A stretch of 64,000 nt of DNA. Source: a virus. The stretch is taken from positions 1 through 64,000 of IMG/VR virus record IMGVR_UViG_3300032323_003671, one strand, 5' to 3'. A program made the translations under genes and the position numbers. Below, piece after piece: positions 1 through 64,000 of this stretch. Under the pieces are notes generated by a model. That model was given only the letters and a program-made list of their open reading frames with translations, did not search any database and was not told the DNA's origin. Each line of letters opens with the position of its first letter. Within the stretch, counting starts at the first letter, position 1.

Positions 1-296
1 AGAAGGGATACCTCCCCCCTATTCTTTCAAGATAAAAATCCCCAATACAAAAAAAATATTATAAAAACAAAAAAAAAATAGTAAAATATTTTAAATAATA
101 GAGAAATAAATCCAAAAAAATATAAATCAAAAGTGAAATATTTCTTATTTTTGTTTAGGTCAATTCAAATTATGGAGAATTTCATTTTTTCGGTTTTTGC
201 AAAATCTTTTAGAGCATCCCTATTGCGAATGTTTGAATTCCATATTTATTGTAATTGACCAGTTCCTTTAATTATTCAAATATTTAATTACAAGCG

Positions 297-1121
297 ATGG
301 GGATCTCTAAAAGGCAAAAAAGAGTTCAGGGTTTAAAAAAATACAACCGAATACTTTCAGTCTTAATAAAAGACAAAAAGAAAAAGGGTGAAATTTACGA
401 TTTAAAGGAACTTCGTCAGTACGCAAGTAGTATTTACCCAAATTTCAAGCAAAAAGGCCTCAGGGACATTAAAAAAGGGGTTGTTTTAAGTTCTAGGCCT
501 AAAGAACTGCTTGAAACTCAAAGGGGGGCTGAAAGAAAAAAAGAAACTCCAGTATTTCCTGATGATTTAACAAATCCTGATAAAAGATTTTATTTTGATC
601 TTTATGATATGTTGGGTGATATTCAGTCAAAGACATCCAATAAAATCATTTTTGAATCAAAACTTGAAGGATCAGAAGGATTAATTATTCAAGGAGGTAC
701 TAAAATAGAGCCATCTATAAAAATATTCTACGAACAAAACTTCAAGAACTTTATTCATTATTTAGATCAGTTACGAAACAAAGGTTTAATTGATTACAAT
801 GACATTAAAATTGTTTGTACTGAACCGAAAAGAATTCCATTCTCATCAAATTGGAAAAGTTTTATAGTTTTGGCAGGTGCAGATGGTGAAGAAGTTGATC
901 CTGATTTAGAAAATTTGATTGATAATTATGATCCAAAAACAAGATACATAATTGAAAAAGCCCCAGACAAAAAGAAAAAGCCAAGACCAAGTGCAGCAGC
1001 TCAAATTAAAGATGATGAGAAGCAGAAAACGCTTCAATTAGCCTTGGAAATGGTTAAGAGAGGTGAAATGTCATGGGATAGGTATGATCAACTTTTAGAT
1101 AGGCTTTATCCTGATAAATAA
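297..1121 (+). CDS. hypothetical protein
   Basis: 274-aa ORF, first gene of the rightward arm; no motif recognised. Confidence 0.75.
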   Translation: MGISKRQKRVQGLKKYNRILSVLIKDKKKKGEIYDLKELRQYASSIYPNFKQKGLRDIKKGVVLSSRPKELLETQRGAERKKETPVFPDDLTNPDKRFYFDLYDMLGDIQSKTSNKIIFESKLEGSEGLIIQGGTKIEPSIKIFYEQNFKNFIHYLDQLRNKGLIDYNDIKIVCTEPKRIPFSSNWKSFIVLAGADGEEVDPDLENLIDNYDPKTRYIIEKAPDKKKKPRPSAAAQIKDDEKQKTLQLALEMVKRGEMSWDRYDQLLDRLYPDK

Positions 1122-1236
1122 TGAAAAAGAGATTCATAATTTTAAGATATCCAGGTATCGGACTTGGAATTGCTATAGAGAAAGAATCTCTAGGAATTGT
1201 ATTTTTTAATTTTTTAATCCAAATAAATTTTAAGTT

Positions 1237-1848
1237 ATGAGTAAAAGTAAATTTTTCGAAAAAGAAAATCTTGAATTTTCAAGAGATCAAATTGTTGTTA
1301 AGCATGCAACAAATCCTGAAATCACATTTAAGAAAGTAGGTCTTGATTATGTTGTTATCAGTCAAAATTCTCAAAGCATTTGTATTTATAGAGATCAGTT
1401 GACATCTTTAGGTTTTGCTCTTCAAGAAATTGGTGGAATGATTGCAGATGAAGAATCACAATCTGTAGATACAAATCGTTCAGTAAACATTGATTTACTT
1501 GTTGCAGGAAAATTAAATGAACACCAAGAAAATCCAAATATCGAGTTTGAACCAAAAACTGATACAGTAGAAGAACCTTTGCTAAATCATATTGAATCTG
1601 AATCCGAAGCAACTGATTCAGAAGTAGAAAATAATACACTTGATTCATCTTATATGGATGGTGGTGATGCAGTTTCTGAAAATAAAGAAGATATAATTGA
1701 TGATTCTCAAATTGAATCAGATCCTTCAAGTTTGACGACTAGCGATGAAATAAAATCAGAAAACGATCAAGAATCTAGCGATGCACCTAATGAAAGTTCT
1801 AGCAAAAGTTTCGCCAAGAAAGTAGGTCAGAAACTTGGTTTAATCTAA
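1237..1848 (+). CDS. hypothetical acidic protein
   Basis: 203-aa ORF with D/E/S-rich C-terminal half. Confidence 0.75.
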   Translation: MSKSKFFEKENLEFSRDQIVVKHATNPEITFKKVGLDYVVISQNSQSICIYRDQLTSLGFALQEIGGMIADEESQSVDTNRSVNIDLLVAGKLNEHQENPNIEFEPKTDTVEEPLLNHIESESEATDSEVENNTLDSSYMDGGDAVSENKEDIIDDSQIESDPSSLTTSDEIKSENDQESSDAPNESSSKSFAKKVGQKLGLI

Positions 1849-1879
1849 TACCAAAAAATCAAAATGTAAATGAATAGAT

Positions 1880-2326
1880 ATGGCAAAGAGAAAAACAATC
1901 GAAACATCTATTGAAGATGCCAATGTTGAAACTATTCAAGAAGCACCAGTAATTGAAGATTTTGTTCCTAAAATACCGATTACTGATGAAAACACAGTAG
2001 AATCGGAAAAAGTAAACAATGTTGTTTATTCAAAGAATTATTTCGAATCCGAAATTCTTTTCAAAATAAATACTGATAATCAAAATTTGTCTGAAAAATT
2101 TGATTTTACTGATGCTTTAATTGATTTAAATTTCATTCGTGGATTAGAACGTGCGGTTTTATCTAGACTAGAAGATTTGGGTTTAACTCCTGAATCGATG
2201 AAAGAATATAATATTGCTGCTGATATTTATCCATTTGTTTATAGCACAGCTTATCCGAATGGAGTTCTAGTTTTAGATATGAGTTATGATGAACTTAAAA
2301 CAATGCTTGTTGAGTTTAATTCATGA
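1880..2326 (+). CDS. hypothetical protein
   Basis: 148-aa ORF, ATGA-coupled to the next gene. Confidence 0.75.
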   Translation: MAKRKTIETSIEDANVETIQEAPVIEDFVPKIPITDENTVESEKVNNVVYSKNYFESEILFKINTDNQNLSEKFDFTDALIDLNFIRGLERAVLSRLEDLGLTPESMKEYNIAADIYPFVYSTAYPNGVLVLDMSYDELKTMLVEFNS

Positions 2327-3099
2327 AAAACATAGATGTTTCTTTCGAGGAATATGATCAGCTCGTGGAACTCCAAATTAAAAATGGAGTTCCATACGCT
2401 GAACACAATAAAGGTTCAAGAAAAACACTGTATGTTTTTGGATCGCCAGTCGCTTCCATAGTGTCTGGATACAATAGTTTAGATATTGGAGCTTTACCAT
2501 ATCCAAAATTTTATTCTTTTTTAGCAGCTTTTAAGAGAGGCCTATATCAAAACTTAATTTCGAATCAGGAGTTAATCAATTTTAAAATTGAATTTGATGG
2601 TTCAAGTCGTGGAAAAAATAGAGAGTTATTTCAAAAAATTGAAATCGAACAAAGTTATTTTAACCTGGATTTAATATCTGCATATTGGCAGATTGGATAT
2701 CGATTGGGATATTTATCAAAAAAAAACTATCAAAAATATTTTAAAGAAAATGACTACAAAGCAGCAAAGAGATTATGCTTTTCATTTTTGGCTAGATGTA
2801 ACTACAAAGAATATTTAAATCCAGATGGTTCAAAATATATTATTGAGTGTGATAATACTATTGATCAACAAGTCTATGATAATGTAAGAAATGAACTGTA
2901 CAGGATAATATTAGGCGCAGTTGATTTAATTAGTTCGAGTTATATTGATTATAATATTGATGGTATTTCATTTTTGAAATCAGAATTACCAGTAGTTAAA
3001 AAATACTTTGATGATTTGAAATTGGAGTATAAAATAAATCCTTGTGTAAAACAAGGTGATTCCCATTATCTATTTAAAGGCAAAATAAGGAGGTTTTAG
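2323..3099 (+). CDS. small family-B DNA polymerase-like palm-domain protein
   Basis: Motif A-like FNLDLISAYW, motif B-like YKAAKRL and motif C-like YIDYNIDGISF occur in PolB order; only 258 aa, no exonuclease domain. Confidence 0.45.
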   Translation: MKNIDVSFEEYDQLVELQIKNGVPYAEHNKGSRKTLYVFGSPVASIVSGYNSLDIGALPYPKFYSFLAAFKRGLYQNLISNQELINFKIEFDGSSRGKNRELFQKIEIEQSYFNLDLISAYWQIGYRLGYLSKKNYQKYFKENDYKAAKRLCFSFLARCNYKEYLNPDGSKYIIECDNTIDQQVYDNVRNELYRIILGAVDLISSSYIDYNIDGISFLKSELPVVKKYFDDLKLEYKINPCVKQGDSHYLFKGKIRRF

Positions 3100-3118
3100 T
3101 TAATAACTAACACTTATA

Positions 3119-3173
3119 TGTTAATAAATATACTTTTGTAATTATTAGTAATTAACAAAGTGTTGTATATTTG
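3119..3173 (+). promoter_or_regulatory. Bacteroidota-type promoter (TATATTTG at 3166-3173) with upstream TGTTAATAAATAT box
   Basis: Matches the TAnnTTTG -7 consensus; same box and 34-bp spacing recur at 61925-61979 on the - strand. Confidence 0.7.
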
Positions 3174-3197
3174 TACCATAATCGCAAATAAATAAGA

Positions 3198-3548
3198 ATG
3201 ATGAAAAATGAAACAACTCCAAAAGAAATTTCAGAATCACCTCTGAAAGAATTCAACCACACACCAGAACCTTGGTTGGTTGCTAATATTCCTGATATTA
3301 TGAATGGAATGTATGAGATATATAACAAACCTTTTGGACTTGGTATTATTGGATACTCTCATAATAAAGAAGATGCTAAAAGGATATCCGAGTGCGTGAA
3401 TGCGATGAAAGGCATTGAAAATCCAATTAAGTTCATGGAAGTAGTAAACTCAATGCTTACAATGATTGATAATGGAGAAAAGATTGATAATCATTCTCTT
3501 ATTTTTAAATGCATACCAATGTGGTATGAAAAAACCAAAGAACAATGA
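3198..3548 (+). CDS. hypothetical phage protein (first of cassette-like array)
   Basis: HTPEPW...DAKRISECVNAM pattern typical of phage ORFs; ends in KEQ junction. Confidence 0.7.
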   Translation: MMKNETTPKEISESPLKEFNHTPEPWLVANIPDIMNGMYEIYNKPFGLGIIGYSHNKEDAKRISECVNAMKGIENPIKFMEVVNSMLTMIDNGEKIDNHSLIFKCIPMWYEKTKEQ

Positions 3549-3715
3549 GAACATTTTATGTAATTAAAGACATAAGGGCTAACAAGTATTTGTCAGTAAA
3601 TGAAGATTGGAATGATTTTATGATATGTCAAGAGTTTGATTCTGAAGAATCTGCAATAAAAGAACTTGAAAGATGGGATGGTTATTTCATAATTGAGAAA
3701 ATATATCAACTTTAA
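3545..3715 (+). CDS. small hypothetical protein, paralog of 6297-6506
   Basis: 56 aa, read by hand: MRTFYVIKDIRANKYLS...EFDSEESA...FIIEKIY aligns with MAQTFYVIKQYRDDKFLS...EFASETEA...FVIEKY. Confidence 0.75.
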   Translation: MRTFYVIKDIRANKYLSVNEDWNDFMICQEFDSEESAIKELERWDGYFIIEKIYQL

Positions 3716-3727
3716 AAATTAATCAAA

Positions 3728-4078
3728 ATGCGCAGAAGCACAAGAAGGTTTTTAGGAAATATATTTATTACTCTATTTTCCCTACCTATATTAGCTGAGT
3801 TAGCCAAAGGCTCAAAAAAATCAAATAAAATCCCCTTAAACAAGGAAAATAATTCCATACAAGGCGTAAAACAACCAACAGCAGTAGAATGGCAATATAT
3901 TGAGCTTTCAAAATTTCTTAATGGCAAATCAGAATTTACCCATGCAAATGATATTCTAATTAAAGCCAAAGAAATGGAGCAGCAGCAGATATATAGAGCA
4001 GGTGCATATTACTTTCATGAACATGGTAAACTAACACCTACTCAATACTACAACGAAACCTTTAAACAAGAACAATGA
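3728..4078 (+). CDS. hypothetical phage protein
   Basis: TAVEW...KAKEMEQQQI...YYNETFKQEQ. Confidence 0.7.
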   Translation: MRRSTRRFLGNIFITLFSLPILAELAKGSKKSNKIPLNKENNSIQGVKQPTAVEWQYIELSKFLNGKSEFTHANDILIKAKEMEQQQIYRAGAYYFHEHGKLTPTQYYNETFKQEQ

Positions 4079-4212
4079 TAGCATTATTTATAGTACCAAT
4101 TGTATTGGTAGCATTTATTTCCTACTACTTAGGAAGAAACCGAGAAAGAGCTGAGTGGGATAAGTTATTTGAAGACGTAGAATTATCAAAAACTAAACAA
4201 CAAGAACAATGA
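4075..4212 (+). CDS. small membrane protein (45 aa)
   Basis: MIALFIVPIVLVAFISYYLG...KQQEQ; ATGA-coupled at both ends. Confidence 0.65.
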   Translation: MIALFIVPIVLVAFISYYLGRNRERAEWDKLFEDVELSKTKQQEQ

Positions 4213-4556
4213 AAGAAGAAGAATTAAAGTACAAGTATCCAGTAGGCGATTTTTTAAGTGGATTTTCAGAAGATCCTAATAATCCATGTGATTATGAACT
4301 TGAATGTCAAAGAATGGTAAGTAGAGGAGTTCAATATCTTGACGACCATAAAGAACTATGCGATGCAGTAGACATAGGAGGTGTTAAAACATCAGATCAA
4401 AGAATTCAACCAATGATTCATTTCATGTGCCTAAATGAATCAGGTCATTCTGGGATGATGATAGATAAAACTGTTAGAGTTTCTTTTGTCGCTAAGAAAA
4501 TGGGTTGGGAAACATACATTCAAAAAATAACAGAATTTAAAAACCAAGAACAATGA
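4209..4556 (+). CDS. hypothetical protein
   Basis: 115 aa, ends NQEQ, ATGA-coupled. Confidence 0.7.
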   Translation: MKEEELKYKYPVGDFLSGFSEDPNNPCDYELECQRMVSRGVQYLDDHKELCDAVDIGGVKTSDQRIQPMIHFMCLNESGHSGMMIDKTVRVSFVAKKMGWETYIQKITEFKNQEQ

Positions 4557-4669
4557 AAGAATTCTTGCTATTGCTATGGCAAACATTCATAGCACCTTAT
4601 AAAATGGTATGTAATTTATTTGATATGGAAGGAGATTACCTTTATAAACTTAAACAACAAGAAAAATGA
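4553..4669 (+). CDS. small hypothetical protein (38 aa)
   Basis: MKEFLLLLWQ...KQQEK; fills the gap with ATGA overlaps at both ends. Confidence 0.55.
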   Translation: MKEFLLLLWQTFIAPYKMVCNLFDMEGDYLYKLKQQEK

Positions 4670-4896
4670 AAAAAAAACTAACAGAGTCATTTAATGACCC
4701 ACAATTAAAAGAAAAATTACTTAGCAAAATTCGTGAATTTATTGAAAATGAAACAACAGAGTTTTCAACAAGCCAACTTCACATAGACAATTCTTCATTT
4801 TCATTATATGCAGATAATGGTAATGGTAATATCATGAAACGATTTGTTATACGAATTGAAGAACAATCCCAAGACGAACAATTTAAAGAACAATAA
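4666..4896 (+). CDS. hypothetical protein
   Basis: 76 aa, ends FKEQ. Confidence 0.65.
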   Translation: MKKKLTESFNDPQLKEKLLSKIREFIENETTEFSTSQLHIDNSSFSLYADNGNGNIMKRFVIRIEEQSQDEQFKEQ

Positions 4897-4897
4897 A

Positions 4898-5113
4898 ATG
4901 ACAGAGTTTAAGCAGTACCGAAGAAAAAGTATATCTGAGTTGAGACCTTATGTTGAAGGTGAGATTTTAGATGGAAAGGTGTCAATATCACAAGCTGATA
5001 AAGACAATGGAAGTCCAAAGTTAGGTGACATGATTGCAAGAAATCCAAAGAATCACGAAGACCAATGGCTTGTAGCCAAGCAATACTTTGAGGATAATTT
5101 AGAAGAAATTTAA
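4898..5113 (+). CDS. small phage protein
   Basis: Likely start ATG 4898; motif GDMIARNPKNHEDQWLVAKQYFEDN. Confidence 0.7.
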   Translation: MTEFKQYRRKSISELRPYVEGEILDGKVSISQADKDNGSPKLGDMIARNPKNHEDQWLVAKQYFEDNLEEI

Positions 5114-5125
5114 AGAACCAGAACG

Positions 5126-5332
5126 ATGAGTAAAATAAAAATAAAATTAGAATTAGTCAATGGTGTAGAAGGTGATTCTATTTACCTAAATGACACAAGA
5201 ATTTGTGGATCAAAACCTTGGGGTGGCGGAAAAGTTATGAAGAAATGGACTACCTCAATTGAAGACATTGAAAGTGCGCTTGGGTTTAAATTTACAGATG
5301 AGCAATTAGATACACTCAAACAACAAGAATGA
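5126..5332 (+). CDS. hypothetical protein
   Basis: 68 aa, ends KQQE. Confidence 0.65.
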   Translation: MSKIKIKLELVNGVEGDSIYLNDTRICGSKPWGGGKVMKKWTTSIEDIESALGFKFTDEQLDTLKQQE

Positions 5333-5387
5333 AAATAAAACAATGCTTAATAATTAATCAAAATCAAACACCTTAAAACAAGAACAA

Positions 5388-5804
5388 ATGAAACCAGTAA
5401 AAGCGAATGAATTACGTCTTGGTAATTTAGTCATGGATGGCCATGAAATTGAACAAGTCAATGCAAGAATGATTGACATGCTAGTAAAAAATGAAGCTGA
5501 ATTTAATCCTATCCCACTAACCGAAGAATGGTTAATTAAATTTGGTTTTAGTAAAATGGATGATACCACACCAAGTAATTATAGAGTCCATAAAAGCAAG
5601 ATGTTCTTTTACATTCGTTATGGTACGTTCACTACAGATATGGGTAAAACGGATTTAATCGGTTACAATGGATTATTCGTAGGCAACAAATTTGTAAGGG
5701 TTATCAGATACGTACATGATTTGCAAAACTTATATTTTCCCTTGATGTGTGAGGAATTACAACCTATCTACAAAAACTCTGAAGATGAAAGCAGTATTAG
5801 TTAA
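5388..5804 (+). CDS. Bacteroidota-phage-type hypothetical protein
   Basis: ELRLGNLV...PIPLTEEWLIKFGF...YVHDLQNLYF. Confidence 0.75.
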   Translation: MKPVKANELRLGNLVMDGHEIEQVNARMIDMLVKNEAEFNPIPLTEEWLIKFGFSKMDDTTPSNYRVHKSKMFFYIRYGTFTTDMGKTDLIGYNGLFVGNKFVRVIRYVHDLQNLYFPLMCEELQPIYKNSEDESSIS

Positions 5805-6297
5805 AAAAGCTGAATGTTGGTACAATCTTTATCAAGAAGAGATAGGATTTGCTTCAACTCATTGGGAATTGCAAGGGTATAAACTATGTCAAGAAAACTG
5901 TGATGAGATATTTGGAGTTTTGGATGTTGAGAAATTGGCAATAGATGAAATCGGTAAAAGGAACTTATCTGGTCAGATATACAATAATCATGAAATTTCA
6001 ATTTTTATCAAAGGCTTCAACAAAGCAATGGAGTTAAACAAAGACAAGTTGTTTACTTTGGAAGATATGAGAAAAGCTATCGATTGGACTATGAATCAGT
6101 ATTTTGAGTTTCATGAGTCACCAGCAATAGGAAGACGTGAACATTATTTACAATTACTTCAACAACCTCCAGATATTGAAGTTGAAATTGAGATGGAAAC
6201 AATTAGTGAGGGCTTGGATGAAAATGCACAACCTCAATTCAAACAAAGTATCAAACTTGATGAAAAAGGATGTTTAATCCTGAAAAAAGCAAAATAA
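5785..6297 (+). CDS. hypothetical phage protein
   Basis: Likely start ATG 5785 (MKAVLVKK). Confidence 0.7.
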   Translation: MKAVLVKKAECWYNLYQEEIGFASTHWELQGYKLCQENCDEIFGVLDVEKLAIDEIGKRNLSGQIYNNHEISIFIKGFNKAMELNKDKLFTLEDMRKAIDWTMNQYFEFHESPAIGRREHYLQLLQQPPDIEVEIEMETISEGLDENAQPQFKQSIKLDEKGCLILKKAK

Positions 6298-6506
6298 TGG
6301 CACAAACATTTTACGTTATCAAACAGTATAGAGATGATAAATTTTTATCAAGCGAAGGTTTCTGGACTTCATACGTATTTTCAAAAGAATTTGCATCTGA
6401 AACGGAGGCTTTAGAATTTATTGATCAATTAGCATCTTCTAGTTTTCATAGACCAATTATTTCAAACGTTTCTTTTGTAATTGAAAAGTATCACAAATAC
6501 ATTTAA
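6297..6506 (+). CDS. small hypothetical protein, paralog of 3545-3715
   Basis: TAATG-coupled start at 6297; similar to 3545-3715. Confidence 0.7.
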   Translation: MAQTFYVIKQYRDDKFLSSEGFWTSYVFSKEFASETEALEFIDQLASSSFHRPIISNVSFVIEKYHKYI

Positions 6507-6516
6507 ACCAGATAGT

Positions 6517-6882
6517 ATGGAACATTTGAAACAAGATATCATTGAACATAAAAAATTCAATGAGTTTAAAACAATTGAGAAAAAAGTCATTTGGTTGCTT
6601 GAAACGAATGCATATTTAAGGGATAGTGATGATCGTCTTTACAATAAATACATTGCCTTTCAACTAGGAGATGGAGATTTTGAAAAGGGAGTAGACATGC
6701 TAGAAAAAATGTCAGCTAAAAAATTTCTGATTCTTCTTGTGAATTCTTCAATAGTAAATTATGATACTTTGACTAGAGCCAGAAGAAAAGTTCAGGAAAA
6801 ATATCCGCATCTAAGAGGTGATTCTTATGTAAAGAGAAAGGCCGAATCAGAACACTGGAAAAATAACATTAACAATTATTAG
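6517..6882 (+). CDS. phage hypothetical protein
   Basis: LRDSDDRL...TRARRKVQEKYPHLRG. Confidence 0.7.
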   Translation: MEHLKQDIIEHKKFNEFKTIEKKVIWLLETNAYLRDSDDRLYNKYIAFQLGDGDFEKGVDMLEKMSAKKFLILLVNSSIVNYDTLTRARRKVQEKYPHLRGDSYVKRKAESEHWKNNINNY

Positions 6883-6884
6883 TC

Positions 6885-7319
6885 ATGCCAAAAGGAAAAA
6901 TTCTATCAATAAATTTTGTGAATGAATGGACTGCTGCCGATGGTACGCTTTATTACTATCACGCAATAGTTCTTGATAATGGAGATGTTGGATCTGCTGC
7001 TTTAAAATCGCAAAATCAATTCCAACTCGGTCAAAATATTGAGTACGAAATTGAAGGAGAACGCATTAAAAAAGTAAAACTTGTCATGCCATCCTCTTCC
7101 AAAAAAGCATCATCTGCAGCTCCTTCATATTCTGGCAGAAAATCATATTCAAAGTCAGCAAGAAACCCTGTAGATTTTTTGGGCTTTATTTATGGATATG
7201 CCAAGGACATTCACATTGCTGAAATGAATGTTACAGGAAAAGTAGTTCCGATTGAAAAGTTAAAGAGCAATGTTGAAGAAATGTATGCTCATATTCAAGA
7301 ACTTTTGGATAACGAATAA
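6885..7319 (+). CDS. putative OB-fold/SSB-like protein
   Basis: Beta-rich N-terminal domain, low-complexity linker, located in the replication block. Confidence 0.4.
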   Translation: MPKGKILSINFVNEWTAADGTLYYYHAIVLDNGDVGSAALKSQNQFQLGQNIEYEIEGERIKKVKLVMPSSSKKASSAAPSYSGRKSYSKSARNPVDFLGFIYGYAKDIHIAEMNVTGKVVPIEKLKSNVEEMYAHIQELLDNE

Positions 7320-7329
7320 TCAAATAGAC

Positions 7330-7506
7330 ATGGATGAAATTGAATCATTGCAAATTGCCATTGCAAGCACATTAGGTATTGTACCTACACCTTCTCAAAG
7401 TGAGAAAATCCTGGAAAAATTCAGATTAGTAAAATCCAAAAATTTGGAAGTTACAATTGCTCAATTAAAAAACATAAACAATGGACATAAGGAAATTAGC
7501 AATTGA
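7330..7506 (+). CDS. hypothetical protein
   Basis: Likely start ATG 7330. Confidence 0.55.
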   Translation: MDEIESLQIAIASTLGIVPTPSQSEKILEKFRLVKSKNLEVTIAQLKNINNGHKEISN

Positions 7507-7861
7507 AAAATTAGTGAATGCAGGTATATTCAATTCTGATGAAAAAATGATTTTGGCATTTACTCTTGGATATCAAGAAGGAAATGCAAGGCCTCCAATC
7601 ATGATCAATACAATTGAATCTTATCGAAGCGAAATAATGTCAAATATTTCTTTTCGTGATGTTTTGTGCATGCAACAAAGATTAAGTGTTGAAGATTACG
7701 AATACATGGTGTCCGAATTCATTCAGTTACAAATGGTAACTAGAAAAATATATTCGAACTCTAGTGAAGTTTTCAATCATTTAAGAAATTGGATTGCCTA
7801 TCAAAAAAAGAATTATTTGGAGAAGAAATCAAAATCCAATAAAAAGGAAGGCTTACTATGA
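7481..7861 (+). CDS. hypothetical protein, possible replication initiator/helicase-loader partner
   Basis: ATGA-coupled to dnaB; C-terminal FNHLRNWI resembles phage replisome-organiser tails. Confidence 0.45.
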   Translation: MDIRKLAIEKLVNAGIFNSDEKMILAFTLGYQEGNARPPIMINTIESYRSEIMSNISFRDVLCMQQRLSVEDYEYMVSEFIQLQMVTRKIYSNSSEVFNHLRNWIAYQKKNYLEKKSKSNKKEGLL

Positions 7862-9486
7862 CCAGGAAGAAAAAAGTTTATCTACAGCCACAAGTTGATC
7901 CTGAGTGGCAAGTAAAAGTAGAGAGAGTTATTTTAAGTACTGTTTTGATGGACAAAGAGGCCATTCATGTAGTGGCCAAAGATTTTCAATTAAAATATTT
8001 TCGAACAGATGAGAACATTCAAATAGCCAATGCAATAATTCAATTGATGATTGCCAATAAGAAAATCGATATGATTACACTTGTTGAGCAATTGAAGAAA
8101 AATGGAACACTTGAAAGCGCAGGTGGCATTGCATACATTTCTAGCCTTACGCATGCTTACAACAGATTCAATTTGGAAGAACACATGCTTGTTCTCAAAC
8201 AATATTGGCTTGCTCATTATATTACTGAGTGTTGTAACGTAGCTCAATCAGAAATCATTGAATACAAAAAAGACATTTTCGATGTTTACGCAAATTTGCA
8301 GAAAAAGCTAGACGATGCACAAAGAGATATCATTGTTAAGGATCTACAAAGTGTTGCCGATATTCATAAAGAAATACTTCAAAAGTCTTATGAATTTTTG
8401 GATGGTCAAATTACTTCTGGAGTACCAACTGGACTTGATAGATTAGATCTTTTAACAAATGGTTTTCAGAGTAGCGATTTAATTATTTTGGCAGGAAGAA
8501 CTTCAATGGGTAAAACCGCATTTTCTTTGAGCATATTAATTGAGCCTTGCATTCATCAAAAAATACCTATTGGCTACTTTTCTTTGGAAATGTCAAAGGA
8601 GCAAGTTGTAGGTCGTATTCAATCCATATTGTCAAAAATTTCGGTAAGTAAGATCATTAAAAAGCAATTAACTATTGAAGAAATAAATCAGGTTGCTCAC
8701 AAGGCAAATGAATTAATGACTTCTCCATTTTTTATCGATGATACTCCGAACATTTCAATAATGGAACTTAAATCTAAAGCTAGGAAACTAGTTCGTGAAG
8801 ATGGCGTGAGAATGATTGTAATCGATTATTTACAATTAATGAAGTCTGGAATCAAGACTTACAATAGAGAACAGGAAATAGCGGAAATTTCAAAAGCATT
8901 AAAAGCAATTGCCAAAGAATTAAATATCCCAGTTATTGCATTAAGTCAATTATCAAGGGGTGTAGAACAAAGAGGTGGAGATAAAAAACCGATGCTTTCT
9001 GATTTAAGAGATTCAGGTCAGATTGAGCAGGATGCCGATATGGTTTTATTTTGTTTCCGCCCAGAATATTATGGTCAATTAGAATATGAATGTTTCGGGC
9101 ATGTTTTACCTGCAGATAATTTATTTGTTTTAATCGTTTCTAAGCACAGAAATGGCGTATTGGGTGAAATTCCTTTACATTTTGAAGGCCAATACACTGA
9201 AATAAGCAATTATAGAGATGGAAATAGCCTTTATAATAGTGGTGCGATAAGAACACAAAACCAGACCAATCCTCAAAATACTAGTCAAAATGTTTCTAAT
9301 ATGTTGTCAGATGAAACAAATAAAGAAAATTCTAAATTTGGTAATATAACACCTAAAAATAGTATATTTGAAAAAGAAATAACTGGTCAAGAAAACAAAA
9401 ACAATTTATCCCGATTTAGTTCAAGTTTTGATAACCCCATAGATGAAATAGATTTTAATTCAAACGAAGAAGAAACACCATTTTAA
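7858..9486 (+). CDS. dnaB: replicative DNA helicase
   Basis: Walker A AGRTSMGKT, FSLEMS, IVIDYLQL, ALSQLSR, SDLRDSGQIEQDAD, KHRNG. Confidence 0.97.
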   Translation: MTRKKKVYLQPQVDPEWQVKVERVILSTVLMDKEAIHVVAKDFQLKYFRTDENIQIANAIIQLMIANKKIDMITLVEQLKKNGTLESAGGIAYISSLTHAYNRFNLEEHMLVLKQYWLAHYITECCNVAQSEIIEYKKDIFDVYANLQKKLDDAQRDIIVKDLQSVADIHKEILQKSYEFLDGQITSGVPTGLDRLDLLTNGFQSSDLIILAGRTSMGKTAFSLSILIEPCIHQKIPIGYFSLEMSKEQVVGRIQSILSKISVSKIIKKQLTIEEINQVAHKANELMTSPFFIDDTPNISIMELKSKARKLVREDGVRMIVIDYLQLMKSGIKTYNREQEIAEISKALKAIAKELNIPVIALSQLSRGVEQRGGDKKPMLSDLRDSGQIEQDADMVLFCFRPEYYGQLEYECFGHVLPADNLFVLIVSKHRNGVLGEIPLHFEGQYTEISNYRDGNSLYNSGAIRTQNQTNPQNTSQNVSNMLSDETNKENSKFGNITPKNSIFEKEITGQENKNNLSRFSSSFDNPIDEIDFNSNEEETPF

Positions 9487-9489
9487 ATT

Positions 9490-10008
9490 ATGGAATCAAA
9501 AAACAAGAAAATAGAAGAGATTATTTCTATTGTTTGCAATCATCAAAATATTGATCCCAAACTTATAGAAGAGACAAGTAGAAGACCACCAATACCATTT
9601 TTGAAAAAAGTAGTTGCATACATGTTACATAGACATCTTTCATTAAAAACCGAAGCCATTGCCGAGTTGTTGAAATTCAAAACTCATTCAAATGTGGTAA
9701 CTCACTTGAAACGATTAGACGAGCAAATGAGCTACGATAAAAAGTTGAAAAATGAAATCGGTGAATTGAACACAATAATTATTGAAAAGGGAATTTCAAA
9801 GTATTCAAACAAAAATAATAAGTGGTATTTATTTCTGGATTTGAATGATTTTTTCATAGCCACAAAAGGAGAAAAATCAATCTTATTTCACAACCATACT
9901 CTGAATGAAATTGAATTCATATTAGGCGATGGATGGCAAATTACTGAACATACTAAAACCAATAAATTCTTATTCCAGAATTACAAAAGTTTAAACAACA
10001 AAAATTAG
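9490..10008 (+). CDS. DnaA domain IV (C-terminal HTH)-like protein
   Basis: IISIVCNHQNI...SRR...VAYML...IAELL..KTHSNVVTHLKRL matches the DnaA_C pattern. Confidence 0.65.
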   Translation: MESKNKKIEEIISIVCNHQNIDPKLIEETSRRPPIPFLKKVVAYMLHRHLSLKTEAIAELLKFKTHSNVVTHLKRLDEQMSYDKKLKNEIGELNTIIIEKGISKYSNKNNKWYLFLDLNDFFIATKGEKSILFHNHTLNEIEFILGDGWQITEHTKTNKFLFQNYKSLNNKN

Positions 10009-10030
10009 TAACCAATCAAAACAAATAAGT

Positions 10031-10276
10031 ATGACCGAAGAACAATTAGAAGAGTTTAAAAATTCTGGAATACTTCCCATGGAAGTTTATGATGATACAG
10101 ATAAAACTGAACCAACTACAGAGATAACTATTTGCGATAGCATTTCAGGTGGCGTACAAGAAATAGATAACATGCCTAGAACAATTAGTTTAGTTCGATT
10201 AAAACTAATTAATGGCAAGTGGAAGGAGTTTCGTGCTGAATATATAATGAGAATGACAGACATACCAGGTTTATAA
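10031..10276 (+). CDS. hypothetical protein
   Basis: 81-aa ORF after a GTAACCAAT leader. Confidence 0.65.
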   Translation: MTEEQLEEFKNSGILPMEVYDDTDKTEPTTEITICDSISGGVQEIDNMPRTISLVRLKLINGKWKEFRAEYIMRMTDIPGL

Positions 10277-10296
10277 ATACCCTTAAATAAATTAGA

Positions 10297-10689
10297 ATGG
10301 AAATTATTTTTACAAGACATATCGTATCTGCTGAATTAGTGAGTTCAAAACCAGCAAGAGGTTATTATGTATTTGATACTCGAAAAGTTCGTATTGGCTC
10401 TAAATTTTTTGGATTGATTCCTATTTATGCAAAAATGTCTGGAATATTCGATGAAGAACCATTTTCTTCTGGAGAATATTATGGATCAATAGATGAATTT
10501 AATTCTGCACATCCACATTTTTATTTTGATCAATTAAAAAATCGTCTTTATCATAAAGACCATGTAAAGATTGTTCTGAGAAATGGAACTACTACAGATA
10601 TATATTCAAGATATCCAAAAGTTTTAGAAAATCTTTTCGAAAAAATCAAAACGGAAAAGTTCATTGAACTAAAACGAAAAATTTTTTAA
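10297..10689 (+). CDS. hypothetical protein
   Basis: 130-aa ORF. Confidence 0.7.
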   Translation: MEIIFTRHIVSAELVSSKPARGYYVFDTRKVRIGSKFFGLIPIYAKMSGIFDEEPFSSGEYYGSIDEFNSAHPHFYFDQLKNRLYHKDHVKIVLRNGTTTDIYSRYPKVLENLFEKIKTEKFIELKRKIF

Positions 10690-10764
10690 TCAAAATAAAT
10701 AAGCATGTATGAACTGCACTTATTTCTTAAAAGACAAAAAAAGTAACCAATAAAATAGAATAGA

Positions 10765-11370
10765 ATGGAAAGAGAAAAAACAATAACTCATTATGAGGAA
10801 AATCCTATTACAATTTCAATTAAAAATCCAACAAACGAACAAAAAAAATGGGTTTTATTTGGGACAAATGTATTTTTACATGAAGATAATTTTGGTTCGG
10901 ATGAAGGATTAAAAATTGAGAATAATGGTAATTATTCATATCAATCAATTTTACAAGATTTATCAAGCAAAAAAATACCAATAAGTATGTTGAGAATAAT
11001 GACTGACGTTAAAGTCAATTTTAATCAATGTATTTATTTTGAAAAAATAACTAATAGTACAAAACAGTTTTCTTCTGATAAAATATCTGAACATCTTGAT
11101 CGATATCAATTTCAATCAAATATAATTCAAATGCCATGCAGCCTATTTTTAGATAAAGAACATACAATATCTGGAAAAATAGAACCTAATTCACAAATGA
11201 TTTTCTCATTTTATTCTCCAAAATTAGAATCTGAAGAAAAAACTAAATCCAGAAAAATTATCAAGAAAGAATATTTTTTACTTCGAATGGCAAGAAATAT
11301 TTATTCAAAAACGAAAACATTTAAAACAAAATTATTGACTTTAATAAAAATAAATAAGCATGGAAAATGA
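10765..11370 (+). CDS. early-region paralog of the candidate major capsid protein
   Basis: NPITISIKNPT...VLFGTN...FG...SYQSIL...DRYQFQSNII aligns with 37422 NPYVIQYVNST...VLFGYN...FG...SYAALI...DAYQFQSDIL. Confidence 0.7.
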   Translation: MEREKTITHYEENPITISIKNPTNEQKKWVLFGTNVFLHEDNFGSDEGLKIENNGNYSYQSILQDLSSKKIPISMLRIMTDVKVNFNQCIYFEKITNSTKQFSSDKISEHLDRYQFQSNIIQMPCSLFLDKEHTISGKIEPNSQMIFSFYSPKLESEEKTKSRKIIKKEYFLLRMARNIYSKTKTFKTKLLTLIKINKHGK

Positions 11371-11638
11371 AACAACTAAACCATTGACACTTGGAGAACA
11401 GAGATGTCACATTGACTTCAATCCTTCAGCAGATGATAAGATTGGAAAATTCAAAAGAATGATGGCTGATGCTATTGACTTTCTTAATCAGGAAGATAAA
11501 GACACAGAATTAAGAGGAGATGAATATATGGAGCAAGCAAGATGTTTTAAAATCGCAATGGAACATTTAGAAACAGCTCAAATGTATGGCGTTAAAGCAA
11601 TTTCCAAATCACTTAAAGTAACCAATAAAAATAAATAA
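11360..11638 (+). CDS. Acb2/Tad1-like helical hairpin protein (candidate cyclic-nucleotide sponge)
   Basis: TLGEQR..FNPS...ARCFKIAMEHLETAQMYGVKAI resembles the Acb2/Tad1 C-terminal hairpin. Confidence 0.5.
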   Translation: MENETTKPLTLGEQRCHIDFNPSADDKIGKFKRMMADAIDFLNQEDKDTELRGDEYMEQARCFKIAMEHLETAQMYGVKAISKSLKVTNKNK

Positions 11639-11640
11639 AT

Positions 11641-12261
11641 ATGCAAATCACAGAAAACTGGGGTAAAGACGAAAACGGTGAACAATTGTACATTGAGTTC
11701 GGTAAAAATGGCCAAGGAATCACAGAAGAATTGGTCGCCATTGGAAAAAGAATTGAAGAATTGAGTAAACAATACAATGTTTACCTTCATCACGAAAGTT
11801 TCATAGACACTGCGGATGATGTGTACACTTTGAAATTTCAGCTAGTTAAAAAAGAAAATACCTTAACTAATGAAAGTCGTATTCCATTGCAATCCTTAAA
11901 AGTTTCAGAAAGCACATGTAATTGGAGTCCAGATCAAAAAATGGATACATGCAATTGGATTCCACCTACAAAATCAGATACATGCACATACCCTTTTCAA
12001 AATGAAACACCCGAACCAAAATTTGTCGAGTTTGAAACCCCAGAAACAAGAAGTTTATCCTTGGATTTAGTTTCTCCAATTCGTGTTGTGGATCTTGATA
12101 AAGGAAGTTTTAAAATTGTGGATTCCGAGGATTCAGAATACTTCTTTTACCAAACTAAAACAGGAAAACTTGCCTATGATGGTTGTTGTGTTGCTGTTGA
12201 GAACAAACAAAAGGTATTTGATCATTTGGAGACTCCTAAACCAGAACAAGAAGCAAAATAA
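11641..12261 (+). CDS. hypothetical protein with short TCNW-type repeats
   Basis: STCNWSP/DTCNWIP/DTCTYP. Confidence 0.7.
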   Translation: MQITENWGKDENGEQLYIEFGKNGQGITEELVAIGKRIEELSKQYNVYLHHESFIDTADDVYTLKFQLVKKENTLTNESRIPLQSLKVSESTCNWSPDQKMDTCNWIPPTKSDTCTYPFQNETPEPKFVEFETPETRSLSLDLVSPIRVVDLDKGSFKIVDSEDSEYFFYQTKTGKLAYDGCCVAVENKQKVFDHLETPKPEQEAK

Positions 12262-12273
12262 AAATAAAGAAGT

Positions 12274-12441
12274 ATGAACGCTTACTATCACTATAAATAT
12301 AGTAATGGATTACAATTTGTATCAACTGCAAACGAAACAATAATAAGATTAAAAACAGATTTCGGTTGCGAAATACCAAAGTGTATAGGCGTTTGGAGAT
12401 TTAAGAAAGTAAACAAAAAAGTAACCAATAAAAACAAATAA
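12274..12441 (+). CDS. small hypothetical protein (55 aa)
   Basis: Read by hand; ends KVTNKNK like 11360-11638 because both run through the GTAACCAAT repeat. Confidence 0.5.
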   Translation: MNAYYHYKYSNGLQFVSTANETIIRLKTDFGCEIPKCIGVWRFKKVNKKVTNKNK

Positions 12442-12443
12442 AT

Positions 12444-12821
12444 ATGAAAGAAAAATCACTTCACAACACAACTGCAAATGGCGCAAAAGAGAACGTTAAA
12501 GACATTCAATTTTGGGGCGATGAGGATACATTCCTTTTAATTTCAAAAGCATCTTCTGAATCGGAAGGTTGGATGAAATCAACCAAAGCAATGCCTGCAG
12601 GAAATTCAGTTGTAGTTCAAGTAACGACACAACAAAGAAATCCAAACCTAACTAATTCAATTGCCGAAGCATTGACTACTGTTGATAATGCCATTATTTG
12701 GGAATTGATAGGCCAAGATGGTAAAGCAGAATATCGCTGTATTGTTCAAAGAACAGACAAACATAAAGGAATGCGAACATACAAAACAAGTAACGGGCAA
12801 ATCATTAATTCAGAACAATAA
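12444..12821 (+). CDS. phage hypothetical protein
   Basis: KASSESEGWMKSTKAM...VVQVTTQQRNP. Confidence 0.7.
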   Translation: MKEKSLHNTTANGAKENVKDIQFWGDEDTFLLISKASSESEGWMKSTKAMPAGNSVVVQVTTQQRNPNLTNSIAEALTTVDNAIIWELIGQDGKAEYRCIVQRTDKHKGMRTYKTSNGQIINSEQ

Positions 12822-12861
12822 GCGAAATAAAATCAAATCTTTTTAAAAGATTGATTGGTTT

Positions 12862-12933
12862 ATTCACGTGGCGGAATTGGTAAGACGCAAGTTATTTATA
12901 CGAAAGTTATAGGTTCGAATACTATCCTGAATA
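12862..12933 (+). pseudogene. tRNA-like element with degenerate anticodon arm
   Basis: Acceptor ATTCACG/CCTGAAT+A (one mismatch), D-arm TGGCGGAATTGGTAAGACGC, T-arm ATAGGTTCGAATACTAT; no pairable anticodon stem. Confidence 0.6.
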
Positions 12934-12947
12934 CAAAGCAAACAAAC

Positions 12948-13607
12948 ATGCAAATCACAGATAAAATATCAATTACTAATGAGGATAATATGGCATTGAT
13001 GTCTCGTTATCCAGATAAGTATTTTGATTTGGCGATTGTAGATCCTCCCTATGGCATTGGTGAAGATGGTGCTAAAAACCATTCTCGAAACAAAGCAGCA
13101 AGAGCCACTAAATACACATCAAAAAGTTGGGATTGTTCTCCACCTTCTATTGAATATTTTAATGAATTATGTAGAGTTTCTAAAAATCAAATTATATGGG
13201 GCGCAAATCATTTCATTAGTCGTATTCCTTTAGATAGCAGTTGTTGGCTTGTTTGGAATAAATTAAATTCTGGAGATTTTGCAGATTGTGAATTAGCATA
13301 TACTTCATTTAATTCATCTGTTAGAAAGTTTGACTTTAGATGGAATGGAATGATTCAAGGTGATATGAAAAACAAAGAAATCAGAATTCATCCAACTCAA
13401 AAACCTGTTGCACTTTACAAATGGATTCTTGACAAGTATGCCAAACCAGGTGATAAAATACTTGATACCCATTTAGGAAGTGGATCAATAGCGATAGCAT
13501 GTCATGACTACGATTTTGAATTGACTGCATGCGAGCTTGATTCCGAATATTACCAAAAAGCAATAGAAAGAATAAAAAAACATACTAATCAACAAAAACT
13601 ATTTTAA
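12948..13607 (+). CDS. DNA adenine/N4-cytosine methyltransferase (beta class)
   Basis: DPPY, HPTQKP, ILDTHLGSGS; likely start ATG 12948. Confidence 0.93.
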   Translation: MQITDKISITNEDNMALMSRYPDKYFDLAIVDPPYGIGEDGAKNHSRNKAARATKYTSKSWDCSPPSIEYFNELCRVSKNQIIWGANHFISRIPLDSSCWLVWNKLNSGDFADCELAYTSFNSSVRKFDFRWNGMIQGDMKNKEIRIHPTQKPVALYKWILDKYAKPGDKILDTHLGSGSIAIACHDYDFELTACELDSEYYQKAIERIKKHTNQQKLF

Positions 13608-13916
13608 ATGTCGAAACAAAAAATTTACATTGCTGGCCCAATTACTGGATATGATTTATCAGAGCGTGATGCAACTTTTAAGAAATATCAATTATTTCTA
13701 GAAGACAATGGTTTTGAGGTTGTAAATCCTATGACCTTACCACATGATCATGATAAAAGTTGGGAAAGTTATATGCGTGAATGCATTACTGAATTAGTGA
13801 AATGCGACAAAATATTTTTAATTCCAGATTGGCATAAATCAAGAGGTGCAAAATTAGAGTTCGAAATTGCTGATAGTTTGAATATGGGAATGATTACTTA
13901 CAGTGGAAATTTATGA
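13608..13916 (+). CDS. DUF4406 / nucleoside 2-deoxyribosyltransferase-like protein
   Basis: KIYIAGPITG...VVNP...W.SYMR...CD.I...W.KSRGAKLE. Confidence 0.85.
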   Translation: MSKQKIYIAGPITGYDLSERDATFKKYQLFLEDNGFEVVNPMTLPHDHDKSWESYMRECITELVKCDKIFLIPDWHKSRGAKLEFEIADSLNMGMITYSGNL

Positions 13917-14059
13917 TTAATATTAAATTCAAGAAGTGTCTCCCATTTACTCACAAATGGATATTATTCAATTACGATGGATACAGTAAAATCTTTTGGT
14001 GTAAAAAATGCGATAAAGTCAAATCAATAAAAATTAGTAACCAATAAAAATAAATAAAC

Positions 14060-14572
14060 ATGATTAATTATTTTCAAGTAAAAGTAAGAGTAACAAGAAC
14101 TATTAAAGGTAAACCAAAAAGAGTTTTTGAAAATTACCTAGTATGGGCGCAATCATTTACAGAGGCCGAAGCGAATATCATGCAATCTCTGTTAAATCCA
14201 GAAAGAGAAAATTTCGAGCAAAACAAAACAATGACTATCAATGCCATTGATCGATTCCAGATTGATGATATTTTTGGTTCAGATTTTTCTGAGAAGTATT
14301 GGTTAGTAAAAGTTGACTACAATGTTCTAGATGGTAAACCAGTAAGATTAAAATATCTTATCAATTCAGCATCACCTGAAAAAGCATCAAGTGAATTGCT
14401 TGAAATTATTGCAAAGAATGAATCATCATCAAGATTTGAAGTTACCTCAATTTCTGCTTCTTCAATTTTAGAAGTTTTCACTTATGAAACTTCAAATTCA
14501 ACTACAAATGAAAGCGCAGAAGAATCAGAAGAAGTTGAAGAATCAGAAGAAATGAATGTTAACGAAGACTAA
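14060..14572 (+). CDS. DUF4494 family protein
   Basis: YFQVKVR...ENYLVWAQSFTEAEANI; Bacteroidota family. Confidence 0.75.
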   Translation: MINYFQVKVRVTRTIKGKPKRVFENYLVWAQSFTEAEANIMQSLLNPERENFEQNKTMTINAIDRFQIDDIFGSDFSEKYWLVKVDYNVLDGKPVRLKYLINSASPEKASSELLEIIAKNESSSRFEVTSISASSILEVFTYETSNSTTNESAEESEEVEESEEMNVNED

Positions 14573-14574
14573 CC

Positions 14575-14778
14575 ATGACTTACATTAAAGGAAATCGAAT
14601 TAATTCTTGTCTCTATGAAAGAAATATGACAAGATCTGAATTGATTGATAAAACTGGTATTGATGCATCCATGATGTCAAAAATTATTAATGGTTCAAAA
14701 AAGGATCTTAGATTGACAACAGCTCATCGTATTGCCAAAGCACTAGATTATCCATTAGAAGTAGTTTTTATTTTGTGA
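14575..14778 (+). CDS. XRE-family HTH regulator
   Basis: MTRSELIDKTGIDASMMSKIING...TAHRIAKAL. Confidence 0.9.
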   Translation: MTYIKGNRINSCLYERNMTRSELIDKTGIDASMMSKIINGSKKDLRLTTAHRIAKALDYPLEVVFIL

Positions 14779-14780
14779 TT

Positions 14781-14933
14781 ATGTTCAAAGTAGGAGATAA
14801 GGTTAATATAAAAAACCTAACACAGACAGGAGTTATTGTAGAAATCAGAAAAGACAAATTCAAGATTGAACTTGATGGTGGTTTCGGATTTTGGGTAGTT
14901 CAAAAAAACCAAATTTCATTGGTTGAAAAATGA
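14781..14933 (+). CDS. small KOW/SH3-like protein (50 aa)
   Basis: MFKVGDKVNIK...TGVIVEI; read by hand, ATGA-coupled. Confidence 0.6.
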   Translation: MFKVGDKVNIKNLTQTGVIVEIRKDKFKIELDGGFGFWVVQKNQISLVEK

Positions 14934-16042
14934 AATCAATCAAAGTAGGATCAGATTTTTCTGGTGTAGGTGCATTTAACCAAGCACTTATGCGTTTAGG
15001 TATCGATTTTAAAGAAGTTTTCGCATGCGACATGGACAAGTATGCTAGACAAACTTTTATTGCAAACTATGGAGAGCCTGAGTACTATCCACTGAATGTT
15101 TATGATCGAGAAATACCAAAAGAATCTTTGGATATCTATATGACTAGTCCTCCCTGCCAAGCATTTAGCCTGGCAGGGAAAAGACTAGGTAAAGACGATA
15201 AAAGGGGAATTCTCTTTTTCAATAGTCTTGAATTCATTCAGAAAAATAAACCAAGGTATTTCATTTTTGAAAATGTAAAGGGATTACTTTCTGATGATGG
15301 TGGCAAGACTTTTCAGGAATGGGTGAATCTTTTAGGCGGCAAATCAGTCAATGGCCTACCAGTTTTATTTCCATACGAAGAATCAGTGCCTTATCATCTA
15401 TATTGGAAAGTTCTCAATGCAAAGCACCATGGAGTTCCGCAAAATCGTGAGCGAGTGTTCTTGGTTGGCATTCGAGATGATTCCGACAACAAATTTCAAT
15501 TTCCAAGAGAGGAGCATTTATCCAAACGATTAAAAGATGTGCTTGAGCAAGAAATCGATCCAAAGTATTTTCTGAGTGAGAAATTATTATCCTATTTTGC
15601 AGACCATAAAGAAATGCATAAAGAACGTGGTAATGGATTTAAATTTGAACCTCATACAGACACCACAAAGGTATCAAATGCCATCAGTACAAAATGTGGA
15701 AGTAGACAAACAGATCCATTTATTAAAATAAAATCAGCTACGACCAAAGGTTACGAAGAGGCGCAAGAAGGTGATTCAATAAATTTCAGCGTTCCGAATA
15801 GTGAAACTAGAAGAGGCCGAGTTGGAAAAGGAGTAGCTCAAACTTTGGATACTGCTTGTAATCAAGGAACTTTAAAATCAGGAGAAATTCGAAGGCTTAC
15901 ACCTAGAGAATGTTTCCGATTAATGGACTTCCCAGATACATTTACTTGGCCTGTGTCCGACTCTCAAGCATACAAGCAAGCTGGCAATTCAATTGTGGTT
16001 GGAGTATTGTACAAAATAATTGCAAAATTCAAACTTAATTAA
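14930..16042 (+). CDS. DNA cytosine-C5 methyltransferase
   Basis: FSGVG, SPPCQAFS, FENVKGL, QNRERVF, RRLTPREC, YKQAGNSI. Confidence 0.96.
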   Translation: MKSIKVGSDFSGVGAFNQALMRLGIDFKEVFACDMDKYARQTFIANYGEPEYYPLNVYDREIPKESLDIYMTSPPCQAFSLAGKRLGKDDKRGILFFNSLEFIQKNKPRYFIFENVKGLLSDDGGKTFQEWVNLLGGKSVNGLPVLFPYEESVPYHLYWKVLNAKHHGVPQNRERVFLVGIRDDSDNKFQFPREEHLSKRLKDVLEQEIDPKYFLSEKLLSYFADHKEMHKERGNGFKFEPHTDTTKVSNAISTKCGSRQTDPFIKIKSATTKGYEEAQEGDSINFSVPNSETRRGRVGKGVAQTLDTACNQGTLKSGEIRRLTPRECFRLMDFPDTFTWPVSDSQAYKQAGNSIVVGVLYKIIAKFKLN

Positions 16043-16530
16043 TGAGTTCAAAGGCATCTATCGGTACACTATACATTAACAATGGTAGTGTATCGATTAT
16101 TGAAGAAAAGTGTTTTGTCTTGGATTCAAGTCGTAAATACTTTCTATTTGATGTTGTTCCCATGGGTGCAGTACGCATGTCTCAGAGTGATAAATGGAAA
16201 TTAAATCCTAACCACCACAATATTCTTCAAAGGCAAAGACCAGAGGTTACTAGGTATTTCAGATTTAAAAGAACTATCAAAGAACAATCGGTAAAAATGG
16301 GATATGTTCAAGATGCAACACTTGAAATTATATTTTTAGTTCCAATGCCAAGCAGTTGGTCCAAAAAGAAAAAGGAAAGACAAAATCGAATGCCTGTAAA
16401 AACAAGACCTGATATCGATAACTATGTAAAGGCATTTTTGGATGCATTATTAGTTGATGATGGATTTGTTTGGAAAATAATTGCAGAAAAGAGATATGCA
16501 TACAAGGGATCAATTATCGTTTACAAATAA
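16042..16530 (+). CDS. RusA-like Holliday junction resolvase
   Basis: MPSSWSKKK...RPDIDNYVKAFLDAL..DD..V.....KRY. Confidence 0.88.
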   Translation: MSSKASIGTLYINNGSVSIIEEKCFVLDSSRKYFLFDVVPMGAVRMSQSDKWKLNPNHHNILQRQRPEVTRYFRFKRTIKEQSVKMGYVQDATLEIIFLVPMPSSWSKKKKERQNRMPVKTRPDIDNYVKAFLDALLVDDGFVWKIIAEKRYAYKGSIIVYK

Positions 16531-16533
16531 GTC

Positions 16534-16722
16534 ATGAGTAAAAATATTTTATTTGGAACTATCAAAGTCCAAGAAGGAAAATCATCCAAAACTGTTGAAA
16601 AGGCTGTGTTCATAGAAGGATCAGAATACTATGTTTCGCATGCAGATAAAAAACAACCACCAAGAAAAATACTCCAGGTAATCGAAACTAAAATAATTGG
16701 CAAAACAAATCAAAATGCTTAA
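16534..16722 (+). CDS. hypothetical protein
   Basis: 62-aa ORF. Confidence 0.6.
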   Translation: MSKNILFGTIKVQEGKSSKTVEKAVFIEGSEYYVSHADKKQPPRKILQVIETKIIGKTNQNA

Positions 16723-16918
16723 AAGACATATACTTAAAGCGATATCTTATAGAATGTTAGGTACGCTTCAAACAATGACTATTGGATATTTCTTTACAGG
16801 AAGTTTTATCATTTCAGGATCTATAGGAATAACTGAATTGTGCGTAAAACCAATGATATACTTTCTTCACGAAAGATTTTGGTACAAGTACGTTAAGTTT
16901 GGATTGGATAAAAAATAA
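16715..16918 (+). CDS. DUF2061 small membrane protein
   Basis: KRHILKAISYR.LGT...K..IYFLHERFW. Confidence 0.85.
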   Translation: MLKRHILKAISYRMLGTLQTMTIGYFFTGSFIISGSIGITELCVKPMIYFLHERFWYKYVKFGLDKK

Positions 16919-16953
16919 AAAGGGAGACTACTATTATTCATCTCCCCAGTTTT
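16917..16953. terminator. probable bidirectional intrinsic terminator
   Basis: GGGAGA...TCTCCC stem with A-tract before and T-tract after, between convergent transcription units. Confidence 0.7.
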
Positions 16954-17190
16954 GTTCCTAAGCTACTGCTCGTAGTTTAGGAAACATTTCAATAACGTTT
17001 CCGTTTATTTTTTTTGTTGACCAAATTCACACCTCTTTCTAACTGTCAAAACCAACGACATCCCCAATGAACTTTGGTAGGTTTGCAAGATGCCTAACTA
17101 CCAGTTGACAAACACTTGTGGAGATGGAGGGATTCGAACCCTCGTCCAAATTAGCGACTAATGTCAATTCGATATTTCTATCAAGTCAAC
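16919..17190 (-). ncRNA. ssrA: circularly permuted (two-piece) tmRNA
   Basis: Acceptor piece ~17190-17119 ends GGACGAGGGTTCGAATCCCTCCATCTCCA; coding piece starts GGGGATG..GGTTTTGAC at 17065; acceptor stem has G3.U70; tag GNVIEMFPKLRAVA* at 17002-16958. Confidence 0.9.
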
Positions 17191-17193
17191 GTT

Positions 17194-17201
17194 CAAAGAT
17201 A
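17194..17201 (-). promoter_or_regulatory. TAnnTTTG promoter for the tmRNA
   Basis: TATCTTTG on the - strand, 3-4 nt before the acceptor piece. Confidence 0.7.
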
Positions 17202-17207
17202 AAATAA

Positions 17208-17771
17208 TTATTTTGATTCAGGTCTAGTGTAATACCAAAAAGCAAGAGCAAAAGCTGTTAAGCCTAATCCAATTGCAATATTACGATACTGAGTGGCAGT
17301 CAATCCTGATTTGTTGAAAGTATCGTTAGATGGGCTATATCGAAAATGCCAATCTTCTCCGATTGATTTTCCTTCATCCCACATCCAACCATATTTCTCA
17401 CCATTTTTCTTTACCCAATCTTGTGCAGATTTTGGATATAAGTCAATAGCTAATCCATAACCATGATTTGATTTACAACCTTTTGAAGTGGATGGATCAG
17501 CTGCAACTGCATTTTTGCCAGCTTTATATTTTTCCCACAGACACCATTGTGTAGCACCACCTTTGCAATTACGCTCAGTGTAGTCTCCTTTTCGACCACA
17601 TTTACGATAAGAAGATACCAAATTAAAAGTTACTCCAGAATCCTCTGCAGCAGCTTTCATTCTCAAATAAGAATCGGCAGCAGTTTTGAATAAAGCATGA
17701 TTACCTCCAACACTTTTTAATACAGAGCTAGATAGTTTACCATTCTCACCGATTCCTTCTTTGTATGCCAT
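17208..17771 (-). CDS. M15B (VanY-like) D,D-peptidase with C-terminal TM anchor
   Basis: SSYR...SNHGYGLAID...EDWHFRY; hydrophobic C-terminus. Confidence 0.88.
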   Translation of the reverse strand: MAYKEGIGENGKLSSSVLKSVGGNHALFKTAADSYLRMKAAAEDSGVTFNLVSSYRKCGRKGDYTERNCKGGATQWCLWEKYKAGKNAVAADPSTSKGCKSNHGYGLAIDLYPKSAQDWVKKNGEKYGWMWDEGKSIGEDWHFRYSPSNDTFNKSGLTATQYRNIAIGLGLTAFALAFWYYTRPESK

Positions 17772-18241
17772 TATTTTACAGTTGTAACGACAGTTTTATC
17801 AGGTTTCATAATCGTAAACTCTACTCTACGATTTTTATCTCTACCTTCTGAAGTTTCATTACTTGCAATTGGCATGGATTCTCCTTTTCCATCGGTAGCG
17901 ATTCTTGAAGCATCAACTCCTTTAGAAACTAAATAATTAGAAACTGCAATGGAACGTTTTTTAGAAAGTTCTAAATTGCTTGCATCACTACCAACGTTAT
18001 CGGTATGTCCAACAATTTTAATTTTCCAGGTTGGTTCTTTCACCAGTACATCTGCTAATTCATCTAAAAAAGGAAAAGATTCCGCTTTGATAATTGCTTT
18101 ACCATATTCGAAATTCAGATTATCAAACACATCTCTCAATGTTTGTTTGTCGGTCTTGCGATATTTAGTATAGTACCAAATACCTCCAATTAATAGAAGT
18201 ATTACTGCGCCAAGTGCGATTTTTTGATTTTTTTTCATCAT
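17771..18241 (-). CDS. OmpA-like peptidoglycan-binding protein with N-terminal TM
   Basis: GHTDNVG...NLELSKKRS..V..YL...G.GES.P...N.....R..NRRVEF. Confidence 0.93.
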   Translation of the reverse strand: MMKKNQKIALGAVILLLIGGIWYYTKYRKTDKQTLRDVFDNLNFEYGKAIIKAESFPFLDELADVLVKEPTWKIKIVGHTDNVGSDASNLELSKKRSIAVSNYLVSKGVDASRIATDGKGESMPIASNETSEGRDKNRRVEFTIMKPDKTVVTTVK

Positions 18242-18924
18242 GCTACTTTCAAATCGTTTACTGCGATATCTAATGATCCATTTTTGCCAAGCATCTTTTT
18301 AATGTAACCAGCAGTGATTGCTGGTACTGAAGTAACAACTTGTGCAGTATCTTTATTTGCTATTCCAGTGTTATTGAATCCTTTCAAGCCCCAATTGTAA
18401 AGGGCAATGATTCTATCCATACGGATAGCACCATTCGTAGTACCCCAAGGCTTATCCATATACTGTCCTAAAATGATAGAACCAATCAAAATGTTTAATT
18501 CGGGATTCATTTGATCCTGCATAGTCAACTTTCTTGTATTACCTTTTGCATCAAAAGTTATTCCGAAAGATTTTAGCTTTTGTTTTTCAAATTCTGATAG
18601 ACGACCTTGATTAAATTCTTTTGTCAAGGTAAAGTCAGGATTTCCTGTTCCTGCAACAAATTGTCTATTCCATTGCATTAAGCCAGTAGTTGGAGAATTA
18701 TTTTGTGATCCTGCAGTTGGATTACCATTTGATTCAACCATAGTGAATGCCAAAAGAACAGCAGGTGGGATTCTAGAACTTTCGCCATATTGTTTAAAGA
18801 ATGTACCATACTTAGACCATACATCTTTCATTTGTTTTGCTAGAGCTTCACGACTTGAATACCAATTACTAGGACTTACTAGATTTGGATTTTTTTGAGG
18901 AACGGATAGTGTATAAGTAGCCAT
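18238..18924 (-). CDS. SLT-family lytic transglycosylase
   Basis: VESNGNP, GLMQ, NPELNILIG, ALYNWG. Confidence 0.88.
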   Translation of the reverse strand: MATYTLSVPQKNPNLVSPSNWYSSREALAKQMKDVWSKYGTFFKQYGESSRIPPAVLLAFTMVESNGNPTAGSQNNSPTTGLMQWNRQFVAGTGNPDFTLTKEFNQGRLSEFEKQKLKSFGITFDAKGNTRKLTMQDQMNPELNILIGSIILGQYMDKPWGTTNGAIRMDRIIALYNWGLKGFNNTGIANKDTAQVVTSVPAITAGYIKKMLGKNGSLDIAVNDLKVA

Positions 18925-18929
18925 AGTTC

Positions 18930-19067
18930 TTAGTTAAATACGATTTTACGATTATTCTTTTTTTCGTCTTGTGTTTTCAGAGGACGAACTACAAAATAGT
19001 AATAGCCAGTACCTGCTAATAAAACGACTGCACCTAGCCCTAATATGAGTTTAAAATTTGATTTCAT
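18930..19067 (-). CDS. small membrane protein (45 aa)
   Basis: MKSNFKLILGLGAVVLLAGTGYYYF...NNRKIVFN; follows TACATTTG promoter at 19094-19087. Confidence 0.7.
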   Translation of the reverse strand: MKSNFKLILGLGAVVLLAGTGYYYFVVRPLKTQDEKKNNRKIVFN

Positions 19068-19193
19068 TTCTTTGGTTTTTGTTAAACAAATGTAATTATT
19101 TTATTCTTTATTGAATGAATAACTATTTATATATCAGTTTTTTTACTATAAAATAGGGATTTTTTGATTAAAATTGTACATTAATTTAAAGGT

Positions 19194-22100
19194 TTGAAAA
19201 AGATAAAAAAAACTAGCGATGCCAAGGATGGAGGACTATTTGTTGGCAAATCACATGACGATGGTGGGATTCCTGCTATAGTTGTAGATACTGGACAACC
19301 TATTGAGGTTGAAGGTGGTGAAGCTATTATTAATAAAAAGGCCACAGCCAAACACTGGAAAGAATTATCAAAAATCAATCAAAGTACTGGTGGCGTTCCA
19401 ATTCCTCCTCCTGATCGAGCAGATGAACTTATGGACAAGTTTGAAAAGGGAGGAAAGTTAACTCAATTGGAGAAAAAAACTATTCACAACAAGTGGAAAA
19501 ACTTGGTGAATATGACATACACTGAATTGAGAAAGTATTATGATTCCAAAGATGGCAAAACTAGTGGCTTAACTCAAAAAGAAGCTGATGATTTAGGTAT
19601 TGATTCAGGTCGTGAAAGTGCTGTATGGATCATGAAAATGAAACGCACAAACTACAAGGATTGGACACCTGAAATGTGGCGTTGGGCTAAAAAACAAATA
19701 AGTTTTATATCTCGAATGAGAGGTAACCAAGGCGAGTTAATGGAAAATGGCAGAAGAACTCCAAAATTAAAATCATTATTGATTTGGGGTCATAATCCTT
19801 ACAAATATGCAGGAGGCGGAGACATTCCAGCTGAAGCAAAGTATCCAGTTGATGCAAATTCTCTTCAAGTAATGCTTAAATATGCATCAAAAGAAGATGC
19901 ACCTGCTATTCAGGAACAAATAGCCAAACTTAAACAAGAACATAAAGAAAAGTACCAAAAGAATCGGAAAAAATATAAAGGAGGTGGTAAACCATCGGAT
20001 ATTGCCTCTGCAATACTTGGATTGAAAGCACTTTTGAAATATCCAGAATTACTAGAAAAATTTGATAAGGAAAATATAGAATACACTATCAAAGGATTAG
20101 AAATTCTTGATAAAATGCATCCTTCTGAAATTGATCCTAACGATACAAGTAGTGGAGTGAAATTTATTCCATACAAGGATTACGAAATAATGTATGATCC
20201 ATATACTAAAAACTACTATGCTAACGATGCTGAATTTGATTCTTTAGAAGATGCAAAAGCATTTTTAGATTCAGGTAAAATTTCTGATTCAATTAGAGGT
20301 GCAATGCATTATGAAGTGTATGGATATTCAAAAGGTGGGTCAGTAAATAATCAAACACTTTTAGCACCAAATGGTAAACCAACTAAATTAACTCCAGAAC
20401 AATACAAATTAGTTCGTACACCAGAATTCAAAGCCTGGTTTGGAGATTGGGAAAATGATCCTGAAAGCGCAAGTAAGGTAGTTGATAGTAATGGTGAGCC
20501 TAAAATATATTATCAAGGCGTACCATATTATCTATATCCTAATGGAAAATTTATTTACGAAAAAGATAATAATGGAATATTTTTTACATCTGATAAAAGA
20601 ATCGCTTTAACATATGGGGTAGTAAAAGAAGTATTCATCAATTGCAGAAATCCAAAAGATATCAGAAATTATTTTGGATTCGATGGTAAAAAAATACCGA
20701 ATAGTGTCAGAAATGATAGAAACTATGATTTTAAATCGGAAGAAGAAATCCAATATGCCAATTCAGATAAAGAAGTCATTAAATTTTATAAGGAAGTTAT
20801 CAATAAGTATGGTAAACCCATTGAAATAACTGTTGATTCTACTGGTGAAAAATTCAAATTTAAGAGTGTAGAAGAAATAAAAAAATTCTTAATTCCAACT
20901 TCAGAAAAAGGATTTTCATTTTTGAATTTTACACGTAGAAGTCTTTTTTGGAATTGGATAGCAGAATATATTAAAAATTCTGAATACGATGGGATATTTG
21001 CAACTGATGAAGATCGTCTTTCTGAAGAAATATCAGATAGTGTAGTTGTTTATAATTCTAATCAAATAAAACTTGCAGATGGAACGAATACTACTTTTGA
21101 TTCTGAAAATCCTGATATTCGATTTGAAGATGGAGGATCAGTAAATAATCAACCACTTTTAGCACCAAATGGTAAACCAAGTAATCTATCGCCAGAACAA
21201 TACAAATTAGTTCGCACACTAGAATTCAAAGCATGGTTTGGCGATTGGGAAAAATTGATTCAAGTCAAAATGAATGATTCTGCTATAGATGAAATTTCTC
21301 TGAAAAAAATATCAGATACAGTAAGTAAGGTCGTGGATTCAAATGGCGAACCTATGGTGGTTTATCACACAACTGACAAAGAATTTTTTATTTTCGATAA
21401 AAAAAAATCAAAAGAAGGATTCTTTTTCTCACCTCAAAAAGAAAGACTTTCAGTATATAATAAATCAAAAATAGGTCAGTATTTTTTAAATGTAAAAAAT
21501 CCTTCTCACGAATTGTTTAAATCAGATGTGAATTATATTTTATCGAAAGGATACGATGGAATTATGGATTATGGCCATGCAAGAAAAATAAATGAATCCT
21601 TGTATGAAATAATTGTTTTCGAACCTAATCAAATAAAACTTGCAGATGGAACGAATACTACTTTTGATTCTGAAAATCCTGATATTCGATTTGAAGATGG
21701 TGGCAAGACTGATTTAACATACAAAGAAAAATACAACAAGAAATATGGGTATGATTTGGATAAGTCTCACAGTCTTGAAGAAATAGCATCAAAAACAGGT
21801 ATTTCACTTGAAGGGCTTCAAGAAATTTTCAATAAAGGTGTGGGTGCTTATAGAACAAATCCTGAAAGCGTTAGACCAAATGTAAAATCTCCAGAACAAT
21901 GGGGAATGGCTAGAGTTTATAGCGCAGTCATGGGCGGTAAAACAGCAAAGATAGATTCAAAAGAACTTAAAATGGAAGGCGGAGGCAAAACCGATTCAGA
22001 AATGAATATAGAAAGATACGTTGTCAAACCTAGAGTAAAATTTGGGATGGTATTTGGGTATGTTGTTTACGATAATTTAGAAAAAAAGAATTTGCCTTAT

Positions 22101-22607
22101 GATTATGATGAAGATGAACAATGGAAAGCTCAATCAAAAGCAGATTTACAAAACGAATTGGAGAAAAATCGTTTAAATAAAATGGAAGAAGGTGGCGTAA
22201 CAGATAAAAAAGATACAGTAACCTTAGATATTCCATTACTCATAAGATTATTAGAATTATCAAGAGAAGACATTCAATCAGATGCTGACTTACACAAGGT
22301 TGTAGAAAATATGCTCGATTTAAAAAATAAGGAGGTCTTAACAATGGAGGATTATGATAAAATTTCTCAAATCGCAAAAGAAAAATTAATTTCCCAAGCG
22401 CATTATAATTTGACAAGAAAACAAGGCCGACCTGAATACGCACCGAATTCACGTGAAATTGAAGCAGAGATTGAAAGAATGATAAATACAGAAAAATCAA
22501 AATTTGCCGATGGTGGAATACTAGAATCTGATACAATGGTAGTTCTACAATCACCAACTGAAATGTTGGATGAAATCAACTTTAATGCACAATTTAAACC
22601 AGAATAA
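19194..22607 (+). CDS. modular polyvalent protein (DUF3140-like, two ART-PolyVal-like, DUF5824-like modules)
   Basis: VNMT..EL...SLLIWGHNP; two copies of RT.EFKAWFGDWE...KVVDSNGEP...NQIK; TGISL...GVGAY...EQWGMARV; modules separated by [FYM]xxGG. Confidence 0.75.
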   Translation: MKKIKKTSDAKDGGLFVGKSHDDGGIPAIVVDTGQPIEVEGGEAIINKKATAKHWKELSKINQSTGGVPIPPPDRADELMDKFEKGGKLTQLEKKTIHNKWKNLVNMTYTELRKYYDSKDGKTSGLTQKEADDLGIDSGRESAVWIMKMKRTNYKDWTPEMWRWAKKQISFISRMRGNQGELMENGRRTPKLKSLLIWGHNPYKYAGGGDIPAEAKYPVDANSLQVMLKYASKEDAPAIQEQIAKLKQEHKEKYQKNRKKYKGGGKPSDIASAILGLKALLKYPELLEKFDKENIEYTIKGLEILDKMHPSEIDPNDTSSGVKFIPYKDYEIMYDPYTKNYYANDAEFDSLEDAKAFLDSGKISDSIRGAMHYEVYGYSKGGSVNNQTLLAPNGKPTKLTPEQYKLVRTPEFKAWFGDWENDPESASKVVDSNGEPKIYYQGVPYYLYPNGKFIYEKDNNGIFFTSDKRIALTYGVVKEVFINCRNPKDIRNYFGFDGKKIPNSVRNDRNYDFKSEEEIQYANSDKEVIKFYKEVINKYGKPIEITVDSTGEKFKFKSVEEIKKFLIPTSEKGFSFLNFTRRSLFWNWIAEYIKNSEYDGIFATDEDRLSEEISDSVVVYNSNQIKLADGTNTTFDSENPDIRFEDGGSVNNQPLLAPNGKPSNLSPEQYKLVRTLEFKAWFGDWEKLIQVKMNDSAIDEISLKKISDTVSKVVDSNGEPMVVYHTTDKEFFIFDKKKSKEGFFFSPQKERLSVYNKSKIGQYFLNVKNPSHELFKSDVNYILSKGYDGIMDYGHARKINESLYEIIVFEPNQIKLADGTNTTFDSENPDIRFEDGGKTDLTYKEKYNKKYGYDLDKSHSLEEIASKTGISLEGLQEIFNKGVGAYRTNPESVRPNVKSPEQWGMARVYSAVMGGKTAKIDSKELKMEGGGKTDSEMNIERYVVKPRVKFGMVFGYVVYDNLEKKNLPYDYDEDEQWKAQSKADLQNELEKNRLNKMEEGGVTDKKDTVTLDIPLLIRLLELSREDIQSDADLHKVVENMLDLKNKEVLTMEDYDKISQIAKEKLISQAHYNLTRKQGRPEYAPNSREIEAEIERMINTEKSKFADGGILESDTMVVLQSPTEMLDEINFNAQFKPE
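21058..21700 (+). repeat. 76-bp identical direct repeat (21058-21133 = 21625-21700) in the duplicated ART-like module
   Basis: CTAATCAAATAAAACTTGCAGATGG...GATTTGAAGATGG occurs twice; module 5' ends (~20340 and ~21138) are also near-identical. Confidence 0.9.
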
Positions 22608-22610
22608 TAA

Positions 22611-25600
22611 ATGGAAGCCCAAGATATTCAAAAACAGGTAGAAGAAAGATTAAAAGCTCAACAAGAAGGCAAGGAATTCAAAGACATTGGTAAGGTTGCA
22701 TATACTAAAAAAGAAATGGCAGCCTACAGATTAATATCATCAAAAATGCTTGTGGATTTAGAAGTAGATCCTACAATAGCATTTAACATGGTCAAAAAAG
22801 AAAATGTTTGGCCTGCATATAATGTTCAAGAATTAAAAGAAAAAGGTGTTTCTAGTGGTGCTGCATTTATGATGGTTAAATTAAGGACATCAGTTCCTAA
22901 TAAACCTGAAAACTCTCCAAATAAGAGATCAAGTTATGTTCATTTTTTAGAATTACTTCAATCAGATTTACAAAAGTGTATGACTTACTCTGATGTTTAC
23001 AATTTGGCTCAAGAGTATCAAAAAATGCCATTGGATAAATTGATTGAATACTTTATCGATCCATCTATTTTCCAGATGGATGAAGAAAATAGAATACTTG
23101 TTTTAGAAAAAGCCAAAAATAATCCTTCTATTCAGAAATTTACAAGTCGAGGATCTATATATAATTTATTTAAAGAAGTATTTGCAACAACATTTGCAAA
23201 TCTCATTTTTAACAAGACAGATGCAACTAATGCAGTATGGTATCAAGCTAGAGAATTTGCAGCACTTTCAGAAGAAGATTCTAAAACGCTTATTGACAAA
23301 CAAATTGAATCGACAAAAAAGCAAGTAGAAGAAAATAATGCTGAAATTGAAAAAATCAAATCTGCATCATTTTCAGAACTAAAAAAAATAGCTGAAAAAT
23401 ATTACAGATTAAGTTCAGCAGCTAAAAAAATATACTATAGTGATCAACCTAAGTTGATGGAATTTCTATTAGAAACCTTTCAAAGGAAAAATCAAAGGAG
23501 GGAGCTTGAACTTGCGGCATACAAACAAAAATATTCTCCAAGGTTAGAGGATTGGAGTTGGTTTGAAAAACCTAAAACTGAATCAGATACTCCAACAAAA
23601 AAGAGAGAGAAATCTATTAATACCAAAGAACCTTTATCTTATATAAAAAGAATAGGTGGATATAAAATAAACACTGTCAAGGCACAAGAAATTATTGATT
23701 TATTTGGTTTTTCAGCTGTCAATTATGGAAAATATGTTGATGATGCCTGGTCGAAGCAACACACTAAACATTTTTTAGGTGCAATTTCAGATTTAGGTGA
23801 TGTTTTAAACATTGATATTAAAAAAGTAAATGAGATAGGTGGATTGTCTATTGCTTTTGGTGCGAAAGGTATTGCTGGACACATGGCAACATATTTTTCT
23901 CAAAGTCATGATATAAATCTTACTAGAGGAAATGGAGATGGTTCAGTTGCTCATGAATGGGGACATTATTTTGATAACATACTTTGTGATTTATCTGAAA
24001 AGAAAGCAGAACCAAAATTTGCATCAGCATCAAAAGCTGATAACGCAAGTATATCTGATATAGTTTCAAAAATAATGAACTTTATTTATAAAGGAGATCC
24101 AGAATATACCCCTAGAATTCCAATGACTTTTTATGCCAAAAAGTCTAGTTCTGTACCTTCGTATTATAGTTATAAATATGGCAATCAGTCTATAAAAATT
24201 TTAGATACTATTGAAGAAACGTTAGATCAGTATTTAGATTTAGCAGAAGTAAATAGAGATAGATATAATACTCAGTTAAGAGTTTTTGGATATATCATCG
24301 ATGCCTTCGGTTTGGATAAATATTTGATTCCTATGAAATTGACTACAAGTTATCACTTTCATAAATCTGCTTATTTTTCTTTCGTTTATTCAGGCACAAA
24401 AGAAAATGGTCAGCCTGCAATAATTACTGGTACAAGATCAGCCTATTGGACAAAAAATGTTGAGTTGTTTGCAAGAGCTTGGGAAACAGTAATTCTTAAA
24501 AAATTACTAGACAAAAATAGAGTTAGCAACTATTTAGTTGCTGATATTAATATGCAAGATGTCATTGATGAAAATTGGTTTCAACCTTATCCACAAGGAA
24601 AAGAACTTGAATATCTTGAAACTTTAATTGATGAACTAATAGATGCATTCAAATTAGTTTATTCGGTGGGAGATTTCAATCCACCAAGTAGTATCAGAGA
24701 GGATGAATATTTAGATTTATCTCCGAATACAGATGAAGGTAAAACTGAATCAGGAATGGTAATTGATAAATCAACCGAAACAAAAACAACAACTTTTATT
24801 GAAAACGATAAGGTAGTTGAACAAATTAAAAAACCAAGAAAACCTAGAACAAAGAAAACCGAAGCTGTCTCTCCAGAACCAAGTGTGGCAGCAATTGAAG
24901 AAAATTCTCTAGAATTACAAGAAGATGAAGAACCAAAAGTAGAAGAAATGCAAGAACAAGTAAAAAATGAATCGATTGACGATTCTCAGATAAATGTTTC
25001 TCTTTATGCAAATAATTGGAATCAAGTTCCTATTCGATGGAAAAATGTCAAAGGTATTCGTCCAATAGTAGTCAGTTTAAATCCATTTGATAAAAACCTA
25101 TTAAGTCTTGCAAAAATTATTGTCAATACAAACATTAATTTCACCCCAAAACCAATTTTTAGTGCAATGTCTTTTGATAGCTCTGGAGTAACTTTTACAG
25201 ATGCAAAGAAATTAGTTCATATCGCAGGTGAAAACATAGATTACACAGGAAACTATCCTACTTCTGAAACATCAAAATTTTTTCCAGGTTCAATTGAAAA
25301 ACAAACCAAAGAATTGAATGCTATTCAATATCCGAATTGGAGATCGATAGTACCTAAAGAAAGCAAAGTAGAAAAAATAGAGATTGATAAACTTTATCAG
25401 TATGTTGTAGTTGCACTAAACTATGCAAACAAAATAAATCATACCATTGGATTTAAGTTTAGCAATTCAGATTTTATTGGATTTGATGGTGAGTTTCTAA
25501 AAGACATTTTAGAAGTACTTATGAAACTGCAACATACCAAAGATATCTATGTTCATTGGGCAAGTTCAAGTAGAGCTGTTTTATTTAGTTATGAAAAATC

Positions 25601-27032
25601 AATTGACATTGAAAAATCAACTTATGCGTTATTAATGCCGATGATGTTGCATGATGGTATTAATCAATTAGGTGCATCAGATATTGATTACAAAAAAGAT
25701 TTGAATTGTTATTTTGATTTTTCTGATAATCAAATTTATAATGCCGATGGATCAGTAGCAGACTACAAAGAAAACTATGGAGATGCACCAGGAATGTCTT
25801 TGAATTTAATTTCAATGTTCGCTTCTTTCTTAAAATCAAGTAAATCAAAAAAAGACGCATATTTTTATAGCTACATAAGAGTAGATAACGATAGTATATT
25901 GGTTTCTGATAAGAATACAAGACTTGAAATTCCAAATGATTATGATTTAATAACAGGTCTTTATACTATTGAGAACAATGTTTTAATTCGTGATATTTCT
26001 GCAGATATAGATAACTATTCACTCGAAAAGAGAATAGCTACAAAAGATCCGATATTTGTTGCTAACACAGAGCAATTGCTTTTTTATATGAACAAAATGT
26101 CAAATCACCTATCTGATGATGATGATTTCAGACCTAAATTATCTGGATATATTTTTGAGAAAAAAGATAATCAAGTAAATGCAGTATCTACAGATGCTCA
26201 TACTTTGATCAAACTTGATATCACAAATGCAATTGAATCTTCAATCGATGAATTCAATGTAATTCTTGGGAATGCCACAACATTAATGAATGTTTCAAAA
26301 TCTTGGGATTCAAAAAAAGTTGCGGTTTACATTGATAGTAAGGAAGAAAAATATCGTATCGTTTCAGATAGAATTCATTTTGAAGGTAAATTATATGACA
26401 AAGGCGTTACAAATTGGCGAGCAGTAACTCCAAACATTGTAAATAATCAATTGAAATTTAATGTTAAAGATTTATTCTCTTGTTTGACTAATCCCGAACT
26501 TAAAAAGTATGCCGATAAATTCGGATCAAAAGTAAAAGACCTAGCTTTGTATAACAACTTTAATGAAGTTTATGCGATTTATGATGCAAAAAACAATAAT
26601 GAAAGTATCAAAGTTTGTGATTTAAAATTAAATCATACTGAAATAAACGAGTTGTTTAATATCAATGAATCTTATGTTTTAATAATGCCTGTTGTATTTA
26701 CGAATGGAAATTATTTCAATTTAGGAATAGGCAAACTTGAAGATGTAATGAATTCTATTGGTAAAGAAGAATGTACAGTAGTATATAAGGAATTAAATAG
26801 TGGCTATGTCTTCACTTCTGAAAATCTTTATTACAAAAACTCGGATGTTTACAAACCTGAGAAACCTAAAAAAGTTCAAAAACCAGTTGTCAAACCATCT
26901 GAACCTACTAATCAAAAGCAAGAAATATTAGATGCTTTAACTGGTGCGAAAACACTACTAAAATACGTATCAGGAGAGGATAAATCAAATCTTTCGGCTT
27001 ATATTAGAGGACTTGAAATCCTAATGAAATAA
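22611..27032 (+). CDS. large polyvalent protein: zincin/LPD1-like region plus beta-clamp-like repeats
   Basis: AHEWGHYFD and ELFARAWE; C-half YPNWRSIVP, IGFDGEFLKDIL, LLMPM, DDFRPKLSG...VSTDAHTL. Confidence 0.7.
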   Translation: MEAQDIQKQVEERLKAQQEGKEFKDIGKVAYTKKEMAAYRLISSKMLVDLEVDPTIAFNMVKKENVWPAYNVQELKEKGVSSGAAFMMVKLRTSVPNKPENSPNKRSSYVHFLELLQSDLQKCMTYSDVYNLAQEYQKMPLDKLIEYFIDPSIFQMDEENRILVLEKAKNNPSIQKFTSRGSIYNLFKEVFATTFANLIFNKTDATNAVWYQAREFAALSEEDSKTLIDKQIESTKKQVEENNAEIEKIKSASFSELKKIAEKYYRLSSAAKKIYYSDQPKLMEFLLETFQRKNQRRELELAAYKQKYSPRLEDWSWFEKPKTESDTPTKKREKSINTKEPLSYIKRIGGYKINTVKAQEIIDLFGFSAVNYGKYVDDAWSKQHTKHFLGAISDLGDVLNIDIKKVNEIGGLSIAFGAKGIAGHMATYFSQSHDINLTRGNGDGSVAHEWGHYFDNILCDLSEKKAEPKFASASKADNASISDIVSKIMNFIYKGDPEYTPRIPMTFYAKKSSSVPSYYSYKYGNQSIKILDTIEETLDQYLDLAEVNRDRYNTQLRVFGYIIDAFGLDKYLIPMKLTTSYHFHKSAYFSFVYSGTKENGQPAIITGTRSAYWTKNVELFARAWETVILKKLLDKNRVSNYLVADINMQDVIDENWFQPYPQGKELEYLETLIDELIDAFKLVYSVGDFNPPSSIREDEYLDLSPNTDEGKTESGMVIDKSTETKTTTFIENDKVVEQIKKPRKPRTKKTEAVSPEPSVAAIEENSLELQEDEEPKVEEMQEQVKNESIDDSQINVSLYANNWNQVPIRWKNVKGIRPIVVSLNPFDKNLLSLAKIIVNTNINFTPKPIFSAMSFDSSGVTFTDAKKLVHIAGENIDYTGNYPTSETSKFFPGSIEKQTKELNAIQYPNWRSIVPKESKVEKIEIDKLYQYVVVALNYANKINHTIGFKFSNSDFIGFDGEFLKDILEVLMKLQHTKDIYVHWASSSRAVLFSYEKSIDIEKSTYALLMPMMLHDGINQLGASDIDYKKDLNCYFDFSDNQIYNADGSVADYKENYGDAPGMSLNLISMFASFLKSSKSKKDAYFYSYIRVDNDSILVSDKNTRLEIPNDYDLITGLYTIENNVLIRDISADIDNYSLEKRIATKDPIFVANTEQLLFYMNKMSNHLSDDDDFRPKLSGYIFEKKDNQVNAVSTDAHTLIKLDITNAIESSIDEFNVILGNATTLMNVSKSWDSKKVAVYIDSKEEKYRIVSDRIHFEGKLYDKGVTNWRAVTPNIVNNQLKFNVKDLFSCLTNPELKKYADKFGSKVKDLALYNNFNEVYAIYDAKNNNESIKVCDLKLNHTEINELFNINESYVLIMPVVFTNGNYFNLGIGKLEDVMNSIGKEECTVVYKELNSGYVFTSENLYYKNSDVYKPEKPKKVQKPVVKPSEPTNQKQEILDALTGAKTLLKYVSGEDKSNLSAYIRGLEILMK

Positions 27033-27059
27033 ATAATAACTTTGTTAAAATCTTTTAAA

Positions 27060-27524
27060 ATGAATATTGCAGAAATCAAATCAGACATTCGAGATCTTGA
27101 AGCAGCTATAAAATCTCCTCAAACTCCAGATAACTTTAAAGAAAAAATGAAAGCGCAAGTTGAAGTTCTTAAAGTTAAACTTGAAGAGGCCGAATCCAAA
27201 GCCAAAGAACCAGCACCTGCTGAACCAAAAATTGAGCCGAAAAAAAAAGGTGTTCCATTACCTAAAGATCAACAACAAAAAGTTGAATACGATTGTGATG
27301 AACTAATTGCTCAGGCAAAGGCTAGACGTAAAGCAGCTAAAGAGCGTTCAAAAGCTCCTAAAAAAACCGAAGCGACAAAGAACAAAGAAAAAATCGAAAC
27401 AGTATTTGATAATGTGAAAAAACGTGCAGACGAAAAAGACATTTCAAAAGCAGAAATTGAAAAGCTAATTTCTGAGACAAAAACATTATTAAAATTATTA
27501 GAGACTAAATTATCATCTCTTTAA
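27060..27524 (+). CDS. K/E-rich coiled-coil protein
   Basis: Likely start ATG 27060. Confidence 0.7.
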   Translation: MNIAEIKSDIRDLEAAIKSPQTPDNFKEKMKAQVEVLKVKLEEAESKAKEPAPAEPKIEPKKKGVPLPKDQQQKVEYDCDELIAQAKARRKAAKERSKAPKKTEATKNKEKIETVFDNVKKRADEKDISKAEIEKLISETKTLLKLLETKLSSL

Positions 27525-27541
27525 AATCAAAAGTTCTTATC

Positions 27542-30073
27542 ATGGAATATAAATTGAAATTTGAAAATGGTCGCAGTTGTGAAATTTACTGTGAATCAGA
27601 TGGCAAACCTTTGCAAGATAAAATAAATGCTGCCGAAGAAAGATTTGGTAGTAAAGTAAAAACCATCAATGGCAAAGAAGTAACTGAACATGGTCTTGGT
27701 GGATTCTTAGTTGGTGCGATTATCGGTGGTTTAGCTGGTAATTCTGTATCCAAACAAGGCGTTAAAAAGACTATTAAATCAGTAGGTACAGAAGCCAAAA
27801 AAGTTGTCAAGAAAACAACAACAATTGCAAAAAAAGCAGTTGATGCAGTAAAAAAAAAAGAAGCACCAAAAAGTAAAAAATCAAACTACGTTCCAAATAG
27901 ACTAATTGATTCAATAGAAACAAAGTCAGGAAAAAAGATTGATAATAAGGATATTATCGATGGCGCACATACTAAAAAGAAAATTTTAGTTTCTAAAAAA
28001 AGAGTTGCATCAACTCCAAAAGATATCGATAAAGAAAAAGCACTTAAACTTCAAAGTGATTATCTATCTGCTAGAGAAATTAAAGTAGTAAACACTACCT
28101 ATGGTCGTAAAATCAAAGGATCTGAAATCATTGATGGTGCATACGTCAAAAAAGGTGTTTTTGCCGATGGTGGTTCAATAGAAGGGTTCAATTGGAAATC
28201 ATTTACCATATCTGAGCTTATTGAAGTTCTACCAGAAGATGTTCAATTTCTTTATTTCCAAAGACCTGATAAAAAAGAGTACATTAATTATTCAGATGTA
28301 TTGAAAGATAAATCATTATTGAATACTACATGGACTATTTCAGATTCTGGAGACATGAGTTTATCAAAAGGTTCTGAAAACTTGTACTTGGACATTGTAG
28401 TTTATGATCAGGCTACACGATCAGAGCAAGAAAATAAAATATCAATTTACACAAAAGATAATCATTCAGGATTGAAGAAGTTTGCATCTTCTTTAATTGA
28501 GAAATTCAAATCAGGCGGTAAAACAAAAGATAAATATGAAGGAGATATTGTAGAAATACGTCCTGCTTCTAAAAAATCAAACAAATTCATTATTTGGTCA
28601 GTTAAAAATGATATGATTTGGGCTAATGAAAAATTTGATTCAGTTTCTGAAGCCAAAGAATTTATTGAGCAAAACAAATTAGTTCTAAAAGACTCTTCAA
28701 TCTTTGAAGGCGGAGGCAAAACCGACTATCGCTATGAATACATGTTATTAGATCGTTTACGTCAAGACAATGATTACTTCCTAGGTTTCGGTGCTAGAAA
28801 TCCAAATAGATTGTGGGCAGGTAATGTAGACGAACAAATAGCCGAAATGAAAAAATTGTATAATAGTCTGCCTGAAAAGCCTGAATGGATTACCATGGAG
28901 GATATCGAAGAATATGAACGCAAAATGAAAACCGAAGAAATGGCTAAAGGTGGTGTGATTGGCGACAGTGGTACAATTACTGACACCAAAAGCATGTATC
29001 AAGGAAAGATGGGATTCATTGAGATGGACATGGGCAACGAATGGATTGTTAAAGTTCTGGATAATGGTAAAGAAAAAAGCGTAACAGTTCGTAAATCTGG
29101 ATTTAAAATACTTGAAGACGAAGAGTTTGGTGATGGTGGCAAAACTTCTAAAGAATATAAAATCTTTGAAGGATTTGATCATCTAAAAAAGAAAAATGTC
29201 TATCGAGTTATTGGTGTAGAAAACGATTATGTTGGTGAATGGCATAATACTCGTGAAGAAGCTCAATCTGAGATTGATTCAATGAGTCAAAAATTTGCAT
29301 CAGGTGGGATTGTAGGCAAGGACGTTACATTTAACCACTGGTCTGGTGATATTCGAAAAGGTATCATTACAGAGCAACTTGAAGATGGCCAATATGCAGT
29401 AAGTTCTGGTTATGGTTCAGTTTTAGTTAGTCCTGATGATATAATCTCAACAAGTGAAAGAGTTCCGCAAAAGAAATTCTTAGGAATTTTTGAAAAAGGC
29501 GGTATCGCAAATGATAAAAAAAAGTATGCTAAAGGTGGCAGCATAACATTTTCAGAAGATGATCAAGAAGGATTTGATTATTGGATTGAAGATGGTAATG
29601 CAAGAAAAAATGCAGATGGTACTTATTCCACACAAGATGCTCAATATCGAAATAAATTAACTTTAGATGAGTTAAAAAGATATTTTGTTAAAGAGTATTT
29701 GCCTGATAGCGATTATTTGAATCCAAGAGTTGAATCAAATCTTTTGACTGATGAAGAAAATGATACCTTAAATGAAGAATTAGAATCATTTGAAGACCTA
29801 ATTGATTACAAGGATATAAATACCTTCAGTTCGGGAGGGAATATGAATCACACTATGATTTTGTTAGATAATGGTCATATTTTGACTATTAATTGGGATT
29901 CAAAAGATGTTCAGTATTCTTTAGAAACATATCCTTCTATTGAGCAATATGCTTTTTCAGAAGATGGAGAATCAGGTTGGGATAATGAGTACTACACAGA
30001 AAACTCTGAATCTAGAATGAGTAACTTAAATGATGAAAGTTTATATTCATTTCTTTACAGATTGGTTGATTAA
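27542..30073 (+). CDS. modular polyvalent protein with LPD11-like and SH3-like modules
   Basis: YMLLDRLRQDNDYFLG.G.R...LWAG.V.EQI..MK.L.....EKPEWITME; about nine [FYM]xxGG spacers. Confidence 0.75.
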   Translation: MEYKLKFENGRSCEIYCESDGKPLQDKINAAEERFGSKVKTINGKEVTEHGLGGFLVGAIIGGLAGNSVSKQGVKKTIKSVGTEAKKVVKKTTTIAKKAVDAVKKKEAPKSKKSNYVPNRLIDSIETKSGKKIDNKDIIDGAHTKKKILVSKKRVASTPKDIDKEKALKLQSDYLSAREIKVVNTTYGRKIKGSEIIDGAYVKKGVFADGGSIEGFNWKSFTISELIEVLPEDVQFLYFQRPDKKEYINYSDVLKDKSLLNTTWTISDSGDMSLSKGSENLYLDIVVYDQATRSEQENKISIYTKDNHSGLKKFASSLIEKFKSGGKTKDKYEGDIVEIRPASKKSNKFIIWSVKNDMIWANEKFDSVSEAKEFIEQNKLVLKDSSIFEGGGKTDYRYEYMLLDRLRQDNDYFLGFGARNPNRLWAGNVDEQIAEMKKLYNSLPEKPEWITMEDIEEYERKMKTEEMAKGGVIGDSGTITDTKSMYQGKMGFIEMDMGNEWIVKVLDNGKEKSVTVRKSGFKILEDEEFGDGGKTSKEYKIFEGFDHLKKKNVYRVIGVENDYVGEWHNTREEAQSEIDSMSQKFASGGIVGKDVTFNHWSGDIRKGIITEQLEDGQYAVSSGYGSVLVSPDDIISTSERVPQKKFLGIFEKGGIANDKKKYAKGGSITFSEDDQEGFDYWIEDGNARKNADGTYSTQDAQYRNKLTLDELKRYFVKEYLPDSDYLNPRVESNLLTDEENDTLNEELESFEDLIDYKDINTFSSGGNMNHTMILLDNGHILTINWDSKDVQYSLETYPSIEQYAFSEDGESGWDNEYYTENSESRMSNLNDESLYSFLYRLVD

Positions 30074-30082
30074 AAGCAAATT

Positions 30083-30847
30083 ATGAAAAAAGAAACTATT
30101 GTAAGAAACACAATGCGTGAATTCAAGGAAGGGAAATTGCGTTCATCAAGTGGAGAAAAAGTTACTAGTCGCAAACAGGCGATTGCTATTGCTTTAAGTA
30201 AATCAGGTCAGTCCAAATTTGCTGCAGGTGGTATGGTAGGTCAAAACTTAGTTTTTGATCGTTGGGATGAAAAGTTAGAAGGCCGAATTATTGAAATAAC
30301 TGATTCAGGTGATTATATCGTTTCTTCTGGATCGAGAACTATTCTTGTTAGTCCTGATGATATCATTTCTTATGGAGACATGAAGCCTAAAAAAAGATTT
30401 TCTTTTTTCAAGGATGGTGGCACTACAAGTTCAGAGACGATTCTTTGGGCGGTAAAAGTAGGAGAACCTGATTGGAAAGAAGTTCTGATTACAAATAATC
30501 CAGATAAAATTGATGAAGCTCGAAAATGGGCTTCAGAAAATGGATTTGATAGATTTAGAGTTGCTTCTGTGGATATGTCAAGTCGTCCAGACTTTACCAA
30601 AACTTTTAAAGATGGAGGTGATGTAATGAAATACGATTGGGCTTCAATGTGGAAAAAACCATCTAAGTCTAGTAGAGTTATGATTGGTGATGTTGTTTTT
30701 CAAAAACATTCAGACCAACCTTACAAAATCATTGAATTACTTGATGATCAATACACAGTTGCGAAAATCGTTAATAATGAAGAAACCGAATGGAAAACCT
30801 TCAATAAGGATTTTTATGAGCATCGTATGTTTGAAAAACGTAATTAA
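30083..30847 (+). CDS. modular protein with N-terminal DUF6496-like domain
   Basis: MREFKEGKLRSSSGEKVTSRKQAIAIALS; FAAGG/FKDGG/FKDGG spacers; one module shared with 27542. Confidence 0.75.
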   Translation: MKKETIVRNTMREFKEGKLRSSSGEKVTSRKQAIAIALSKSGQSKFAAGGMVGQNLVFDRWDEKLEGRIIEITDSGDYIVSSGSRTILVSPDDIISYGDMKPKKRFSFFKDGGTTSSETILWAVKVGEPDWKEVLITNNPDKIDEARKWASENGFDRFRVASVDMSSRPDFTKTFKDGGDVMKYDWASMWKKPSKSSRVMIGDVVFQKHSDQPYKIIELLDDQYTVAKIVNNEETEWKTFNKDFYEHRMFEKRN

Positions 30848-30857
30848 TATTTAGGCT

Positions 30858-31565
30858 ATGCTATTTTCAAGAAGCAATTTAAAAACTTTCTTTGATTCGG
30901 TATTAACTGGTGAAAGCAAGACTTATGATGATCACAATTGGTACACTTCTTCAGGATTAAGATCATATATTAGAGGAGTCAATCAGAATCGCAACTCTGC
31001 ATTAAGTAAGGATTTATCTGATACCACTATTGCCGATGTCATGAAATTCCAAAAGAACCAACGTTCTAGCACTTCTGGCCAACTTTGGGCTACTGGAAGG
31101 TATCAGATTATTCCGACAACCTTAAAAGGCCTTGTGGATAACTATAAAATAAATCCAAATCAAAAGTATAGTGAAGCGGTTCAGGATGAACTTGGCGAAA
31201 AACTTTTACTTGGCAGAAGTAATCTTAGGAAGTACTTAAAGAAAGAAGTTCCTGATACCAAAGAAAATCGTGAGAAAGCAGCATTGGATATGGCAAAAAT
31301 ATGGAGTTCTATCGGAGTTCCATACGATATGCAAGGTTCAAGAAAAGCTATTAAGAAAAACCAAAGTTATTATTCTGGAGGTGGTGATACTGCATCTGTA
31401 AAAACCGAAACAGTTCAAGCAGCATTGCAAAAATTACGAAACTCAGATAATACAACACAAGAAAGTCCAAAACCAAATAATAATGGTAAAATTTTGGATA
31501 GTGTTTTCATTGCATTGTTTGTCATTGGATCTTACATTTTCTACAAAAAAATGACATCTATTTAA
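30858..31565 (+). CDS. lysozyme-like muramidase with C-terminal TM
   Basis: GES...ATGRYQIIPTTL...QD...WSS, lambda/GH104-like pattern. Confidence 0.75.
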   Translation: MLFSRSNLKTFFDSVLTGESKTYDDHNWYTSSGLRSYIRGVNQNRNSALSKDLSDTTIADVMKFQKNQRSSTSGQLWATGRYQIIPTTLKGLVDNYKINPNQKYSEAVQDELGEKLLLGRSNLRKYLKKEVPDTKENREKAALDMAKIWSSIGVPYDMQGSRKAIKKNQSYYSGGGDTASVKTETVQAALQKLRNSDNTTQESPKPNNNGKILDSVFIALFVIGSYIFYKKMTSI

Positions 31566-31623
31566 ACTCTATTGTGTAGTTTGAATCATAGATATTGATT
31601 ATATTTGAACAAAATAAATTTGT

Positions 31624-32196
31624 ATGAAATTAGGTATTGAAAAATTAATCGAGGAGCAAAAACTTGATTTGGAAAATTTACCAGCTGATATTCAAAAGCT
31701 GATTACCGATATTAAAAAATCGAAAAGTTCTATTGAATATAGAATTTCAATTGGTCAAAATATCAATCCAAAAACGATTGAAAGTCTCAAAGAAAGAGAC
31801 CAGGAATTGATTGAAAAACTATATGATCATTTAGATATTTCCTCAGACGATGATTCGCAAGAAGAAGAGGAGGAAGAAGATGATGATGATTCAACCGAAG
31901 GTGGCGAGGAAGAAGATGATGATTCACAAGAAGATGAAGAAGACGAAAACCAAGAAGAAAACATGGTAGATTTAAGTAAATACGATGCAAACAAAATAGA
32001 TTCAGAGTTATCTAGTCTGATTGATCAAGGAATCACAGAAATTAACTTTATGGACATTCGTTCTGCATGTCCGCATGCTTATGAACTTTTGTTTGAAGCG
32101 TATGAAGCCAACAAAGAAAACGGAGTTCGTACAACCTTCTATGAAATGATAGAAACGCAACCAAATTCAGAAACATTTAAAATCACAAAATTATGA
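31624..32196 (+). CDS. acidic hypothetical protein
   Basis: Long D/E tract; TATATTTG promoter at 31600-31607. Confidence 0.75.
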   Translation: MKLGIEKLIEEQKLDLENLPADIQKLITDIKKSKSSIEYRISIGQNINPKTIESLKERDQELIEKLYDHLDISSDDDSQEEEEEEDDDDSTEGGEEEDDDSQEDEEDENQEENMVDLSKYDANKIDSELSSLIDQGITEINFMDIRSACPHAYELLFEAYEANKENGVRTTFYEMIETQPNSETFKITKL

Positions 32197-32384
32197 TTGC
32201 AACTTTAAGTTCAAGCATGCCTGCAGCACCAACTTCAACAACAGGAGGCGGTGGCGATAAAACACTTTTAATTGCGGGTATAATCCTTGGTAGCTTTTTA
32301 TTGTATAAATTTGTTATCAAGCCAGAAATGGATAGACAAAAAGCATTAAAATATGAAAATAGCAATGGTGGGGGGCTTGAATAA
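32193..32384 (+). CDS. small membrane protein
   Basis: TLLIAGIILGSFLLYKF. Confidence 0.7.
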   Translation: MIATLSSSMPAAPTSTTGGGGDKTLLIAGIILGSFLLYKFVIKPEMDRQKALKYENSNGGGLE

Positions 32385-32565
32385 AGCTCAAACAATAGGA
32401 TTAATCACAGCAGTAGGTGTATCTTTGGCAGGTATTATTGCGGTAATTGAGTATGTGAATTCAAGAAAACACAGAGAATTACAACGTAAGAATGCTGAAT
32501 TGGAAAATCAAATTAAGCAGTTACAACTTTTGAAGTTGTCAAGCGATTTATCTGGGGAAGTATAA
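32353..32565 (+). CDS. small membrane protein with coiled coil
   Basis: TM segment followed by RELQRKNAELENQIKQL; start uncertain. Confidence 0.65.
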   Translation: MKIAMVGGLNKAQTIGLITAVGVSLAGIIAVIEYVNSRKHRELQRKNAELENQIKQLQLLKLSSDLSGEV

Positions 32566-32831
32566 TCCAAAGCTAAATCCAATAGATAAGCTGTAGTGTA
32601 CCAACGATCACTTTTCTTATTTGAAACTATATAAAATTGGGCGATTAATTTATCACCTATTTTGTAGTTTTTAAATATGTTTTTGAAATATTGAGTTTTT
32701 GTTGATAGGCAAACATTTCTTTCATTTGTCAATCCAACTTTCAAAACTATATTACAAAAGTCTTCGGCCTGATTAATTTCTATCAGTTCACCTTTTACCT
32801 TATTGAAATGTACTTGGTCGTTTTTTATCAT
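32508..32831 (-). CDS. DUF3127-like OB-fold protein
   Basis: VKGELIEI...KIGDKL...F.I.S....RWYT. Confidence 0.5.
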   Translation of the reverse strand: MIKNDQVHFNKVKGELIEINQAEDFCNIVLKVGLTNERNVCLSTKTQYFKNIFKNYKIGDKLIAQFYIVSNKKSDRWYTTAYLLDLALDYTSPDKSLDNFKSCNCLI

Positions 32832-32913
32832 ATCTGGAGATAAAGATAATCATTTCAATCATAATTAGTATATTTGTTCAAAACAGCACAATTAAAATAT
32901 AGAGAAGTGAACA

Positions 32914-33345
32914 ATGGAGAATGAAATTCATAAATCAGTATCTTCATTATTGAAAAACATTTCAGATGGCCTTTCAATGATGTCAATAGACGAATTAAGC
33001 AAAGCTATTTCTGATCTTGTTATCAAGAAAAAGTCAAATGTTGGGGATTTAGATAAATTGTATAACATAGTATGTGTTGAGTATGATGTATCTAAAAAAT
33101 CCTTAAACGAAAAATACTCTAGGGGTAATATTTACTTCGCTAAGATTACTCTTTGGACGATTATGAATAAACACCTGGGCATTTCAAAAAGAAAGATTGC
33201 ATCGATGTTTGAAACTTATCCTAATGCAGTCAATGTAGCGATTTCGTATTTCGAAAAATTGAATCCCCAAAAATTCAAAGCGGATGATAAGTTTCTTTCA
33301 AAATATCAGGTGTGCTTAAACGAATTTTATCAACAAATTAACTAA
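32914..33345 (+). CDS. second DnaA domain IV-like HTH protein
   Basis: IVCVEYDVS...SRG....AK......HLG.S...IA..F; TATATTTG promoter at 32869-32876. Confidence 0.55.
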   Translation: MENEIHKSVSSLLKNISDGLSMMSIDELSKAISDLVIKKKSNVGDLDKLYNIVCVEYDVSKKSLNEKYSRGNIYFAKITLWTIMNKHLGISKRKIASMFETYPNAVNVAISYFEKLNPQKFKADDKFLSKYQVCLNEFYQQIN

Positions 33346-33347
33346 GG

Positions 33348-34514
33348 ATGGCAAATAAGTATTACAAGAAAAGAGGCAATTTAAATTGGAAAGAGCGTAA
33401 ATTAATTGGCGATATTGAAGAGGCAATTGAAAAGAATCCAAATCTAGCCGATATTGAACCAGCAACGACTTTTGATGAATTGGAAAAATTGCATGTGAAG
33501 GTTACAGCACCTGATGCAAATTTTGAAGAAGTGAAACCTGATACTGAGACTTTGCCAAAAGATTCAGGTGAGAAAAAGCCCCAGTCAAATCCTTTTATTG
33601 ATCCTTTGAATCGTGAAGAACCGAATGTTCGTGATTACGTTCTTGAAGATCAATTTGACCCTTTTGCCGACCATAATAGTGCAACAAAAAGTACAAGTAC
33701 TTTTTCTGAACCTACTGATTATGATTCTGCCTTTGGTATTCCAGATGAAGAAGAACTTCGTAAGCAAGCCAAAGAATCGCAACAACGTCCAGGACAAGCG
33801 CAAACACAACAACGTCCACAACCAAGTAATAATCCCCAACCTTCGCAGGATTCAGCTCGTGATACTCGAAAGTCAAAACGATTTGCAAAGACAGTAGTAA
33901 ATACTGTTTGTAATTTGTTTGAAGTTGGTTTTGTTTGGTATGCCACAAAAGATATTTCAGAACAGCGATTGACTGAATATGAAATGTCAGGTGAAATGGA
34001 CTTATCGGTATTGGTTGAATTACCTGATGGTAGTGAAGCTACGGTAAAACAATTCTTTTTAAATCAATTAGGTGATATTCAAGCAGCATCAAAAATTGAT
34101 AAAGAAAAGCGTGATATGCTTGTTGATTCCTTGACTGAGTTATTCATTGAGAAAAATATTCAGCCAAGTAATACGGTAAACTTTGCAATTGATGCAGTTA
34201 CTGTTGGTGCAGAGCAAATAATGAAATTGGTGATGATTAGTTCACAAAACAATGCTATCCTCAATCAACTACGTGAGAGAAATGCAATGATGAAAGAGCA
34301 AGGCATGCCTACTCCACCACCTGCGCCAACTCCACCGCCAGCACCTACGCCAACTCCTACTTCTACGCCAACACCTGCGCCAGAGCCAACTCAATTTGTT
34401 CAGACAATGCCATTGACAAATGAAGCAATGCCTATTGAATTTTCTGATCAAGCATTGAGCAATGAAATGTCTATGGACTTATCTTTGTTAGATTCAATTG
34501 AAACTTCAGAATAA
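33348..34514 (+). CDS. hypothetical protein with Pro/Thr linker (possible packaging accessory)
   Basis: Immediately upstream of the ATPase; PTPPPAPTP repeats. Confidence 0.7.
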   Translation: MANKYYKKRGNLNWKERKLIGDIEEAIEKNPNLADIEPATTFDELEKLHVKVTAPDANFEEVKPDTETLPKDSGEKKPQSNPFIDPLNREEPNVRDYVLEDQFDPFADHNSATKSTSTFSEPTDYDSAFGIPDEEELRKQAKESQQRPGQAQTQQRPQPSNNPQPSQDSARDTRKSKRFAKTVVNTVCNLFEVGFVWYATKDISEQRLTEYEMSGEMDLSVLVELPDGSEATVKQFFLNQLGDIQAASKIDKEKRDMLVDSLTELFIEKNIQPSNTVNFAIDAVTVGAEQIMKLVMISSQNNAILNQLRERNAMMKEQGMPTPPPAPTPPPAPTPTPTSTPTPAPEPTQFVQTMPLTNEAMPIEFSDQALSNEMSMDLSLLDSIETSE

Positions 34515-34516
34515 TT

Positions 34517-35356
34517 ATGTCAGATTCAAATCTTAGAGAAGCAGGTATGATGGCCATTACTGGTATTCAAGGTGTCGGAAAGACATACTTGAACCAGCAT
34601 ATTATTTACGACTATGTTCGTGATAAAGTGGCTATTAAAGTACGTGGTAGAAAGTGTCTTATTTTTGATACCAATGGTGAGTACACTAAAAGTCAATTTG
34701 AGAAAAATGGCATGCAAAACTTTGATGCCAAAATCATTGCCATAAAAGACGTTGGTCAATGGAGTAAGTCTCCAGGAATTGAATGCCGAAGAATTGATGC
34801 AAAAACTTTGCCGATCATGCAAAAGCGTGAGGCTATCGAGTATATCATGAGACATTTTAGAAATGGCATGTTAGTACTAGAGGATGTCAACACATATATT
34901 CTCAATGTAACACACATGGAGAAAATTGTATCAGGTCTTGTATCTCTTCGACATAGGGCAGTTGACATTTTGATTTCATATCAGTCTTTGCGTGTAGTAG
35001 AGCCTCGTATTTGGCAAAATAGCCGATGGGTGCGCATGCATTACCAAGCGGATAATGTAAATGATATCAAGGGTAAAGTAAATAACCCTACGATGTTTAA
35101 AATCGCTCAGTACGTTGTAAATAATCGTTATTTCGATGGTGATAAGCGTTTCTATGTTTACATTCACAATTTTGCCAATAAGATCGAAGGTGATTTTACT
35201 TTGGATGAATTCAAAAAAGCATGCGCTCAATATATCAATGCCAACAAGAAGTATTTGAAAGAATATAAAGAAATGAGTAATTGTTCAGATGCCGAAGCTA
35301 TTGAAGGATTAACAAACCAATATATTTCTCAGTATTATGGAAATGACAATCAATAA
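34517..35356 (+). CDS. A32/P9-like FtsK-HerA genome-packaging ATPase
   Basis: Walker A GIQGVGKT, IFDTNGEY, Walker B LVLED, arginine finger LRH, ISYQS...P.I.QN; 279 aa, no nuclease domain. Confidence 0.85.
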   Translation: MSDSNLREAGMMAITGIQGVGKTYLNQHIIYDYVRDKVAIKVRGRKCLIFDTNGEYTKSQFEKNGMQNFDAKIIAIKDVGQWSKSPGIECRRIDAKTLPIMQKREAIEYIMRHFRNGMLVLEDVNTYILNVTHMEKIVSGLVSLRHRAVDILISYQSLRVVEPRIWQNSRWVRMHYQADNVNDIKGKVNNPTMFKIAQYVVNNRYFDGDKRFYVYIHNFANKIEGDFTLDEFKKACAQYINANKKYLKEYKEMSNCSDAEAIEGLTNQYISQYYGNDNQ

Positions 35357-35567
35357 TTTCTTAGTTATCTGGTTATGTTTGAATGCTATTGCTATTCTAT
35401 TAGGCATGCTTCGAACTGACTTTTGGAAAATCCAAAAAGACACTGAATTGATTTTTAAAAATCATAGCTTTTTGTATAAAACATTTATCAGCATAACTTT
35501 ATTTATGCTTTTGCCTTTTACTATCGGAGAAACCTTAATTAATATCAAAAATCGCTTAAAAAAATAA
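35337..35567 (+). CDS. small two-TM membrane protein
   Basis: Two hydrophobic segments. Confidence 0.65.
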   Translation: MEMTINNFLVIWLCLNAIAILLGMLRTDFWKIQKDTELIFKNHSFLYKTFISITLFMLLPFTIGETLINIKNRLKK

Positions 35568-35569
35568 GT

Positions 35570-36049
35570 ATGAAACCAATGAAAATCGTAATGTCCAAAT
35601 TTCCTCACTTGTCAAACGTGAAGAATAATATCTCAACCATGCAACGTGAGATTGAACTTTTGAATAAAAGAAAACGTCTTTGGACAGCAGAACTTGCAAA
35701 CAAAACTCCATACGAACAAAATGAAATGGAGCTTTTGATTTTGAGAACCGATCGTGAATTGTCAAGATTATTCAAAGGATTGAGTGATCAAGAAATTCAC
35801 TTCAAAAACTACAAAGCAAATCTTGATGAAAATATCAAGAAACTGAATCTCAATTATGATGAGTTTGTTGATGAGTGCAAAAAATTAAAATCAACCAACG
35901 AAGAGGTTAAGAAAATTTTCGATGAGTTTACTCAATTTGATTTTAATGCAAACTGGGAGGCCAAGGTAATGTTCTATGCATCTTTGAAAAGGGCAACTGA
36001 ACCTAAGGTTAAGCAAGATTCTGAAAAAGTATTAAGCGTAATGCCTTAA
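35570..36049 (+). CDS. coiled-coil hypothetical protein
   Basis: 159-aa ORF. Confidence 0.7.
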   Translation: MKPMKIVMSKFPHLSNVKNNISTMQREIELLNKRKRLWTAELANKTPYEQNEMELLILRTDRELSRLFKGLSDQEIHFKNYKANLDENIKKLNLNYDEFVDECKKLKSTNEEVKKIFDEFTQFDFNANWEAKVMFYASLKRATEPKVKQDSEKVLSVMP

Positions 36050-36063
36050 ATCTTGAAAATCAG

Positions 36064-36990
36064 ATGAATTTAACGTCAGTATTAGTTGTACTGAATGAAA
36101 AATTTTATGCTCTCGATGTCCTAGAAGATAACATTAAAACAGCTGGAACTAAAATCCAGCTGTTAGTTTATAATCATGGATTGCTGGATCCTGAAATGAT
36201 TGAATCCATTAAGGCAATATCCTCGGAATACATTGAAGATTTCAGTCCAATTAAAAAAACATTTTCTGAATGTTGTAATGCTTTGCTTCGAATAGCATCA
36301 GGTAAATATATATGTGTCTTCTACGATTATGGATATTTGAATGATGATTGGTTAAGCATGCTCATTGCAAGCCATAAAAACATAGGTAAAAGTGGCGTAG
36401 TTGCCATTAACAATTTGCGATGTCATGATGTTTCTTTCGAAATGAATTCAGAATTTGAATTAGAACCAGTTTATAGAAATGAAGAAAACTTAGTTTCTGG
36501 AATCATACTATTCAACAAAGAAGTCTTAATTACTATTGGTGGATTCAAGCCTGATTTGAATTTACATTATTCAGCATTTGATTTTTGCGATAGATTATCA
36601 TTATCAGGATTCGTTAATTATTACGTACCTGGCACTTCAATAATAAAACATAGTGAATATGTTGATTCTTACGTTAGTGATACTTATCATTTCAAGAAAG
36701 CAAAAGTCCAAAACCAAAAACAATTATTTGTCAAGATTTATCATATTGAAGAGAATGATCAAAAATTCATAGATGATATTAATAAACACCTTGACATTCC
36801 TATTTACTATAGTGATAAATTTGGATCGGTAATATTTATTACAGATACGCTAAATCCCTTGCAGCTTCAAATTATCAATGTTTATTTAATTAAACACAAT
36901 AAACAGTTGGAGTTGAAAAGCATCAGCTATTTTGATGAATTTCTCCTTAAAAATTCTATTTTAGGTATTATAGTACCAAACAATATTTAG
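36064..36990 (+). CDS. GT2-like glycosyltransferase (possibly divergent)
   Basis: CNALLRIASGKYIC...WL..L...IGGF.......DFCDRL..G pattern; DxD appears degenerate. Confidence 0.65.
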   Translation: MNLTSVLVVLNEKFYALDVLEDNIKTAGTKIQLLVYNHGLLDPEMIESIKAISSEYIEDFSPIKKTFSECCNALLRIASGKYICVFYDYGYLNDDWLSMLIASHKNIGKSGVVAINNLRCHDVSFEMNSEFELEPVYRNEENLVSGIILFNKEVLITIGGFKPDLNLHYSAFDFCDRLSLSGFVNYYVPGTSIIKHSEYVDSYVSDTYHFKKAKVQNQKQLFVKIYHIEENDQKFIDDINKHLDIPIYYSDKFGSVIFITDTLNPLQLQIINVYLIKHNKQLELKSISYFDEFLLKNSILGIIVPNNI

Positions 36991-37006
36991 TATTTGTTCA
37001 TAATTG

Positions 37007-37048
37007 ATGCCTTGTATCCTTTACCAATAAGGGATACAGGGCATTTTT
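37007..37048 (+). terminator. intrinsic terminator
   Basis: ATGCCTTGTATCCTT...AAGGGATACAGGGCAT followed by a T run. Confidence 0.8.
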
Positions 37049-37049
37049 G

Positions 37050-37140
37050 CGTTATTTGAACAATAAGTTAACAAGTGTAGTACTTAATCATTTTCTAAAT
37101 TTGAATGATTAGTTCTTATTAATAACTTAAAAATCGAAAA
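37050..37140 (+). promoter_or_regulatory. late promoter module, copy 1
   Basis: TTTGAACAAT...TAAATTTG (37096-37103)...AAAATCGAAAAATG; resembles modules at 47160 and 53062. Confidence 0.65.
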
Positions 37141-37245
37141 ATGAAAAAACCAACTTTAAACGCAACAGACTTTGTAGTAATCTTAGGATTATTCATGGTA
37201 GGTTTGGCTGTTCACCAGAAAGTGGTAGCACCTCGCCTCAAATAA
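37141..37245 (+). CDS. 34-aa membrane peptide upstream of the capsid gene
   Basis: MKKPTLNATDFVVILGLFMVGLAVHQKVVAPRLK*, first ORF after the promoter. Confidence 0.7.
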   Translation: MKKPTLNATDFVVILGLFMVGLAVHQKVVAPRLK

Positions 37246-37421
37246 GTCTTTATCGCTTTAGACTTGTTCTGCTATCAGCTTTATGTTGAATGTGTAGAAT
37301 TCGAAAAAACAAAAGTGAAAAAGTCAGCGTATCGCTGGTTTGAAATTTTTTAGAGTTTTAGTAAAAACTTGACAATTAAACCAATTTAAAAACCTCCTTA
37401 ATAGGAAAAATACTTAAAAAA

Positions 37422-38174
37422 ATGAACGCAACAGAAAAAGAATTGCATCGCTTTTTAGGGGTAGCTGAAAAAATGTCTGGATACGATGGTATGGACTATG
37501 AAGGCGACCTTTCGTCTTTTGACGATATGGATTTCTTTGATGGTGGAGAAGGTATTAACGACCCGATGTCTTTCGCTGATGGTGGAGCATCAACCGTTAA
37601 CGTTTCTAACCCATACGTTATCCAATATGTTAACTCAACACCAGGTACTCTTACCGCTGTGTTGTTCGGTTACAACAACTTCTTTAATGATCCAACAGGT
37701 CAGTTCGGCAACCCAGTGGGTATCACCGTAACCAACTTGCAAGGTTCATCTTATGCTGCCTTGATTGGTCAGACTTCAAACAAAGCATTCCAAATTGGAA
37801 AATGGCGTTTTCAGTCTGCTTCAGCTGGTCAGTTGAGCCAAACACTTACTGTATCACATTTCGATGCGAACGGTAACCAATACTCAACTCCGTTGAACTT
37901 ATCAATCATGCGTGATGCTTACCAGTTCCAGTCAGATATCTTGGATATCACCAAGGTAATCACAGTGGACGGTAACACTCAAATCACGTTCCCATTGTTA
38001 GCGTTGACTACATTGGTAATCTCTATGTTCCCAGTAAGCGTTGTTAGTACTAAAGCAGTACTTAACGGTGGTATAGCTCTTAACAAAGCAGTTGCTCCAC
38101 GTCTTTCTGGTAAAAACGTAGCACCAGTGATTATCAACACTAATCAAAGAGTTGGTGGCGTAACCAAAGCGTAG
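37422..38174 (+). CDS. candidate major capsid protein (beta-rich, possibly single jelly-roll) with acidic N-terminal propeptide
   Basis: High-expression codon bias (TTC/AAC/ATC/GGT/CGT), own promoter and terminator, near the packaging ATPase, two paralogs; fold not verified. Confidence 0.6.
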   Translation: MNATEKELHRFLGVAEKMSGYDGMDYEGDLSSFDDMDFFDGGEGINDPMSFADGGASTVNVSNPYVIQYVNSTPGTLTAVLFGYNNFFNDPTGQFGNPVGITVTNLQGSSYAALIGQTSNKAFQIGKWRFQSASAGQLSQTLTVSHFDANGNQYSTPLNLSIMRDAYQFQSDILDITKVITVDGNTQITFPLLALTTLVISMFPVSVVSTKAVLNGGIALNKAVAPRLSGKNVAPVIINTNQRVGGVTKA

Positions 38175-38198
38175 ATAAAAAACCGATCGCTATAAAAG

Positions 38199-38234
38199 AA
38201 AGGCAGAGTCGTATAACGTCTTTGCCTTTTTTTT
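38199..38234 (+). terminator. intrinsic terminator after the capsid gene
   Basis: AAAGGCAGAG...CTTTGCCTTT plus T tract. Confidence 0.8.
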
Positions 38235-38249
38235 CTTAAAATCATTAGT

Positions 38250-38750
38250 ATGAGAAGAAATCCAGAACGTACAAATCAACTTCAACAGCGAGTAACTTTA
38301 CTTGGTACTATTGCCAATGGTTCTACAGCAAAAGCTAGAAACCTATTGAAAAAATACAAGATGCCAGATGCAGTTAATCATGAAGATTTAGAATATAAGC
38401 TAACTCAGTTATATCATCAGCAAGGTGATAAGATTGAGCTTGAAAAAGATTTGGCAATGATTCATCCTCACAAAGATTTTATCTTGAAATATTCTCAAAT
38501 TAAAAAAGAAGAGCCAACAGATATGGAAGCACCTTTGGAAAAAACAAAGCAAGCCATTACAGAAACTAGTTCTTGTGCTTGTGGTTGTGGATCAATGGGA
38601 TTTGATGGAGTAAAATCGAATGCATCAGGTTATTCAAATGCTGCTGGTGATGCCTCAGTAGCAAGCCCAATGGGTACAAATACAGGCATGATAGTTATCG
38701 GAGTTCTTGGGATGGTTACAGTCCTTGCATTAACTCTAAATAGACAATAA
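38250..38750 (+). CDS. putative virion membrane protein (C-terminal TM, CACGC, SNAxG motifs)
   Basis: KSNASGYSNAAG; hydrophobic tail. Confidence 0.7.
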   Translation: MRRNPERTNQLQQRVTLLGTIANGSTAKARNLLKKYKMPDAVNHEDLEYKLTQLYHQQGDKIELEKDLAMIHPHKDFILKYSQIKKEEPTDMEAPLEKTKQAITETSSCACGCGSMGFDGVKSNASGYSNAAGDASVASPMGTNTGMIVIGVLGMVTVLALTLNRQ

Positions 38751-39208
38751 TGGACGTAGTTTGCCTTGATAAGACACCAATTCTGATTCATAACACAGAG
38801 CATAAAAACTTTGTTGAAACAGATAAGTCAGTTCCGAAAGGAACAAAAATGACAGGTCAATTTATGAATGTTATTGGCAAAAGAAAAGGAAAAGAATTTA
38901 CATATCGCCTATTCAAAGATGAAGATGGCGTAATTGTTTACCAAAATAAAGTAAAACCGATGGAAGTAACATTGAACGCAACAGGAGATGATGAAACAAG
39001 AGTTATCACATTCCCAAATGTACAAGACAATCTAAAAACGCATGCTATTGTTTCAGCAGGTGCAGCAGTAATTGCTTTTGCTGTGGCAAAACGCATGGGC
39101 AAAGCCAACAAAACAGCATTTTGGGCAGCGGCAGGTTCTGCAGTTGTAGGTTATGTAGCTGTAAGTATGATTGCAAAAAACCAAAGAATTAAATACCAAA
39201 AAATTTAG
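38750..39208 (+). CDS. putative virion membrane protein (two C-terminal TMs)
   Basis: TLNATG followed by an Ala-rich hairpin. Confidence 0.7.
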   Translation: MDVVCLDKTPILIHNTEHKNFVETDKSVPKGTKMTGQFMNVIGKRKGKEFTYRLFKDEDGVIVYQNKVKPMEVTLNATGDDETRVITFPNVQDNLKTHAIVSAGAAVIAFAVAKRMGKANKTAFWAAAGSAVVGYVAVSMIAKNQRIKYQKI

Positions 39209-39210
39209 TC

Positions 39211-40458
39211 ATGGAAGAAATTCAAAACTATAACCAGGTTGTCGTAAATCTTGATTCTGAAGGTGGTATTAGTGTGAACACACCTACAACTACTTTCGAG
39301 GAGGCGTTTATGGGTGAAGAATTTTCTGAAGCTCAGGGTAAAAGAAGAGCAAAGAAACAATCTCGCAAAATCCAAAAAACTACTGATAAGCGTGCAAGAA
39401 AAACTGCAAAACGTGGCAAAAAGTCTGATCGTCAAGAAGAAAGACTTGGCAGACGTGCTACTCGTAAGTCTTTAAAACAAGACATTCGTGATGAGCAAGC
39501 GGAACGCAGACAAACACGTAGGTCAAGAAGACCATCTGCAGTTGATCAAATCGTTTCAGCAAGGGAAAAAATGCGCCCAGAAGAAGAATACGTTGAAGAA
39601 ACATTCCAAGAAGGTTTCAGAGATGAAGAATATGATAACAAATATTATCCTTCTGATGAGCAAGAAGAACAAGAATACAATGATTCTGAAGAATTAGATC
39701 AAGATTACCAAGATGATCAAGATTATCAAGATGAATCAGAGTATGAAGAAGACGAAGCTGATTATGGTGATGATTCTGAATCCGAAGGTATGGATGAAGA
39801 AATTATCTATGACGAAGAGAATAATTTCACAGGAGAAATGAGTGGTAAAAAACCAGTTCCCAAAGAAATTATGGATTGTTGTATGAAAATCGAATGGAAC
39901 GATGAACTAATTGCTCGCTTGAAAGATGCAAAGCAAAAAAATAGTTTGTCTGATGTTTCAACGATGAGAATTCAAGATGTCATTGATGAGAAACAATCTC
40001 GCATGAATGAATTAAAGAGTTCACTTGATGATTATGCTAAACAATCTCCTGAGAATGCTGCAATTGCGAAAGAAGCTAGAATGAAAGCTCGTAAAGAACG
40101 CATGAAAATTTGTCCTTATCCAATTCGCAAAAGACTTCGTGAACGTGGAATGAGTGATCAACAAATAAATGAGTGGTGGACAAAAACAGGTCAACAAAAA
40201 ATTGAGCAAAAAATGTCCAACGCTGCTGGTATGCCAAGCGTAAGTACTCGTGAAGAATCTACAAGAATTGCAGATTTTGAAGAGCCAGTTTTGGACTATG
40301 ATCAACCAAAAACACAAGTAGTTGATATTGATGAGAATGGAGAAGTAAAATCAAACATGACAGGTGAAAATAAAGACTTTTGGAAGTCTGTACTCATTGG
40401 TTCATTAGTCGGTTTTGCAGCTATTTATGCCATTAACAAATACAAATTGTTGAAATAA
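39211..40458 (+). CDS. putative virion protein with basic and acidic tracts and C-terminal TM
   Basis: FSEAQG plus R/K tract, D/E tract, SNAAG, SNMTG, TM; related to 54434. Confidence 0.75.
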   Translation: MEEIQNYNQVVVNLDSEGGISVNTPTTTFEEAFMGEEFSEAQGKRRAKKQSRKIQKTTDKRARKTAKRGKKSDRQEERLGRRATRKSLKQDIRDEQAERRQTRRSRRPSAVDQIVSAREKMRPEEEYVEETFQEGFRDEEYDNKYYPSDEQEEQEYNDSEELDQDYQDDQDYQDESEYEEDEADYGDDSESEGMDEEIIYDEENNFTGEMSGKKPVPKEIMDCCMKIEWNDELIARLKDAKQKNSLSDVSTMRIQDVIDEKQSRMNELKSSLDDYAKQSPENAAIAKEARMKARKERMKICPYPIRKRLRERGMSDQQINEWWTKTGQQKIEQKMSNAAGMPSVSTREESTRIADFEEPVLDYDQPKTQVVDIDENGEVKSNMTGENKDFWKSVLIGSLVGFAAIYAINKYKLLK

Positions 40459-40730
40459 TGACTATCTATCAAACACTTTACAATTCTGATAACAAGGAAG
40501 CTGAATATCAGAAAAGAGGTAAAACCTGGTACAAAAGAAAGAAAGGTTCAAGTGAGAATTGGTATAAAGTGGATTCTAAATATTTTTCCAATTTGAACTC
40601 TAAATTTAAAGATGCACCATTTCTTTACAACTATACTACTACTGCAAAAGTAGGAGCGGCAGCGTTATTGGTTTTAGCTGGTTACATCACTTATAAGAAG
40701 TTTTATGGACTACAAAAGATATCAAAATAA
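40458..40730 (+). CDS. small membrane protein
   Basis: C-terminal TM. Confidence 0.7.
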   Translation: MTIYQTLYNSDNKEAEYQKRGKTWYKRKKGSSENWYKVDSKYFSNLNSKFKDAPFLYNYTTTAKVGAAALLVLAGYITYKKFYGLQKISK

Positions 40731-41316
40731 GCATCGTAAAATGATGAATAAACTTGGTCAGATTATCGTTACTGATAAATCAGACTTTGTTTCTATGCTT
40801 GATGCATCAAATACTCCTTACGCAAGTCAGGATGATTCTGATTTAATCAAGGCATTCATTATTGATATTCCAGAAAATGATCAGTTGAAAGTTTTGACTT
40901 CATACATGCTTGAAGACAAACTTTCGGCAACTCCATCAGTAGATAATGAAGCAGTTTATGAAAACTACGAAACTATTTACAATTATTGGGATTTTGATGT
41001 TACTGAAGATTACATGAAATCAAATGCTGTAGGTGCTATTGCAGGTGCAGTAAGTGCAGGTGCAAACTTGACAAATACTGCATTACAAGGCCGACAACAG
41101 CGTAAATATGGTGCTACAATGGCAGCACAAAAGCAAGCTGAATCAAAAACAGAGCTTTTAAAAGGATTAATCGCTCAGAAACAAGCGGAGGCGGATAAAA
41201 CTAAATCCATTGAAGAGAATAAATCCAAGACTAAAAGAAATCTGATTATTGCAGGATCTATTGTCGCAGGATTGACAATTGTTGGCGTGGCTATTTACTT
41301 TATAAGAAGAAAATGA
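40705..41316 (+). CDS. putative virion membrane protein
   Basis: KSNAVGAIAGAV, coiled coil, C-terminal TM ending RRK. Confidence 0.7.
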   Translation: MDYKRYQNKHRKMMNKLGQIIVTDKSDFVSMLDASNTPYASQDDSDLIKAFIIDIPENDQLKVLTSYMLEDKLSATPSVDNEAVYENYETIYNYWDFDVTEDYMKSNAVGAIAGAVSAGANLTNTALQGRQQRKYGATMAAQKQAESKTELLKGLIAQKQAEADKTKSIEENKSKTKRNLIIAGSIVAGLTIVGVAIYFIRRK

Positions 41317-41420
41317 GAAAGATTTTATCCATAATCGCTTTAGGTGGTGTCCTTTATGGTATTTATAAAGGATATGAAAGAGCCAAGCGAACTCAGCAAA
41401 ACGTAAAATTGCAATCATGA
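41313..41420 (+). CDS. 35-aa membrane peptide
   Basis: MRKILSIIALGGVLYGIYKG..., ATGA-coupled at both ends. Confidence 0.6.
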   Translation: MRKILSIIALGGVLYGIYKGYERAKRTQQNVKLQS

Positions 41421-41731
41421 AACTCAGTAAAAAACATTATATGATTGGTGGTGGATTGCTACTCGCAAGTTTGGCTGCATATTACTATTTTGGTTCGGCA
41501 ACAGTAAATCAATTTTACGAATTCGAAGTAGCTTCTAATCAATCAGGCCAAGGCATTTTCTATAGCGTAGATATGCGTAAATATGAGAAAGCTAGAAATG
41601 AGTTTTCAAGGAACTTAACTCGTTCAGAAGCCAGAGAATTGATTAACTTAGTAAAACAAAAAAAATATAACCAACGATATGAAACCCTAATTAAAAAATG
41701 GGGATTGACATCGGTTAAATCTGAAAAATGA
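41417..41731 (+). CDS. membrane protein (N-terminal TM)
   Basis: IGGGLLLASLAAYYYF. Confidence 0.7.
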   Translation: MKLSKKHYMIGGGLLLASLAAYYYFGSATVNQFYEFEVASNQSGQGIFYSVDMRKYEKARNEFSRNLTRSEARELINLVKQKKYNQRYETLIKKWGLTSVKSEK

Positions 41732-42225
41732 AAAAGTCATATATCATAACAAAAGACGTAAAATCTCCAGTTGTTGTAAGTAGCCAAGTCGCTCACAAAC
41801 CAGCACAAGTAAGATTTCAGACATTTCGCAGAGGACAAATTGTTCAAGGTGAATTAAAACATGCAGACAATAAGCCTGCATTTGTTTTGGTCGGACGTAT
41901 GTGTGTCATTCCAGTAAATTGCGTAAAAGAATTGCAAGGAAAAGAAATTACATCAAATTTCAATGATCAAGATGGCCAAAGCCAAGCACCTGCTCAAAAG
42001 AAAACAATTCAAGTAGAGAATCCAAAAATCAAATACATGGATGCCCTTTTGATTGGTGGTGTGGTTGGATATGCAGCAGTGCATGTAGCAATTCAGAAAG
42101 GTTATATTCAAAGTGAAGATCCCAAAGCAAAAATTTATGGTGCTTTAGGTGGCGCAGTGCTAGGCATGTACCTAGTATATAGAAATGTTAGTAGTCAAAA
42201 ACCAAAAACAACTCCAAAACAATGA
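41728..42225 (+). CDS. putative virion membrane protein (two C-terminal TMs)
   Basis: Architecture like 38750. Confidence 0.7.
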   Translation: MKKSYIITKDVKSPVVVSSQVAHKPAQVRFQTFRRGQIVQGELKHADNKPAFVLVGRMCVIPVNCVKELQGKEITSNFNDQDGQSQAPAQKKTIQVENPKIKYMDALLIGGVVGYAAVHVAIQKGYIQSEDPKAKIYGALGGAVLGMYLVYRNVSSQKPKTTPKQ

Positions 42226-42587
42226 TTAGTGTAGAAACAGCTCGTCCAGTATATTCAGCTTTTGGTGGTAAGGATCTTACTCCAGAACAAAAGAAAGAAC
42301 GTCAAAAAAAACGTATCGAAAAAGCAAAACAAATCTATCAAACTGCAAAAGAGACAGGTAGCTTAACAGCACTTGAAAATATTGCAATGAGAGCAGGTGC
42401 GCCATTAGCTCCCACAACTGATCCAAACTCAGGTGGTGGTGCAGGTGTTGGCACAAATGGTGATCCAAAAGGAAAAGGATGGGCAGACCTATCTACTCCT
42501 TATAAAGTAGGTATCATTGGTGGCAGCCTTTTAGTTGTAGGTGTAGCTGTTTGGTATTTTGGATTTAGAAACAAAGCAAAGAAGTAA
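42222..42587 (+). CDS. putative virion membrane protein, paralog of 54982
   Basis: MISVETARPVYSAFG vs MIEVNTARPVYSNAIG; basic tract; C-terminal TM. Confidence 0.75.
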   Translation: MISVETARPVYSAFGGKDLTPEQKKERQKKRIEKAKQIYQTAKETGSLTALENIAMRAGAPLAPTTDPNSGGGAGVGTNGDPKGKGWADLSTPYKVGIIGGSLLVVGVAVWYFGFRNKAKK

Positions 42588-43363
42588 TGGAACAAACTTG
42601 GGAAACGGATAAAAGATCGCTTTCCTTGAATGTTTCAATTAAATGTCAAGGCAAATGCAAATTTCGTGTAGTTGCCACAGATTTTAATGTAAACACCAAG
42701 TATGCTGATCGTACAATTGAAGTAGATGGTTTTCGAACAATCTATTTGTCTTTTGTAACATCTCCAGAGAAAGTGAGAATCATTGTAACTCCAAAAGGAG
42801 ATACAAACAACTATTTGGTGGATATCAAAGAGAAACCACTAAAGACATATCAGATTTATCTTGACGAACAAGCGAAGAAATTTGTAAAGTTTGCACAAGA
42901 ATTTTCTAGTGTATGTGGATACTCTAAAGCAACACCACAAGGCCGATTTTTCAGAACTAAGGACAAAGAGTTCTCAATTCGTTTTTATCCTTTCATTTCC
43001 CAAAATGGAAAAGTAAGCACCTCGCCTGCTAGAATTGGCCACAATACTGGTATTATTGACGTATCTAAACTTCATTTTGATAGATATACAATACCAATGA
43101 GAATGATTATTCTTTTACACGAATTTTCTCATAAGTATCGTAATCCTAAGATCGATCTTGAAATATCAAATGAGTTTGGGGCAGATTTAAACGCATTATA
43201 CATATATTTGGGATTAGGTTACTCCAAGGTGGATGCAATCTTTGTTTTTGCTAATGTATTTTTGAAAGCTCAGACCGATCAGAATATAATGCGCATGCGT
43301 AAAATCATGGATTACATTCAGAAATTCGAAAATGGAGAAATCGCCAAACCATTGACAAATTAA
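42587..43363 (+). CDS. zinc metalloprotease (gluzincin-like), candidate maturation protease
   Basis: ILLHEFSH followed by NEFGAD (HExxH...ExxAD). Confidence 0.7.
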   Translation: MEQTWETDKRSLSLNVSIKCQGKCKFRVVATDFNVNTKYADRTIEVDGFRTIYLSFVTSPEKVRIIVTPKGDTNNYLVDIKEKPLKTYQIYLDEQAKKFVKFAQEFSSVCGYSKATPQGRFFRTKDKEFSIRFYPFISQNGKVSTSPARIGHNTGIIDVSKLHFDRYTIPMRMIILLHEFSHKYRNPKIDLEISNEFGADLNALYIYLGLGYSKVDAIFVFANVFLKAQTDQNIMRMRKIMDYIQKFENGEIAKPLTN

Positions 43364-43364
43364 T

Positions 43365-44309
43365 ATGAATATCTGGGAAGAAGATATCAATGAATGGGAT
43401 GGATCATCTTACGATGATTTGTTCGAAAATAATTCTCAAAACTTAGATGATTTTGAGAATGAACCTGATATTATGGATATCGAGGATATCGATTTTAGTG
43501 GCATTAATGGAAAATCAACAAAAGAAAAACTTCGCAAAATTTCCAGAAAGACTGTTTCAGCTCGTATAGTTCCCAAAAAAAAAAGACTGAGTAGTGATAA
43601 GTCAATTTCAAGAAAAATAGTTGCGAAGCGAAATGTTGAATATGTTTTTAGTAAAAACAAAGGCCGACAAACCACCACTGAGATAAAACTCCCTGATAAT
43701 CGTGAGGTTCTTATTAAAGGTGTAGATGAGTTTATTCTATCCCAAGGTAGTGATCAAGTAAAGAATATAGGTTATTACAAAGGCGAGAAACTTCGTGAGC
43801 TTGTCCTAATCATAAATAATACTACTCCAAACGACATTGACATTGAATTTTTCAATCTTTCAACTCCTTTGGATTACATGTATGCAACTGCCAATAACTT
43901 AAACAATCTGATTCAAGTAGCTGGTGATAACAAGGTTAGTTACTCCGACATGTTGTTTAACTTATTAGCAAATCCAACAATTTTGCCAAACGCAAAATTT
44001 AGTTTATCTGGGCCTTTCAAAGATGCTCAGTATGCTCAACCAATGATTTTCAAGAATAAAAATATTGCAGGTTTTGAAAAAGTACATCCAATTCAAAACT
44101 CCTTGAATATCGATATAGATCAGAATCAAAATGATATTGTTTATTGGGATATAGAACAGAGCTTAGGACGATTATTTTGTCCTGATGGTATGGACGTGAT
44201 GCAATATAAAGTTCTTGCAGGCATGTCCGTTATTTTTGGCTTCTACTATAAGCAAATCAGTTTGAAAAAAGTATTTATCCCAGAACTTAGAAATAAAGGT
44301 ATCCTATGA
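43365..44309 (+). CDS. second capsid-family protein with acidic and basic N-terminal extension
   Basis: C-half INNTT...SYSDML...QP...DIDQNQNDI...DG..V.Y.VLA...V aligns with 37422. Confidence 0.6.
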   Translation: MNIWEEDINEWDGSSYDDLFENNSQNLDDFENEPDIMDIEDIDFSGINGKSTKEKLRKISRKTVSARIVPKKKRLSSDKSISRKIVAKRNVEYVFSKNKGRQTTTEIKLPDNREVLIKGVDEFILSQGSDQVKNIGYYKGEKLRELVLIINNTTPNDIDIEFFNLSTPLDYMYATANNLNNLIQVAGDNKVSYSDMLFNLLANPTILPNAKFSLSGPFKDAQYAQPMIFKNKNIAGFEKVHPIQNSLNIDIDQNQNDIVYWDIEQSLGRLFCPDGMDVMQYKVLAGMSVIFGFYYKQISLKKVFIPELRNKGIL

Positions 44310-46543
44310 TGCTCGATTCACAAAAATATCAGAATACTACTAGGACAATTACTGGTCTAGTGAATTTCGTATTTAATACGGATACGATTATCATTTGCGA
44401 TACAACACTTGGGCCAGTGCAAATCGAATTGTTAGAAATTCCTGCAAATAGTTGGAACACAACTAGGAAATTCTATTTTTTAGATTCTGGTAATGCTACA
44501 GCAAATAACATTACGATTACTGCACCTGCAGGTTATACGATTAATGGTCAATCTACTTTAGTATTGAATGCCAATAATCAAAATGCTTTAGTTCGAGTGG
44601 GATCAAATACTGATTATCTCGCATATACTTCTACTGGTAATGGGTCAAACCTTGCAGTTCTAAATCAAGGCGTTCAGATTACTCCTAGTGCTGTTTCAAT
44701 GAACTTCTTAGGAATTCAAGCTACAGCTGTAGGAAATGCTGTTACGATTCAGAATAATTTCATTTCTGGAACGTATGCTCAGATCGCTTTACTTGCATCT
44801 TCAAATCAATTGATACCAAGTCAAGGATATCAAATTACCAATGCCTTGTTTGGATCATTACCAACAACAAATATATCGGTCTATCTTCAAGCCATTTCTT
44901 CAAATGAATTATCGTTATCAGGTTCAGGTTATTTCTTCAATGCCGATTACGATGGTGCTGGTGTCTATACAGGAATCCCTGGTTTTGTTGCTCAATTAGG
45001 TATTTGGTCTTTGAGCCTATTGCCTGTTATTGGAGACGTATGTATTTGGAACAATTTACATTACGTGAATACGACAGGAGCAAATGGGTTGACTAATCCT
45101 CAATCAGATGCAGTAAACTGGACTTTGTTAAGCTATAGTGCTACTAACGGTTATATCGTTGAAGTAGATGCAATAGAATACGATTTTAGCACCAATAGAA
45201 TTATCAGAAGAACGGATAAAAGATTAAATACAGTCGAATGGTGTATTGCTTTTGCTGGATATGATAGTTTCAATCATTTTAGATGGGGTGATAACAAATG
45301 TTTCAACAATATTATTTTAGGATCTGTTCTTTACAATTGTAATAATCAAAAAGATTCAGTATTCAATACTTTGAACAAGTCTTCGGTTATTGTAGGATCT
45401 GCCACTGTAGGTGGTAGTGTAGAAATGACTCAAAATCAAATTTCAAATTCTTTGGTATTCATGCCTTTTGAATCATTAGGAGGCGAATCATTCTTTTTGA
45501 ACTCAATTAATTTTTGTTCACTTGTATTTGGTAAGAACAATTTTACAATTACCGACACAGGCACTTTCGGTAGAAATGTCATGAACAATTCTACTTTGGC
45601 AAATATTACTTTTGAAGGCCAATACACAAATAATATTTTTGATAATTGTACTTCTGGCACTTTGAATCAAAATAGATTTGGTTCTATTTCATATAATGTT
45701 ATTGATAATTCAAATTTTGATATTTTCAATAATAGTGGAGTAGTTTTAAATAATGAAATCAGATCTAGTAGTACATTCTCTATTACTAGTCTCAACACTG
45801 GTGATATTATTTCTAATGAAGTTTCATTTGCTTCAGTATTTACAATTGGCATTAACTCATCAAATATTGAGAAAAACATTATTAAGAGTACTTCCAATGT
45901 TTTATTGGCAAACAATTCAAATCAGGTATTTAATAATTTCATTATGAATACCACATTTAATTGTGCGAATACTCAAACTTCTAGAGTTATTGGAAATACA
46001 TGGTACACTTCTTCGGTAAGTATTGCTAATTGTAATGGTAACGTTACTGACAATACATTCAAAAATAGCAGTCTAACAATTTCAACATTAAGTGTATCAA
46101 TTTCTGAAAACAATGTCAATAATGGAACGCTTAATGTAACAACTTTGAGTACAGCAATTTCTGGTGGTATTTATATCGATGGAGTAGCCACAACGCAATA
46201 TGTACTTAATTTGAATGATCCTGCAGTGTTCAATGCAGGAACTTTAACTATTGCAAATGGTATTGCTTCATTCTTTGGAGTTTACACTTTGCTAAATTGT
46301 GCAGGACAAAACATTACCAAAATTGTAAATCCAAATCCAAACGTTCCAATTCGTTTAATTCCAGATGCAAACACTGTTATTTTGACTAGAACAGCAGTAG
46401 GTGGAGCGGTAGCAAACGATATTATTGCTTCCACAGCCACAGCATCATGGACATTGACTTATAGAGCATCAGGTTGTGATTCAATTCAGTTAAGAAGATT
46501 AAATACTCTCAATGGAGTAATAGAAACAGAAATTTACGTTTAA
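44306..46543 (+). CDS. spike/receptor-binding protein with beta-helix region
   Basis: N/S/T-rich repeating beta-strands; N-terminal domain related to 53181. Confidence 0.65.
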   Translation: MMLDSQKYQNTTRTITGLVNFVFNTDTIIICDTTLGPVQIELLEIPANSWNTTRKFYFLDSGNATANNITITAPAGYTINGQSTLVLNANNQNALVRVGSNTDYLAYTSTGNGSNLAVLNQGVQITPSAVSMNFLGIQATAVGNAVTIQNNFISGTYAQIALLASSNQLIPSQGYQITNALFGSLPTTNISVYLQAISSNELSLSGSGYFFNADYDGAGVYTGIPGFVAQLGIWSLSLLPVIGDVCIWNNLHYVNTTGANGLTNPQSDAVNWTLLSYSATNGYIVEVDAIEYDFSTNRIIRRTDKRLNTVEWCIAFAGYDSFNHFRWGDNKCFNNIILGSVLYNCNNQKDSVFNTLNKSSVIVGSATVGGSVEMTQNQISNSLVFMPFESLGGESFFLNSINFCSLVFGKNNFTITDTGTFGRNVMNNSTLANITFEGQYTNNIFDNCTSGTLNQNRFGSISYNVIDNSNFDIFNNSGVVLNNEIRSSSTFSITSLNTGDIISNEVSFASVFTIGINSSNIEKNIIKSTSNVLLANNSNQVFNNFIMNTTFNCANTQTSRVIGNTWYTSSVSIANCNGNVTDNTFKNSSLTISTLSVSISENNVNNGTLNVTTLSTAISGGIYIDGVATTQYVLNLNDPAVFNAGTLTIANGIASFFGVYTLLNCAGQNITKIVNPNPNVPIRLIPDANTVILTRTAVGGAVANDIIASTATASWTLTYRASGCDSIQLRRLNTLNGVIETEIYV

Positions 46544-46553
46544 AATATAAAAT

Positions 46554-47063
46554 ATGGCAGCATCATCCGCAGCAAGCGCAGTATATAGTGGTCTTGATCC
46601 AAGATTGAAATTTGGTTTACAAATTGGCGCAGTAATAGTAGTAGGAGTAGTAGTATATCAATTGGTGAAAAAATCAAATCAGTTTTTTGATGATCAAGCT
46701 AACAGAGACGAAAACCAAAGTACAGCTAATGAACTTGAACAACTAAACAAGAATCCATCTACACGCCAAAAGATTTCTAATTCTCAGGCGCAAGCCTATG
46801 CAAATAGTATCTATGGATCGATGCAAGGTATTGGTACAGATGAGCAAGCTATCAAAGACATTTTCTACAACATTAAAAATGATGCAGACTTTCTTGCCAT
46901 CAAAAAATATTTTGGCACAAAAACAATTTGGTCAGGAACTCCAGTTTTCGTAGCTGATTTCAGAGGAACTTTAGTGCCATGTTTAAGAAATGAACTAAGT
47001 GCATACTGGGTCAATGCAATCAACAAAATACTTCGTGATAAGAAAATCAAGTATCGTGTATAA
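46554..47063 (+). CDS. membrane-anchored annexin-repeat-like protein
   Basis: ANSIYGSMQGIGTDEQAIKDIF...I...FG...L..ELS matches the annexin GxGTDE motif; N-terminal TM. Confidence 0.6.
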   Translation: MAASSAASAVYSGLDPRLKFGLQIGAVIVVGVVVYQLVKKSNQFFDDQANRDENQSTANELEQLNKNPSTRQKISNSQAQAYANSIYGSMQGIGTDEQAIKDIFYNIKNDADFLAIKKYFGTKTIWSGTPVFVADFRGTLVPCLRNELSAYWVNAINKILRDKKIKYRV

Positions 47064-47111
47064 AAAATAAGTATTTTTATACCAGATATTTTGATCCATC
47101 GCCTAATTTAG

Positions 47112-47143
47112 AGTGCATTTTTATCATGAAAATGCACTTTTTT
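47112..47143 (+). terminator. intrinsic terminator
   Basis: AGTGCATTTT...AAAATGCACT plus T tract. Confidence 0.75.
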
Positions 47144-47159
47144 ATTTATATCAATTTTG

Positions 47160-47278
47160 TTAGTGGTTAATTTCGAACAATTTAATCTTTCATGAATTGA
47201 ATTGAAGGCCATTCGTATTATTTATATTTGAAGATTAAATCTATTGATTTACTATTTATTTATCAAAAATCGAAAAAA
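47160..47278 (+). promoter_or_regulatory. late promoter module, copy 2
   Basis: TTAGTGGTTAATTTCGAACAATTTAAT...TTCGTATT...TATATTTGAAGA...CGAAAAAAATG. Confidence 0.75.
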
Positions 47279-47494
47279 ATGAAATTAATTCAAGATTCAA
47301 CAGCGAAAATTAAAGCAAATCCTATCTCTTCTGTAGTAGGTGGTGTAGCAGGTTTTTACGTAACTCGTAAATATATCTCTACAAAATGGTGGGCTTTAAG
47401 TCTTGGTGCAGTAGTTGGTTTAGTTGGTGGTGCAATGACAGGAAGTGCTATTGCAGCAAAATCAACAACTCCAAAAGCAGCAGACGTAAAATAA
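47279..47494 (+). CDS. glycine-zipper small membrane protein
   Basis: Likely start ATG 47279; two GxxxG-rich TMs; own promoter and downstream hairpin (47518-47574). Confidence 0.75.
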   Translation: MKLIQDSTAKIKANPISSVVGGVAGFYVTRKYISTKWWALSLGAVVGLVGGAMTGSAIAAKSTTPKAADVK

Positions 47495-47595
47495 GAAAAA
47501 CGTCTTTCTTAGATCTTTAAGGGCAAAGAATCCAATATGTCAATGTATAGTGGTTAATAGCACCTTTGCCCTTATTTCTTATTTAATTTCTGTTT

Positions 47596-50124
47596 ATGTC
47601 AAGTAGGTCATTTGGTTTTTCTGGTGGAAATAGTGGCAGTGGCCCAGTTCCTCCAGGTGGTGTAGTAATATTAGGTGCAGGTGCAGGATCATCCGAAAGA
47701 TGTGGTAATAGTAATTCCGCATCGGGTGCTTATGCAACTGGATTAGGTCGTTGTAATAATGCCTCAGGAGATTTTTCAACTATCAGTGGCGGTTATTCTC
47801 ATTCTGCTAGTGGATGCTATGCTACAATCAGTGGCGGTTACAATAATAATGCTAGTGCCTATTCAACTACAGTTGGAGGTGGTGCATTTAACACTTCATC
47901 AGCATTTGGTTCAACTGTATCAGGAGGAAGGGCAAACACAGCGAGTTCTTTGTATGGATACATAGGTGCTGGTTTTGCGAATACTGTATCAGGAAACTAT
48001 GCCTTAATAAGTGGCGGTAAATTTAATACATCTAGCTGTTATGCATCGGTTGTTGCAGGTGGATATGGTAACGATGCTACAAATTGTTTTTCTGCAATAG
48101 GTGGCGGTTTAGACAACACATCTTCTGGTTGCGTTTCATTTGTTGGTGGCGGTAAACAAAATAGTGCCAGTGGTCAATATAGTACTATTAGTGGTGGTTA
48201 CAATAATAACTCTAATTGTTATTCTTCTTCAGTAAATGGTGGTGCATTTAACACTGCAAATTCTTTTTATTCAGTTGCAACTGGTGGTAGAGGAAATACA
48301 GCTTCTGGTTTTTCAGCTACAGTTAGTGGATATTTTAATACATCCTCAAATGACTATGCTGTTGTATCTGGTGGTGCATTTAATACATCGAATGGAGTTC
48401 TATCCGCAATATTAGGAGGTTTACAAAATACAGCATGTGCAAATTATTCGGTTATAACTGGCGGTAGACAGAATGGTGCAAATGGAGGATATTCATTTAT
48501 AGGCAGCGGAAGACAAAATACAACCAGTGGTGATTATTCAGTAGTAACTGGTGGAACTTTAAATCGTGCAACTGCTAATTGTAGTGCTGTAGTTGGTGGT
48601 GCATTTAATTGTGCTTCTGCAGACTTCGCATTTATTGGTGGCGGTGGACGGAATACGATATCTGCTTTTCAATCAACTATTTCAGGAGGTTATTGCAATA
48701 ATATATGTTCTGGTTCTCAATGGTCTACAATTGCAGGCGGTTGTTGCAATTTAGTTGATCCTAATTCATCAGTTTCAACAATTGGTGGGGGTTCATGTAA
48801 TGAAACAGGTAATGCTTATTCAACAATAAGTGGAGGATACAAAAACTTTGCGTTTGGTATTTATTCAAAAATTGGTGGTGGTAGACAAAATAGTGCCAGT
48901 GGTCAATATAGTACTATTGGTGGCGGTGGTGGTAATCCTGTTATTGGTTACGGAGGCAACGCAGCCTTTGGTGGTCATTCAACTATTGGTGGAGGACATA
49001 GTAACAGTACTTCAGGATATTATGCTACCATTGGAGGTGGTTATTGTAACCAAGCAACAACTACTTCAGCAACAATAAATGGCGGTAATCGAAATACAGC
49101 CTCTTCCTACGCATCATTTATTGGTAGTGGTACTCGGAACACAGCATCGGGAGATAATTCTATTGTGGTTGGTGGTTTTCTAAATCAATCTACTGGTGAG
49201 CAAGCTAGTATAGTTGGGGGTAGATTTAATTCTGCAACAAGCCCATATAGTTCAATTGTTAATGGTTTAGCAAATTCAATTCAAACTACAGACCCTAATT
49301 TCCTTGGTGGTAATTACTATTCTCATATTAGTTCAGGTTGTTGTAATACAATATGTACATTTATAAATGATTCAAATCCTCTATTACTTAATAGTTATTA
49401 TGATTCTTCTTTTATTGGAGGTGGTAGAAATAATATAATTCGTAACACAATTAGCTCATATTATGGAAGTTGTTTTAATACTTTTTCTTTATCTCATGTC
49501 ATTTCTGGAGGTAATTTAAATAGAATTGATATTAATACACTTCCGTTTCTTGGAAATTTTAGATATTATCCATCTACAATATCAGGTGGATATAATAACA
49601 TTATCCAAATGCCTAATTTTGGTATTTTAAATGGATCTACAATTGGTGGTGGATTATGTAACTCAATTGATTCTGCTTCTTATGCTACAATTGGAGGTGG
49701 TAGATCTAATTGTATGAGTTATATAATGGGATCTCCTGACTATTCAACAATATCAGGTGGTTATGCCAATTCTTCTGTTAATTCTTGTAATGCTATTTCA
49801 GGTGGTGCATTCAACACAATTTCAGGAAGTAGATCAGTAATTGGTGGAGGTAATAATAATACAATTTCAGCATATACAAGTTTTATCGGTGGTGGTGTTA
49901 TTAATACAATTTCAGGAACATACTTATCTGGTATCTTAGGTGGTGGATTTAACACAATTAGTGGTTACAATAATGCTTTTATAGTTGGTTCAAATATTGT
50001 AGCTGATAGATCATGTACAACATTTGTGAATAACCTTTCAATAAAAAATATTCCAACAAGTGCTGCTGGTTTACCTTCAGGATCAGTATGGGCAAATGGT
50101 ACTATTTTAGAAATTGTACCGTAA
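47596..50124 (+). CDS. glycine-rich repeat fibre/spike protein
   Basis: Many ~15-aa S-x-I-x-GG-x-x-N-x-A repeats. Confidence 0.75.
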   Translation: MSSRSFGFSGGNSGSGPVPPGGVVILGAGAGSSERCGNSNSASGAYATGLGRCNNASGDFSTISGGYSHSASGCYATISGGYNNNASAYSTTVGGGAFNTSSAFGSTVSGGRANTASSLYGYIGAGFANTVSGNYALISGGKFNTSSCYASVVAGGYGNDATNCFSAIGGGLDNTSSGCVSFVGGGKQNSASGQYSTISGGYNNNSNCYSSSVNGGAFNTANSFYSVATGGRGNTASGFSATVSGYFNTSSNDYAVVSGGAFNTSNGVLSAILGGLQNTACANYSVITGGRQNGANGGYSFIGSGRQNTTSGDYSVVTGGTLNRATANCSAVVGGAFNCASADFAFIGGGGRNTISAFQSTISGGYCNNICSGSQWSTIAGGCCNLVDPNSSVSTIGGGSCNETGNAYSTISGGYKNFAFGIYSKIGGGRQNSASGQYSTIGGGGGNPVIGYGGNAAFGGHSTIGGGHSNSTSGYYATIGGGYCNQATTTSATINGGNRNTASSYASFIGSGTRNTASGDNSIVVGGFLNQSTGEQASIVGGRFNSATSPYSSIVNGLANSIQTTDPNFLGGNYYSHISSGCCNTICTFINDSNPLLLNSYYDSSFIGGGRNNIIRNTISSYYGSCFNTFSLSHVISGGNLNRIDINTLPFLGNFRYYPSTISGGYNNIIQMPNFGILNGSTIGGGLCNSIDSASYATIGGGRSNCMSYIMGSPDYSTISGGYANSSVNSCNAISGGAFNTISGSRSVIGGGNNNTISAYTSFIGGGVINTISGTYLSGILGGGFNTISGYNNAFIVGSNIVADRSCTTFVNNLSIKNIPTSAAGLPSGSVWANGTILEIVP

Positions 50125-50135
50125 AACATTGTATA

Positions 50136-50600
50136 ATGAAACTAAGTAATAATTTTTGGTTAATTGAATTCACTAGAAGTGATTTAGCTAAACGCCTTGG
50201 CATTAGTAATCAACCTACCAAAGCGCATTTAGAAAATATCAAATTACTTTGTGAAAAGGTTTTAGAACCGATTCGAGAACACTTTGATACTCCTATTTAT
50301 ATTAGTTCGGGATATAGATCGATAGAACTAAATAAGAAAACTCCTGGTGCATCTACTACTTCTCAACATTCAAGTGGAGAGGCAGCAGATATCGATATGG
50401 ATGGTAGCATCATTTCAAATGCGGATGTCTTTAATTACATAAAAGAAAATCTAGAGTTTGATCAACTTATCTGGGAATTTGGTACAGATACAAATCCTGA
50501 TTGGGTTCATGTATCCTTTGAATCCTCAGGTAAACAACGTAAACAAATTCTTAAAGCGGTTAAATCAGGCGGAAAGAAATTTTATAGAAAGTTTAAATAA
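50136..50600 (+). CDS. M15A peptidase (endolysin)
   Basis: SSGYRS..LN...SQHSSGEAADI...DQLIWE...WVHVS; likely start ATG 50136. Confidence 0.9.
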   Translation: MKLSNNFWLIEFTRSDLAKRLGISNQPTKAHLENIKLLCEKVLEPIREHFDTPIYISSGYRSIELNKKTPGASTTSQHSSGEAADIDMDGSIISNADVFNYIKENLEFDQLIWEFGTDTNPDWVHVSFESSGKQRKQILKAVKSGGKKFYRKFK

Positions 50601-50630
50601 AATACTACTTTTATGTTCAAATAATAAAAA

Positions 50631-50963
50631 ATGGCAAACGAAACTCAAACTTGGAACACTATTCACATCTTTGGTTATGGTGAAACTCAAATCATCGGCA
50701 AAGATTTAAATAAAAAAGTACCTACATCTGTTTTGACTACAGTTCAAGCGGTTGTGGATAATGTATATTCTTTCAAACCAGAAGGAAACACAGCGACAGA
50801 AGAATATCATGCTGTAAATATCTTTAACACTATGTTTGCTGATTGGCAAACAAAACAACAAGGCGTTCAGGGTTGGAGAGTTCAATATGCTGATCTTGAT
50901 AGTGCGGCAATTGAAGCACTTGCAGCAGAAATCGTTGCATACGTAGCACCAGTTACAGAGTAA
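50631..50963 (+). CDS. hypothetical protein
   Basis: 110-aa ORF. Confidence 0.7.
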   Translation: MANETQTWNTIHIFGYGETQIIGKDLNKKVPTSVLTTVQAVVDNVYSFKPEGNTATEEYHAVNIFNTMFADWQTKQQGVQGWRVQYADLDSAAIEALAAEIVAYVAPVTE

Positions 50964-50988
50964 TAAACTACACATCAAATAAATAAGT

Positions 50989-51933
50989 ATGAAAAACATC
51001 ATTTTCAAAATTGATGGTGGGATTGGTAAATCCATCATGGCAACTGCAGTTTGTGAGGCAATTAAGAAACAATATCCAAACGATAAATTAATTGTTATCA
51101 CAGCCTATCCAGACGTATTTCTTTGCAATCCAAATGTAGATAAGTGTTATACACATAACAACTTATTCTACTTTTATCAGGATTTTGTAGACAATAAGTC
51201 TATTCGTGCATTCTTGCATGATCCTTATTTAGAGACATCTTTCATTAAAAGAGAGTGTCATTTAATTGAAACATGGTGTTCAATGTTTTCTATTAAATAC
51301 AATGGAGAACAACCAAAATTATATTTGACTGATAGAGAGGTTAATTTCTATGCAAATCAATTTGCATCTGACAAGCCAATTTTCTTGATTCAAACAAATG
51401 GGGGTGGTGCAGAACAAGGAATTAAATATTCTTGGTCTAGAGACATTCCTCAACAAGCTGCACAACAAATTGTCAATCATTATGCAAGTAATGGTTTCAA
51501 TGTAGTGCATATTCGTAGAGAAGACCAATTAGCATTACAGAATACCACTCCAGTATCTGCAGATTTTCGTGCAATTGCATCTTTGATAAAATTGTCAAGT
51601 GTTCGTCTATTCATGGATAGTTTTGCTCAACACGCAGCAGCAGCACTTGAATTACCAAGTACTGTTCTTTGGATTGCAAATACTCCAGAACAATTTGGAT
51701 ACAATATCCATAGCAATATCATTGCGAACAAAGAAACTGCAACTCCAGAATTGAAAAATTCAGTATTTTCTAGATACAATATTGCAGGTGGCCTTTTAGA
51801 ATTCCCATACAACTCTGAATCAGAAATTTTCGACTTAGAAAAAGTTGTAAAGTCTATCGATGATTTTATCAATCCAGTAGAAACTGAAATTGAAGAAGTA
51901 CAATTACCGAAGAAAAAATTAAATTCTAAATAA
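50989..51933 (+). CDS. GT9-like glycosyltransferase
   Basis: GGIG..IMATAV...IKKQYP...F..NPNVD...DSFAQHAAAAL..PS.VLW. Confidence 0.8.
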   Translation: MKNIIFKIDGGIGKSIMATAVCEAIKKQYPNDKLIVITAYPDVFLCNPNVDKCYTHNNLFYFYQDFVDNKSIRAFLHDPYLETSFIKRECHLIETWCSMFSIKYNGEQPKLYLTDREVNFYANQFASDKPIFLIQTNGGGAEQGIKYSWSRDIPQQAAQQIVNHYASNGFNVVHIRREDQLALQNTTPVSADFRAIASLIKLSSVRLFMDSFAQHAAAALELPSTVLWIANTPEQFGYNIHSNIIANKETATPELKNSVFSRYNIAGGLLEFPYNSESEIFDLEKVVKSIDDFINPVETEIEEVQLPKKKLNSK

Positions 51934-51939
51934 TTCGTT

Positions 51940-52764
51940 ATGCCGAAAAAGATTTTTTTTCAGTCTAGCATGCCTAGATCGGGTTCTACTATTTTACAAA
52001 ATATCGTAGGTCAAAATCCTAACTTTTATGTTACGCCAACATCAGGTGTTTTGGAATTAGTTTTTGGTGCTAGAGCCAACTATACAACTTCTCCAGAATT
52101 CAAAGCGCAAGATTCTGAATTGATGGCCAAAGCATTTAAGAATTTTTGTGTTCAAGGAATAAATGGTTTTTACGATGGTATTACTGACAAACCTTATGTT
52201 TTAGACAAAAGCAGAGGTTGGGGAGTTTATCGACCTTTTTTAGATGAATTCTATCCTGATCCTAAAATCATTTGCATGGTTAGGGATTTAAGAAGTGTTT
52301 TGGCTTCTTATGAAAAAATATATCGAAAGTCTCAACTGAAACATGATCCTATTCGTGATGATGCCTCAGCTAGGGGTACTACAGTACACAAACGTATTGA
52401 TGAATGGGTAAATCCTCAGAATACGATTGGTCGTGCAGTAGAGCGTATTTTTGAAATGATTCGACTTGGATATGATGATAAGATTCTATTTGTAAAATTT
52501 GAGGATCTAGCACTTTATCCAGACTTGGAGATGAAACGTATCTATAACTACTTAGGTTTAGATTATTTCGAACATGATTTTGATAATATTCAACAAATTA
52601 CCAAAGAAGACGATGCAGTTTACGGACTGACATCCGATTTACATACAATTAAGCCAAGATTAGAACCTTTGAAAAAGGATTTCAAAGAAATTCTTGGTAA
52701 AGATATTTGTGATTGGATTCAAAATAATTATTCCTGGTATCAAGAAAAATTCAATTATAGATAA
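51940..52764 (+). CDS. sulfotransferase
   Basis: PAPS-binding MPRSGST, DKSR.W, KIICMVRD...LAS, FEDL..P. Confidence 0.9.
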   Translation: MPKKIFFQSSMPRSGSTILQNIVGQNPNFYVTPTSGVLELVFGARANYTTSPEFKAQDSELMAKAFKNFCVQGINGFYDGITDKPYVLDKSRGWGVYRPFLDEFYPDPKIICMVRDLRSVLASYEKIYRKSQLKHDPIRDDASARGTTVHKRIDEWVNPQNTIGRAVERIFEMIRLGYDDKILFVKFEDLALYPDLEMKRIYNYLGLDYFEHDFDNIQQITKEDDAVYGLTSDLHTIKPRLEPLKKDFKEILGKDICDWIQNNYSWYQEKFNYR

Positions 52765-52798
52765 TTACTATCTTTGAAAGAATTAAATACTTAACACT

Positions 52799-53065
52799 AT
52801 GGGAGTTTCTCAAAACATTTGGACATATAAATTATCAGCAGGTACATTGAACATTGATTCAAACTATGGATTACTTGTAATTTCAATCATACTTGAATCT
52901 GGTACAGGTACAGTTACGGGGACTGCCCTTTTAAATGGTGTGGCATCAACTCCAATAGATCTTGCAGTAGGTGTTCCTTTGACTATTTCAACAGATGGAA
53001 ACACAATTCTTGGAGACGTAAGTATTACTACAACAGGTGTAGTTTCTATTGTCGGTAGGTCTTAG
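52799..53065 (+). CDS. small beta-rich structural protein, paralog of 57006
   Basis: QNIWTYKL...ID..YGL..IS...STP..L.VG...TTGV..I.G shared. Confidence 0.75.
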   Translation: MGVSQNIWTYKLSAGTLNIDSNYGLLVISIILESGTGTVTGTALLNGVASTPIDLAVGVPLTISTDGNTILGDVSITTTGVVSIVGRS

Positions 53066-53180
53066 TGGTTAATTTTGAACAATTTAATTTCTGAATATTT
53101 CAATTCAGATGCTTTCGTATTTTCTATATTTGAAGAATAAATGTATTGAATTGTTTATTAATTAATTAAAACCGAAAAAA
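53062..53180 (+). promoter_or_regulatory. late promoter module, copy 3
   Basis: TTAGTGGTTAATTTTGAACAATTTAAT...TTCGTATT...TATATTTGAAGA...CGAAAAAAATG. Confidence 0.75.
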
Positions 53181-53558
53181 ATGCCAACAGTACAAGGAAC
53201 AAACTATCTTCGAGTAGCTACCACAGCAGTATTAGCAGATAGCACATACGATCTTACTTTGAAAGATAACAATGGTAACGTTTTCCCAAAAACAACCATT
53301 GAAATTAACACAACATTGGGTGATGGAGAGTTCAATCTTCCTTCAATTGCCTCTTTAGGTGCAGCAGCACAAAATTGTCAGGTAGTTATCGTAGTGGATA
53401 ACTCTACAAATGATGTAATTGTTGATCCTGCATTAACCGATAAAATCGGTGGTTTAGCAGCAGGCGCACCATACACTATTGCGGCAGGTGCAGCAGGTCA
53501 AAATATAGTTCTATATCCAGTGGATGGAACTACATGGGGATTTGTTTACACAGCATAA
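53181..53558 (+). CDS. small structural protein related to the N-terminal domain of spike 44306
   Basis: TIEINTTLGDGEFNLPSI vs TIICDTTLGPVQIELLEI; own promoter and hairpin terminator (53579-53608). Confidence 0.65.
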   Translation: MPTVQGTNYLRVATTAVLADSTYDLTLKDNNGNVFPKTTIEINTTLGDGEFNLPSIASLGAAAQNCQVVIVVDNSTNDVIVDPALTDKIGGLAAGAPYTIAAGAAGQNIVLYPVDGTTWGFVYTA

Positions 53559-53622
53559 TCTAAACATTCTAGAAAGCAAAGGTAGGTAGCAGAAATGTTA
53601 CCTACCTTATAATTCATTTTAC

Positions 53623-54432
53623 ATGAAGAACAAGAACATTCTTACTATTGCAGGTATTTTGATTGCTGGTTCGGCAATTTATTTTGGTATTAAATGGTAT
53701 CAAAAAAATCAAGAAGAAAAAAATCAATTACCTAAGCCAGATCCAGTTGTTACTCCTTCTGGTAATGGTACGGATTTAGCTCCGAGCGATGTGGAAAATC
53801 CATTCTTAAATATTGACGAAGTAAAAGCGTTTCAAGATTGGATGGATGCAAAGCACCCTAATTGGGTAAATGGTAAGAATTTAAATAAAGGTGCAGGATA
53901 TGGTAATTTTGGCCCAGCTACAAAGGCAGCCTTTACTACTTATGGTGCTGAATACCTTAAATCATTACAACCAGCACCTGCTCAATTGTCTGAGAATCAG
54001 AAAAAAGATATTCAGACTATCATGGCTCATGGAACTGGAGATAAATCAAAAGAATCATATTTAAAAGCAACAATTGCAAAGTATCCTAACTACACTGCTA
54101 ATTGGGCTAATTCAATTCGTAGAAGAATAGAAACTAATGGCCAACAAGGAACAACTTTCCTTTTTGCTAATCAGATTTATGAATCTTTTTCTGGAAACAG
54201 AATCTATCGTGGCACTTTGCTAGGTAAAAAGCCAGAAGTAAAGGCTAACGCTAAATTGCGTAGAGAATCTAAATGGAATACAAGCACTCAACCTGTAGGT
54301 GTAGGTGCAGACTTAGGTAAAGTCAAAGGTTATTTTTACAATAAAAATGACAAGGCTTTATTTGTCTATGTTCCAGACCAAAATAAATCCCTAACAAATA
54401 AATGGATTTGGGTAGGATCAATAAAATTTTAA
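53623..54432 (+). CDS. membrane-anchored protein with peptidoglycan-binding-like domain
   Basis: N-terminal TM; VKAFQDWM...GNFGPATKAA. Confidence 0.6.
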   Translation: MKNKNILTIAGILIAGSAIYFGIKWYQKNQEEKNQLPKPDPVVTPSGNGTDLAPSDVENPFLNIDEVKAFQDWMDAKHPNWVNGKNLNKGAGYGNFGPATKAAFTTYGAEYLKSLQPAPAQLSENQKKDIQTIMAHGTGDKSKESYLKATIAKYPNYTANWANSIRRRIETNGQQGTTFLFANQIYESFSGNRIYRGTLLGKKPEVKANAKLRRESKWNTSTQPVGVGADLGKVKGYFYNKNDKALFVYVPDQNKSLTNKWIWVGSIKF

Positions 54433-54433
54433 T

Positions 54434-54985
54434 ATGAGAGAGCAAGAAATTAGACCAGTTCGTTTTATGGTGGCCAATGGATTTTCTGAGTTACGTCCGC
54501 CAACAATTTATGGTGATGTATCTCCGATGTCCGCATTTGATGGAGAACCTATCAATGATACAGAATTCCCATTCACTGAGGAAATTATGCTTGAATTTTC
54601 AAATGCCGATGGTAAAGCTAGACGTGCTAAAAGACGTTCTGCTCGATCAGATAAAAAGCAAGGTAAGGCTAGTGCCAAAAAAGACCGCCAATCAGATAGA
54701 TCAGCTGCTAGAAAACAGCGTGCTGATATTCGTGAAAGAAGAATGTCTTTGAAAGAAAAAGAACAAGCAACACAAGCGGAAGTTGCTAAGAAAATCGGTG
54801 AACAATCTCCTGAAGAAATTGCTTTGATGAATCAAATTGCTAGTCAAGGTACTACCAAAAGTGAAACCGCACCAAAAGTAGGCATGAGTAAAGGTCTTAA
54901 AATTGGCCTTATTGCTGGATCCGTTGCTGTTTTGACAATTGTAGTCATTGCCATTGTTAAATCCCGTAAAAAATCTAAAAAATGA
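54434..54985 (+). CDS. basic putative virion membrane protein, related to 39211
   Basis: FSNADG plus R/K tract; C-terminal TM. Confidence 0.75.
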   Translation: MREQEIRPVRFMVANGFSELRPPTIYGDVSPMSAFDGEPINDTEFPFTEEIMLEFSNADGKARRAKRRSARSDKKQGKASAKKDRQSDRSAARKQRADIRERRMSLKEKEQATQAEVAKKIGEQSPEEIALMNQIASQGTTKSETAPKVGMSKGLKIGLIAGSVAVLTIVVIAIVKSRKKSKK

Positions 54986-55665
54986 TTGAAGTAAACACAG
55001 CTCGTCCAGTATATTCTAATGCTATAGGTGATAAATTAAAAAGATCACCAGAAAAAAAAGCCAAAACTCAGGAGAATAGAGCCGAACGTGCGGAAAAAAG
55101 AAGTGGTCGTAAGGCAAAAAGAAATGCCAAGAAACTTATCCGCATGGAAAATAAAGGCAAAAAGAAGTTTTTCTATCCTTTAACAAAGATTTTTGGCAAA
55201 AAGAAAAAGTACAAAGATGGATCAACAATTGAAGTTCCTGCCGAAAATACAGTTGTAGTTTCAACCAAAGATGGTAAAACAGCATCTTTGGATAAAACAG
55301 AGATTGCAAAAGCACTCAATATTCCTGAAAGCCAGGTTACGCCAGCAAAAGTTCAAGAAGTTGTTGTGAATGTACCACAAGCAAGTGCAGGCCCAGCAGC
55401 AAACGAAACAGGAACTCCAGTAGGTGAGCCAGTTCTTGCAATTCCAATAAAAGATGAAGATGTAATCATTACAGACGATGGTTCAGCGTATTTATCTGAT
55501 GATACTCAATCTCAGGATGAAAAATTGAAAAATGTTGCCGATGATGATAAAGAAGCACAGAAAAAAATTAAAATCGGAAAAATTTTATTGATTTCTGGTG
55601 TTGTAATCGTTGTTTTAGGTGCAGTCGTTTACTTTATGAATAAAGATTCAAAAGCTGAAAAATAA
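54982..55665 (+). CDS. basic putative virion membrane protein, paralog of 42222
   Basis: RPVYSNAIG plus basic tract; C-terminal TM. Confidence 0.75.
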   Translation: MIEVNTARPVYSNAIGDKLKRSPEKKAKTQENRAERAEKRSGRKAKRNAKKLIRMENKGKKKFFYPLTKIFGKKKKYKDGSTIEVPAENTVVVSTKDGKTASLDKTEIAKALNIPESQVTPAKVQEVVVNVPQASAGPAANETGTPVGEPVLAIPIKDEDVIITDDGSAYLSDDTQSQDEKLKNVADDDKEAQKKIKIGKILLISGVVIVVLGAVVYFMNKDSKAEK

Positions 55666-55668
55666 ATC

Positions 55669-56031
55669 ATGGGAAAAGAAAAAGATTTGTTGGGTAATCC
55701 ATATAAGCAGTCTAATCCTACATTAAGTTTAGGATCAACATTAAGCATCAATACCCCTGCTCCAATCATCGGAACAAATGGTATTTCATACAAACCAGGT
55801 AAGTACACTACTCTTACAAATCCAGATTTAGGCAATCCTTTTAGAAAGAATCCATCAGGAAAAACAGATATGAGTTTAAAGAAACCTTCTGAAATGAAAA
55901 TGGATCGCAAAAAATCTGAAACCACTGATCAAACTCAGTCAAATACAATGGGTAAAACTACTACTTATGTAATCGTAGGGATACTTGCTGTAGTTGGAAT
56001 TAGTTTATTATTAAGAACAAATAATGAATAA
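55669..56031 (+). CDS. membrane protein (C-terminal TM)
   Basis: LGNP repeat; hydrophobic tail. Confidence 0.7.
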   Translation: MGKEKDLLGNPYKQSNPTLSLGSTLSINTPAPIIGTNGISYKPGKYTTLTNPDLGNPFRKNPSGKTDMSLKKPSEMKMDRKKSETTDQTQSNTMGKTTTYVIVGILAVVGISLLLRTNNE

Positions 56032-56043
56032 ATTTATTGAAAC

Positions 56044-56490
56044 ATGGAAACTATGTTTTATTTTAGAATTCAAAGTCGTATGAAAATGACCATTTTTTTA
56101 ACCATTATGTTCCCTCTAGTATCCATGTCATTTATTGCATCATATTGTTATGAAGCAACTTTACTTTATTGGCAAGAATACTTTGCCCTATCGATGGCTA
56201 TTGGTCTTGATGGATTTTTTGGGATGATTAATGGTATTAAGAAAGAAGGATTTAAATCTTTCAAGGCACTCAGAATCGGTAAATCATTCTTTTCTTGGAA
56301 TCTTATTCTAACTTCAATACTCATTACACAAAAAGCGTTTCCAGCAGCGTCTTGGCTTGATGAGACTTTTATTATTCCAGTAATCAGCTTCTTACTTATT
56401 TCCACTATTAAAAATGCAAGTCAGGCAGGTTTTATTAAGGCCGAACTTGTAAACGTAATCATGGAAAAAATTGACCAACATAAAAATTAA
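56044..56490 (+). CDS. putative holin
   Basis: Multiple TMs; LDGFFG...K.EGF.S...IS..KNA...G pattern of holin-4-like proteins. Confidence 0.65.
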   Translation: METMFYFRIQSRMKMTIFLTIMFPLVSMSFIASYCYEATLLYWQEYFALSMAIGLDGFFGMINGIKKEGFKSFKALRIGKSFFSWNLILTSILITQKAFPAASWLDETFIIPVISFLLISTIKNASQAGFIKAELVNVIMEKIDQHKN

Positions 56491-56493
56491 GCC

Positions 56494-57006
56494 ATGAAAT
56501 TCGAAAAAAAATACGCTATTGGTGCAGCTATTGGACTTGTTTCTTTAACAGGTTTTTATCTCTATACTCAGATCATGAAAGTCTTAAACTATCGCTTGGA
56601 TTTCAAGGGATTTAAGAACGTTTCTATCAATCAGAAAGGCATGTCCTTCACGATTGTATATGAGTATGAAAATAAAGCAAATATCAGCATCACTTTGGCA
56701 GAACAAAAGTATGAAGTGTATATTGATGGAGTGTATATTACGACATTGACAAACTTTGCACCAAATACTTTGTCGGGAAGCAAGCCTTCTCTTATTGAGG
56801 TGAATGTAAATCTTACGCTTGACGAACTCAAAAAAGTAAAATTACCTTGGGCTAGATTACTTCTTAAACCAGGTGAAGTTGAAGTAACCAATGTAATGCG
56901 TTGGAAAGTCAAATATGGCATTTTGAAAATTCCTTACAAATACACTTACAAAGTTTCTTTAAAAGAAATCATCGGATGGTACGTTCCGATTGTCAATAAG
57001 CTCTAA
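56494..57006 (+). CDS. LEA-2-like beta-sandwich protein with N-terminal TM
   Basis: ENKANISITL....YEVYIDG..I. Confidence 0.6.
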   Translation: MKFEKKYAIGAAIGLVSLTGFYLYTQIMKVLNYRLDFKGFKNVSINQKGMSFTIVYEYENKANISITLAEQKYEVYIDGVYITTLTNFAPNTLSGSKPSLIEVNVNLTLDELKKVKLPWARLLLKPGEVEVTNVMRWKVKYGILKIPYKYTYKVSLKEIIGWYVPIVNKL

Positions 57007-57275
57007 TGAATAGCATTGGCCAGACAATTTGGACGTATGAGCTAAACAATAATTCGATTTTAATTGATCGTACTTATGGTTTAACTATCATTTCATTTAC
57101 ATTAATTTCTGGTGCAGGATTTTATCAAGGTGCAAGTCTAGCCAATTCAATTGCTTCTACGCCTGTAAACCTAGTAGTAGGTCAAGCTGTAACCATTTGT
57201 AGTGATTCAAATAATCCATTAGATCAGTTTCTTATTTCCACAACTGGAGTAATTGCAATAATTGGAAAACAATAG
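57006..57275 (+). CDS. small beta-rich structural protein, paralog of 52799
   Basis: Similar to 52799-53065. Confidence 0.75.
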   Translation: MNSIGQTIWTYELNNNSILIDRTYGLTIISFTLISGAGFYQGASLANSIASTPVNLVVGQAVTICSDSNNPLDQFLISTTGVIAIIGKQ

Positions 57276-57277
57276 AT

Positions 57278-57790
57278 ATGTGTGATAGCTTTGGATTTGA
57301 TTCAATAAATTCTGGTTCAGCACCTGCAGCACAAAATATCTATGGTAGTTATTTTGATACTACTATTCAACAAGCATTAGTTATCAATACTCCTTATGCC
57401 ATGCTGCTAGATACGGTTGATGTGCAAAATGGCGTACAATTACTTGCTGGATCTCAAATAAAAGTATTCAATACTGGAGTTTATAATTTGCAATTCTCAG
57501 CACAATTATTTAGAACGGGAGGTGGTAATCCTGCATCTATCGATATTTGGATTCGGAAAAATGGAACTACAAACGTACCTCATTCAAACACTAAAGTTGA
57601 CATTCAATCAAATAGTGTATTTCTTGTAGCTGCATGGAATTGGTTTGTTTCTTTGAATGCAGGCGAATTTGTAGAAATAATGTGGTCAGTTACCGATAAT
57701 AGGATTCAACTTCAATCAGCACCAGAAAATTTAATAATTCCACATCCTGCAATCCCATCTTTGATTACGACTATCAATAAAGTTAGTTGA
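57278..57790 (+). CDS. C1q/BclA-C-like spike domain protein
   Basis: GVYNLQFSAQL...DIWIRKNG...AWNWFV.L.AG..VEIMW. Confidence 0.65.
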   Translation: MCDSFGFDSINSGSAPAAQNIYGSYFDTTIQQALVINTPYAMLLDTVDVQNGVQLLAGSQIKVFNTGVYNLQFSAQLFRTGGGNPASIDIWIRKNGTTNVPHSNTKVDIQSNSVFLVAAWNWFVSLNAGEFVEIMWSVTDNRIQLQSAPENLIIPHPAIPSLITTINKVS

Positions 57791-57860
57791 TTTTTTATAG
57801 TCAACTTTATTAACAATCTGATTTATTGAATTATATTTGTTCAAACTTAAATAAATAGAT

Positions 57861-58100
57861 ATGAGCTTAACTGGAATGCTTGGCGGATTAATTGACAGTG
57901 AAGGAATAGTAACTGAGAAAATCCAAACAACTCTTGATGATTTATCAGAGGAACTAAAAGAACCTAACTTTCGTAATTTCTTTATTACGATTATCCCAAT
58001 CAATGAAGAATTTGATTTTCAATGCGTTGTTTATCATAGAACACCAGAAGGAATAAAAATGGTTAGAGAAATCACTATCAAAGAAATCGTTGAAAAATAA
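57861..58100 (+). CDS. hypothetical protein
   Basis: 79 aa; TATATTTG promoter at 57832-57839. Confidence 0.7.
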   Translation: MSLTGMLGGLIDSEGIVTEKIQTTLDDLSEELKEPNFRNFFITIIPINEEFDFQCVVYHRTPEGIKMVREITIKEIVEK

Positions 58101-58459
58101 TGAAAATCGATAGAATATATATCAGTCTATCGTTATCGCTATTTTGCTTAATATTTAGTATCTGGAGTTATTTCAATTCGAATAAAAAGGATTCAATTAA
58201 CTCCAATGATACTATTGAAAATTATTTTCTCGATCAAAGAAAATCGATTGAGAAACAAAATCAATTGCTCATTCACAAACTGGATAGTTTAGAAAAAAAG
58301 ATTGACAAGAATCAAATTAAACTTGTCCAAATCCAAAACCAGAAAAAAGAAATCGAGTATGTCTACCAAAATAAAATTAATCAGATTGATGCTTACTATA
58401 CTAATGGTATCGTCAATGAATTCAATTTGCTTTTCTCAAAAGGTAATTTCCGAAAATAA
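58100..58459 (+). CDS. N-terminal TM coiled-coil protein (spanin-like)
   Basis: TM plus coiled coil; overlaps the next gene. Confidence 0.5.
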   Translation: MKIDRIYISLSLSLFCLIFSIWSYFNSNKKDSINSNDTIENYFLDQRKSIEKQNQLLIHKLDSLEKKIDKNQIKLVQIQNQKKEIEYVYQNKINQIDAYYTNGIVNEFNLLFSKGNFRK

Positions 58460-58799
58460 TGACACTTTGATATGTTTTGATTTAGAACAATCAAAATACA
58501 TTCTTAAAGAAATGAATCATGCTATCTTTTTAGATAGCATTAATCGCCTCTCGCAATCCGAAATAAGATTATTGAACACTACTATCAAAGATTTACAGAT
58601 AATCGTTGAGAGCCAAAAAGAACAGATAATTTTAAGAGATGTCGATTACAAGATATCCAAGACCGAAACAAAATTGCTAAAAGAAAAAAACGAATCCCTT
58701 AAAAAAGAGATCCGTTTACAAAAGTTTTACAAATGGCTGTCAATTGGCGTAGGTACAATAACTACTTCATTTATGACTTATTTGTATCTGACAAAATAG
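58359..58799 (+). CDS. signal-peptide coiled-coil protein with C-terminal TM (spanin-like partner)
   Basis: Starts inside the previous gene in another frame. Confidence 0.5.
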   Translation: MSTKIKLIRLMLTILMVSSMNSICFSQKVISENNDTLICFDLEQSKYILKEMNHAIFLDSINRLSQSEIRLLNTTIKDLQIIVESQKEQIILRDVDYKISKTETKLLKEKNESLKKEIRLQKFYKWLSIGVGTITTSFMTYLYLTK

Positions 58800-59007
58800 A
58801 TTTACCCTTAGTATTTAAGTACTCAGTGTAATCTGAAATTAAATAGCAAGACCAAGCCTTATCCTTTTCTTTTCGAACTACAGGACATGATCTACCAAGG
58901 CAGAATTTCATGAATGGAATTCTGTGTTCTTTCGGAATATCATCTATCACAATGTAGTGAACATTTCGAATAGGATTTTTCCAATTAATTTCAGGTGCGC
59001 TTTTCAT
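58771..59007 (-). CDS. hypothetical protein
   Basis: 78 aa, last gene of the leftward arm. Confidence 0.6.
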   Translation of the reverse strand: MKSAPEINWKNPIRNVHYIVIDDIPKEHRIPFMKFCLGRSCPVVRKEKDKAWSCYLISDYTEYLNTKGKSILSDTNKS

Positions 59008-59073
59008 TATTTTTTTGTTATTGTACCTTAGTGTGCTTTAAATAAAATAAAGGATTTCTTATTTTAATTTTGA

Positions 59074-59349
59074 CTAAACACCAGAATATTGTCTTTCTGT
59101 GATATTCGCATGCGTAAGATTATTTTCTTCATCTGTAATTAATGACATGTATCCCATCGTAGAGATATGGTACTTGTAATCATTAATTTCAGGAACAAAA
59201 TCTTTGGTGGTGGTAGCTATTGCAAAGATAGTAATTCCTGCAACAAGAATTTCTTGATCATCAAATAGAATCCTCCATTGTTCACCAGGATTATTAGCTG
59301 CAGTATTAAAACGAATTTTGTAAGTTTTCAGATTCAATTCAGTTGACAT
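59074..59349 (-). CDS. hypothetical protein
   Basis: 91-aa ORF. Confidence 0.65.
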   Translation of the reverse strand: MSTELNLKTYKIRFNTAANNPGEQWRILFDDQEILVAGITIFAIATTTKDFVPEINDYKYHISTMGYMSLITDEENNLTHANITERQYSGV

Positions 59350-59354
59350 AATTT

Positions 59355-60098
59355 TTAGTATTTATTGGTAATTAACCATCTTAAAATGGTTTGAACATTG
59401 ACTACAATTTCAGGATTCATATATTTTCTAGCAAATGCTCTAGCAATTGGGAATCCATATTTTGCATCTCTTACAGAAAAAAGATGATGATTGATTAGTT
59501 GAGTGGTATGATCATAAATCTCTTTACTAGTTTTTCCCCAAACTTTTGAAATTAATTTTCTTTCATAATCCACTTTTACTTCAAAATCATTATCGGCAGC
59601 TTCAAGGCATAAATTCAATTGATCAGGAGAATATCTATTTAAGTAAGAATTTACTTCAATTAAAAAATCTTTGATTTTATTATCATAATTCTCTAGACCA
59701 TTAACGATATCTTCATTATTTTTCATCTGCTCACGAATTTTTGTAGCTGAAATATCAGCAACATCTGCAGGCGGAAGATGCTCTATAATGTCATAACCAA
59801 CACCTCTACCAAAGTTTACACTTTCGATATCTGGAACAATAATTACTTTGATGCATCCTTTTTCAATTTCTTTAAAAAATCGTAAGTTCAATGCCTTTTC
59901 AATTTCTAATGCTGGCCATGGATTTTTATCATCTACTGGAACATCTCGAATGGCAATACAAACATTTTTACCTTCGTTCAAAGATTGATTAATTAGCCAT
60001 TGGTGGCCATCATGCCAAGGTTGCCATCTACCGATATACAAACAAAATTTGTTAGGTGCATCGGTTTTGTTTTCAGAAGTCTTATGATATAAATTCAT
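59355..60098 (-). CDS. HxGH nucleotidyltransferase (cytidylyltransferase-like)
   Basis: IGRWQPWHDGH...GRGVGY...ISATKIR; coupled to cysC. Confidence 0.85.
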   Translation of the reverse strand: MNLYHKTSENKTDAPNKFCLYIGRWQPWHDGHQWLINQSLNEGKNVCIAIRDVPVDDKNPWPALEIEKALNLRFFKEIEKGCIKVIIVPDIESVNFGRGVGYDIIEHLPPADVADISATKIREQMKNNEDIVNGLENYDNKIKDFLIEVNSYLNRYSPDQLNLCLEAADNDFEVKVDYERKLISKVWGKTSKEIYDHTTQLINHHLFSVRDAKYGFPIARAFARKYMNPEIVVNVQTILRWLITNKY

Positions 60099-60565
60099 TA
60101 GATAAGAATAGTTAAAAGATTGATAAACGATTGAAAAGGAGTTAATCCTGTAGTATCAATTGCAACTGCATCAGATATTTCAAAAGGAGAAGGTTGTTCA
60201 AAATAGTCTACAAAGTATTCTTCTCTACCTCTTTTTTCTGAACAATGGACGTATATTTCAACACCACCTACTTCTTTGCAGAAATCCATTCTCTGATCAC
60301 GAAAAGGACTAACCATACAAACGATAACAATAATATCGTTTTGGATTAGAAATCGGCAACAAGATTGAACCAAGTCAACGTTTTTCAATCTACCTTCTTT
60401 GGAGTAGTCTTGATTCTTAAAAATGTCTCTGATATTATCACCATCGAGAATGACAACTTTTTTTCCAATTTCAAATTTGTCGATGTGTTCTTTTAGCAAA
60501 TTAGCTAAAGTGGTTTTACCAGCACCAGGTTGGCCAGTAAACCAATAAAGGTTTCTTAATTCCAT
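60098..60565 (-). CDS. cysC: adenylylsulfate (APS) kinase
   Basis: WFTGQPGAGKTTLA, LDGDNIR, YSKEGR..N, VSPF...R. Confidence 0.9.
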   Translation of the reverse strand: MELRNLYWFTGQPGAGKTTLANLLKEHIDKFEIGKKVVILDGDNIRDIFKNQDYSKEGRLKNVDLVQSCCRFLIQNDIIVIVCMVSPFRDQRMDFCKEVGGVEIYVHCSEKRGREEYFVDYFEQPSPFEISDAVAIDTTGLTPFQSFINLLTILI

Positions 60566-60694
60566 GCTTATTTATTTGAAGTAAAATACCCATAAAGGGC
60601 TAGTGTAAAGATAAGTAAAAATAGGCAAATTAAAGCGTAAAAAGCAGCTTTAGATGTATATTCATACTTCAAGTTTGACCTCTGATCCCAAACT

Positions 60695-60928
60695 TCAATT
60701 TGTCGTTTCTTCGGTTTTTTCATCTTGGTAAAGATTATCGATTTTTACTACAGCTTCATAAATGGTTAAATTATCATTTGCATGTTCAACCAAAGTCGCC
60801 ATTATTTGTCTTTTACAATCCTTAACATTTTTATTGATGTTCCAGTTGATAAGTCTGATAATTTCCTTTTTCTTATCTTTTGGAATTTCAGTTAAGGACT
60901 GAATCAATTCTTCTAAAGATTCATCCAT
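60695..60928 (-). CDS. hypothetical protein
   Basis: 77-aa ORF. Confidence 0.6.
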   Translation of the reverse strand: MDESLEELIQSLTEIPKDKKKEIIRLINWNINKNVKDCKRQIMATLVEHANDNLTIYEAVVKIDNLYQDEKTEETTN

Positions 60929-60937
60929 AAATAAAAA

Positions 60938-61402
60938 CTATTTTTTTAAAATTCTCTTAGTCGGCACATAACAAAAAACGGAATCATCATCATAAGAATA
61001 GAATCTCTTCAAATATCCTTTCTTGAAAAATTTGGACAACAATCTAGAGATATCTTTTCTAGTTAATTCAAAGTTTTGTTCTTTGATAAGAAAATTAGCT
61101 ATCGTGCTTGTTGTAAAGGTAGTATCATAAAAAGATTCTCGAATAGTATCTTTTACCAATTTTGTCTTGTTTTCAACTTTTTTTGGCGTACTCTCCACTT
61201 GTGCATCTTCTACCACATTAATAACAATTACGTTTGGATTATTAGGATCTTGCTTGGCACTCTGATGAAGATTATCAACCATTTTATCCCAATCAGCTTC
61301 TTTATCCACTTCTTGCTCTGTAGATTCAATCTTTGAACACTTAAAAAATTTACACCAAAAACGAACAACGAAGTCTGGCATAGAATAGAATAACTTTTTC
61401 AT
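60938..61402 (-). CDS. protein with C-terminal winged-helix-like domain
   Basis: FTTSTIA...ISRLLSKFFKKGYLKR......Y. Confidence 0.55.
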   Translation of the reverse strand: MKKLFYSMPDFVVRFWCKFFKCSKIESTEQEVDKEADWDKMVDNLHQSAKQDPNNPNVIVINVVEDAQVESTPKKVENKTKLVKDTIRESFYDTTFTTSTIANFLIKEQNFELTRKDISRLLSKFFKKGYLKRFYSYDDDSVFCYVPTKRILKK

Positions 61403-61421
61403 AGTTTAAGTTTATTAAATA

Positions 61422-61673
61422 TTAATTATGATTCAACTGATCAACCTGAATCAATCCCATTACAGTTGATTTATTCATGCTAATTGATTGACTTTTTTCA
61501 TTGATCACATCTCCTTTGTTGACACAGTACAATGGCTCAATGCCTGGATAATTCTTGTAATGAATGTTTAAAGCTGATTGCATGTCCTTAGCTTCAATAT
61601 TGTACGAATTCAAATACATCGTCTCAGAATTTGGATAAAAGACAACATGGTACAATTTTAAGATACTTTTCAT
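61422..61673 (-). CDS. hypothetical protein
   Basis: 83-aa ORF. Confidence 0.6.
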   Translation of the reverse strand: MKSILKLYHVVFYPNSETMYLNSYNIEAKDMQSALNIHYKNYPGIEPLYCVNKGDVINEKSQSISMNKSTVMGLIQVDQLNHN

Positions 61674-61697
61674 TCTTATTTATTTAGGGGTTAAAAA

Positions 61698-61904
61698 CTA
61701 ATTCCAGGTTACTTGATGCTTAATAATATCCAAGGCAACTTTAAAATGTACAAAGTTGTAAGGATCTAATCTATTTTGTTTACAAACCTGTTTTACCATC
61801 AGCATAGTTCCATACATGTCGTTTGACATCATTTTCATAACGTCTTGTTCGGCAAGAGGTAAGTAACTGATTTCAATCACTTTCACATTTTTTAAATTGT
61901 CCAT
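61698..61904 (-). CDS. hypothetical protein
   Basis: Likely start ATG 61904, just after the TATATTTG promoter at 61932-61925. Confidence 0.6.
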   Translation of the reverse strand: MDNLKNVKVIEISYLPLAEQDVMKMMSNDMYGTMLMVKQVCKQNRLDPYNFVHFKVALDIIKHQVTWN

Positions 61905-61924
61905 TTCAGTATGATTTAACAGAA

Positions 61925-61979
61925 CAAATATATAAACAATTAACATTTGTTGTGTTATCGTACAACATATTTATTAACA
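61925..61979 (-). promoter_or_regulatory. early promoter with TGTTAATAAATAT box
   Basis: Same box, 34-bp spacer and TATATTTG as 3119-3173. Confidence 0.7.
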
Positions 61980-62017
61980 ATAGATTGTAAATAATTAACA
62001 ATACGTGAAAATTTAGG

Positions 62018-62050
62018 GAAAAAGAAAAGGCATCGTGTAGCCGATGCCTC
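62018..62050 (-). terminator. intrinsic terminator
   Basis: AGGCATCG-GCTACA-CGATGCCT plus T tract on the - strand. Confidence 0.8.
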
Positions 62051-62113
62051 TCCCATAAGAACGAATGAATATCAAAGATAATAAATAGTTTGAATCCGAT
62101 ATCGTCAATTAAA

Positions 62114-62557
62114 TTATTTACTTGAAGAATCCCATTCTTTCTCTGTCTGCAGGTATTTCTGATAATCGTTTGTTACGCAAATAAAAATAGTATTTGAATG
62201 GCTTTCGTATTCGTATTCTGCTATCCACAACCATCCATGAACAAAGTCCAGATAAAAAGGCTTATCTTCATCAATAGTACCAACATAGTTTTTGAATATT
62301 CTACTATCAGTTATGCTTTTCAAATCAATATTGGTATCAGACTCTACATGAGGAATAATATTATCAATAAAAGCTGGTAAAATTCTGGATTCTAAGATAG
62401 CTCCTTCAAGTTCTGTTATTTGATCTTCACTTAATCCGATTTTACTACCTAGTGGTAAAATATGTGGTAAGTAAAAGTCAATACCTATATTATGATTAAT
62501 GTTATCCCATGGATCTAACACAACCAATCGATAAGATACTTTTTGCTCCATTACCAT
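62114..62557 (-). CDS. hypothetical protein
   Basis: 147-aa ORF. Confidence 0.65.
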   Translation of the reverse strand: MVMEQKVSYRLVVLDPWDNINHNIGIDFYLPHILPLGSKIGLSEDQITELEGAILESRILPAFIDNIIPHVESDTNIDLKSITDSRIFKNYVGTIDEDKPFYLDFVHGWLWIAEYEYESHSNTIFICVTNDYQKYLQTEKEWDSSSK

Positions 62558-63054
62558 ATGTTATAGCGTAAAACATCCATACCGAAAGACAAATCATATT
62601 TTTGCATGATTTTGTCTTTGATTTCTTCTAAGCTGGTTTCTCCTAAATTTCTAAAACGAAGTAGTCGCTTCTCTTCTAGGGAAACCAAATCCCCAAGGAT
62701 TTCAACATCACCACCCAACAAACAATTCTTGGTTCTTTCTGATAAACCTAAATGAATGATTTTCGTTTGCAGTAATTTTTTCATTGCATTGAAGCGTTTT
62801 TTATAGCCTATCAAATCAAAAGTTTCATGATATATTTGCTTAAAATCAATATCTTCAATATCAGATTTTGAGTTGGCATTTTTCAAACAATTTTTTGCAA
62901 AGTCTACACAATCATTATAATGTCGATTGTCAGCCTCTTTCAAAATTGAACTAAATTTTACCATGAGTTCGTATGAATTGTAACGATTTCTTTCAATTTG
63001 TGTGAGCAAAAATTGTATTTCATCGCTTAACCATTGTGTTGAATGTTCTTGCAT
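62551..63054 (-). CDS. phage protein fused to an RNA polymerase alpha C-terminal domain
   Basis: LGLSERTKNCL......LGDLV......LRFRNLGETSLEEI.......LSFGMDV.RY. Confidence 0.85.
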   Translation of the reverse strand: MQEHSTQWLSDEIQFLLTQIERNRYNSYELMVKFSSILKEADNRHYNDCVDFAKNCLKNANSKSDIEDIDFKQIYHETFDLIGYKKRFNAMKKLLQTKIIHLGLSERTKNCLLGGDVEILGDLVSLEEKRLLRFRNLGETSLEEIKDKIMQKYDLSFGMDVLRYNIW

Positions 63055-63257
63055 CGTTCTTGTTTTTTAAAGTTGTGGTTGATAATTTTAGCATTAAAAT
63101 TTAATTGTCCTTTGTAGTATTTGGTAAGGTAATCAGCTTCAGTTCTATTGAATCTAAAAGAAGCACTAAACTTTTTATTGGATTCCTTTAAAATGTTATC
63201 CCAATCTCTGATATTGCTAGAATTCAGTTCTTCTACAAATTCAATAATTCGGTTCAT
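63027..63257 (-). CDS. hypothetical protein
   Basis: 76 aa, contains a KKQER junction. Confidence 0.55.
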   Translation of the reverse strand: MNRIIEFVEELNSSNIRDWDNILKESNKKFSASFRFNRTEADYLTKYYKGQLNFNAKIINHNFKKQERCKNIQHNG

Positions 63258-63269
63258 ATTGAAATTGAA

Positions 63270-63416
63270 TTAAAACCATTGTTTTGAACATTTTTGACAT
63301 TCATAAATTAATGAAGTTCCTTCTATATCTACAATTTCCATTTTGGTATTGCAGCATGGACTTTTTTTTCTAATGTAATTGATAATATCAATGATTCCCA
63401 AAAATATTTTTTTCAT
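63270..63416 (-). CDS. small zinc-ribbon-like protein (48 aa)
   Basis: SPCCNTKM...YECQKCSKQW, read by hand. Confidence 0.6.
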   Translation of the reverse strand: MKKIFLGIIDIINYIRKKSPCCNTKMEIVDIEGTSLIYECQKCSKQWF

Positions 63417-63441
63417 TCTTCTATTTGTTTTTCTTGTTTTT

Positions 63442-63474
63442 TAGACATTTTCTAGACATTTTCTAGACATTTTT
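63442..63474. repeat. three copies of an 11-bp tandem repeat (TAGACATTTTC)
   Basis: Visible directly in an intergenic region; third copy ends in T. Confidence 0.8.
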
Positions 63475-63608
63475 TAAATTAATCCAATATAAATACCTAA
63501 GCCAATTGTAATCAGAGTTATTAGTTCCAAAATAAGAAATCCCCAACCTTCCTGGTCTTCTTTGCGATCACGACCATGGTCATGATTATTTTGGTTTTTA
63601 TAGTTCAT
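63474..63608 (-). CDS. small membrane protein (44 aa)
   Basis: Starts at a CAAGAACAATG junction; C-terminal TM. Confidence 0.55.
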   Translation of the reverse strand: MNYKNQNNHDHGRDRKEDQEGWGFLILELITLITIGLGIYIGLI

Positions 63609-63620
63609 TGTTCTTGTTGT

Positions 63621-63857
63621 TTAGTTAGTTCTTTCACTAATTTGATATTTATTCCATTTAAAAGGATTTGTAGTATCAATTTCTCTCCAAATTCCTATTA
63701 TTCCAAACATAACTAAACCTATTAATACTCCGAAAATAATAACTACATAGGTCAATGGATTAAATGGGTTGATTCTAAATTTAATCCAAGTTCCATATGA
63801 ATCTTCATATTGCTTTTCCTGTTTAATATATAGATACTTAAATATTTTATTCTTCAT
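63621..63857 (-). CDS. membrane protein
   Basis: RINPFNPLTY plus TM...NPFKW. Confidence 0.65.
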   Translation of the reverse strand: MKNKIFKYLYIKQEKQYEDSYGTWIKFRINPFNPLTYVVIIFGVLIGLVMFGIIGIWREIDTTNPFKWNKYQISERTN

Positions 63858-64000
63858 TATTTTTGTTATTAAAGGTTTCTAACTCTTGTGTAAGAATAGC
63901 ATTCATTTCTTTTTGTGATTCAAGTTCTGATTCTAACTGAATAATTCTTTCAGCACTAAACTCTTTTAGTCTTTTTTGATAATGTTCAAGTTGTACTTGT

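Follow-up and report, generated by a model that had tools for sequence, protein, structure and literature searches.

Why would a virus with a putative jelly-roll capsid gene in its late module carry a shortened relative of that gene some 26 kb upstream, next to a gene resembling an anti-signalling sponge? The question arises from a 64,000-nucleotide stretch of DNA, here called the window, that belongs to a 73-kb virus record. The first-pass annotation of the window described ORF 10765 as a third capsid paralogue in the early arm, lacking the propeptide of the late gene ORF 37422, and offered as roles a decoy for capsid-sensing defence, an inhibitor of competing relatives or an assembly regulator. 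We asked what family ORF 10765 belongs to, where it came from, whether it is intact, and which role its setting favours. The features discussed are collected in Table 1.

The jelly-roll family and its copies in the genome

The similarity of ORF 10765 to ORF 37422 is plain in a BLASTP alignment (43.9 bits, E 4e-10, 38/168 identical), in which residues 12–176 of the former pair with residues 62–229 of the latter and the motifs originally pointed out (NP..I...N.T, VLFG.N.F, FG, SY and D.YQFQS.I) can all be seen. When the whole window was searched by tblastn, each protein retrieved the other, at E 7.8e-8 and 9.3e-8, and with neither query did anything besides the partner score below E 0.4. A family profile made from 98 homologues of 37422 was run on the full six-frame translation of the 73-kb record (590 segments); it matched 37422 (E 8.4e-88), 10765 (E 1.1e-32) and ORF 43365–44309 (E 7.7e-7), the next match having an E of 0.25. 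Alignment-to-alignment comparison with hhalign joined 10765 to the family with a probability of 99.6% (E 2.2e-24, 139 columns), and homology at the profile level spans the core. The copy in 43365 is a C-terminal domain, residues 145–296 (hhalign 90.3%, E 1.5e-6). The profile matches thus identify three paralogues, of which 10765 is the third, as had been proposed. ORF 42587, considered as a hidden fourth copy, was ruled out (hhalign 7%). It is weakly suggested, with a support of 0.94 and on very long branches, that 43365 and 37422 correspond to the two halves of fused tandem members.

Table 1. Features of the window discussed in the text
Feature	Coordinates	Strand	Basis or remark
Accessory island, ~4.5 kb, holding 10765	10031..14572	+	Missing at syntenic site in relatives
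ORF 10765, 201 aa, ATG start	10765..11370	+	Jelly-roll family paralogue without N-terminal leader and PRLSGxNVAPVII
Jelly-roll core of 10765, residues 12–150	10798..11214	+	Family-profile alignment; AlphaFold2 strands 15–150, pLDDT 85–98
Basic amphipathic C-terminal helix of 10765, residues 157–199	11233..11361	+	AlphaFold2, pLDDT 56–73
Acb2/Tad1-like gene, 92 aa	11360..11638	+	Pfam PF24729 Acb2_Tad1_hairpin
P-loop ATPase, candidate packaging ATPase	34517..35356	+	Upstream of 37422; weak Pfam matches
ORF 37422, main late jelly-roll protein, 250 aa	37422..38174	+	Reference paralogue; putative major structural/capsid protein
Jelly-roll domain (residues 145–296) of second late paralogue, ORF 43365–44309	43797..44252	+	Profile E 7.7e-7; hhalign 90.3%

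At E ≤ 1e-3 the family numbers 457 cluster representatives. Neither 10765 nor 37422 falls in a family of Pfam, PHROGs, NCBIfam or PADLOC, 10765 matched no defence or anti-defence model, and Pfam run on 98 family members gave two isolated weak matches. A profile search of the PDB found nothing, and the ESM Atlas gave no usable match. GenBank phages contained no tblastn match to 37422, 10765, P0048 or P0059 and no megablast match to positions 10000–13000. No description of the family or of this virus group turned up in the literature; the "moraphage" paper, in its accessible part, concerns tailed jumbo phages, and we draw no link from it to the present group.

The 37422 family is plausibly a capsid protein family, judging from its fold, gene order, conservation and codon bias and from the genes that do not accompany it. 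The AlphaFold2 model of 37422 (pLDDT 86.3) has a beta-sandwich at residues 60–225. Viral capsid proteins, judged by entry titles, make up about 23 of the best 50 fold-match rows for 37422, with best Z values of 6.7 and 6.5 that lie in the tool's stated background of Z < 8; Foldseek matches were weak. The gene follows a HerA/FtsK-like ATPase gene and precedes genes for membrane proteins. Its product is 75% identical to the counterpart in the related genome G002 and is exceeded in conservation only by the ATPase, at 80% the most conserved protein, and its GC3 is the highest of the 76 ORFs. The Pfam matches of the ATPase fall below the cut-offs (DUF87/HerA 2.2e-4, TrwB 1.1e-3); it has 552 homologue clusters, some with PF01935, on contigs of up to 146 kb. 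Genes for an HK97 capsid, a terminase and a portal were found neither in the 73-kb record nor in a 146-kb relative.

Ends, origin and integrity of ORF 10765

The AlphaFold2 model of 10765 (mean pLDDT 83.3) has a beta-sandwich core with the same strand order as 37422, followed by the helix listed in Table 1. The basic tail noticed at the outset is borne out: residues 151–201 carry a net charge of +12 with a hydrophobic moment of up to 1.45, and they are predicted to form essentially one long helix. The basic tail is likewise kept in P0002, an orthologue of 200 aa that is 60% identical to 10765, with long invariant stretches in the core. At the other end, residues 1–60 of 37422 have a net charge of −11 and are modelled as a helix (3–18) and then a low-confidence stretch; 10765 lacks this acidic leader and does start where it stops, residue 12 aligning with residue 62. 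The leader had been called a propeptide; a search for evidence of cleavage or of a protease found none, and many members of the family are without a leader. A further difference is the motif PRLSGxNVAPVII, present in 37422, its close relatives and 5/5 basic-tail relatives and absent from both 10765 and P0002. Co-folding of 10765 with the core of 37422 (residues 59–250), both with alignments, gave a score of 0.01 (mark 0.32), a value that tells neither for binding nor against it.

The nearest relatives of 10765 do not include the virus's own late copy. The best BLASTP matches were P0048, P0109, P0086, P0123 and P0087, at 30–38% identity and E 1.9e-20 to 1.7e-26; for comparison, its own 37422 matched at 23% identity and E 6e-8. 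In a site-heterogeneous tree (IQ-TREE, LG+C20), 10765 falls inside a clade of members with basic tails (SH-aLRT 95, stem 1.3), and forcing it into the virus's own lineage cost 35.9 lnL (AU p 0.048). This tree supersedes an earlier one from FastTree, in which 10765 and P0002 formed a long, deep branch. By sequence affinity, therefore, 10765 comes from a subfamily other than that of 37422; it nests among proteins with basic termini and is no duplicate of 37422. The label of third paralogue holds for family membership, but not in the sense of a gene that arose by duplicating 37422. Base composition also sets 10765 apart: its GC content is 23.4% in a genome of 32.4%, and just two of the 76 ORFs have a lower GC3. 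Scans of IMG/VR with 10765, P0002, P0048 and alignment A4, of JGI metagenome contigs with alignment A2 and P0002, and of GTDB genomes with A4 returned nothing; because they used a few exact peptide patterns, this absence is weak evidence.

The gene is intact. All four near-identical database variants encode 201 aa, and contigs from three other metagenome studies carry the gene with zero listed indels, so the decay that might have undone the original proposal was not seen. Its kin are rare and patchy, amounting to two 90% clusters among 5.8 billion proteins. In runs X3 and X10, for which the lists of differences are complete, 12 positions in 11 codons of 10765 had changed, giving 10 replacement and 1 synonymous codon changes. 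The neighbouring ORF 11641 had 7 of each (Fisher p 0.036 against 10765), and the rest of the X3/X10 listing had 14 replacement and 11 synonymous changes (p 0.058). This excess of replacements comes from 12 positions in low-depth contigs (4.9–8x), and a binomial test against the neutral expectation (p 0.31) leaves room for neutral drift as well. Strong purifying selection on 10765 is rejected, and so is simple decay. ORF 10765 is an intact, selected, strain-specific derivative of the jelly-roll structural family.

The accessory island and its Acb2/Tad1-like gene

ORF 10765 lies between a DnaA_C-like gene and methylase genes, about 26 kb upstream of the late module, and so does not share the position of 37422 near the HerA/FtsK-like ATPase and membrane-protein genes. 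Its surroundings had been described as accessory ORFs, and comparison with three syntenic relatives agrees: in G001 and G002 the homologues of ORFs 9490 and 14575 are immediate neighbours, in that order, and in G003 about 0.7 kb separates the two. No relative compared has a homologue of ORF 10031, 10297, 11360 or 11641, and the X3 strain skips 12256–12825. A main copy is found in 12/12 records, whereas a copy like 10765 is found in 0/11 related records. Its absence from all 11 indicates that 10765 is not a core part of the virion.

The island also encodes an N6/N4 DNA methylase and the Acb2/Tad1-like gene, which, as first noticed, adjoins 10765 and in fact overlaps its 3′ end by 11 nt. The 92-aa product matches profile positions 2–57 of 58 of PF24729 at E 5.5e-7 and 30.1 bits (cut-off 27), and had zero PDB sequence matches at E ≤ 1. 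Contigs of runs X3 and X10 span from the jelly-roll gene into this gene. Promoter and terminator scans did not rise above chance: sigma-70-like sites numbered 34 versus 30.4 expected, and a Bacteroidetes-type promoter motif matched 6 times versus 7.6 expected. No RNA data set was listed over positions 9500–13000, and the contigs of run X15, labelled RNA-Seq yet flagged as probably DNA, fell outside the gene.

Possible roles, and likeness to known systems

The role we prefer, with a probability of about 0.3, is that of a capsid mimic that does not assemble and instead antagonises immunity. The 10765 product would be made together with the putative sponge and would not be a building block of the virion; it would bind, without activating, a hypothetical host immune sensor for such structural proteins, the neighbouring putative sponge would absorb nucleotide signal that was still made, and tethering or oligomerisation of the mimic would fall to the basic helix. 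We infer each of these steps, from mimicry onward. The proposal draws on the family identity of 10765 and its modelled jelly roll plus helix, on its accessory status and foreign origin, on the loss of PRLSGxNVAPVII as an assembly-type end, and on a function that appears retained in the 60%-identical orthologue and the full-length, indel-free variants. The ten-to-one ratio of replacement to synonymous codons would be an arms-race signature, and the context includes the overlapping gene above the Acb2_Tad1 threshold and the methylase in the same island. According to the accessible part of one study, CBASS escape mutations fall in genes for the prohead protease, the capsid and the tail fibre (10.1101/2023.05.21.541620), and anti-signalling hot spots with several adjacent CBASS/Thoeris inhibitors are described in the accessible part of another (10.64898/2026.06.04.730250).

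Several observations speak against a capsid mimic. The family itself is no more than a putative capsid family, with fold Z values of at most 6.7, under the noise guide of 8; a binder resembling a capsid protein would more naturally set off a capsid sensor than block it; and a search of the literature turned up no precedent for capsid-like antagonists or anti-defence decoys. At 23% identity, 10765 is a poor mimic of the virus's own 37422. In phages, little can be read from overlap between genes or from proximity in an island; the Acb2-like call is a single Pfam match without a PDB sequence match, and the few low-depth positions behind the replacement excess fit neutral drift. Finally, the related genome G004 has two extra leaderless, motif-less paralogues inside its late module, between the ATPase and the main gene, which points towards structural roles for extra copies.

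We give much the same weight as to the capsid mimic to the possibility that the jelly roll now serves some unrelated early purpose, such as that of an adaptor whose basic helix attaches to membrane or nucleic acid, or that 10765 is a nearly neutral passenger heading for loss. Many carbohydrate-binding and other non-viral proteins contain jelly rolls, and the fold matches include AlgX (Z 6.2) and an arabinofuranosidase. The lack of a match to any family, defence or anti-defence model, a replacement/synonymous ratio no different from neutral, and the rare, patchy spread of the gene all suit this explanation. Against it stand a frame kept intact at 60% identity, at near-equal length and with long invariant blocks, intact copies in contigs of three other studies, and the rejection of simple decay, even though strong purifying selection is rejected too.

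We think it unlikely that 10765 is a poison subunit directed at competing viruses, that is, a capsid-type gene taken from a rival lineage whose product, made early, joins or caps the capsomers of co-infecting relatives and spoils their assembly, giving superinfection exclusion. In favour of this role, 10765 sits inside a foreign basic-tail clade and not in its own lineage; members of that clade occur on contigs of up to 55–58 kb, so that they plausibly serve similar viruses as main structural proteins. The specific loss of PRLSGxNVAPVII from an otherwise kept core, the retention of a basic tail as in that clade, and the bias towards replacements among strains also fit. There is an analogy in animals, where Fv1 and enJS56A1 are capsid-derived, dominant-negative restriction factors. 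Nonetheless, the nearest putative targets are just 30–38% identical and the stem is long (1.3), so compatibility of the interfaces is doubtful; a lattice-contact role for PRLSGxNVAPVII is an assumption; and we know of no phage precedent for a capsid-type poison subunit.

Rather improbable is an accessory virion component, an optional vertex, penton-type or membrane-linking subunit of the virus's own shell whose basic helix contacts an internal membrane or DNA, like the extra paralogues of other jelly-roll viruses: both models have as their top jelly-roll match a spike protein's penton-like N-terminal domain, the arms of major capsid proteins are commonly missing from penton-type subunits, and one of the two extra G004 paralogues has a basic amphipathic tail similar to that of 10765, but the fold-match Z values are within noise, 10765 is missing from 11/11 related records with a main copy, it lies among replication and methylase genes far from the late module, by phylogeny it does not co-evolve with its own 37422 lineage, and its extreme AT-richness is the opposite of the composition of 37422.

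A broader statement, which we also hold tentatively, combines the preferred capsid mimic with the poison subunit: 10765 would be a phage capsid mimic from a rival lineage, stripped of leader and motif and made with a nucleotide sponge, and would either antagonise capsid-sensing immunity or poison the assembly of competitors, in an undescribed, widespread group of bacterial viruses of large size (at least 146 kb) that apparently have shells of small jelly-roll proteins and a HerA/FtsK-type ATPase and not an HK97 system. Structural proteins are increasingly viewed as triggers of bacterial immunity. If the proposal is true, a disarmed, fast-changing capsid-type copy next to a signal sponge would amount to a new counter-measure or competition weapon. 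The locus also points to a protein family that neither Pfam nor PHROG names, and to a virus group, traced by its ATPase homologues, with no recognisable tailed-phage morphogenesis genes; phages of up to 146 kb with jelly-roll capsids would be remarkable in themselves.

With the 37422 family, 10765 shares the jelly-roll core and the motifs P-Y/I..I.N.T, LFG.N, NFG, Y..L and D.YQ.Q..I. It differs in lacking the leader and PRLSGxNVAPVII, in having a tail made of one helix of about 45 residues, and in being outside the late module and not conserved among relatives. The basic-tail subfamily, nearest by BLASTP and tree, likewise has no long acidic leader and a basic C-terminal end; its members keep PRLSGxNVAPVII and a short basic N-terminus (MKFFKKKK-like), and 10765 has neither.

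PRD1 and PR772 offer another parallel. Their P31 and the P31-like N-terminal domain of P5 are small viral jelly-roll paralogues with differing appendages in one genome, and the order of ATPase, capsid gene, small membrane proteins and lysis genes is alike. The PR772 chain 6q5u_O, labelled spike protein and matching PRD1 P31 at E 6.3e-15, is the best jelly-roll fold match of 10765 (Z 6.3, rmsd 3.4, 95 aligned) and aligns similarly with 37422 (Z 6.5, rmsd 3.2, 98 aligned), values below the noise guide of 8; it is common to the top of both lists together with 8h2i_bC, 8rbs_A1 and 5j7o_A. The differences are that there is no sequence similarity to P31 or P5, that BLASTP found none between the ATPase of the present virus and those of PRD1/PR772, and that P31 and P5 are core late genes whereas 10765 is accessory and in the replication arm.

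The Acb2/Tad1 sponges are represented by the putative sponge gene that overlaps 10765. ORF 10765 itself resembles no sponge, PADLOC, Pfam or PHROG family, and its tie to signalling immunity is through its neighbourhood alone. As to mechanism, the satellite proteins P4 Sid and SaPI CpmAB, which redirect capsids, may be set beside Fv1 and enJS56A1. These are host or satellite genes, none is a phage-encoded jelly roll and homology is not expected, but in all of them a capsid-related or capsid-binding protein from outside normal assembly disturbs the shell, as the product of ORF 10765 might.

Jelly-roll paralogues and their fold

The product of ORF 10765 aligns by BLASTP over its residues 12-176 with residues 62-229 of 37422, the main late copy, at 23% identity (E 4e-10), and the motifs that the first-pass annotation had described as common to the two proteins are visible in that alignment. 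Within the window, each of the two matches only the other. Among 1.84 billion cluster representatives, phmmer detected 457 homologues of 37422 at E<=1e-3, 180 at <=1e-10 and 23 at <=1e-30. A profile, A1, was built from 98 of these homologues and run on all 590 six-frame segments of the IMG/VR virus record, which is linear, 73,262 bases long and has a CheckV completeness of 48% (the window being its bases 1-64000). The profile scored 37422 at 8.4e-88, 10765 at 1.1e-32 and the second late copy, 43365, at 7.7e-7; the next segment scored 0.25. In hhalign comparisons with the family, 10765 gave 99.6% (E 2.2e-24) and residues 145-296 of 43365 gave 90.3% (E 1.5e-6). The record therefore carries three paralogues; 10765, with homology at profile level, is the third, as had been proposed.

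Coordinates of the features discussed
Feature	Position	Strand	Description
10765	10765-11370	+	open frame, 201 aa
Acb2/Tad1-like gene	11360-11638		downstream of 10765, 11-nt overlap; passes Pfam Acb2_Tad1_hairpin threshold
37422	37422-38174	+	open frame, 250 aa
43365	43365-44309		second late copy
Conserved late core	19194-58800		considered together with relative G004, L031-L038
Polyvalent ORFs	19194-30073		three giant ORFs, 1137, 1473 and 843 aa
Sulfotransferase gene	51940-52764
APS-kinase-like and cytidylyltransferase-like genes	59355-60565		opposite arm
RNA polymerase alpha C-terminal domain gene	62551-63054	-	167 aa, inward-facing right arm

Some family members are tandem proteins, with two jelly-roll domains fused in P0037, P0059, P0114 and P0143 and three in P0120. 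The first domains of P0143, P0114 and P0120 cluster, on long branches, with the 43365 domain, a grouping which hints that the products of 43365 and 37422 may pair like two-subunit capsomers.

Neither 10765 nor 37422 matched any model in Pfam, PHROG, NCBIfam or PADLOC, the 98 family members gave just two isolated weak matches to Pfam, and no family member was detectable among the proteins encoded by GenBank phages. The AlphaFold2 model of 37422 (pLDDT 86.3) has a beta-sandwich at residues 60-225. In a structural search against representatives, where all Z values lay below the tool's background guide of 8, the best rows were a nepovirus capsid domain (Z 6.7) and PR772 chain 6q5u_O (Z 6.5), with the capsid of phiCjT23 (Z 5.9) and FLiP (Z 5.7) among further rows. 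Capsid entries from PBCV-1, EhV-201, STIV, faustovirus, adenovirus (hexon), PRD1 (P3) and ASFV (p72) were also listed, as were capsids of small RNA and ssDNA viruses; the list equally held tail proteins, carbohydrate-binding modules and nucleoplasmins, and Foldseek matches were weak. The top match for the 10765 model (pLDDT 83.3) was again 6q5u_O, at Z 6.3. In the deposition this chain is named 'Spike protein'; it gives a match to PRD1 penton protein P31 (E 6.3e-15), which identifies it as the N-terminal, penton-like part of P5. The modelled fold of 37422 and 10765 is compatible with a viral jelly roll.

The late module and the virus group

ORF 37422 is preceded by a 279-aa P-loop ATPase gene (34517), for which Pfam hinted at HerA/DUF87 and TrwB, both under cut-off. 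On its 3' side are four successive ORFs whose translations have hydrophobic, membrane-span-like stretches, and beyond these genes for a peptidase M15 and a holin-like protein. The gene order in PRD1 is alike: there, too, the packaging ATPase gene comes first and is followed by the capsid gene, genes for small membrane proteins and, last, those for lysis. For ATPase 34517, 552 clusters of homologues reach E<=1e-3, and the best 120 of the 552 are all at least 66% identical, lie on contigs measuring up to 111 kb and include a few with PF01935. Conservation relative to the related record G002 is greatest for the ATPase (80%), 37422 (75%), 42587 (70%) and 43365 (63%), with DnaB at 62%; further, both GC3 and overall GC are higher in 37422 than in any other of 76 ORFs examined. 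No terminase, portal or HK97-type capsid was found in the record (Pfam on 68 ORFs, PHROGs on 59) or in the collinear 146,216-base relative G004, where the scan covered 120 of the 138 ORFs that are 130 aa or longer; of the remaining 18, 14 are homologues of window ORFs scanned before and 4 cross piece boundaries. From this circumstantial evidence 37422 is likely to be a virion structural protein, and the chance that it is the major capsid protein is somewhat better than even.

In the conserved late core of the group, small jelly-roll proteins and several consecutive membrane proteins accompany a HerA/FtsK-like ATPase. The group is abundant; its records span 48-146 kb and encode polyvalent proteins, with no recognisable tailed-phage morphogenesis genes. 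It may represent a so far undescribed line of large phages with jelly-roll capsids and, as a candidate only, may be a larger novelty than 10765 itself. The three polyvalent ORFs, which head the late module, carry ART-PolyVal, DUF5824, LPD1 and LPD11 domains, the 1473-aa ORF having a DNA polymerase III beta-like domain too (Pfam under cut-off; phrog_947 1.3e-12). Four independent contigs (the window, G002, G003 and G001) stop 215-305 nt short of their ORF 297-1121 homologue, which suggests that the end at window 1-1121 is a true fixed genome terminus, not a random assembly break. The sulfotransferase, APS-kinase-like and cytidylyltransferase-like genes may form a virus-encoded sulfation pathway. 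The 167-aa protein of 62551-63054, with the C-terminal domain of a bacterial RNA polymerase alpha subunit (Pfam E 1.5e-16), is a candidate factor for transcription take-over. In G004, the long right arm (G004:C1:1-67000, L031-L034) holds three TnpB/IS605 OrfB genes, RNA ligase, NAPRTase, R2K ATP-grasp and SPFH genes, and no structural genes. One relative (L021) has a 'GVMAG' label in its contig name, having been binned among giant-virus metagenome genomes; its gene content fits the bacterial-virus group.

Origin, distribution and variation of 10765

In the leader of 37422 a helix (residues 3-18) precedes a low-confidence, acidic stretch; the net charge over residues 1-60 is -11. As the first-pass annotation had it, 10765 has no counterpart of this leader and ends in a basic tail, of net charge +12, modelled by AlphaFold2 with modest confidence as a single helix (157-199). 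The conserved C-terminal motif PRLSGxNVAPVII, kept in the 37422 lineage, is missing from 10765, and the long basic helix stands where it would be. The tail of P0002, the orthologue of 10765, is likewise basic. The Acb2/Tad1-like assignment of the adjoining gene was also borne out.

The best BLASTP matches of 10765 in the family set were P0048, P0109, P0086, P0123 and P0087 (30-38% identity, E 1.9e-20 to 1.7e-26); 37422 was far lower, at 23% and E 6e-8. All five, the basic-tail clade, carry PRLSGxNVAPVII and are basic both at the N-terminus, which is short, and at the C-terminal end; members lie on contigs of up to 55-58 kb. In an IQ-TREE analysis of 48 core domains (LG+C20 PMSF, quick search), 10765 and P0002 (support 100) nest within the basic-tail clade (support 95) on a stem of 1.3 changes/site, and the 37422 lineage is separate (support 93). 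Forcing 10765 and P0002 into the 37422 lineage cost 35.9 log-likelihood units, with a borderline AU p of 0.048 for a group defined after the tree was seen. The GC content of 10765 is 23.4%, compared with 32.4% for the record and 42.5% for 37422, and only two of the 76 ORFs have a lower GC3. Judged from sequence, 10765 is not a copy of 37422; it belongs to a foreign lineage within the same family.

The search for relatives found 14 related IMG/VR loci, and 11 whole related records were searched. With the window's own record included, the main copy is present in 12/12 records and a 43365-like copy, at E<=0.01, in 8/12. Extra copies occur only in the window's record (10765), in G004 (two) and in G007 (one weak match with an internal TGA). 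As queries against G001-G003, 10765 matched only their main copies and the Acb2-like gene matched nothing. The homologues of ORFs 9490 and 14575 abut in G001 and G002 and are ~0.7 kb apart in G003; window 10031-14572 is therefore a 4.5-kb island, in which ORFs 10031, 10297, 11360 and 11641 have no homologue in any relative retrieved. ORF 10765 is thus an accessory, strain-specific gene. Contigs of run X3, from another metagenome study, join across window 12255-12826, so that ORFs 12274 and 12444 are removed there; even among strains that are nearly identical, the island has a mosaic make-up. In G002, ORF 12444 has a homologue at another place, 2397-2693. In G004, two extra leaderless jelly-roll paralogues of 255 and 242 aa (G004:C1:103573-105080, L036) lie between the ATPase and the main copy. 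Both are without PRLSGxNVAPVII, and the 242-aa protein has, like 10765, a C-terminal tail that is basic and amphipathic.

At 90% identity, proteins of the 10765 type form only two clusters among 5.8 billion proteins, one of four near-identical 201-aa variants and the other P0002, which is 200 aa long and 60% identical, with long invariant core blocks. No insertion or deletion was listed over 10765 in contigs from three other studies, and X3 and X10 contigs each bridge 10765 into the Acb2-like gene. Decay of the gene had been raised as a possibility; it is intact in the four variants, in P0002 and in the contigs of all three studies, and is maintained. In the strain comparison contig depth was low (4.9-8x) and 40/164 differences in the stretch were listed, the lists being complete for X3 and X10 (16 and 5 'other letters') and holding 2/8 differences for X2. 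X3 and X10 together change 12 positions in 11 codons of 10765, with 10 replacements and 1 synonymous change; two of the positions, 11233 and 11235, belong to a single codon in the same contig (GAA to TAT, not a stop). Replacement and synonymous changes numbered 7 and 7 in the neighbouring ORF 11641 and 14 and 11 in the rest of the listing (Fisher p 0.036 and 0.058, respectively, for the excess in 10765). The replacement count did not differ from the neutral expectation (p 0.31), and strong purifying selection was rejected (p 0.0015 at omega 0.2). These counts hint that close strains differ in 10765 mostly by replacements.

Possible roles of 10765

In sum, 10765 is an intact, strain-specific, foreign-lineage member of a conserved jelly-roll structural family that lacks both motif and leader. 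Its product would not be a building block of its own virion; it may instead mimic a capsid-type subunit. We tentatively favor, with a probability of about 0.3, an immune-antagonist role in which 10765 is a decoy working with the putative sponge encoded by the overlapping Acb2/Tad1-like gene. Two papers give this reading a rationale: escape from CBASS is reported to map to genes for the capsid, the prohead protease and the tail fibre (10.1101/2023.05.21.541620), and clustering of anti-signalling genes in hot spots is reported too (10.64898/2026.06.04.730250). An unrelated exapted role, or that of a near-neutral passenger gene, is similarly tentative; this remainder, however, pools several unrelated possibilities, each of which on its own is no more probable than the decoy. 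That 10765 is a poison subunit directed against viruses of the basic-tail lineage is unlikely, although this would best account for its foreign origin and motif loss. Least probable is an optional vertex or membrane-linking virion subunit, for which one can cite the fold match to P5/P31 and the two additional paralogues in the late module of G004, one with a similar basic tail, but against which the distribution, position, phylogeny and composition of 10765 all speak.

In the literature searched, mostly by title and abstract, no description was found of a foreign-origin capsid-type paralogue in an accessory island beside a sponge gene. The sequence feature itself resembles a known kind, extra jelly-roll paralogues, in a family without a Pfam or PHROGs name. 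As P31 and P5 of PRD1 and PR772 illustrate, jelly-roll paralogues with differing appendages are known in jelly-roll viruses.

What the first reader, a model, noticed from the sequence alone, without database searches (positions are those of the whole stretch)
16919..17201. Circularly permuted, very compact two-piece tmRNA in a virus
Seen on the - strand, in order: TATCTTTG promoter; acceptor piece (GUUGAC...CUAAUU, T-arm GAGGG-UUCGAAU-CCCUC, CAUCUCC-A ending 17119); ~50-nt intervening segment with a UGGUAG/CUACCA hairpin; coding piece from 17065 (GGGGAUG, D-loop GGUUUUGAC, AGUUAG...GUCAAC pairing back to the acceptor piece); tag (A)GNVIEMFPKLRAVA* with a hairpin over the stop; terminator. G3.U70 alanine identity is intact, CCA is not encoded, and there is little room for pseudoknots. 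Established: permuted tmRNAs are known from alphaproteobacteria, some marine cyanobacteria and some betaproteobacteria; typical Bacteroidota tmRNA is one-piece with a GENNYALAA-like tag. Inference: an independent permutation or foreign capture that may redirect ribosome rescue and degradation.
Basis: partly seen in the sequence, partly recalled or inferred. Interest (0 to 1): 0.85.

Follow-up and report, generated by a model that had tools for sequence, protein, structure and literature searches.

The report
Two-piece tmRNA gene in a phage
This is a real, rearranged (two-piece) version of the ribosome-rescue RNA tmRNA carried by a phage of Bacteroidota, one member of a widespread phage family of such genes that looks like a stripped-down offshoot of the host's ordinary tmRNA.

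Summary
Confirmed. Rfam tmRNA_permuted (RF04321) scores 61 bits against a cut-off of 47.

It is not a one-off. The same kind of gene is annotated in Chryseobacterium phage MA9V-3 and three crAss-like Suoliviridae genomes. It also occurs in 43 of 70 IMG/VR loci found with the T-arm pattern. Across these homologs:
- acceptor pair 5:68 takes all four Watson-Crick forms;
- the helix next to the tRNA-like domain co-varies;
- the tag frame is kept with synonymous changes.

The tRNA-like 3' half is identical to one-piece tmRNAs of Bacteroidota (50 of 50 exact genome matches; 45 ARAGORN standard, 0 permuted). It is unlike the alpha-type phage tmRNA of Melnitz. No permuted tmRNA was found in 151 sampled genomes of that phylum.

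So this is most likely an independent, phage-borne permutation of a Bacteroidota tmRNA, with no room for pseudoknots and its own conserved tag. Two-piece phage tmRNAs are already published, which makes the kind known. Expression, processing and charging remain untested.

The parts
17194..17201 (-). Bacteroidota-type -7 promoter box candidate TATCTTTG (TAnnTTTG)
   Evidence: Read in the sequence. It lies 4-10 nt upstream of the first paired bases. The motif is not enriched in the window. It is present within 80 nt upstream in 8 of 36 unique homologs. The consensus itself is recalled.
17119..17190 (-). Acceptor piece, about 72 nt. It holds the 3' strands of P2 (GUUGACU 17190-17184, GAAUU 17170-17166, ACAUU 17164-17160, CUAAUU 17154-17149), a GAUA-GAAA-UAUC hairpin (17182-17171), the T-arm (17143-17127), the acceptor 3' strand CAUCUCC (17126-17120) and discriminator A (17119). 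CCA is not encoded.
   Evidence: The 29 nt at 17147-17119 are identical to Bacteroidota tmRNA 3' ends. The 5' end is inferred, not measured.
17066..17118 (-). Intervening segment of 53 nt, predicted to be excised, with a hairpin at 17103-17075
   Evidence: The lower stem co-varies and the upper part is sequence-conserved in the 6 closest sequences.
16910..17065 (-). Coding piece, about 155 nt. It holds the acceptor 5' strand GGGGAUG (17065-17059), the D-loop remnant (17058-17045), the P2 5' strands (AGUUAG 17044-17039, GGUGU 17033-17029, AAUUU 17027-17023, GGUCAAC 17022-17016), an A-rich linker (17015-17003), the tag ORF and the 3' hairpin.
   Evidence: The 3' end is inferred from the T run.
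16958..17002 (-). Tag reading frame GGA...GCU (GNVIEMFPKLRAVA) plus stop UAG (16960-16958). The stop lies in the pairing CUAAACU (16980-16974) / AGCUUAG (16964-16958).
   Evidence: ARAGORN. The frame and peptide pattern are conserved in 19 unique homolog tags, with synonymous codon changes.
16910..16947 (-). 3' hairpin (stem GGGGAGA/UCUCCCU, loop of 11-13 nt) followed by UUUUUAUUUUUU: a likely intrinsic terminator
   Evidence: The stem co-varies and the loop is nearly invariant in the closest relatives. The terminator scan does not call it.

Best explanation
The locus is a functional, circularly permuted ssrA gene of a phage that infects a member of the Bacteroidota.

Shown here:
- The gene order is acceptor piece, spacer, coding piece on one strand.
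- The tRNA-like domain is complete, with G3.U70 and discriminator A.
- A multi-segment P2 helix joins the two pieces.
- The tag frame is conserved among homologs.
- There is family-wide covariation.
- The tRNA-like domain is Bacteroidota-type.

Inferred:
- One precursor of about 280 nt is made from its own promoter, or by read-through from the SLT/OmpA-like/VanY genes upstream on the same strand, and ends at the 3' hairpin.
- Host RNase P cuts 5' of G17065.
- The 3' end of the acceptor piece is trimmed to A17119, and the host CCA-adding enzyme adds CCA, as it must for the host tmRNAs, which also lack an encoded CCA.
- The two RNAs (about 75 and 155 nt) stay paired through the acceptor stem and P2.
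- Host AlaRS charges the RNA with alanine, and host SmpB carries it to stalled ribosomes. No smpB is present in the 73-kb record.
- Translation resumes at GGA (17002) and appends A-GNVIEMFPKLRAVA.

The RNA has no room for the pseudoknots of ordinary tmRNAs. The phage probably uses it to keep ribosomes free during infection, when mRNA is being broken down or host tmRNA runs short. The tagged products carry a phage-specific tag that still ends in the usual hydrophobic-Ala-type C-terminus.
For: - **Detection:** ARAGORN permuted call with tag. RF04321 at 61 bits against 47, and again when the whole record was searched.
- **Fold:** the unconstrained MFE gives the expected architecture, z -3.15.
- **Acceptor stem:** among 29 unique homolog pairs, pair 5:68 is C-G in 11, G-C in 8, U-A in 7 and A-U in 2. 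cr114_1 changes pairs 5 to 7 together. Caveat: positions 1-4 were fixed by my search pattern.
- **P2a next to the tRNA-like domain:** at least 5 consecutive pairs in 24 of 29 cognate pairs, against 21% of 806 non-cognate combinations. At least 6 pairs in 17 of 29, against 8.8%.
- **Window's whole P2:** cofold gain -12.3 kcal/mol, against -5.1 +/- 2.1 with foreign partners; 0 of 34 were as good.
- **Tag:** 19 unique tag sequences share G-[KN]-V-I-x-M...R-x-x-A. Gly uses GGA/GGC/GGT, Ile uses ATT/ATC/ATA, and the final Ala uses all four codons. Length is 14-18 codons, always in frame.
- **Host-type tRNA-like domain:** 50 of 50 exact matches of the 29-mer are in genomes named as Bacteroidota; 45 of 50 are ARAGORN one-piece tmRNAs, 5 have no call, 0 are permuted.
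- **Sequence comparison:** 36 of 38 identical to the Apibacter tmRNA, with a similar sequence upstream of the resume codon and a tag beginning G-N.
- **Host phylum:** the neighbouring OmpA-like gene has its best cellular relatives in genomes of which about 70 of 80 carry Bacteroidota names (taxonomy of the names recalled).
- **Other samples:** near-identical copies span the whole stretch in contigs of two other studies, with 7 and 8 differences in 701 nt. The four differences inside the gene lie outside the main helices.
Against: - No RNA evidence of any kind exists, so transcript, processing sites, CCA addition, charging and tagging are all inferred.
- The promoter box is no more than chance would give in this A+T-rich window. 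The terminator scan finds nothing.
- The whole-P2 energy test across the family is mixed. The cognate partner is best in only 7 of 35, and in 9 of 35 it is worse than at least half of the foreign partners.
- Homologs were collected with a pattern taken from the window's own T-arm and acceptor strand. Conservation of those bases therefore proves nothing, and the census is biased.
- Pseudoknot 1 is considered important in E. coli tmRNA (recalled), so an RNA without it might work poorly or differently.
- No capsid, portal or terminase was recognised in the record. 'Virus' rests on the IMG/VR label and on phage-like genes.
Confidence: 0.85

Rival explanations
1. Foreign capture: the gene was picked up ready-permuted from a bacterium or phage of one of the three classical two-piece lineages (alpha-, betaproteobacterial or cyanobacterial type).
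For: Those lineages and their phages are the only published sources of permuted tmRNAs (PMC11915505 Results section read; PMC9004378 passages read). RF04321, which was built from them, still detects the window.
Against: - The window's family scores only 50-65 bits on RF04321, against 113 bits for the alpha-type Melnitz gene.
- The window's T-arm and acceptor strand have no exact match outside Bacteroidota-named genomes (50 of 50).
- Melnitz has a reduced T-loop and an encoded CCA, and aligns poorly with the window (local score 13 against 34 for the Bacteroidota one-piece tmRNA).
- Only one alpha-type sequence, and no beta- or cyano-type sequence, was compared directly.
Confidence: 0.05
2. It is made but does not tag. 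It acts as a decoy that soaks up SmpB or AlaRS and shuts down host trans-translation, as proposed for the TLD-only RNA of mycobacteriophage DS6A, or it is a decaying gene.
For: It lacks all pseudoknots. DS6A-like molecules inhibit tmRNA (PMC4131195 and PMC11915505, passages read).
Against: The tag frame is kept open and in frame in 19 unique homolog tags, with synonymous substitutions and a conserved C-terminal Ala. A decoy or a pseudogene would not preserve this. The A-rich sequence upstream of the resume codon resembles that of the host gene.
Confidence: 0.07
3. The acceptor piece is only an attP-type copy of the 3' end of the host tmRNA gene, as carried by phages that integrate into ssrA, and the rest is coincidence.
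For: Phages and islands that integrate into ssrA carry such 3' fragments (PMC4383910 abstract in the search listing; PMC9004378 passage). The 29-mer is identical to host genes.
Against: - An attP copy does not explain a matching 5' acceptor strand 53 nt downstream that co-varies with it in homologs.
- It does not explain the P2 complementarity, the conserved tag frame or the full-length Rfam and ARAGORN calls.
- No integrase was seen among the ORFs scanned.
Confidence: 0.02
4. The contig is not a virus but a piece of a bacterial genome or another mobile element, so the gene is a cellular or plasmid-borne tmRNA.
For: No capsid, portal or terminase was recognised in 55 ORFs scanned with PHROGs and 67 with Pfam. 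Polyvalent proteins also occur on conjugative elements (recalled).
Against: - The record is an IMG/VR virus record with DnaB, RusA, methyltransferases, three endolysin-type genes, a weak holin match and many PHROG families.
- There is no rRNA, no tRNA and no cellular housekeeping set.
- Family members sit in isolated or complete phage genomes.
- 0 of 151 sampled genomes of the phylum carry a permuted tmRNA.
Confidence: 0.05

Closest known systems
tmRNA genes annotated in Chryseobacterium phage MA9V-3 (PV245944) and in the crAss-like Suoliviridae genomes cr50_1, cr114_1 and cr10_1
   Same: All are ARAGORN permuted calls and RF04321 hits of 49.6-64.7 bits. They share the T-arm and acceptor type, have no encoded CCA, and have a short distance from the D-loop to the resume codon. 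MA9V-3 shares the tag start GNVI and the sequence around the resume codon.
   Different: The spacers differ in length (53 nt here; about 60 to 214 nt there), and in cr114_1 the spacer holds a tRNA-His. The crAss-like tags are of another type (GN.F.VTDYT...). Flanking genes are unrelated: none of 6 window proteins matched the flanks of 78 loci. The GenBank records call them tmRNA without noting the permutation.
Two-piece tmRNAs of marine phages (Melnitz, pelagimyophages, cyanophages; PMC9004378)
   Same: A phage-borne permuted ssrA with acceptor piece first, found by the same tools.
   Different: - Melnitz is alpha-type: reduced T-loop, encoded CCA, 113 bits on RF04321, about 66 nt between the D-loop and the resume codon, and an ...YALAA-type tag. 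A glutamine riboswitch is reported in its 3' part (paper).
- The window is Bacteroidota-type, has 42 nt before the resume codon, and has no Rfam riboswitch hit.
Bacterial two-piece tmRNA (Caulobacter; alpha-, betaproteobacterial and cyanobacterial lineages)
   Same: A circularly permuted gene. The two RNAs are held together by the acceptor stem and P2. Processing by tRNA enzymes is presumed.
   Different: Those coding pieces typically keep pseudoknots PK1 and PK2 (PMC3985003, passage read); here there is room for neither. Those are cellular genes of other phyla.
One-piece tmRNA of Bacteroidota (tags such as GENNYALAA, 370-410 nt)
   Same: The 29-nt T-arm plus acceptor 3' strand is identical, CCA is not encoded, and the 5' strand, D-loop remnant and the sequence before the resume codon are similar.
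   Different: - The host genes are not permuted.
- Their resume codon lies 91-102 nt from the 5' end, against position 64 of the coding piece here.
- They have four-pseudoknot-sized bodies and 8-10-residue ...Y/F-A-L/M-A-A tags.
Mycobacteriophage DS6A TLD-only RNA
   Same: A phage-borne, strongly reduced tmRNA derivative.
   Different: DS6A has no tag frame (PMC4131195 and PMC11915505, passages read). The window has a conserved one.

Membership tests
tmRNA (ssrA) | tRNA-like domain: 7-bp acceptor stem with G3.U70, discriminator A, and a T-arm with a GGUUCGAAUCC-type loop | tested here: met
   Read in the sequence, aligned by RF04321 and folded without constraint.
tmRNA (ssrA) | Internal tag reading frame with no start codon, ending in a hydrophobic/Ala C-terminus, and conserved in relatives | tested here: met
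   ARAGORN tag. 19 unique homolog tags are in frame, with synonymous changes and a terminal Ala in 19 of 19.
tmRNA (ssrA) | Scores above the curated Rfam threshold | tested here: met
   RF04321 at 61 bits against 47. RF00023 (standard form) gives only a partial 31.3-bit match to the acceptor half, below its threshold of 47.
tmRNA (ssrA) | Charged with alanine, bound by SmpB, and active in trans-translation | not testable with these tools
No smpB is present in the 73-kb record, so host SmpB would be needed.
tmRNA (ssrA) | Pseudoknots flanking the tag frame (PK1 upstream; PK2-4 downstream). These are typical rather than strictly defining. | tested here: not met
   Only 13 unpaired nt lie between P2 and the resume codon, and only 10 nt between the stop and the 3' hairpin. 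The D-loop-to-resume distance is 30-45 nt in 34 of 36 unique homologs, against about 77 nt in the Apibacter gene. No pseudoknot predictor was run.
Permuted (two-piece) tmRNA gene form | Acceptor piece upstream of the coding piece on the same strand, separated by a spacer | tested here: met
   The same order is seen in 43 of 70 IMG/VR loci by ARAGORN (34) or by my parse (9 more).
Permuted (two-piece) tmRNA gene form | The precursor is cut into two RNAs that stay base-paired | not testable with these tools
   No RNA run holds the locus. The pairing potential is shown by covariation and by the fold.
Alpha-, betaproteobacterial or cyanobacterial permuted lineages (RF01849-RF01851) | Descent from one of these three lineages, shown by sequence affinity of the tRNA-like domain and lineage-specific structure | tested here: not met
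   The exact 29-mer occurs only in Bacteroidota-named genomes (50 of 50). The window aligns poorly with alpha-type Melnitz. RF04321 scores are half those of Melnitz. The three older models never appeared above threshold; their sub-threshold scores were hidden by clan filtering. Beta and cyano types were not compared directly.

The most novel reading that the evidence does not exclude
Phages of Bacteroidota carry their own lineage of two-piece tmRNA. On this reading it arose by a separate circular permutation of the host phylum's one-piece gene, a further origin beside the alpha-, betaproteobacterial, cyanobacterial and mitochondrial ones. It has shed every pseudoknot yet still tags. It also encodes a conserved 14-18-residue tag (G-K/N-V-I-x-M...R-A-V-A) unlike the host's GENNYALAA. 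The phage would therefore run ribosome rescue on its own terms during infection, and could give rescued proteins a different fate from host-tagged ones.
Probability: 0.45. Interest if true: 0.65.

Novelty: new variant of a known kind. Interest (0 to 1): 0.5.

Why it matters
Three reasons, if the inferred function holds.

- **Minimal design.** A natural, tag-encoding tmRNA with no pseudoknots and only about 230 nt in two pieces would be a ready-made minimal system. It could be used to ask what PK1 and the pseudoknot ring are really needed for.
- **Evolution.** The permutation of ssrA would have happened again, this time in phages, from a phylum whose cells all keep the one-piece form. That would make gene permutation a recurrent outcome rather than a rarity.
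- **Phage biology.** The family occurs in crAss-like gut phages and in environmental Bacteroidota phages, and it carries a conserved tag that differs from the host's. This makes testable the idea that phages take over ribosome rescue, for example while host mRNA is being degraded or cleaved by defence nucleases.

Against this, two-piece phage tmRNAs are already in print, standard tools find this gene, and its relatives are already annotated. The advance is in recognising the lineage and its architecture, not in a new kind of molecule.

Tried and rejected
- **RNA evidence:** no RNA holder is listed. One run is labelled RNA-Seq, but the tool itself marks it 'probably DNA'. It gave a 466-nt contig over 16909-17373; contigs cannot show transcript ends, so nothing is claimed from it.
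- **Relatives of a virus record:** cannot be drawn.
- **Supplement Table S2 of PMC11915505** (taxonomic breakdown of permuted forms): not visible. The held copy shows only the covariance-model files and is cut. It may already list phage or Bacteroidota-associated permuted forms.
- **Sharkady & Williams 2004 (PMC516066):** not held.
- **Literature searches:** 'permuted tmRNA'+phage; tmRNA+crAss-like; tmRNA+bacteriophage+Bacteroidetes+'tag peptide'; tmRNA with names of Bacteroidota phages; 'two-piece tmRNA'+phage. They turned up only passing mentions of a tmRNA in Cellulophaga phage Calle (PMC8776804) and Maribacter phage Panino (PMC11590407). None describes a permuted Bacteroidota-phage lineage.
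- **Tag-region pattern:** 0 hits in genome contigs and 4 in IMG/VR, which are the closest relatives already in hand.
- **Intervening-hairpin pattern in IMG/VR:** 115 or more hits, but only 2 were next to a tmRNA T-arm.
- **Synteny:** the flanking proteins (RusA, two small ORFs, VanY, OmpA-like, SLT) gave no tblastn hit in the flanks of 78 homolog loci.
- **Phage identity:** two putative structural proteins had no tblastn match in 50,697 phage records. The ESM Atlas look-up of the 415-aa ORF gave nothing usable.
- **An alphaproteobacterial comparison gene via a 'Caulobacter sp.' MAG:** no permuted match in that genome. Melnitz was used instead.
- **Pseudoknot between the conserved 3'-hairpin loop and tag codons 3-4:** considered by eye and dropped, because the changes in relatives are not compensatory.
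Full report
**What is in the sequence**

On the - strand the region reads, in order:
- a TATCTTTG box (17201-17194);
- an acceptor piece from about 17190 to the discriminator A at 17119, holding the T-arm GAGGG-UUCGAAU-CCCUC (17143-17127) and the acceptor 3' strand CAUCUCC (17126-17120), followed by CAA rather than CCA;
- a 53-nt spacer (17118-17066) with the hairpin UGGUAG...CUACCA (17103-17075);
- a coding piece that opens with GGGGAUG (17065-17059, so G3 faces U70), continues with a D-loop remnant ending in GAC (17045), and then has four stretches complementary to the 5' part of the acceptor piece;
- an A-rich linker, and a frame from GGA (17002) through 14 codons to UAG (16960-16958);
- a hairpin (16947-16921) and a T run.

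ARAGORN finds one gene in the whole 64-kb window, a 'tmRNA*' at 16867-17210(-) with tag GNVIEMFPKLRAVA*. That the asterisk marks the permuted form is recalled from ARAGORN's conventions. The only Rfam family above threshold in the window is tmRNA_permuted (RF04321): 61 bits against 47, E 2.3e-9, full model length.

Folded without constraints, 17192-16908 gives these helices:
- acceptor stem and T-arm;
- GUUGACU/GGUCAAC, GAAUU/AAUUU, ACAUU/GGUGU and CUAAUU/AGUUAG;
- a GNRA-type hairpin GAUA-GAAA-UAUC in the acceptor piece;
- the spacer hairpin and the 3' hairpin.

The energy is -75.5 kcal/mol against -62.1 +/- 4.3 for shuffles (z -3.15; 1 of 200 shuffles as good).

TAnnTTTG occurs 115 times in the window against 102 +/- 9.6 expected, so the box is only suggestive. 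The terminator scan reports nothing, because the hairpin's loop is longer than its limit.

**Context**

The window is part of a 73,262-bp IMG/VR virus record that CheckV rates 48% complete. G+C is about 29-37%.

The gene lies at the end of a short leftward block: an SLT-type transglycosylase (18238-18924), an OmpA-like protein (17771-18241) and a VanY/M15 peptidase (17208-17771), between rightward blocks. The record also holds DnaB, RusA, DNA methyltransferases, endolysin-type genes, giant polyvalent proteins and many PHROG families of unknown function. I recognised no capsid, portal or terminase among 55 ORFs scanned with PHROGs and 67 with Pfam. No SmpB is encoded.

The OmpA-like neighbour has its best cellular relatives (46-59% identity) in genomes of which about 70 of 80 carry Bacteroidota names, many of them Chitinophagales and Sphingobacteriales (taxonomy of the names recalled). 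Near-identical DNA spans the whole stretch in contigs from two other studies, one labelled freshwater, with 7 and 8 differences in 701 nt.

**It belongs to a family**

A blastn of the locus against 50,697 phage records matched only the T-arm region, in 17 records. Among them were features annotated 'tmRNA' in Chryseobacterium phage MA9V-3 and in the crAss-like Suoliviridae genomes cr50_1, cr114_1 and cr10_1. In each of these the T-arm lies near the start of the annotated gene. ARAGORN calls all four permuted, and RF04321 scores them 49.6-64.7 bits.

A scan of IMG/VR with a degenerate T-arm/acceptor pattern returned 70 loci. ARAGORN of them permuted, 18 standard and 18 nothing. My own parse looks for the acceptor 5' strand plus a D-loop motif downstream of the T-arm. 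It finds the permuted order in 42 of the 70, which adds 9 that ARAGORN missed or miscalled and misses 1 that ARAGORN calls. The union is 43 of 70. The closest relatives are four contigs (L007, L009, L067, L074), with tags such as GNVIEMYPQLRATA, and L055.

**Do pairing and tag frame hold in homologs?**

*Acceptor stem.* Among 29 unique sequences, pair 5:68 is C-G in 11, G-C in 8, U-A in 7 and A-U in 2. cr114_1 has pairs 5-7 all changed and all still paired. Positions 1-4 and U70 were fixed by my pattern and prove nothing.

*Helix next to the tRNA-like domain (P2a).* At least 5 consecutive pairs occur in 24 of 29 cognate pairs, against 21% of 806 non-cognate combinations. At least 6 occur in 17 of 29, against 8.8%. 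The helix sequences are quite different from one another.

*Whole P2 by cofolding.* The result is mixed. The mean gain is -8.8 kcal/mol for cognate pairs against -6.3 for non-cognate. The cognate partner is best in 7 of 35, and in 9 of 35 it is worse than at least half of the foreign partners. The window itself is clear: -12.3 against -5.1 +/- 2.1, with 0 of 34 as good.

*Six closest sequences.* The spacer hairpin and the 3' hairpin keep their stems through compensatory changes (12 of 45 predicted pairs show at least one double change).

*Tag.* The 19 unique tags of the subfamily are 14-18 codons long, always in frame, and share G-[KN]-V-I-x-M...R-x-x-A. Synonymous variation is plain:
- Gly uses GGA, GGC and GGT.
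- Ile uses ATT, ATC and ATA.
- The Leu of the closest relatives uses CTA, TTA, TTG and CTT.
- The final Ala uses all four codons.

That is selection on a translated peptide.

**Where it came from**

The window's exact 29-nt T-arm plus acceptor 3' strand occurs in 50 loci of the species-level genome collection, all in genomes with Bacteroidota names. ARAGORN finds a standard one-piece tmRNA of about 370-410 nt, with GENNYALAA-type tags, in 45 of them. It finds nothing in 5 and a permuted gene in none.

Against the Apibacter mensalis gene, the window's 3' half is 36 of 38 identical. The 5' strand, the D-loop remnant and the sequence before the resume codon (…AUAAC-N-GG-N-AAC, tag starting G-N) are alike.

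The published alpha-type phage gene of Melnitz (MZ577097) differs throughout:
- It scores 113 bits on RF04321, against 50-65 bits for this family.
- It has a reduced T-loop and an encoded CCA.
- It gives a best local alignment score of 13 with the window, against 34 for the Bacteroidota gene.

In 151 genomes sampled evenly from that phylum, RF04321 found no match above threshold. The 8 best sub-threshold matches (of 21) all lie at standard one-piece genes.

The simplest reading is a separate permutation of a Bacteroidota tmRNA that now lives in phages. Two limits apply. Only one alpha-type gene, and no beta- or cyano-type gene, was compared. The homolog set is also biased by the pattern used to collect it.

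**Architecture**

The mature RNA would be about 75 + 155 nt. Only 13 unpaired nucleotides separate P2 from the resume codon, and only 10 separate the stop from the 3' hairpin. There is no room for PK1 or PK2-4.

This holds across the family. The distance from the D-loop GAC to the resume codon is 30-45 nt in 34 of 36 unique sequences, against about 77 nt in the Apibacter gene and about 66 nt in Melnitz. Classical two-piece tmRNAs typically keep PK1 and PK2 (PMC3985003, passage read). No pseudoknot predictor was available, so 'none' is an inference from space and from the nested fold.

**How it most likely works**

See the best explanation. All steps after transcription rest on what is established for tmRNA and for Caulobacter's two-piece form, not on data from this phage. 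These steps are RNase P cleavage at G17065, 3' trimming and CCA addition at A17119, alanylation through G3.U70, delivery by host SmpB, and tagging with A-GNVIEMFPKLRAVA.

In 8 of 36 homologs a TAnnTTTG box lies 26-63 nt upstream of the GGACG that opens the T-arm region. In others the gene follows tRNA genes directly, which suggests co-transcription with tRNA arrays.

Why a phage keeps the gene is open. It might sustain ribosome rescue while mRNAs are being destroyed, or give rescued products a phage-chosen tag. The tags still end in A/V/L/T-A like ordinary degradation tags.

**What is known already**

- Two-piece tmRNAs in phages are published. PMC9004378 counts 53 two-piece forms among 133 unique phage tmRNAs, mostly marine (passages read).
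[quoted passage not shown] Its taxonomic table was not visible to me.
- Papers on flavobacterial phages mention a tmRNA gene only in passing (PMC8776804 and PMC11590407, passages read).
- Five searches found no description of a permuted, Bacteroidota-derived phage lineage or of its lack of pseudoknots.

**Verdict**

This is a genuine permuted tmRNA gene and a member of a known kind, found by standard tools. It belongs to a sub-lineage that appears not to have been described: phage-borne, of Bacteroidota descent, without pseudoknots, and with its own conserved tag. Interest is moderate.

Noticed in passing
L004 1542-1614 (cr114_1, NC_055897); L003 1877-1947; L005 1766-1831: In crAss-like phage cr114_1 a 63-bit tRNA-His lies inside the spacer of the permuted tmRNA gene. 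In cr50_1 and cr10_1 a tRNA follows the coding piece directly. PMC11915505 describes a tRNA inside a tmRNA intervening sequence as a unique feature of one nominally archaeal MAG.
   Followed up: partly
L003 858-1024; L004 1018-1185; L005 126-304: RAGATH-22 and RAGATH-9 RNAs (97-156 bits, above threshold) lie a few hundred bases upstream of the tmRNA genes of the three crAss-like phages (L003, L004) or about 1.1 kb upstream (L005).
   Followed up: no
window 17075-17103 (-): In the spacer hairpin the lower stem co-varies, but the upper part (AGUUAGGC...CAAACCU) is sequence-conserved in the 6 closest sequences. This is odd for a segment that should be discarded. It may be a processing signal or a binding site.
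   Followed up: partly
window 16921-16947 (-): In the 3' hairpin the stem co-varies, while the 11-13-nt loop (GAAUAAUAGUAG) is nearly invariant in the five closest relatives. That is more than a plain terminator needs.
   Followed up: partly
window 11360-11638 (+): A 92-aa ORF matches the Acb2/Tad1 hairpin domain (PF24729, 30.1 bits against 27). It is a candidate sponge for cyclic-nucleotide immune signals.
   Followed up: no
window 19194-30073 (+): Three consecutive giant ORFs (1137, 1473 and 843 aa, interrupted only by a 160-aa ORF at 27042-27524) carry polyvalent-protein domains: ART-PolyVal, DUF5824, LPD1, a DNA pol III beta-like segment and LPD11.
   Followed up: no
window 62551-63054 (-); 51940-52764 (+); 60098-60565 (-): An ORF with an RNA polymerase alpha C-terminal domain (60 bits), a sulfotransferase and an APS-kinase-like protein: possible transcription take-over and sulfation functions.
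   Followed up: no
window 30000-58000 and L333 (record 64001-73262): No capsid, portal or terminase was recognisable by Pfam or PHROGs. Two mid-sized ORFs (33348-34514 and 39211-40458) have no tblastn match in 50,697 phage records. The structural module, if present, is very divergent.
   Followed up: partly
L026, L034, L032, L048, L049, L071 (IMG/VR loci): In several homologs the permuted tmRNA follows tRNA-like T-arm/acceptor sequences within about 40-60 nt, which suggests it sits in tRNA arrays. ARAGORN's tRNA calls in L048 and L049 overlap the start of the tmRNA.
   Followed up: no

Follow-up and report, generated by a model that had tools for sequence, protein, structure and literature searches.

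The window analysed here is a 64-kb stretch of a 73,262-bp IMG/VR virus record and contains an unbroken block of plus-strand ORFs at positions 19194-58799. To the left of this late block lies a plus-strand arm (1-16.9 kb) encoding DnaB, a DnaA-C HTH protein, N6/N4 and C5 methylases and RusA, followed by a minus-strand VanY/OmpA/SLT cassette that spans 16.9-18.9 kb together with a permuted tmRNA. To the right, a minus-strand arm of small ORFs occupies 59-73 kb, and only small minus-strand ORFs lie beyond the window (64-73 kb). An Acb2/Tad1-like sponge is also among the gene products of the record. The ORF layout agrees with the initial annotation, which had placed early arms on both sides of a 40-kb late region, and the DnaB, methylases and tmRNA that it had listed are all present. 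Proteins are named below by the start of their genes; the first features are:

10765..11370, plus strand: early-arm protein paralogous to the 37422 jelly roll but lacking its acidic leader (BLASTP 4e-10; hhalign 96%, E 3e-9)
16958..17168, minus strand: permuted tmRNA (Rfam RF04321, 61 bits, gathering score 47; ARAGORN 16867-17210)
17208..18924, minus strand: cassette of VanY peptidase, OmpA-like protein and SLT transglycosylase
19194..22607, plus strand: polyvalent protein 1, 1137 aa, with ART-PolyVal, DUF5824 and DUF3140 (Pfam, above cut-offs)
22611..27032, plus strand: polyvalent protein 2, 1473 aa, with LPD1 (Pfam 2.3e-12), a clamp-like stretch at 1166-1294, and matches to phrog_947 (1.3e-12) and large unknown PHROGs
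27542..30073, plus strand: polyvalent protein 3, 843 aa, with LPD11 (Pfam 1.5e-30)
30083..30847, plus strand: DUF6496 protein, 254 aa

Four related records of 58-84 kb were available for comparison. All five records are classed as linear and lack end repeats, with CheckV completeness of 37-61% (48% for the present one), and arm lengths vary among the relatives, one early arm reaching 42 kb. Because the record has no terminal repeats, a completeness of 48% and a relative with so long an arm, further genes could lie off the contig. The left end of the record nevertheless looks like a true genome end: the relative G004 begins at the homologous gene, and contigs from three runs in two studies end at window positions 1, 20 and 35. 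Bacteroidota names were borne by 4 of 7 MAG matches, and a tblastn search of 50,697 phage records with three late proteins turned up none that was related.

The initial annotation had recognised no terminase, portal, HK97 capsid, tape measure, sheath or baseplate gene in the late region. None of these families was among the Pfam matches listed for 10+10+10+85 ORFs of the 73-kb record, among the PHROG matches listed for 10+10+85 ORFs (for the 85, all proteins of at most 250 aa, the best 25 of 66 matched families) or among the NCBIfam matches listed for 10 ORFs. In a six-frame Pfam search, Terminase_6N, TerL_ATPase, Phage_portal and Phage_capsid each matched 0 of 5 records, and the best 25 of 33 families matched by 129 ORFs of the relatives' arms included no terminase, portal or HK97 capsid. 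Three PHROG matches carry tail labels. The sole "tape measure" match, phrog_16823, coincides with the VanY peptidase domain of 17208-17771 (minus strand); phrog_2013 matches in or beside the SLT domain, and phrog_10030 (E 8.9e-4) lies on 46554, where it matches no known domain.

These labels, the incomplete linear records and the variable arms would suit a very divergent tailed phage (Caudoviricetes) whose head and tail genes lie off the contig or have diverged beyond the reach of HMMs; other roles would then fall to the ATPase and jelly rolls described below. Polyvalent and fibre-like proteins are usual in tailed phages. Set against this are the six-frame result, the absence of head-tail families among the matches listed for about 115 ORFs of the record and 129 of the relatives' arms, the lack of an unassigned ORF with the size and character of a portal, and the apparently true left end. 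The case for a genome without head-tail genes is strong but not final, since the record may be incomplete.

Within the late block lie the genes of a putative packaging ATPase and its neighbours:

33348..34514, plus strand: conserved 388-aa protein, half low-complexity, directly upstream of the ATPase
34517..35356, plus strand: genome-packaging ATPase, 279 aa, FtsK/HerA superfamily, P23-77/PM2/STIV B204 type
35337..35567, plus strand: 76-aa two-TM protein, directly after the ATPase

The 34517 translation contains the motifs ascribed to it from the start, namely Walker A (GIQGVGKT) and Walker B (LVLED) followed by LRH and YQ. Its family comprises 397 clusters at 50% identity; a 62-member alignment shows no variation at G21, K22, D51 and D123, and conservation of 90% or more at E122, R145, H146 and Q156. 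The family profile matched P23-77 ORF13, annotated in its record as "putative genome packaging ATPase" (hhalign 92.3%, E 5.7e-7, 168 columns), PM2 P9 (84.5%, E 7e-6, 140 columns) and STIV B204 (E 4.4e-4), the last over profile positions 8-179, the whole domain, with Walker A, Walker B and an NRHxG...Q motif in common. A corresponding profile of the small-provirus ATPases described below gave stronger matches still (P23-77: 98.4%, E 8.5e-15; PM2: 94.6%, E 6.8e-8; B204: E 1.1e-6). Of the neighbouring genes, 33348 has homologues in all four relatives (34-49% identity) and no family in Pfam, PHROGs or NCBIfam, and 35337 occupies the position of the small post-ATPase ORFs in PRD1, PM2 and P23-77.

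A non-viral mobile element, conjugative or plasmid-like, with an FtsK/HerA-type ATPase driving DNA across a membrane channel and polyvalent proteins transferred alongside, would account for the weak Pfam matches of the ATPase family to HerA (DUF87), TrwB and Zot and for the many membrane proteins, and polyvalent proteins do occur on conjugative elements. However, the HerA and TrwB matches span the Walker A stretch only, whereas the virus packaging ATPases match over the whole domain. The Pfam matches listed include no relaxase, VirB4 or coupling-protein family, while a lytic phage is indicated by the holin, three peptidoglycan hydrolases, RusA and the Acb2/Tad1-like sponge; the capsid-like fold matches of the jelly-roll proteins also speak against a mobile element. 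We regard a mobile element as very improbable. The predicted 34517 protein groups with the packaging ATPases of tailless membrane phages and not with VirB4/HerA.

Two late proteins are candidates for the shell:

37422..38174, plus strand: major capsid protein candidate 1, 250 aa (AF2, VIA, homologue beside the ATPase in small proviruses)
43365..44309, plus strand: capsid protein candidate 2, 314 aa (AF2, VIA, hhalign to the 37422 family)

The beta-rich 37422 protein, singled out early as a capsid candidate, comprises an acidic leader of ~55 aa, a single jelly roll (61-210) and a conserved C-terminal tail; 43365 has a disordered basic/acidic N-terminal half and a jelly roll at 133-306. AF2 models of both are beta sandwiches of moderate confidence (pLDDT 68.8 and 61.3). 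In the VIA fold search, virion proteins filled the first four rows for 37422 and the first 13 for 43365, among them the capsid proteins of FLiP, PRD1, STIV and faustovirus. The best matches reached Z 6.3 (rmsd 6.6, 100 residues aligned) and Z 5.8, respectively, values in a range (Z <8) that the tool describes as common for unrelated models, and tail-fibre, cement-protein and CBM jelly-roll chains also appear in both lists. The two families matched each other at 71% hhalign probability (E 3.7e-5, 70 columns), and we take 37422 and the C-terminal half of 43365 to be distantly paralogous single jelly rolls. Against P23-77 VP16/VP17, PRD1 P3/P31, PM2 P2 and the SSIP-1 structural proteins, all hhalign probabilities were below 3%; against PDB sequences, the 37422 profile had no match and the 43365 profile chance-level matches only (E at least 0.36).

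Both proteins might instead be minor components (penton base, spike foot or cement) of a tailless membrane virus whose real shell is an unrecognised double jelly roll or other fold among the unassigned late proteins. The top VIA row of 37422 is a 124-residue PR772 chain, by its length presumably the penton protein P31, and Z values fail to separate capsid from penton or fibre jelly rolls. Structure prediction covered two late proteins, 37422 and 43365, and no double jelly roll was found. Yet among the late proteins only the ATPase surpasses 37422 in conservation; 37422 keeps 53-75% identity in the four relatives and has 625 homologues, at least 59% identical among the 120 listed, and many metagenome copies (43365 has 425 homologues). 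No second late ORF in a suitable size range combines a beta-rich composition with conservation. We consider a minor role unlikely. Candidate membrane, spike and lysis proteins, among others, are encoded in the remainder of the late block:

30858..31565, plus strand: lysozyme-like protein with a C-terminal membrane anchor, TM 210-228 (PHROG endolysin families, 3.8e-16)
38250..42587, plus strand: eight proteins (166, 152, 415, 90, 203, 104, 165 and 121 aa), most TM-anchored
42587..43363, plus strand: 258-aa protein with a C-terminal HExxH (zincin-like) domain
44306..46543, plus strand: beta-rich spike candidate, 745 aa (composition; 422-790 aa in relatives)
47596..50124, plus strand: Gly-rich repeat fibre candidate, 842 aa, beta-rich
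50088..50600, plus strand: Peptidase_M15_3 endolysin (Pfam 2.3e-17)
51940..52764, plus strand: sulfotransferase (Pfam 7.3e-19)
53623..56031, plus strand: four further TM-anchored proteins (269, 183, 227 and 120 aa), two with Arg/Lys-rich segments
56044..56490, plus strand: holin (Pfam Phage_holin_4_1, 22.3 bits, cut-off 22.2)

In a Kyte-Doolittle scan, 21 of 47 late ORFs contained one or more hydrophobic 19-mers, which in two cases are probably beta strands, so the earlier count of about 20 small TM proteins holds. Several members of the 38250..42587 run have very basic or acidic N-terminal parts, and the run, conserved in relatives, is a candidate set of inner-membrane proteins; 30858 is a candidate virion-associated wall-degrading enzyme. 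Of the several spikes originally proposed, 44306 and 47596 stand as candidates by composition and length variation among relatives, with no family match in Pfam, PHROGs or NCBIfam.

Of 401 genomes from a single Bacteroidota order, 13 contained matches to the ATPase profile. The ORF directly after the ATPase matched the 37422 profile in 7 of 15 short loci, and small-provirus post-ATPase ORFs matched the 37422 family in profile-profile comparison (96.9%, E 1.3e-10, 166 columns). These small elements, integrated in Bacteroidota chromosomes and in one case ~16 kb long, carry the ATPase, a small ORF and the 37422 homologue in that order, plus a homologue of 42587 with HExxH and TM (hhalign 82%, E 1e-5; phmmer 1.9e-4); a 4.4-Mb chromosome holds such an element adjoining an integrase and a tRNA-Arg. 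An unbiased phmmer comparison of 122 × 245 proteins ranked the ATPase, jelly roll and HExxH protein strongest (E 9.6e-8 to 1.9e-4), five other pairs reaching only E 2.6e-4 to 7.6e-3. The large lineage shares an ATPase/jelly-roll/HExxH core with small Bacteroidota proviruses and looks like a genome-expanded branch of their stock. The provirus order is that of ATPase, small ORF and capsid gene in P23-77, PRD1 and PM2; the slot of the 37422 homologue is their major capsid gene site, which argues further against a minor role for 37422. That the ATPase/jelly-roll pair recurs in a small integrase-bearing element with no terminase, portal or tail family among 10 ORFs likewise counts against a divergent tailed phage, a reading we hold to be quite unlikely.

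ATPase matches, paralogous single jelly rolls and provirus gene order place the predicted virus closest to the group with two single-jelly-roll capsid proteins (Helvetiavirae, P23-77 type), not the double-jelly-roll group. The initial proposal of a Varidnaviria member or sister lineage had named PRD1, PM2, SH1 and P23-77 side by side; the nearest analogue is the P23-77 type rather than PRD1 or PM2. P23-77 (Matshushitaviridae, Halopanivirales) has the closest packaging ATPase of those compared and, by its record annotation, two single-jelly-roll capsid proteins beside the ATPase and small ORF, as well as a virion lysozyme and a transglycosylase. Passages of PMC6356626 and PMC8812541 describe it as tailless with an inner membrane. 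Unlike the circular 17-kb P23-77 genome, the genomes here span 58 to more than 84 kb, with a 5-kb distance between the two jelly-roll genes and 2 kb between these and the ATPase; they also encode polyvalent proteins, tmRNA, DnaB and methylases, which the P23-77 annotation lacks. The P23-77 capsid proteins have no detectable sequence similarity to the candidates here.

PRD1 (Tectiviridae), PM2 (Corticoviridae) and STIV (Turriviridae) likewise have homologous packaging ATPases. They also possess numerous small membrane proteins, spikes at the vertices and a transglycosylase associated with the membrane (PRD1 P7), but their shell protein is one double jelly roll. Prokaryotic double-jelly-roll viruses are given as 7-18 kb (PMC5894146) or <20 kb (PMC8812541) in the passages concerned. 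SSIP-1, a tailless membrane phage of a halophilic bacterium, has the largest genome among the tailless membrane phages compared (43.8 kb) and one giant structural protein (gp43, 2319 aa), and is said in part of PMC6356626 to encode two capsid protein types. Its gp40 matches the ATPase here in the Walker A region only, and no structural protein matches.

We consider it likely that 19194-58799 holds the particle-building and lysis genes of an uncultured Bacteroidota dsDNA phage with a large genome (58 to more than 84 kb), its virion most probably tailless and icosahedral with a vertical single-jelly-roll shell and an inner lipid membrane; both the membrane and the taillessness are inferred from gene content. 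The initial reading of a large, tailless, membrane-containing Bacteroidota virus is thereby largely supported. Of the two findings named in advance as counting against it, neither appeared: the 73-kb record and its four relatives (58-84 kb) yielded no terminase, portal or HK97 capsid among the matches listed, the ATPase matched P23-77 ORF13, PM2 P9 and STIV B204 over the whole domain, and the predicted fold of 37422 is a jelly roll. Such a genome would be several times larger than those of known bacterial viruses of the same tailless-membrane kind. In the proposed particle, 37422, probably with its paralogue 43365, would build the shell, and the membrane would house some 20 small tail-anchored proteins, several of them with basic segments that resemble DNA-binding ones. 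Through one vertex of the preformed particle the 279-aa ATPase would pump in the genome. The vertex spikes would be 44306 and 47596, the polyvalent proteins may travel inside together with the membrane-anchored lysozyme 30858, and the holin and M15 peptidase would free the progeny.

The polyvalent proteins give no argument for taillessness, since tailed phages and conjugative elements have proteins of this class too, as reportedly set out by Iyer et al. in 2017. They resemble known examples in carrying ART-PolyVal, LPD1 and LPD11 in proteins of 843-1473 aa, and differ in a recurrent [FYM]xxGG motif between the domains, with 21 copies (nine in 19194, nine in 27542 and three in 30083). Adenovirus and ASFV process proteins at GG sites with a virion protease; the motif, also present in the 37422 leader, suggests similar processing here.

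A re-check of the sequence recovered every element listed in the initial annotation. The IMG/VR record (73,262 bp, its first 64,000 bases being the window; GC content 29-37% in the window) is organised in three gene blocks, comprising a forward arm at 1-16.9 kb, a forward late block at 19194-58799 and a reverse arm at 59-73 kb. ORFs are named here by their start position in the window.

Principal features of the record
1-16.9 kb, + strand: early arm, with DnaB, a DnaA-C-type HTH protein, N6/N4 and C5 DNA methylases, RusA and an Acb2/Tad1-like protein
16958-17168, - strand: permuted tmRNA (Rfam RF04321, 61 bits against a gathering score of 47)
Between early arm and late block, - strand: VanY/OmpA/SLT cassette
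30858, + strand: membrane-anchored lysozyme, a lysis gene
50088, + strand: M15 peptidase, a lysis gene
56044, + strand: holin, a lysis gene
59-73 kb, - strand: right arm of small ORFs, including an APS kinase and an RNA polymerase alpha-CTD-like protein

The tmRNA is phage-borne, and ARAGORN reads its tag peptide as GNVIEMFPKLRAVA.

The proposed lack of head-tail genes held for the whole record: among the matches listed, no terminase, portal, HK97 capsid, tape measure, sheath or baseplate family appeared. Pfam searches of ~115 ORFs and NCBIfam searches of 10 ORFs listed no head-tail family, and PHROG searches of 105 ORFs listed no genuine one; the PHROG run on 85 of these, all encoding proteins of at most 250 aa, listed 25 of 66 matched families. 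The lone 'tape measure' PHROG match, to a 187-aa protein, coincided with the VanY peptidase domain. A terminase or portal elsewhere on the contig would have pointed to a tailed phage, and in these searches neither was found there or in four related records. In six frames, Terminase_6N, TerL_ATPase, Phage_portal and Phage_capsid (PF03237, PF03354, PF04860, PF05065) each matched 0/5 records, while these searches gave matches in 3 to 8 of 14 known genomes serving as positive controls. The Caudoviricetes combination of terminase large subunit, portal and HK97-fold capsid was not found in the five records, a result to be read with the possible incompleteness of the records and the capacity of HMMs to miss extreme divergence. 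When compared with 50,697 phage records by tblastn and megablast, the late DNA, the ATPase and 42587 (a 258-aa protein with a C-terminal HExxH motif) were unmatched, and 37422 (a 250-aa capsid candidate) gave a chance-level match only (E 0.3). For ten key late proteins, PHROGs, Pfam and NCBIfam returned only weak P-loop matches and one unnamed PHROG.

The 279-aa ATPase (34517-35356, + strand) carries the motifs first reported for it, GIQGVGKT (Walker A) and LVLED (Walker B), which are conserved over 62 family members, with G21, K22 and D123 invariant in the 62-sequence alignment. It is a single-domain P-loop ATPase within the ~200-300 aa range, has both Walker motifs and no nuclease domain, and belongs to a family of 397 clusters at 50% identity, nearly all of 260-300 aa, in a full-library search. 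Kinship with HerA or TrwB was suggested only around one motif: Pfam matches to HerA/DUF87, STAND and TrwB were all sub-threshold and confined to the Walker A stretch, and the 62-sequence profile aligned with HerA in the PDB over ~50-70 residues around Walker A only. By contrast, whole-domain profile similarity linked the protein to known packaging ATPases, namely the STIV genome-packaging NTPase B204 (E 4.4e-4, profile positions 8-179; Walker A, Walker B and an NRHxG...Q motif in common), P23-77 ORF13, a 'putative genome packaging ATPase' (92.3%, E 5.7e-7, 168 columns), and PM2 P9 (84.5%, E 7e-6, 140 columns), the phage ATPases compared being translations from annotated phage records. PRD1 P9 reached 24% only. 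SSIP-1, a tailless membrane phage, was dismissed as a close relative because its gp40 matches in the Walker A region alone. Since the matches to P23-77, PM2 and B204 span the domain, the profile of the 279-aa protein places it in the family of packaging ATPases used by tailless membrane viruses, with P23-77 as its nearest counterpart in the set compared, in agreement with the viral packaging type initially proposed. Its predicted role is ATP-driven DNA packaging at a unique vertex. Four distant relatives of the ATPase (P0143, P0212, P0129 and P0134) could not be located in IMG/VR.

Two late proteins are candidates for the shell. The first, 37422, is the best-conserved late protein after the ATPase in the four related records; its homologues form 625 protein clusters, with identities of 59-97% among 120 matches listed. 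Its AlphaFold2 model (53 sequences, mean pLDDT 68.8) starts with a helix (3-18) and an acidic stretch without order (19-58), followed by a beta sandwich (61-210) that is well modelled. The top VIA-align match was a 124-residue PR772 chain (Z 6.3), and the matches included the Grapevine fanleaf virus capsid (Z 6.1), the FLiP capsid protein (Z 6.1, rmsd 3.5, 100 residues) and the STIV turret protein (Z 6.0); lower rows mixed capsid proteins of PBCV-1, phiCjT23, faustovirus and PRD1 with CBMs, TNF/C1q-like domains and Ena pili. In the model of the second candidate, 43365 (314 aa, 425 homologue clusters; mean pLDDT 61.3), the N-terminal half is disordered and residues 133-306 form a jelly roll. 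Its first 13 VIA-align rows were virion proteins throughout (Z 5.8-5.2), from gemini-, nano-, cucumo-, como- and nepoviruses, faustovirus, PR772, PRD1 and STIV. These Z values, up to 6.3 for 37422 and 5.8 for 43365, lie within the range that the tool reports for unrelated models; as properties of the models, they show a fold with a capsid-like flavour, not homology.

The families of 37422 and 43365 matched each other in an hhalign profile-to-profile comparison (71%, E 3.7e-5, 70 columns), and we hold with moderate, not strong, confidence that the modelled pair represents two paralogous single-jelly-roll structural proteins. Sequence likeness to solved or reference capsid proteins was found for neither: the 37422 profile had no match among PDB sequences, the 43365 profile had chance-level matches only (E at least 0.36), and VP16/VP17-type proteins scored an hhalign probability of at most 0.6% against the candidates. 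In the structural comparison, P23-77 chains were absent from the 50 VIA-align rows listed for either model, and may rank lower. Foldseek matches in PDB and BFVD to picorna-like capsids and collagen-like fibres (TM at most 0.31) were taken as jelly-roll fold only. The protein atlas offered no usable match for 37422, and the feature neighbours of 43365 there were Cressdnaviricota capsid clusters, which at 0.87 fall under the 0.9 line and are a lead only. Complex prediction for the two jelly-roll domains scored 0.00, which speaks neither for nor against binding. Of the Varidnaviria-like reading first offered, the tailless-membrane-type ATPase stands; the two late proteins that were folded are both single barrels, neither being a double jelly roll.

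In the early arm, the ORF at 10765-11370 is clearly paralogous to 37422 (96%, E 3e-9). It has no leader and lies directly ahead of an Acb2/Tad1-like gene (anti-CBASS/Thoeris sponge; 11360-11638), and may be a decoy against capsid-sensing defence.

To the large record can be added small proviruses, a link that is new in this analysis. The ATPase profile was searched against genomes sampled from the phylum, and from the order, to which a Saprospira MAG carrying a large relative belongs. Short ATPases (~180-230 aa) occurred in 1 further genome out of 401 in the phylum sample and in 12 further genomes out of 401 in the order sample, the latter together with one large-type copy; five other phylum-sample matches were discarded as 595-779-aa frames matching at Walker A only. 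The profile of the small-provirus ATPases matched P23-77 (98.4%, E 8.5e-15), PM2 (94.6%), PRD1 (55.9%) and, at full length, STIV B204 (E 1.1e-6). At 7 of 15 short loci the ORF just 3' of the ATPase matches the 37422 profile, and four such ORFs, when aligned, matched the 37422 family over 166 columns (96.9%, E 1.3e-10) that cover its acidic leader and C-terminal tail. Also encoded by the small elements is a C-terminally anchored HExxH protein; the C-terminal domain of 42587 is its homologue (82%, E 1e-5). In an all-against-all phmmer comparison of 122 element proteins with 245 ORFs of this record, the strongest matches (E 9.6e-8 to 1.9e-4) were the ATPase, jelly-roll (including the early-arm paralogue) and HExxH families, and five more pairs reached only E 2.6e-4 to 7.6e-3. 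No second jelly-roll gene emerged when 11 provirus proteins were compared with three profiles by hhalign; a 323-aa protein with a weak match to the 43365 profile is no jelly roll but the HExxH+TM protein itself.

Small integrase-bearing elements in Bacteroidota chromosomes
L126:16800-L127:12431 (chromosome G048, ~16 kb), L143, L147, L149

The content of these elements includes a P23-77-like ATPase, a jelly-roll protein, an HExxH+TM protein, a lysozyme and a beta-helix spike. The G048 element, at 2.77 Mb on a 4.4-Mb chromosome, has a one-strand gene run of ~14 kb terminating at a tyrosine integrase beside a tRNA-Arg, and carries a GH108 lysozyme and a beta-helix protein. No attachment-site repeats were found beyond a 12-nt chance match, so its left border is approximate. 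None of the 10 ORFs scanned in it matched a tailed-phage family, and we argue that, in an element so small and without a recognisable head-tail gene, the ATPase and jelly-roll pair would itself be the packaging and shell machinery. Their gene order, with the ATPase first, a small ORF next and the jelly-roll gene third, recurs in the annotated records of P23-77 (ATPase, ORF14, VP15, VP16, VP17), PRD1 (P9, gpi, P20, P3) and PM2 (P9, P7, P2). The small elements look like an undescribed group of tailless temperate phages and, being in sequenced bacterial chromosomes, offer a tractable route to culture. The 4.6-kb elements of 10.1101/2025.08.03.668216 are unrelated.

Small relatives are thus integrated in Bacteroidota chromosomes. 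The capsid gene was also found on seven MAG contigs: four bear Bacteroidota labels (Bacteroidetes bacterium, Saprospira, Saprospiraceae and Flavobacteriaceae), one comes from a Clostridiaceae bin and two come from archaeal bins. Together, the labels and the small relatives in the same phylum make a Bacteroidota host likely, if not proven, for this record.

The roughly 20 small transmembrane proteins described initially were recovered in a hydropathy scan, with TM-like segments in 21 of 47 late ORFs, most of them single C-terminal anchors after highly charged stretches. These segments are indirect evidence for a lipid membrane, which would lie beneath the shell; the shell itself would be built of pseudo-hexameric capsomers with vertical barrels. 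The first three large late proteins are multi-domain polyvalent proteins, a group on which Iyer et al. reportedly worked in 2017, with Pfam matches to ART-PolyVal (86 bits, cut-off 31.2), LPD1 (47.2, cut-off 27) and LPD11 (105.5, cut-off 27). Residues 1166-1294 of the second (22611-27032) form a sliding-clamp-like stretch that matches phrog_947 'processivity factor' (1.3e-12) and, below cut-off, Pfam DNA_pol3_beta_2. No DNA polymerase family was among the matches listed for the record or the relatives' arms.

A short motif, [FYM]xxGG, has 30 copies in the late proteins, where shuffles give 7.8 +/- 2.7 (maximum 19), and two copies in the 5,722 aa of early proteins. Of the late copies, nine lie in each of the polyvalent proteins 19194 and 27542, where they are spaced 60-190 aa apart, three in 30083 and two in the leader of 37422 (37422-37590). 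They probably constitute a set of protease sites, for which the HExxH protein 42587 is one candidate protease. Adenovirus and ASFV cleave at GG sites.

Among relatives of the record, 11 IMG/VR contigs (19-84 kb) carry ATPases 68-84% identical, and the capsid candidate is encoded on 192 confirmed metagenome stretches, with contigs of up to 60 kb in that collection. A core (~31.6-47.5 kb) is common to all four fully read relatives in identical order. The 84-kb relative has a single-strand early arm of 42 kb, and another has a - strand arm of 18.5 kb. CheckV completeness was 37-61% across the five records, estimates that imply very different full sizes and are therefore given little weight. Direct or inverted terminal repeats were found in none of the five. 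The first genes of this record and the 57.8-kb relative are homologous, both records starting ~300 nt ahead of them, and a C-rich terminal motif is common to both (window 1-300; L029:1-310). The contigs of 3 runs, drawn from 2 studies, break off at positions 1, 20 and 35 of the window, and none of the loose ends listed lies there, evidence that rests on the pieces and loose ends listed for Logan contigs, which break often. Taken together, the shared start, the motif and the contig stops indicate that the left end is probably real, and is probably the physical terminus of the genome, lacking any long terminal repeat. The right ends of two relatives are homologous and this record extends 11 kb beyond them; the five records did not close into a genome circle.

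Three paralogous small ORFs spread over both arms (window 5388-5804, +; L015:1690-2079, -; L015:5076-5504, -) all match one and the same ORF of the 84-kb relative, and phrog_10066 is matched by 4 of 85 ORFs scanned. These small two-arm paralogues are terminal multigene families. The early arm of the 84-kb relative holds five tandem N6/N4 DNA methylase paralogues at 74.6-83.5 kb (L019-L020).

The suggestion of a larger member or sister lineage agrees with the sizes observed, 57.8-84.3 kb in the five records against 17 kb for P23-77 and 44 kb for SSIP-1 in their annotated records. Helvetiavirae-type genomes (~16-31 kb) have an upper bound of 31 kb, below all five. Simuloviridae genomes are 16-19 kb, and those of prokaryotic double-jelly-roll viruses 7-18 kb (PMC5894146) or <20 kb (PMC8812541). 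The virus is a member of no described family, since genome size and the lack of capsid-protein similarity set it outside each at family level; by mechanism, it belongs with membrane-containing viruses that package via an A32-type ATPase. We consider it probable that the record represents a tailless, inner-membrane, jelly-roll-capsid phage of Bacteroidota, with a P23-77/PM2/STIV-type ATPase and a genome 3-5 times that of P23-77. The main points at stake are 37422 and 43365, candidates from modelling, as the shell itself, and genome completeness.

More tentatively, we put forward a joint reading that we find plausible, if somewhat short of probable: a new high-rank lineage of single-jelly-roll membrane phages of Bacteroidota, widespread in lakes and seas, that would have expanded from small integrating proviruses (one of ~16 kb) into lytic viruses of 58-100 kb, equipped with a DnaB, methylases and a tmRNA of their own as well as with anti-defence genes and terminal gene families, and in which the capsid protein and packaged polyproteins would be matured at [FYM]xxGG, as in adenovirus and ASFV at GG sites. 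Such a lineage would be a bacterial parallel to giant viruses arising from small jelly-roll ancestors and would mean that jelly-roll-capsid viruses have expanded their genomes outside eukaryotic hosts too. A clade of 58 to >84 kb would break the size ceiling of tailless membrane bacteriophages, known only as small. Counted in the hundreds in metagenomes (the capsid candidates fall into 625 and 425 clusters, respectively; 192 stretches), it would bring into the ecology of freshwater and marine Bacteroidota an abundant kind of virus that has so far gone unclassified. No published description of such a clade was found in the literature searched, and the supplementary contig lists of PMC5894146 may hold the small elements.

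The record additionally encodes a sulfotransferase (51940-52764, +) and an APS kinase (60098-60565, -), and 2 of 129 ORFs in relatives (L018-L028) encode PAPS-reductase-domain proteins, which hints at virus-directed sulfation or at sulfur-based DNA or glycan modification. A 167-aa protein (62551-63054, -) with an RNA polymerase alpha C-terminal domain (1.5e-16) may serve takeover of host transcription. One related IMG/VR contig (L006) bears a 'GVMAG' (giant-virus bin) name, from which we conclude that the clade was probably binned earlier with eukaryotic giant viruses.
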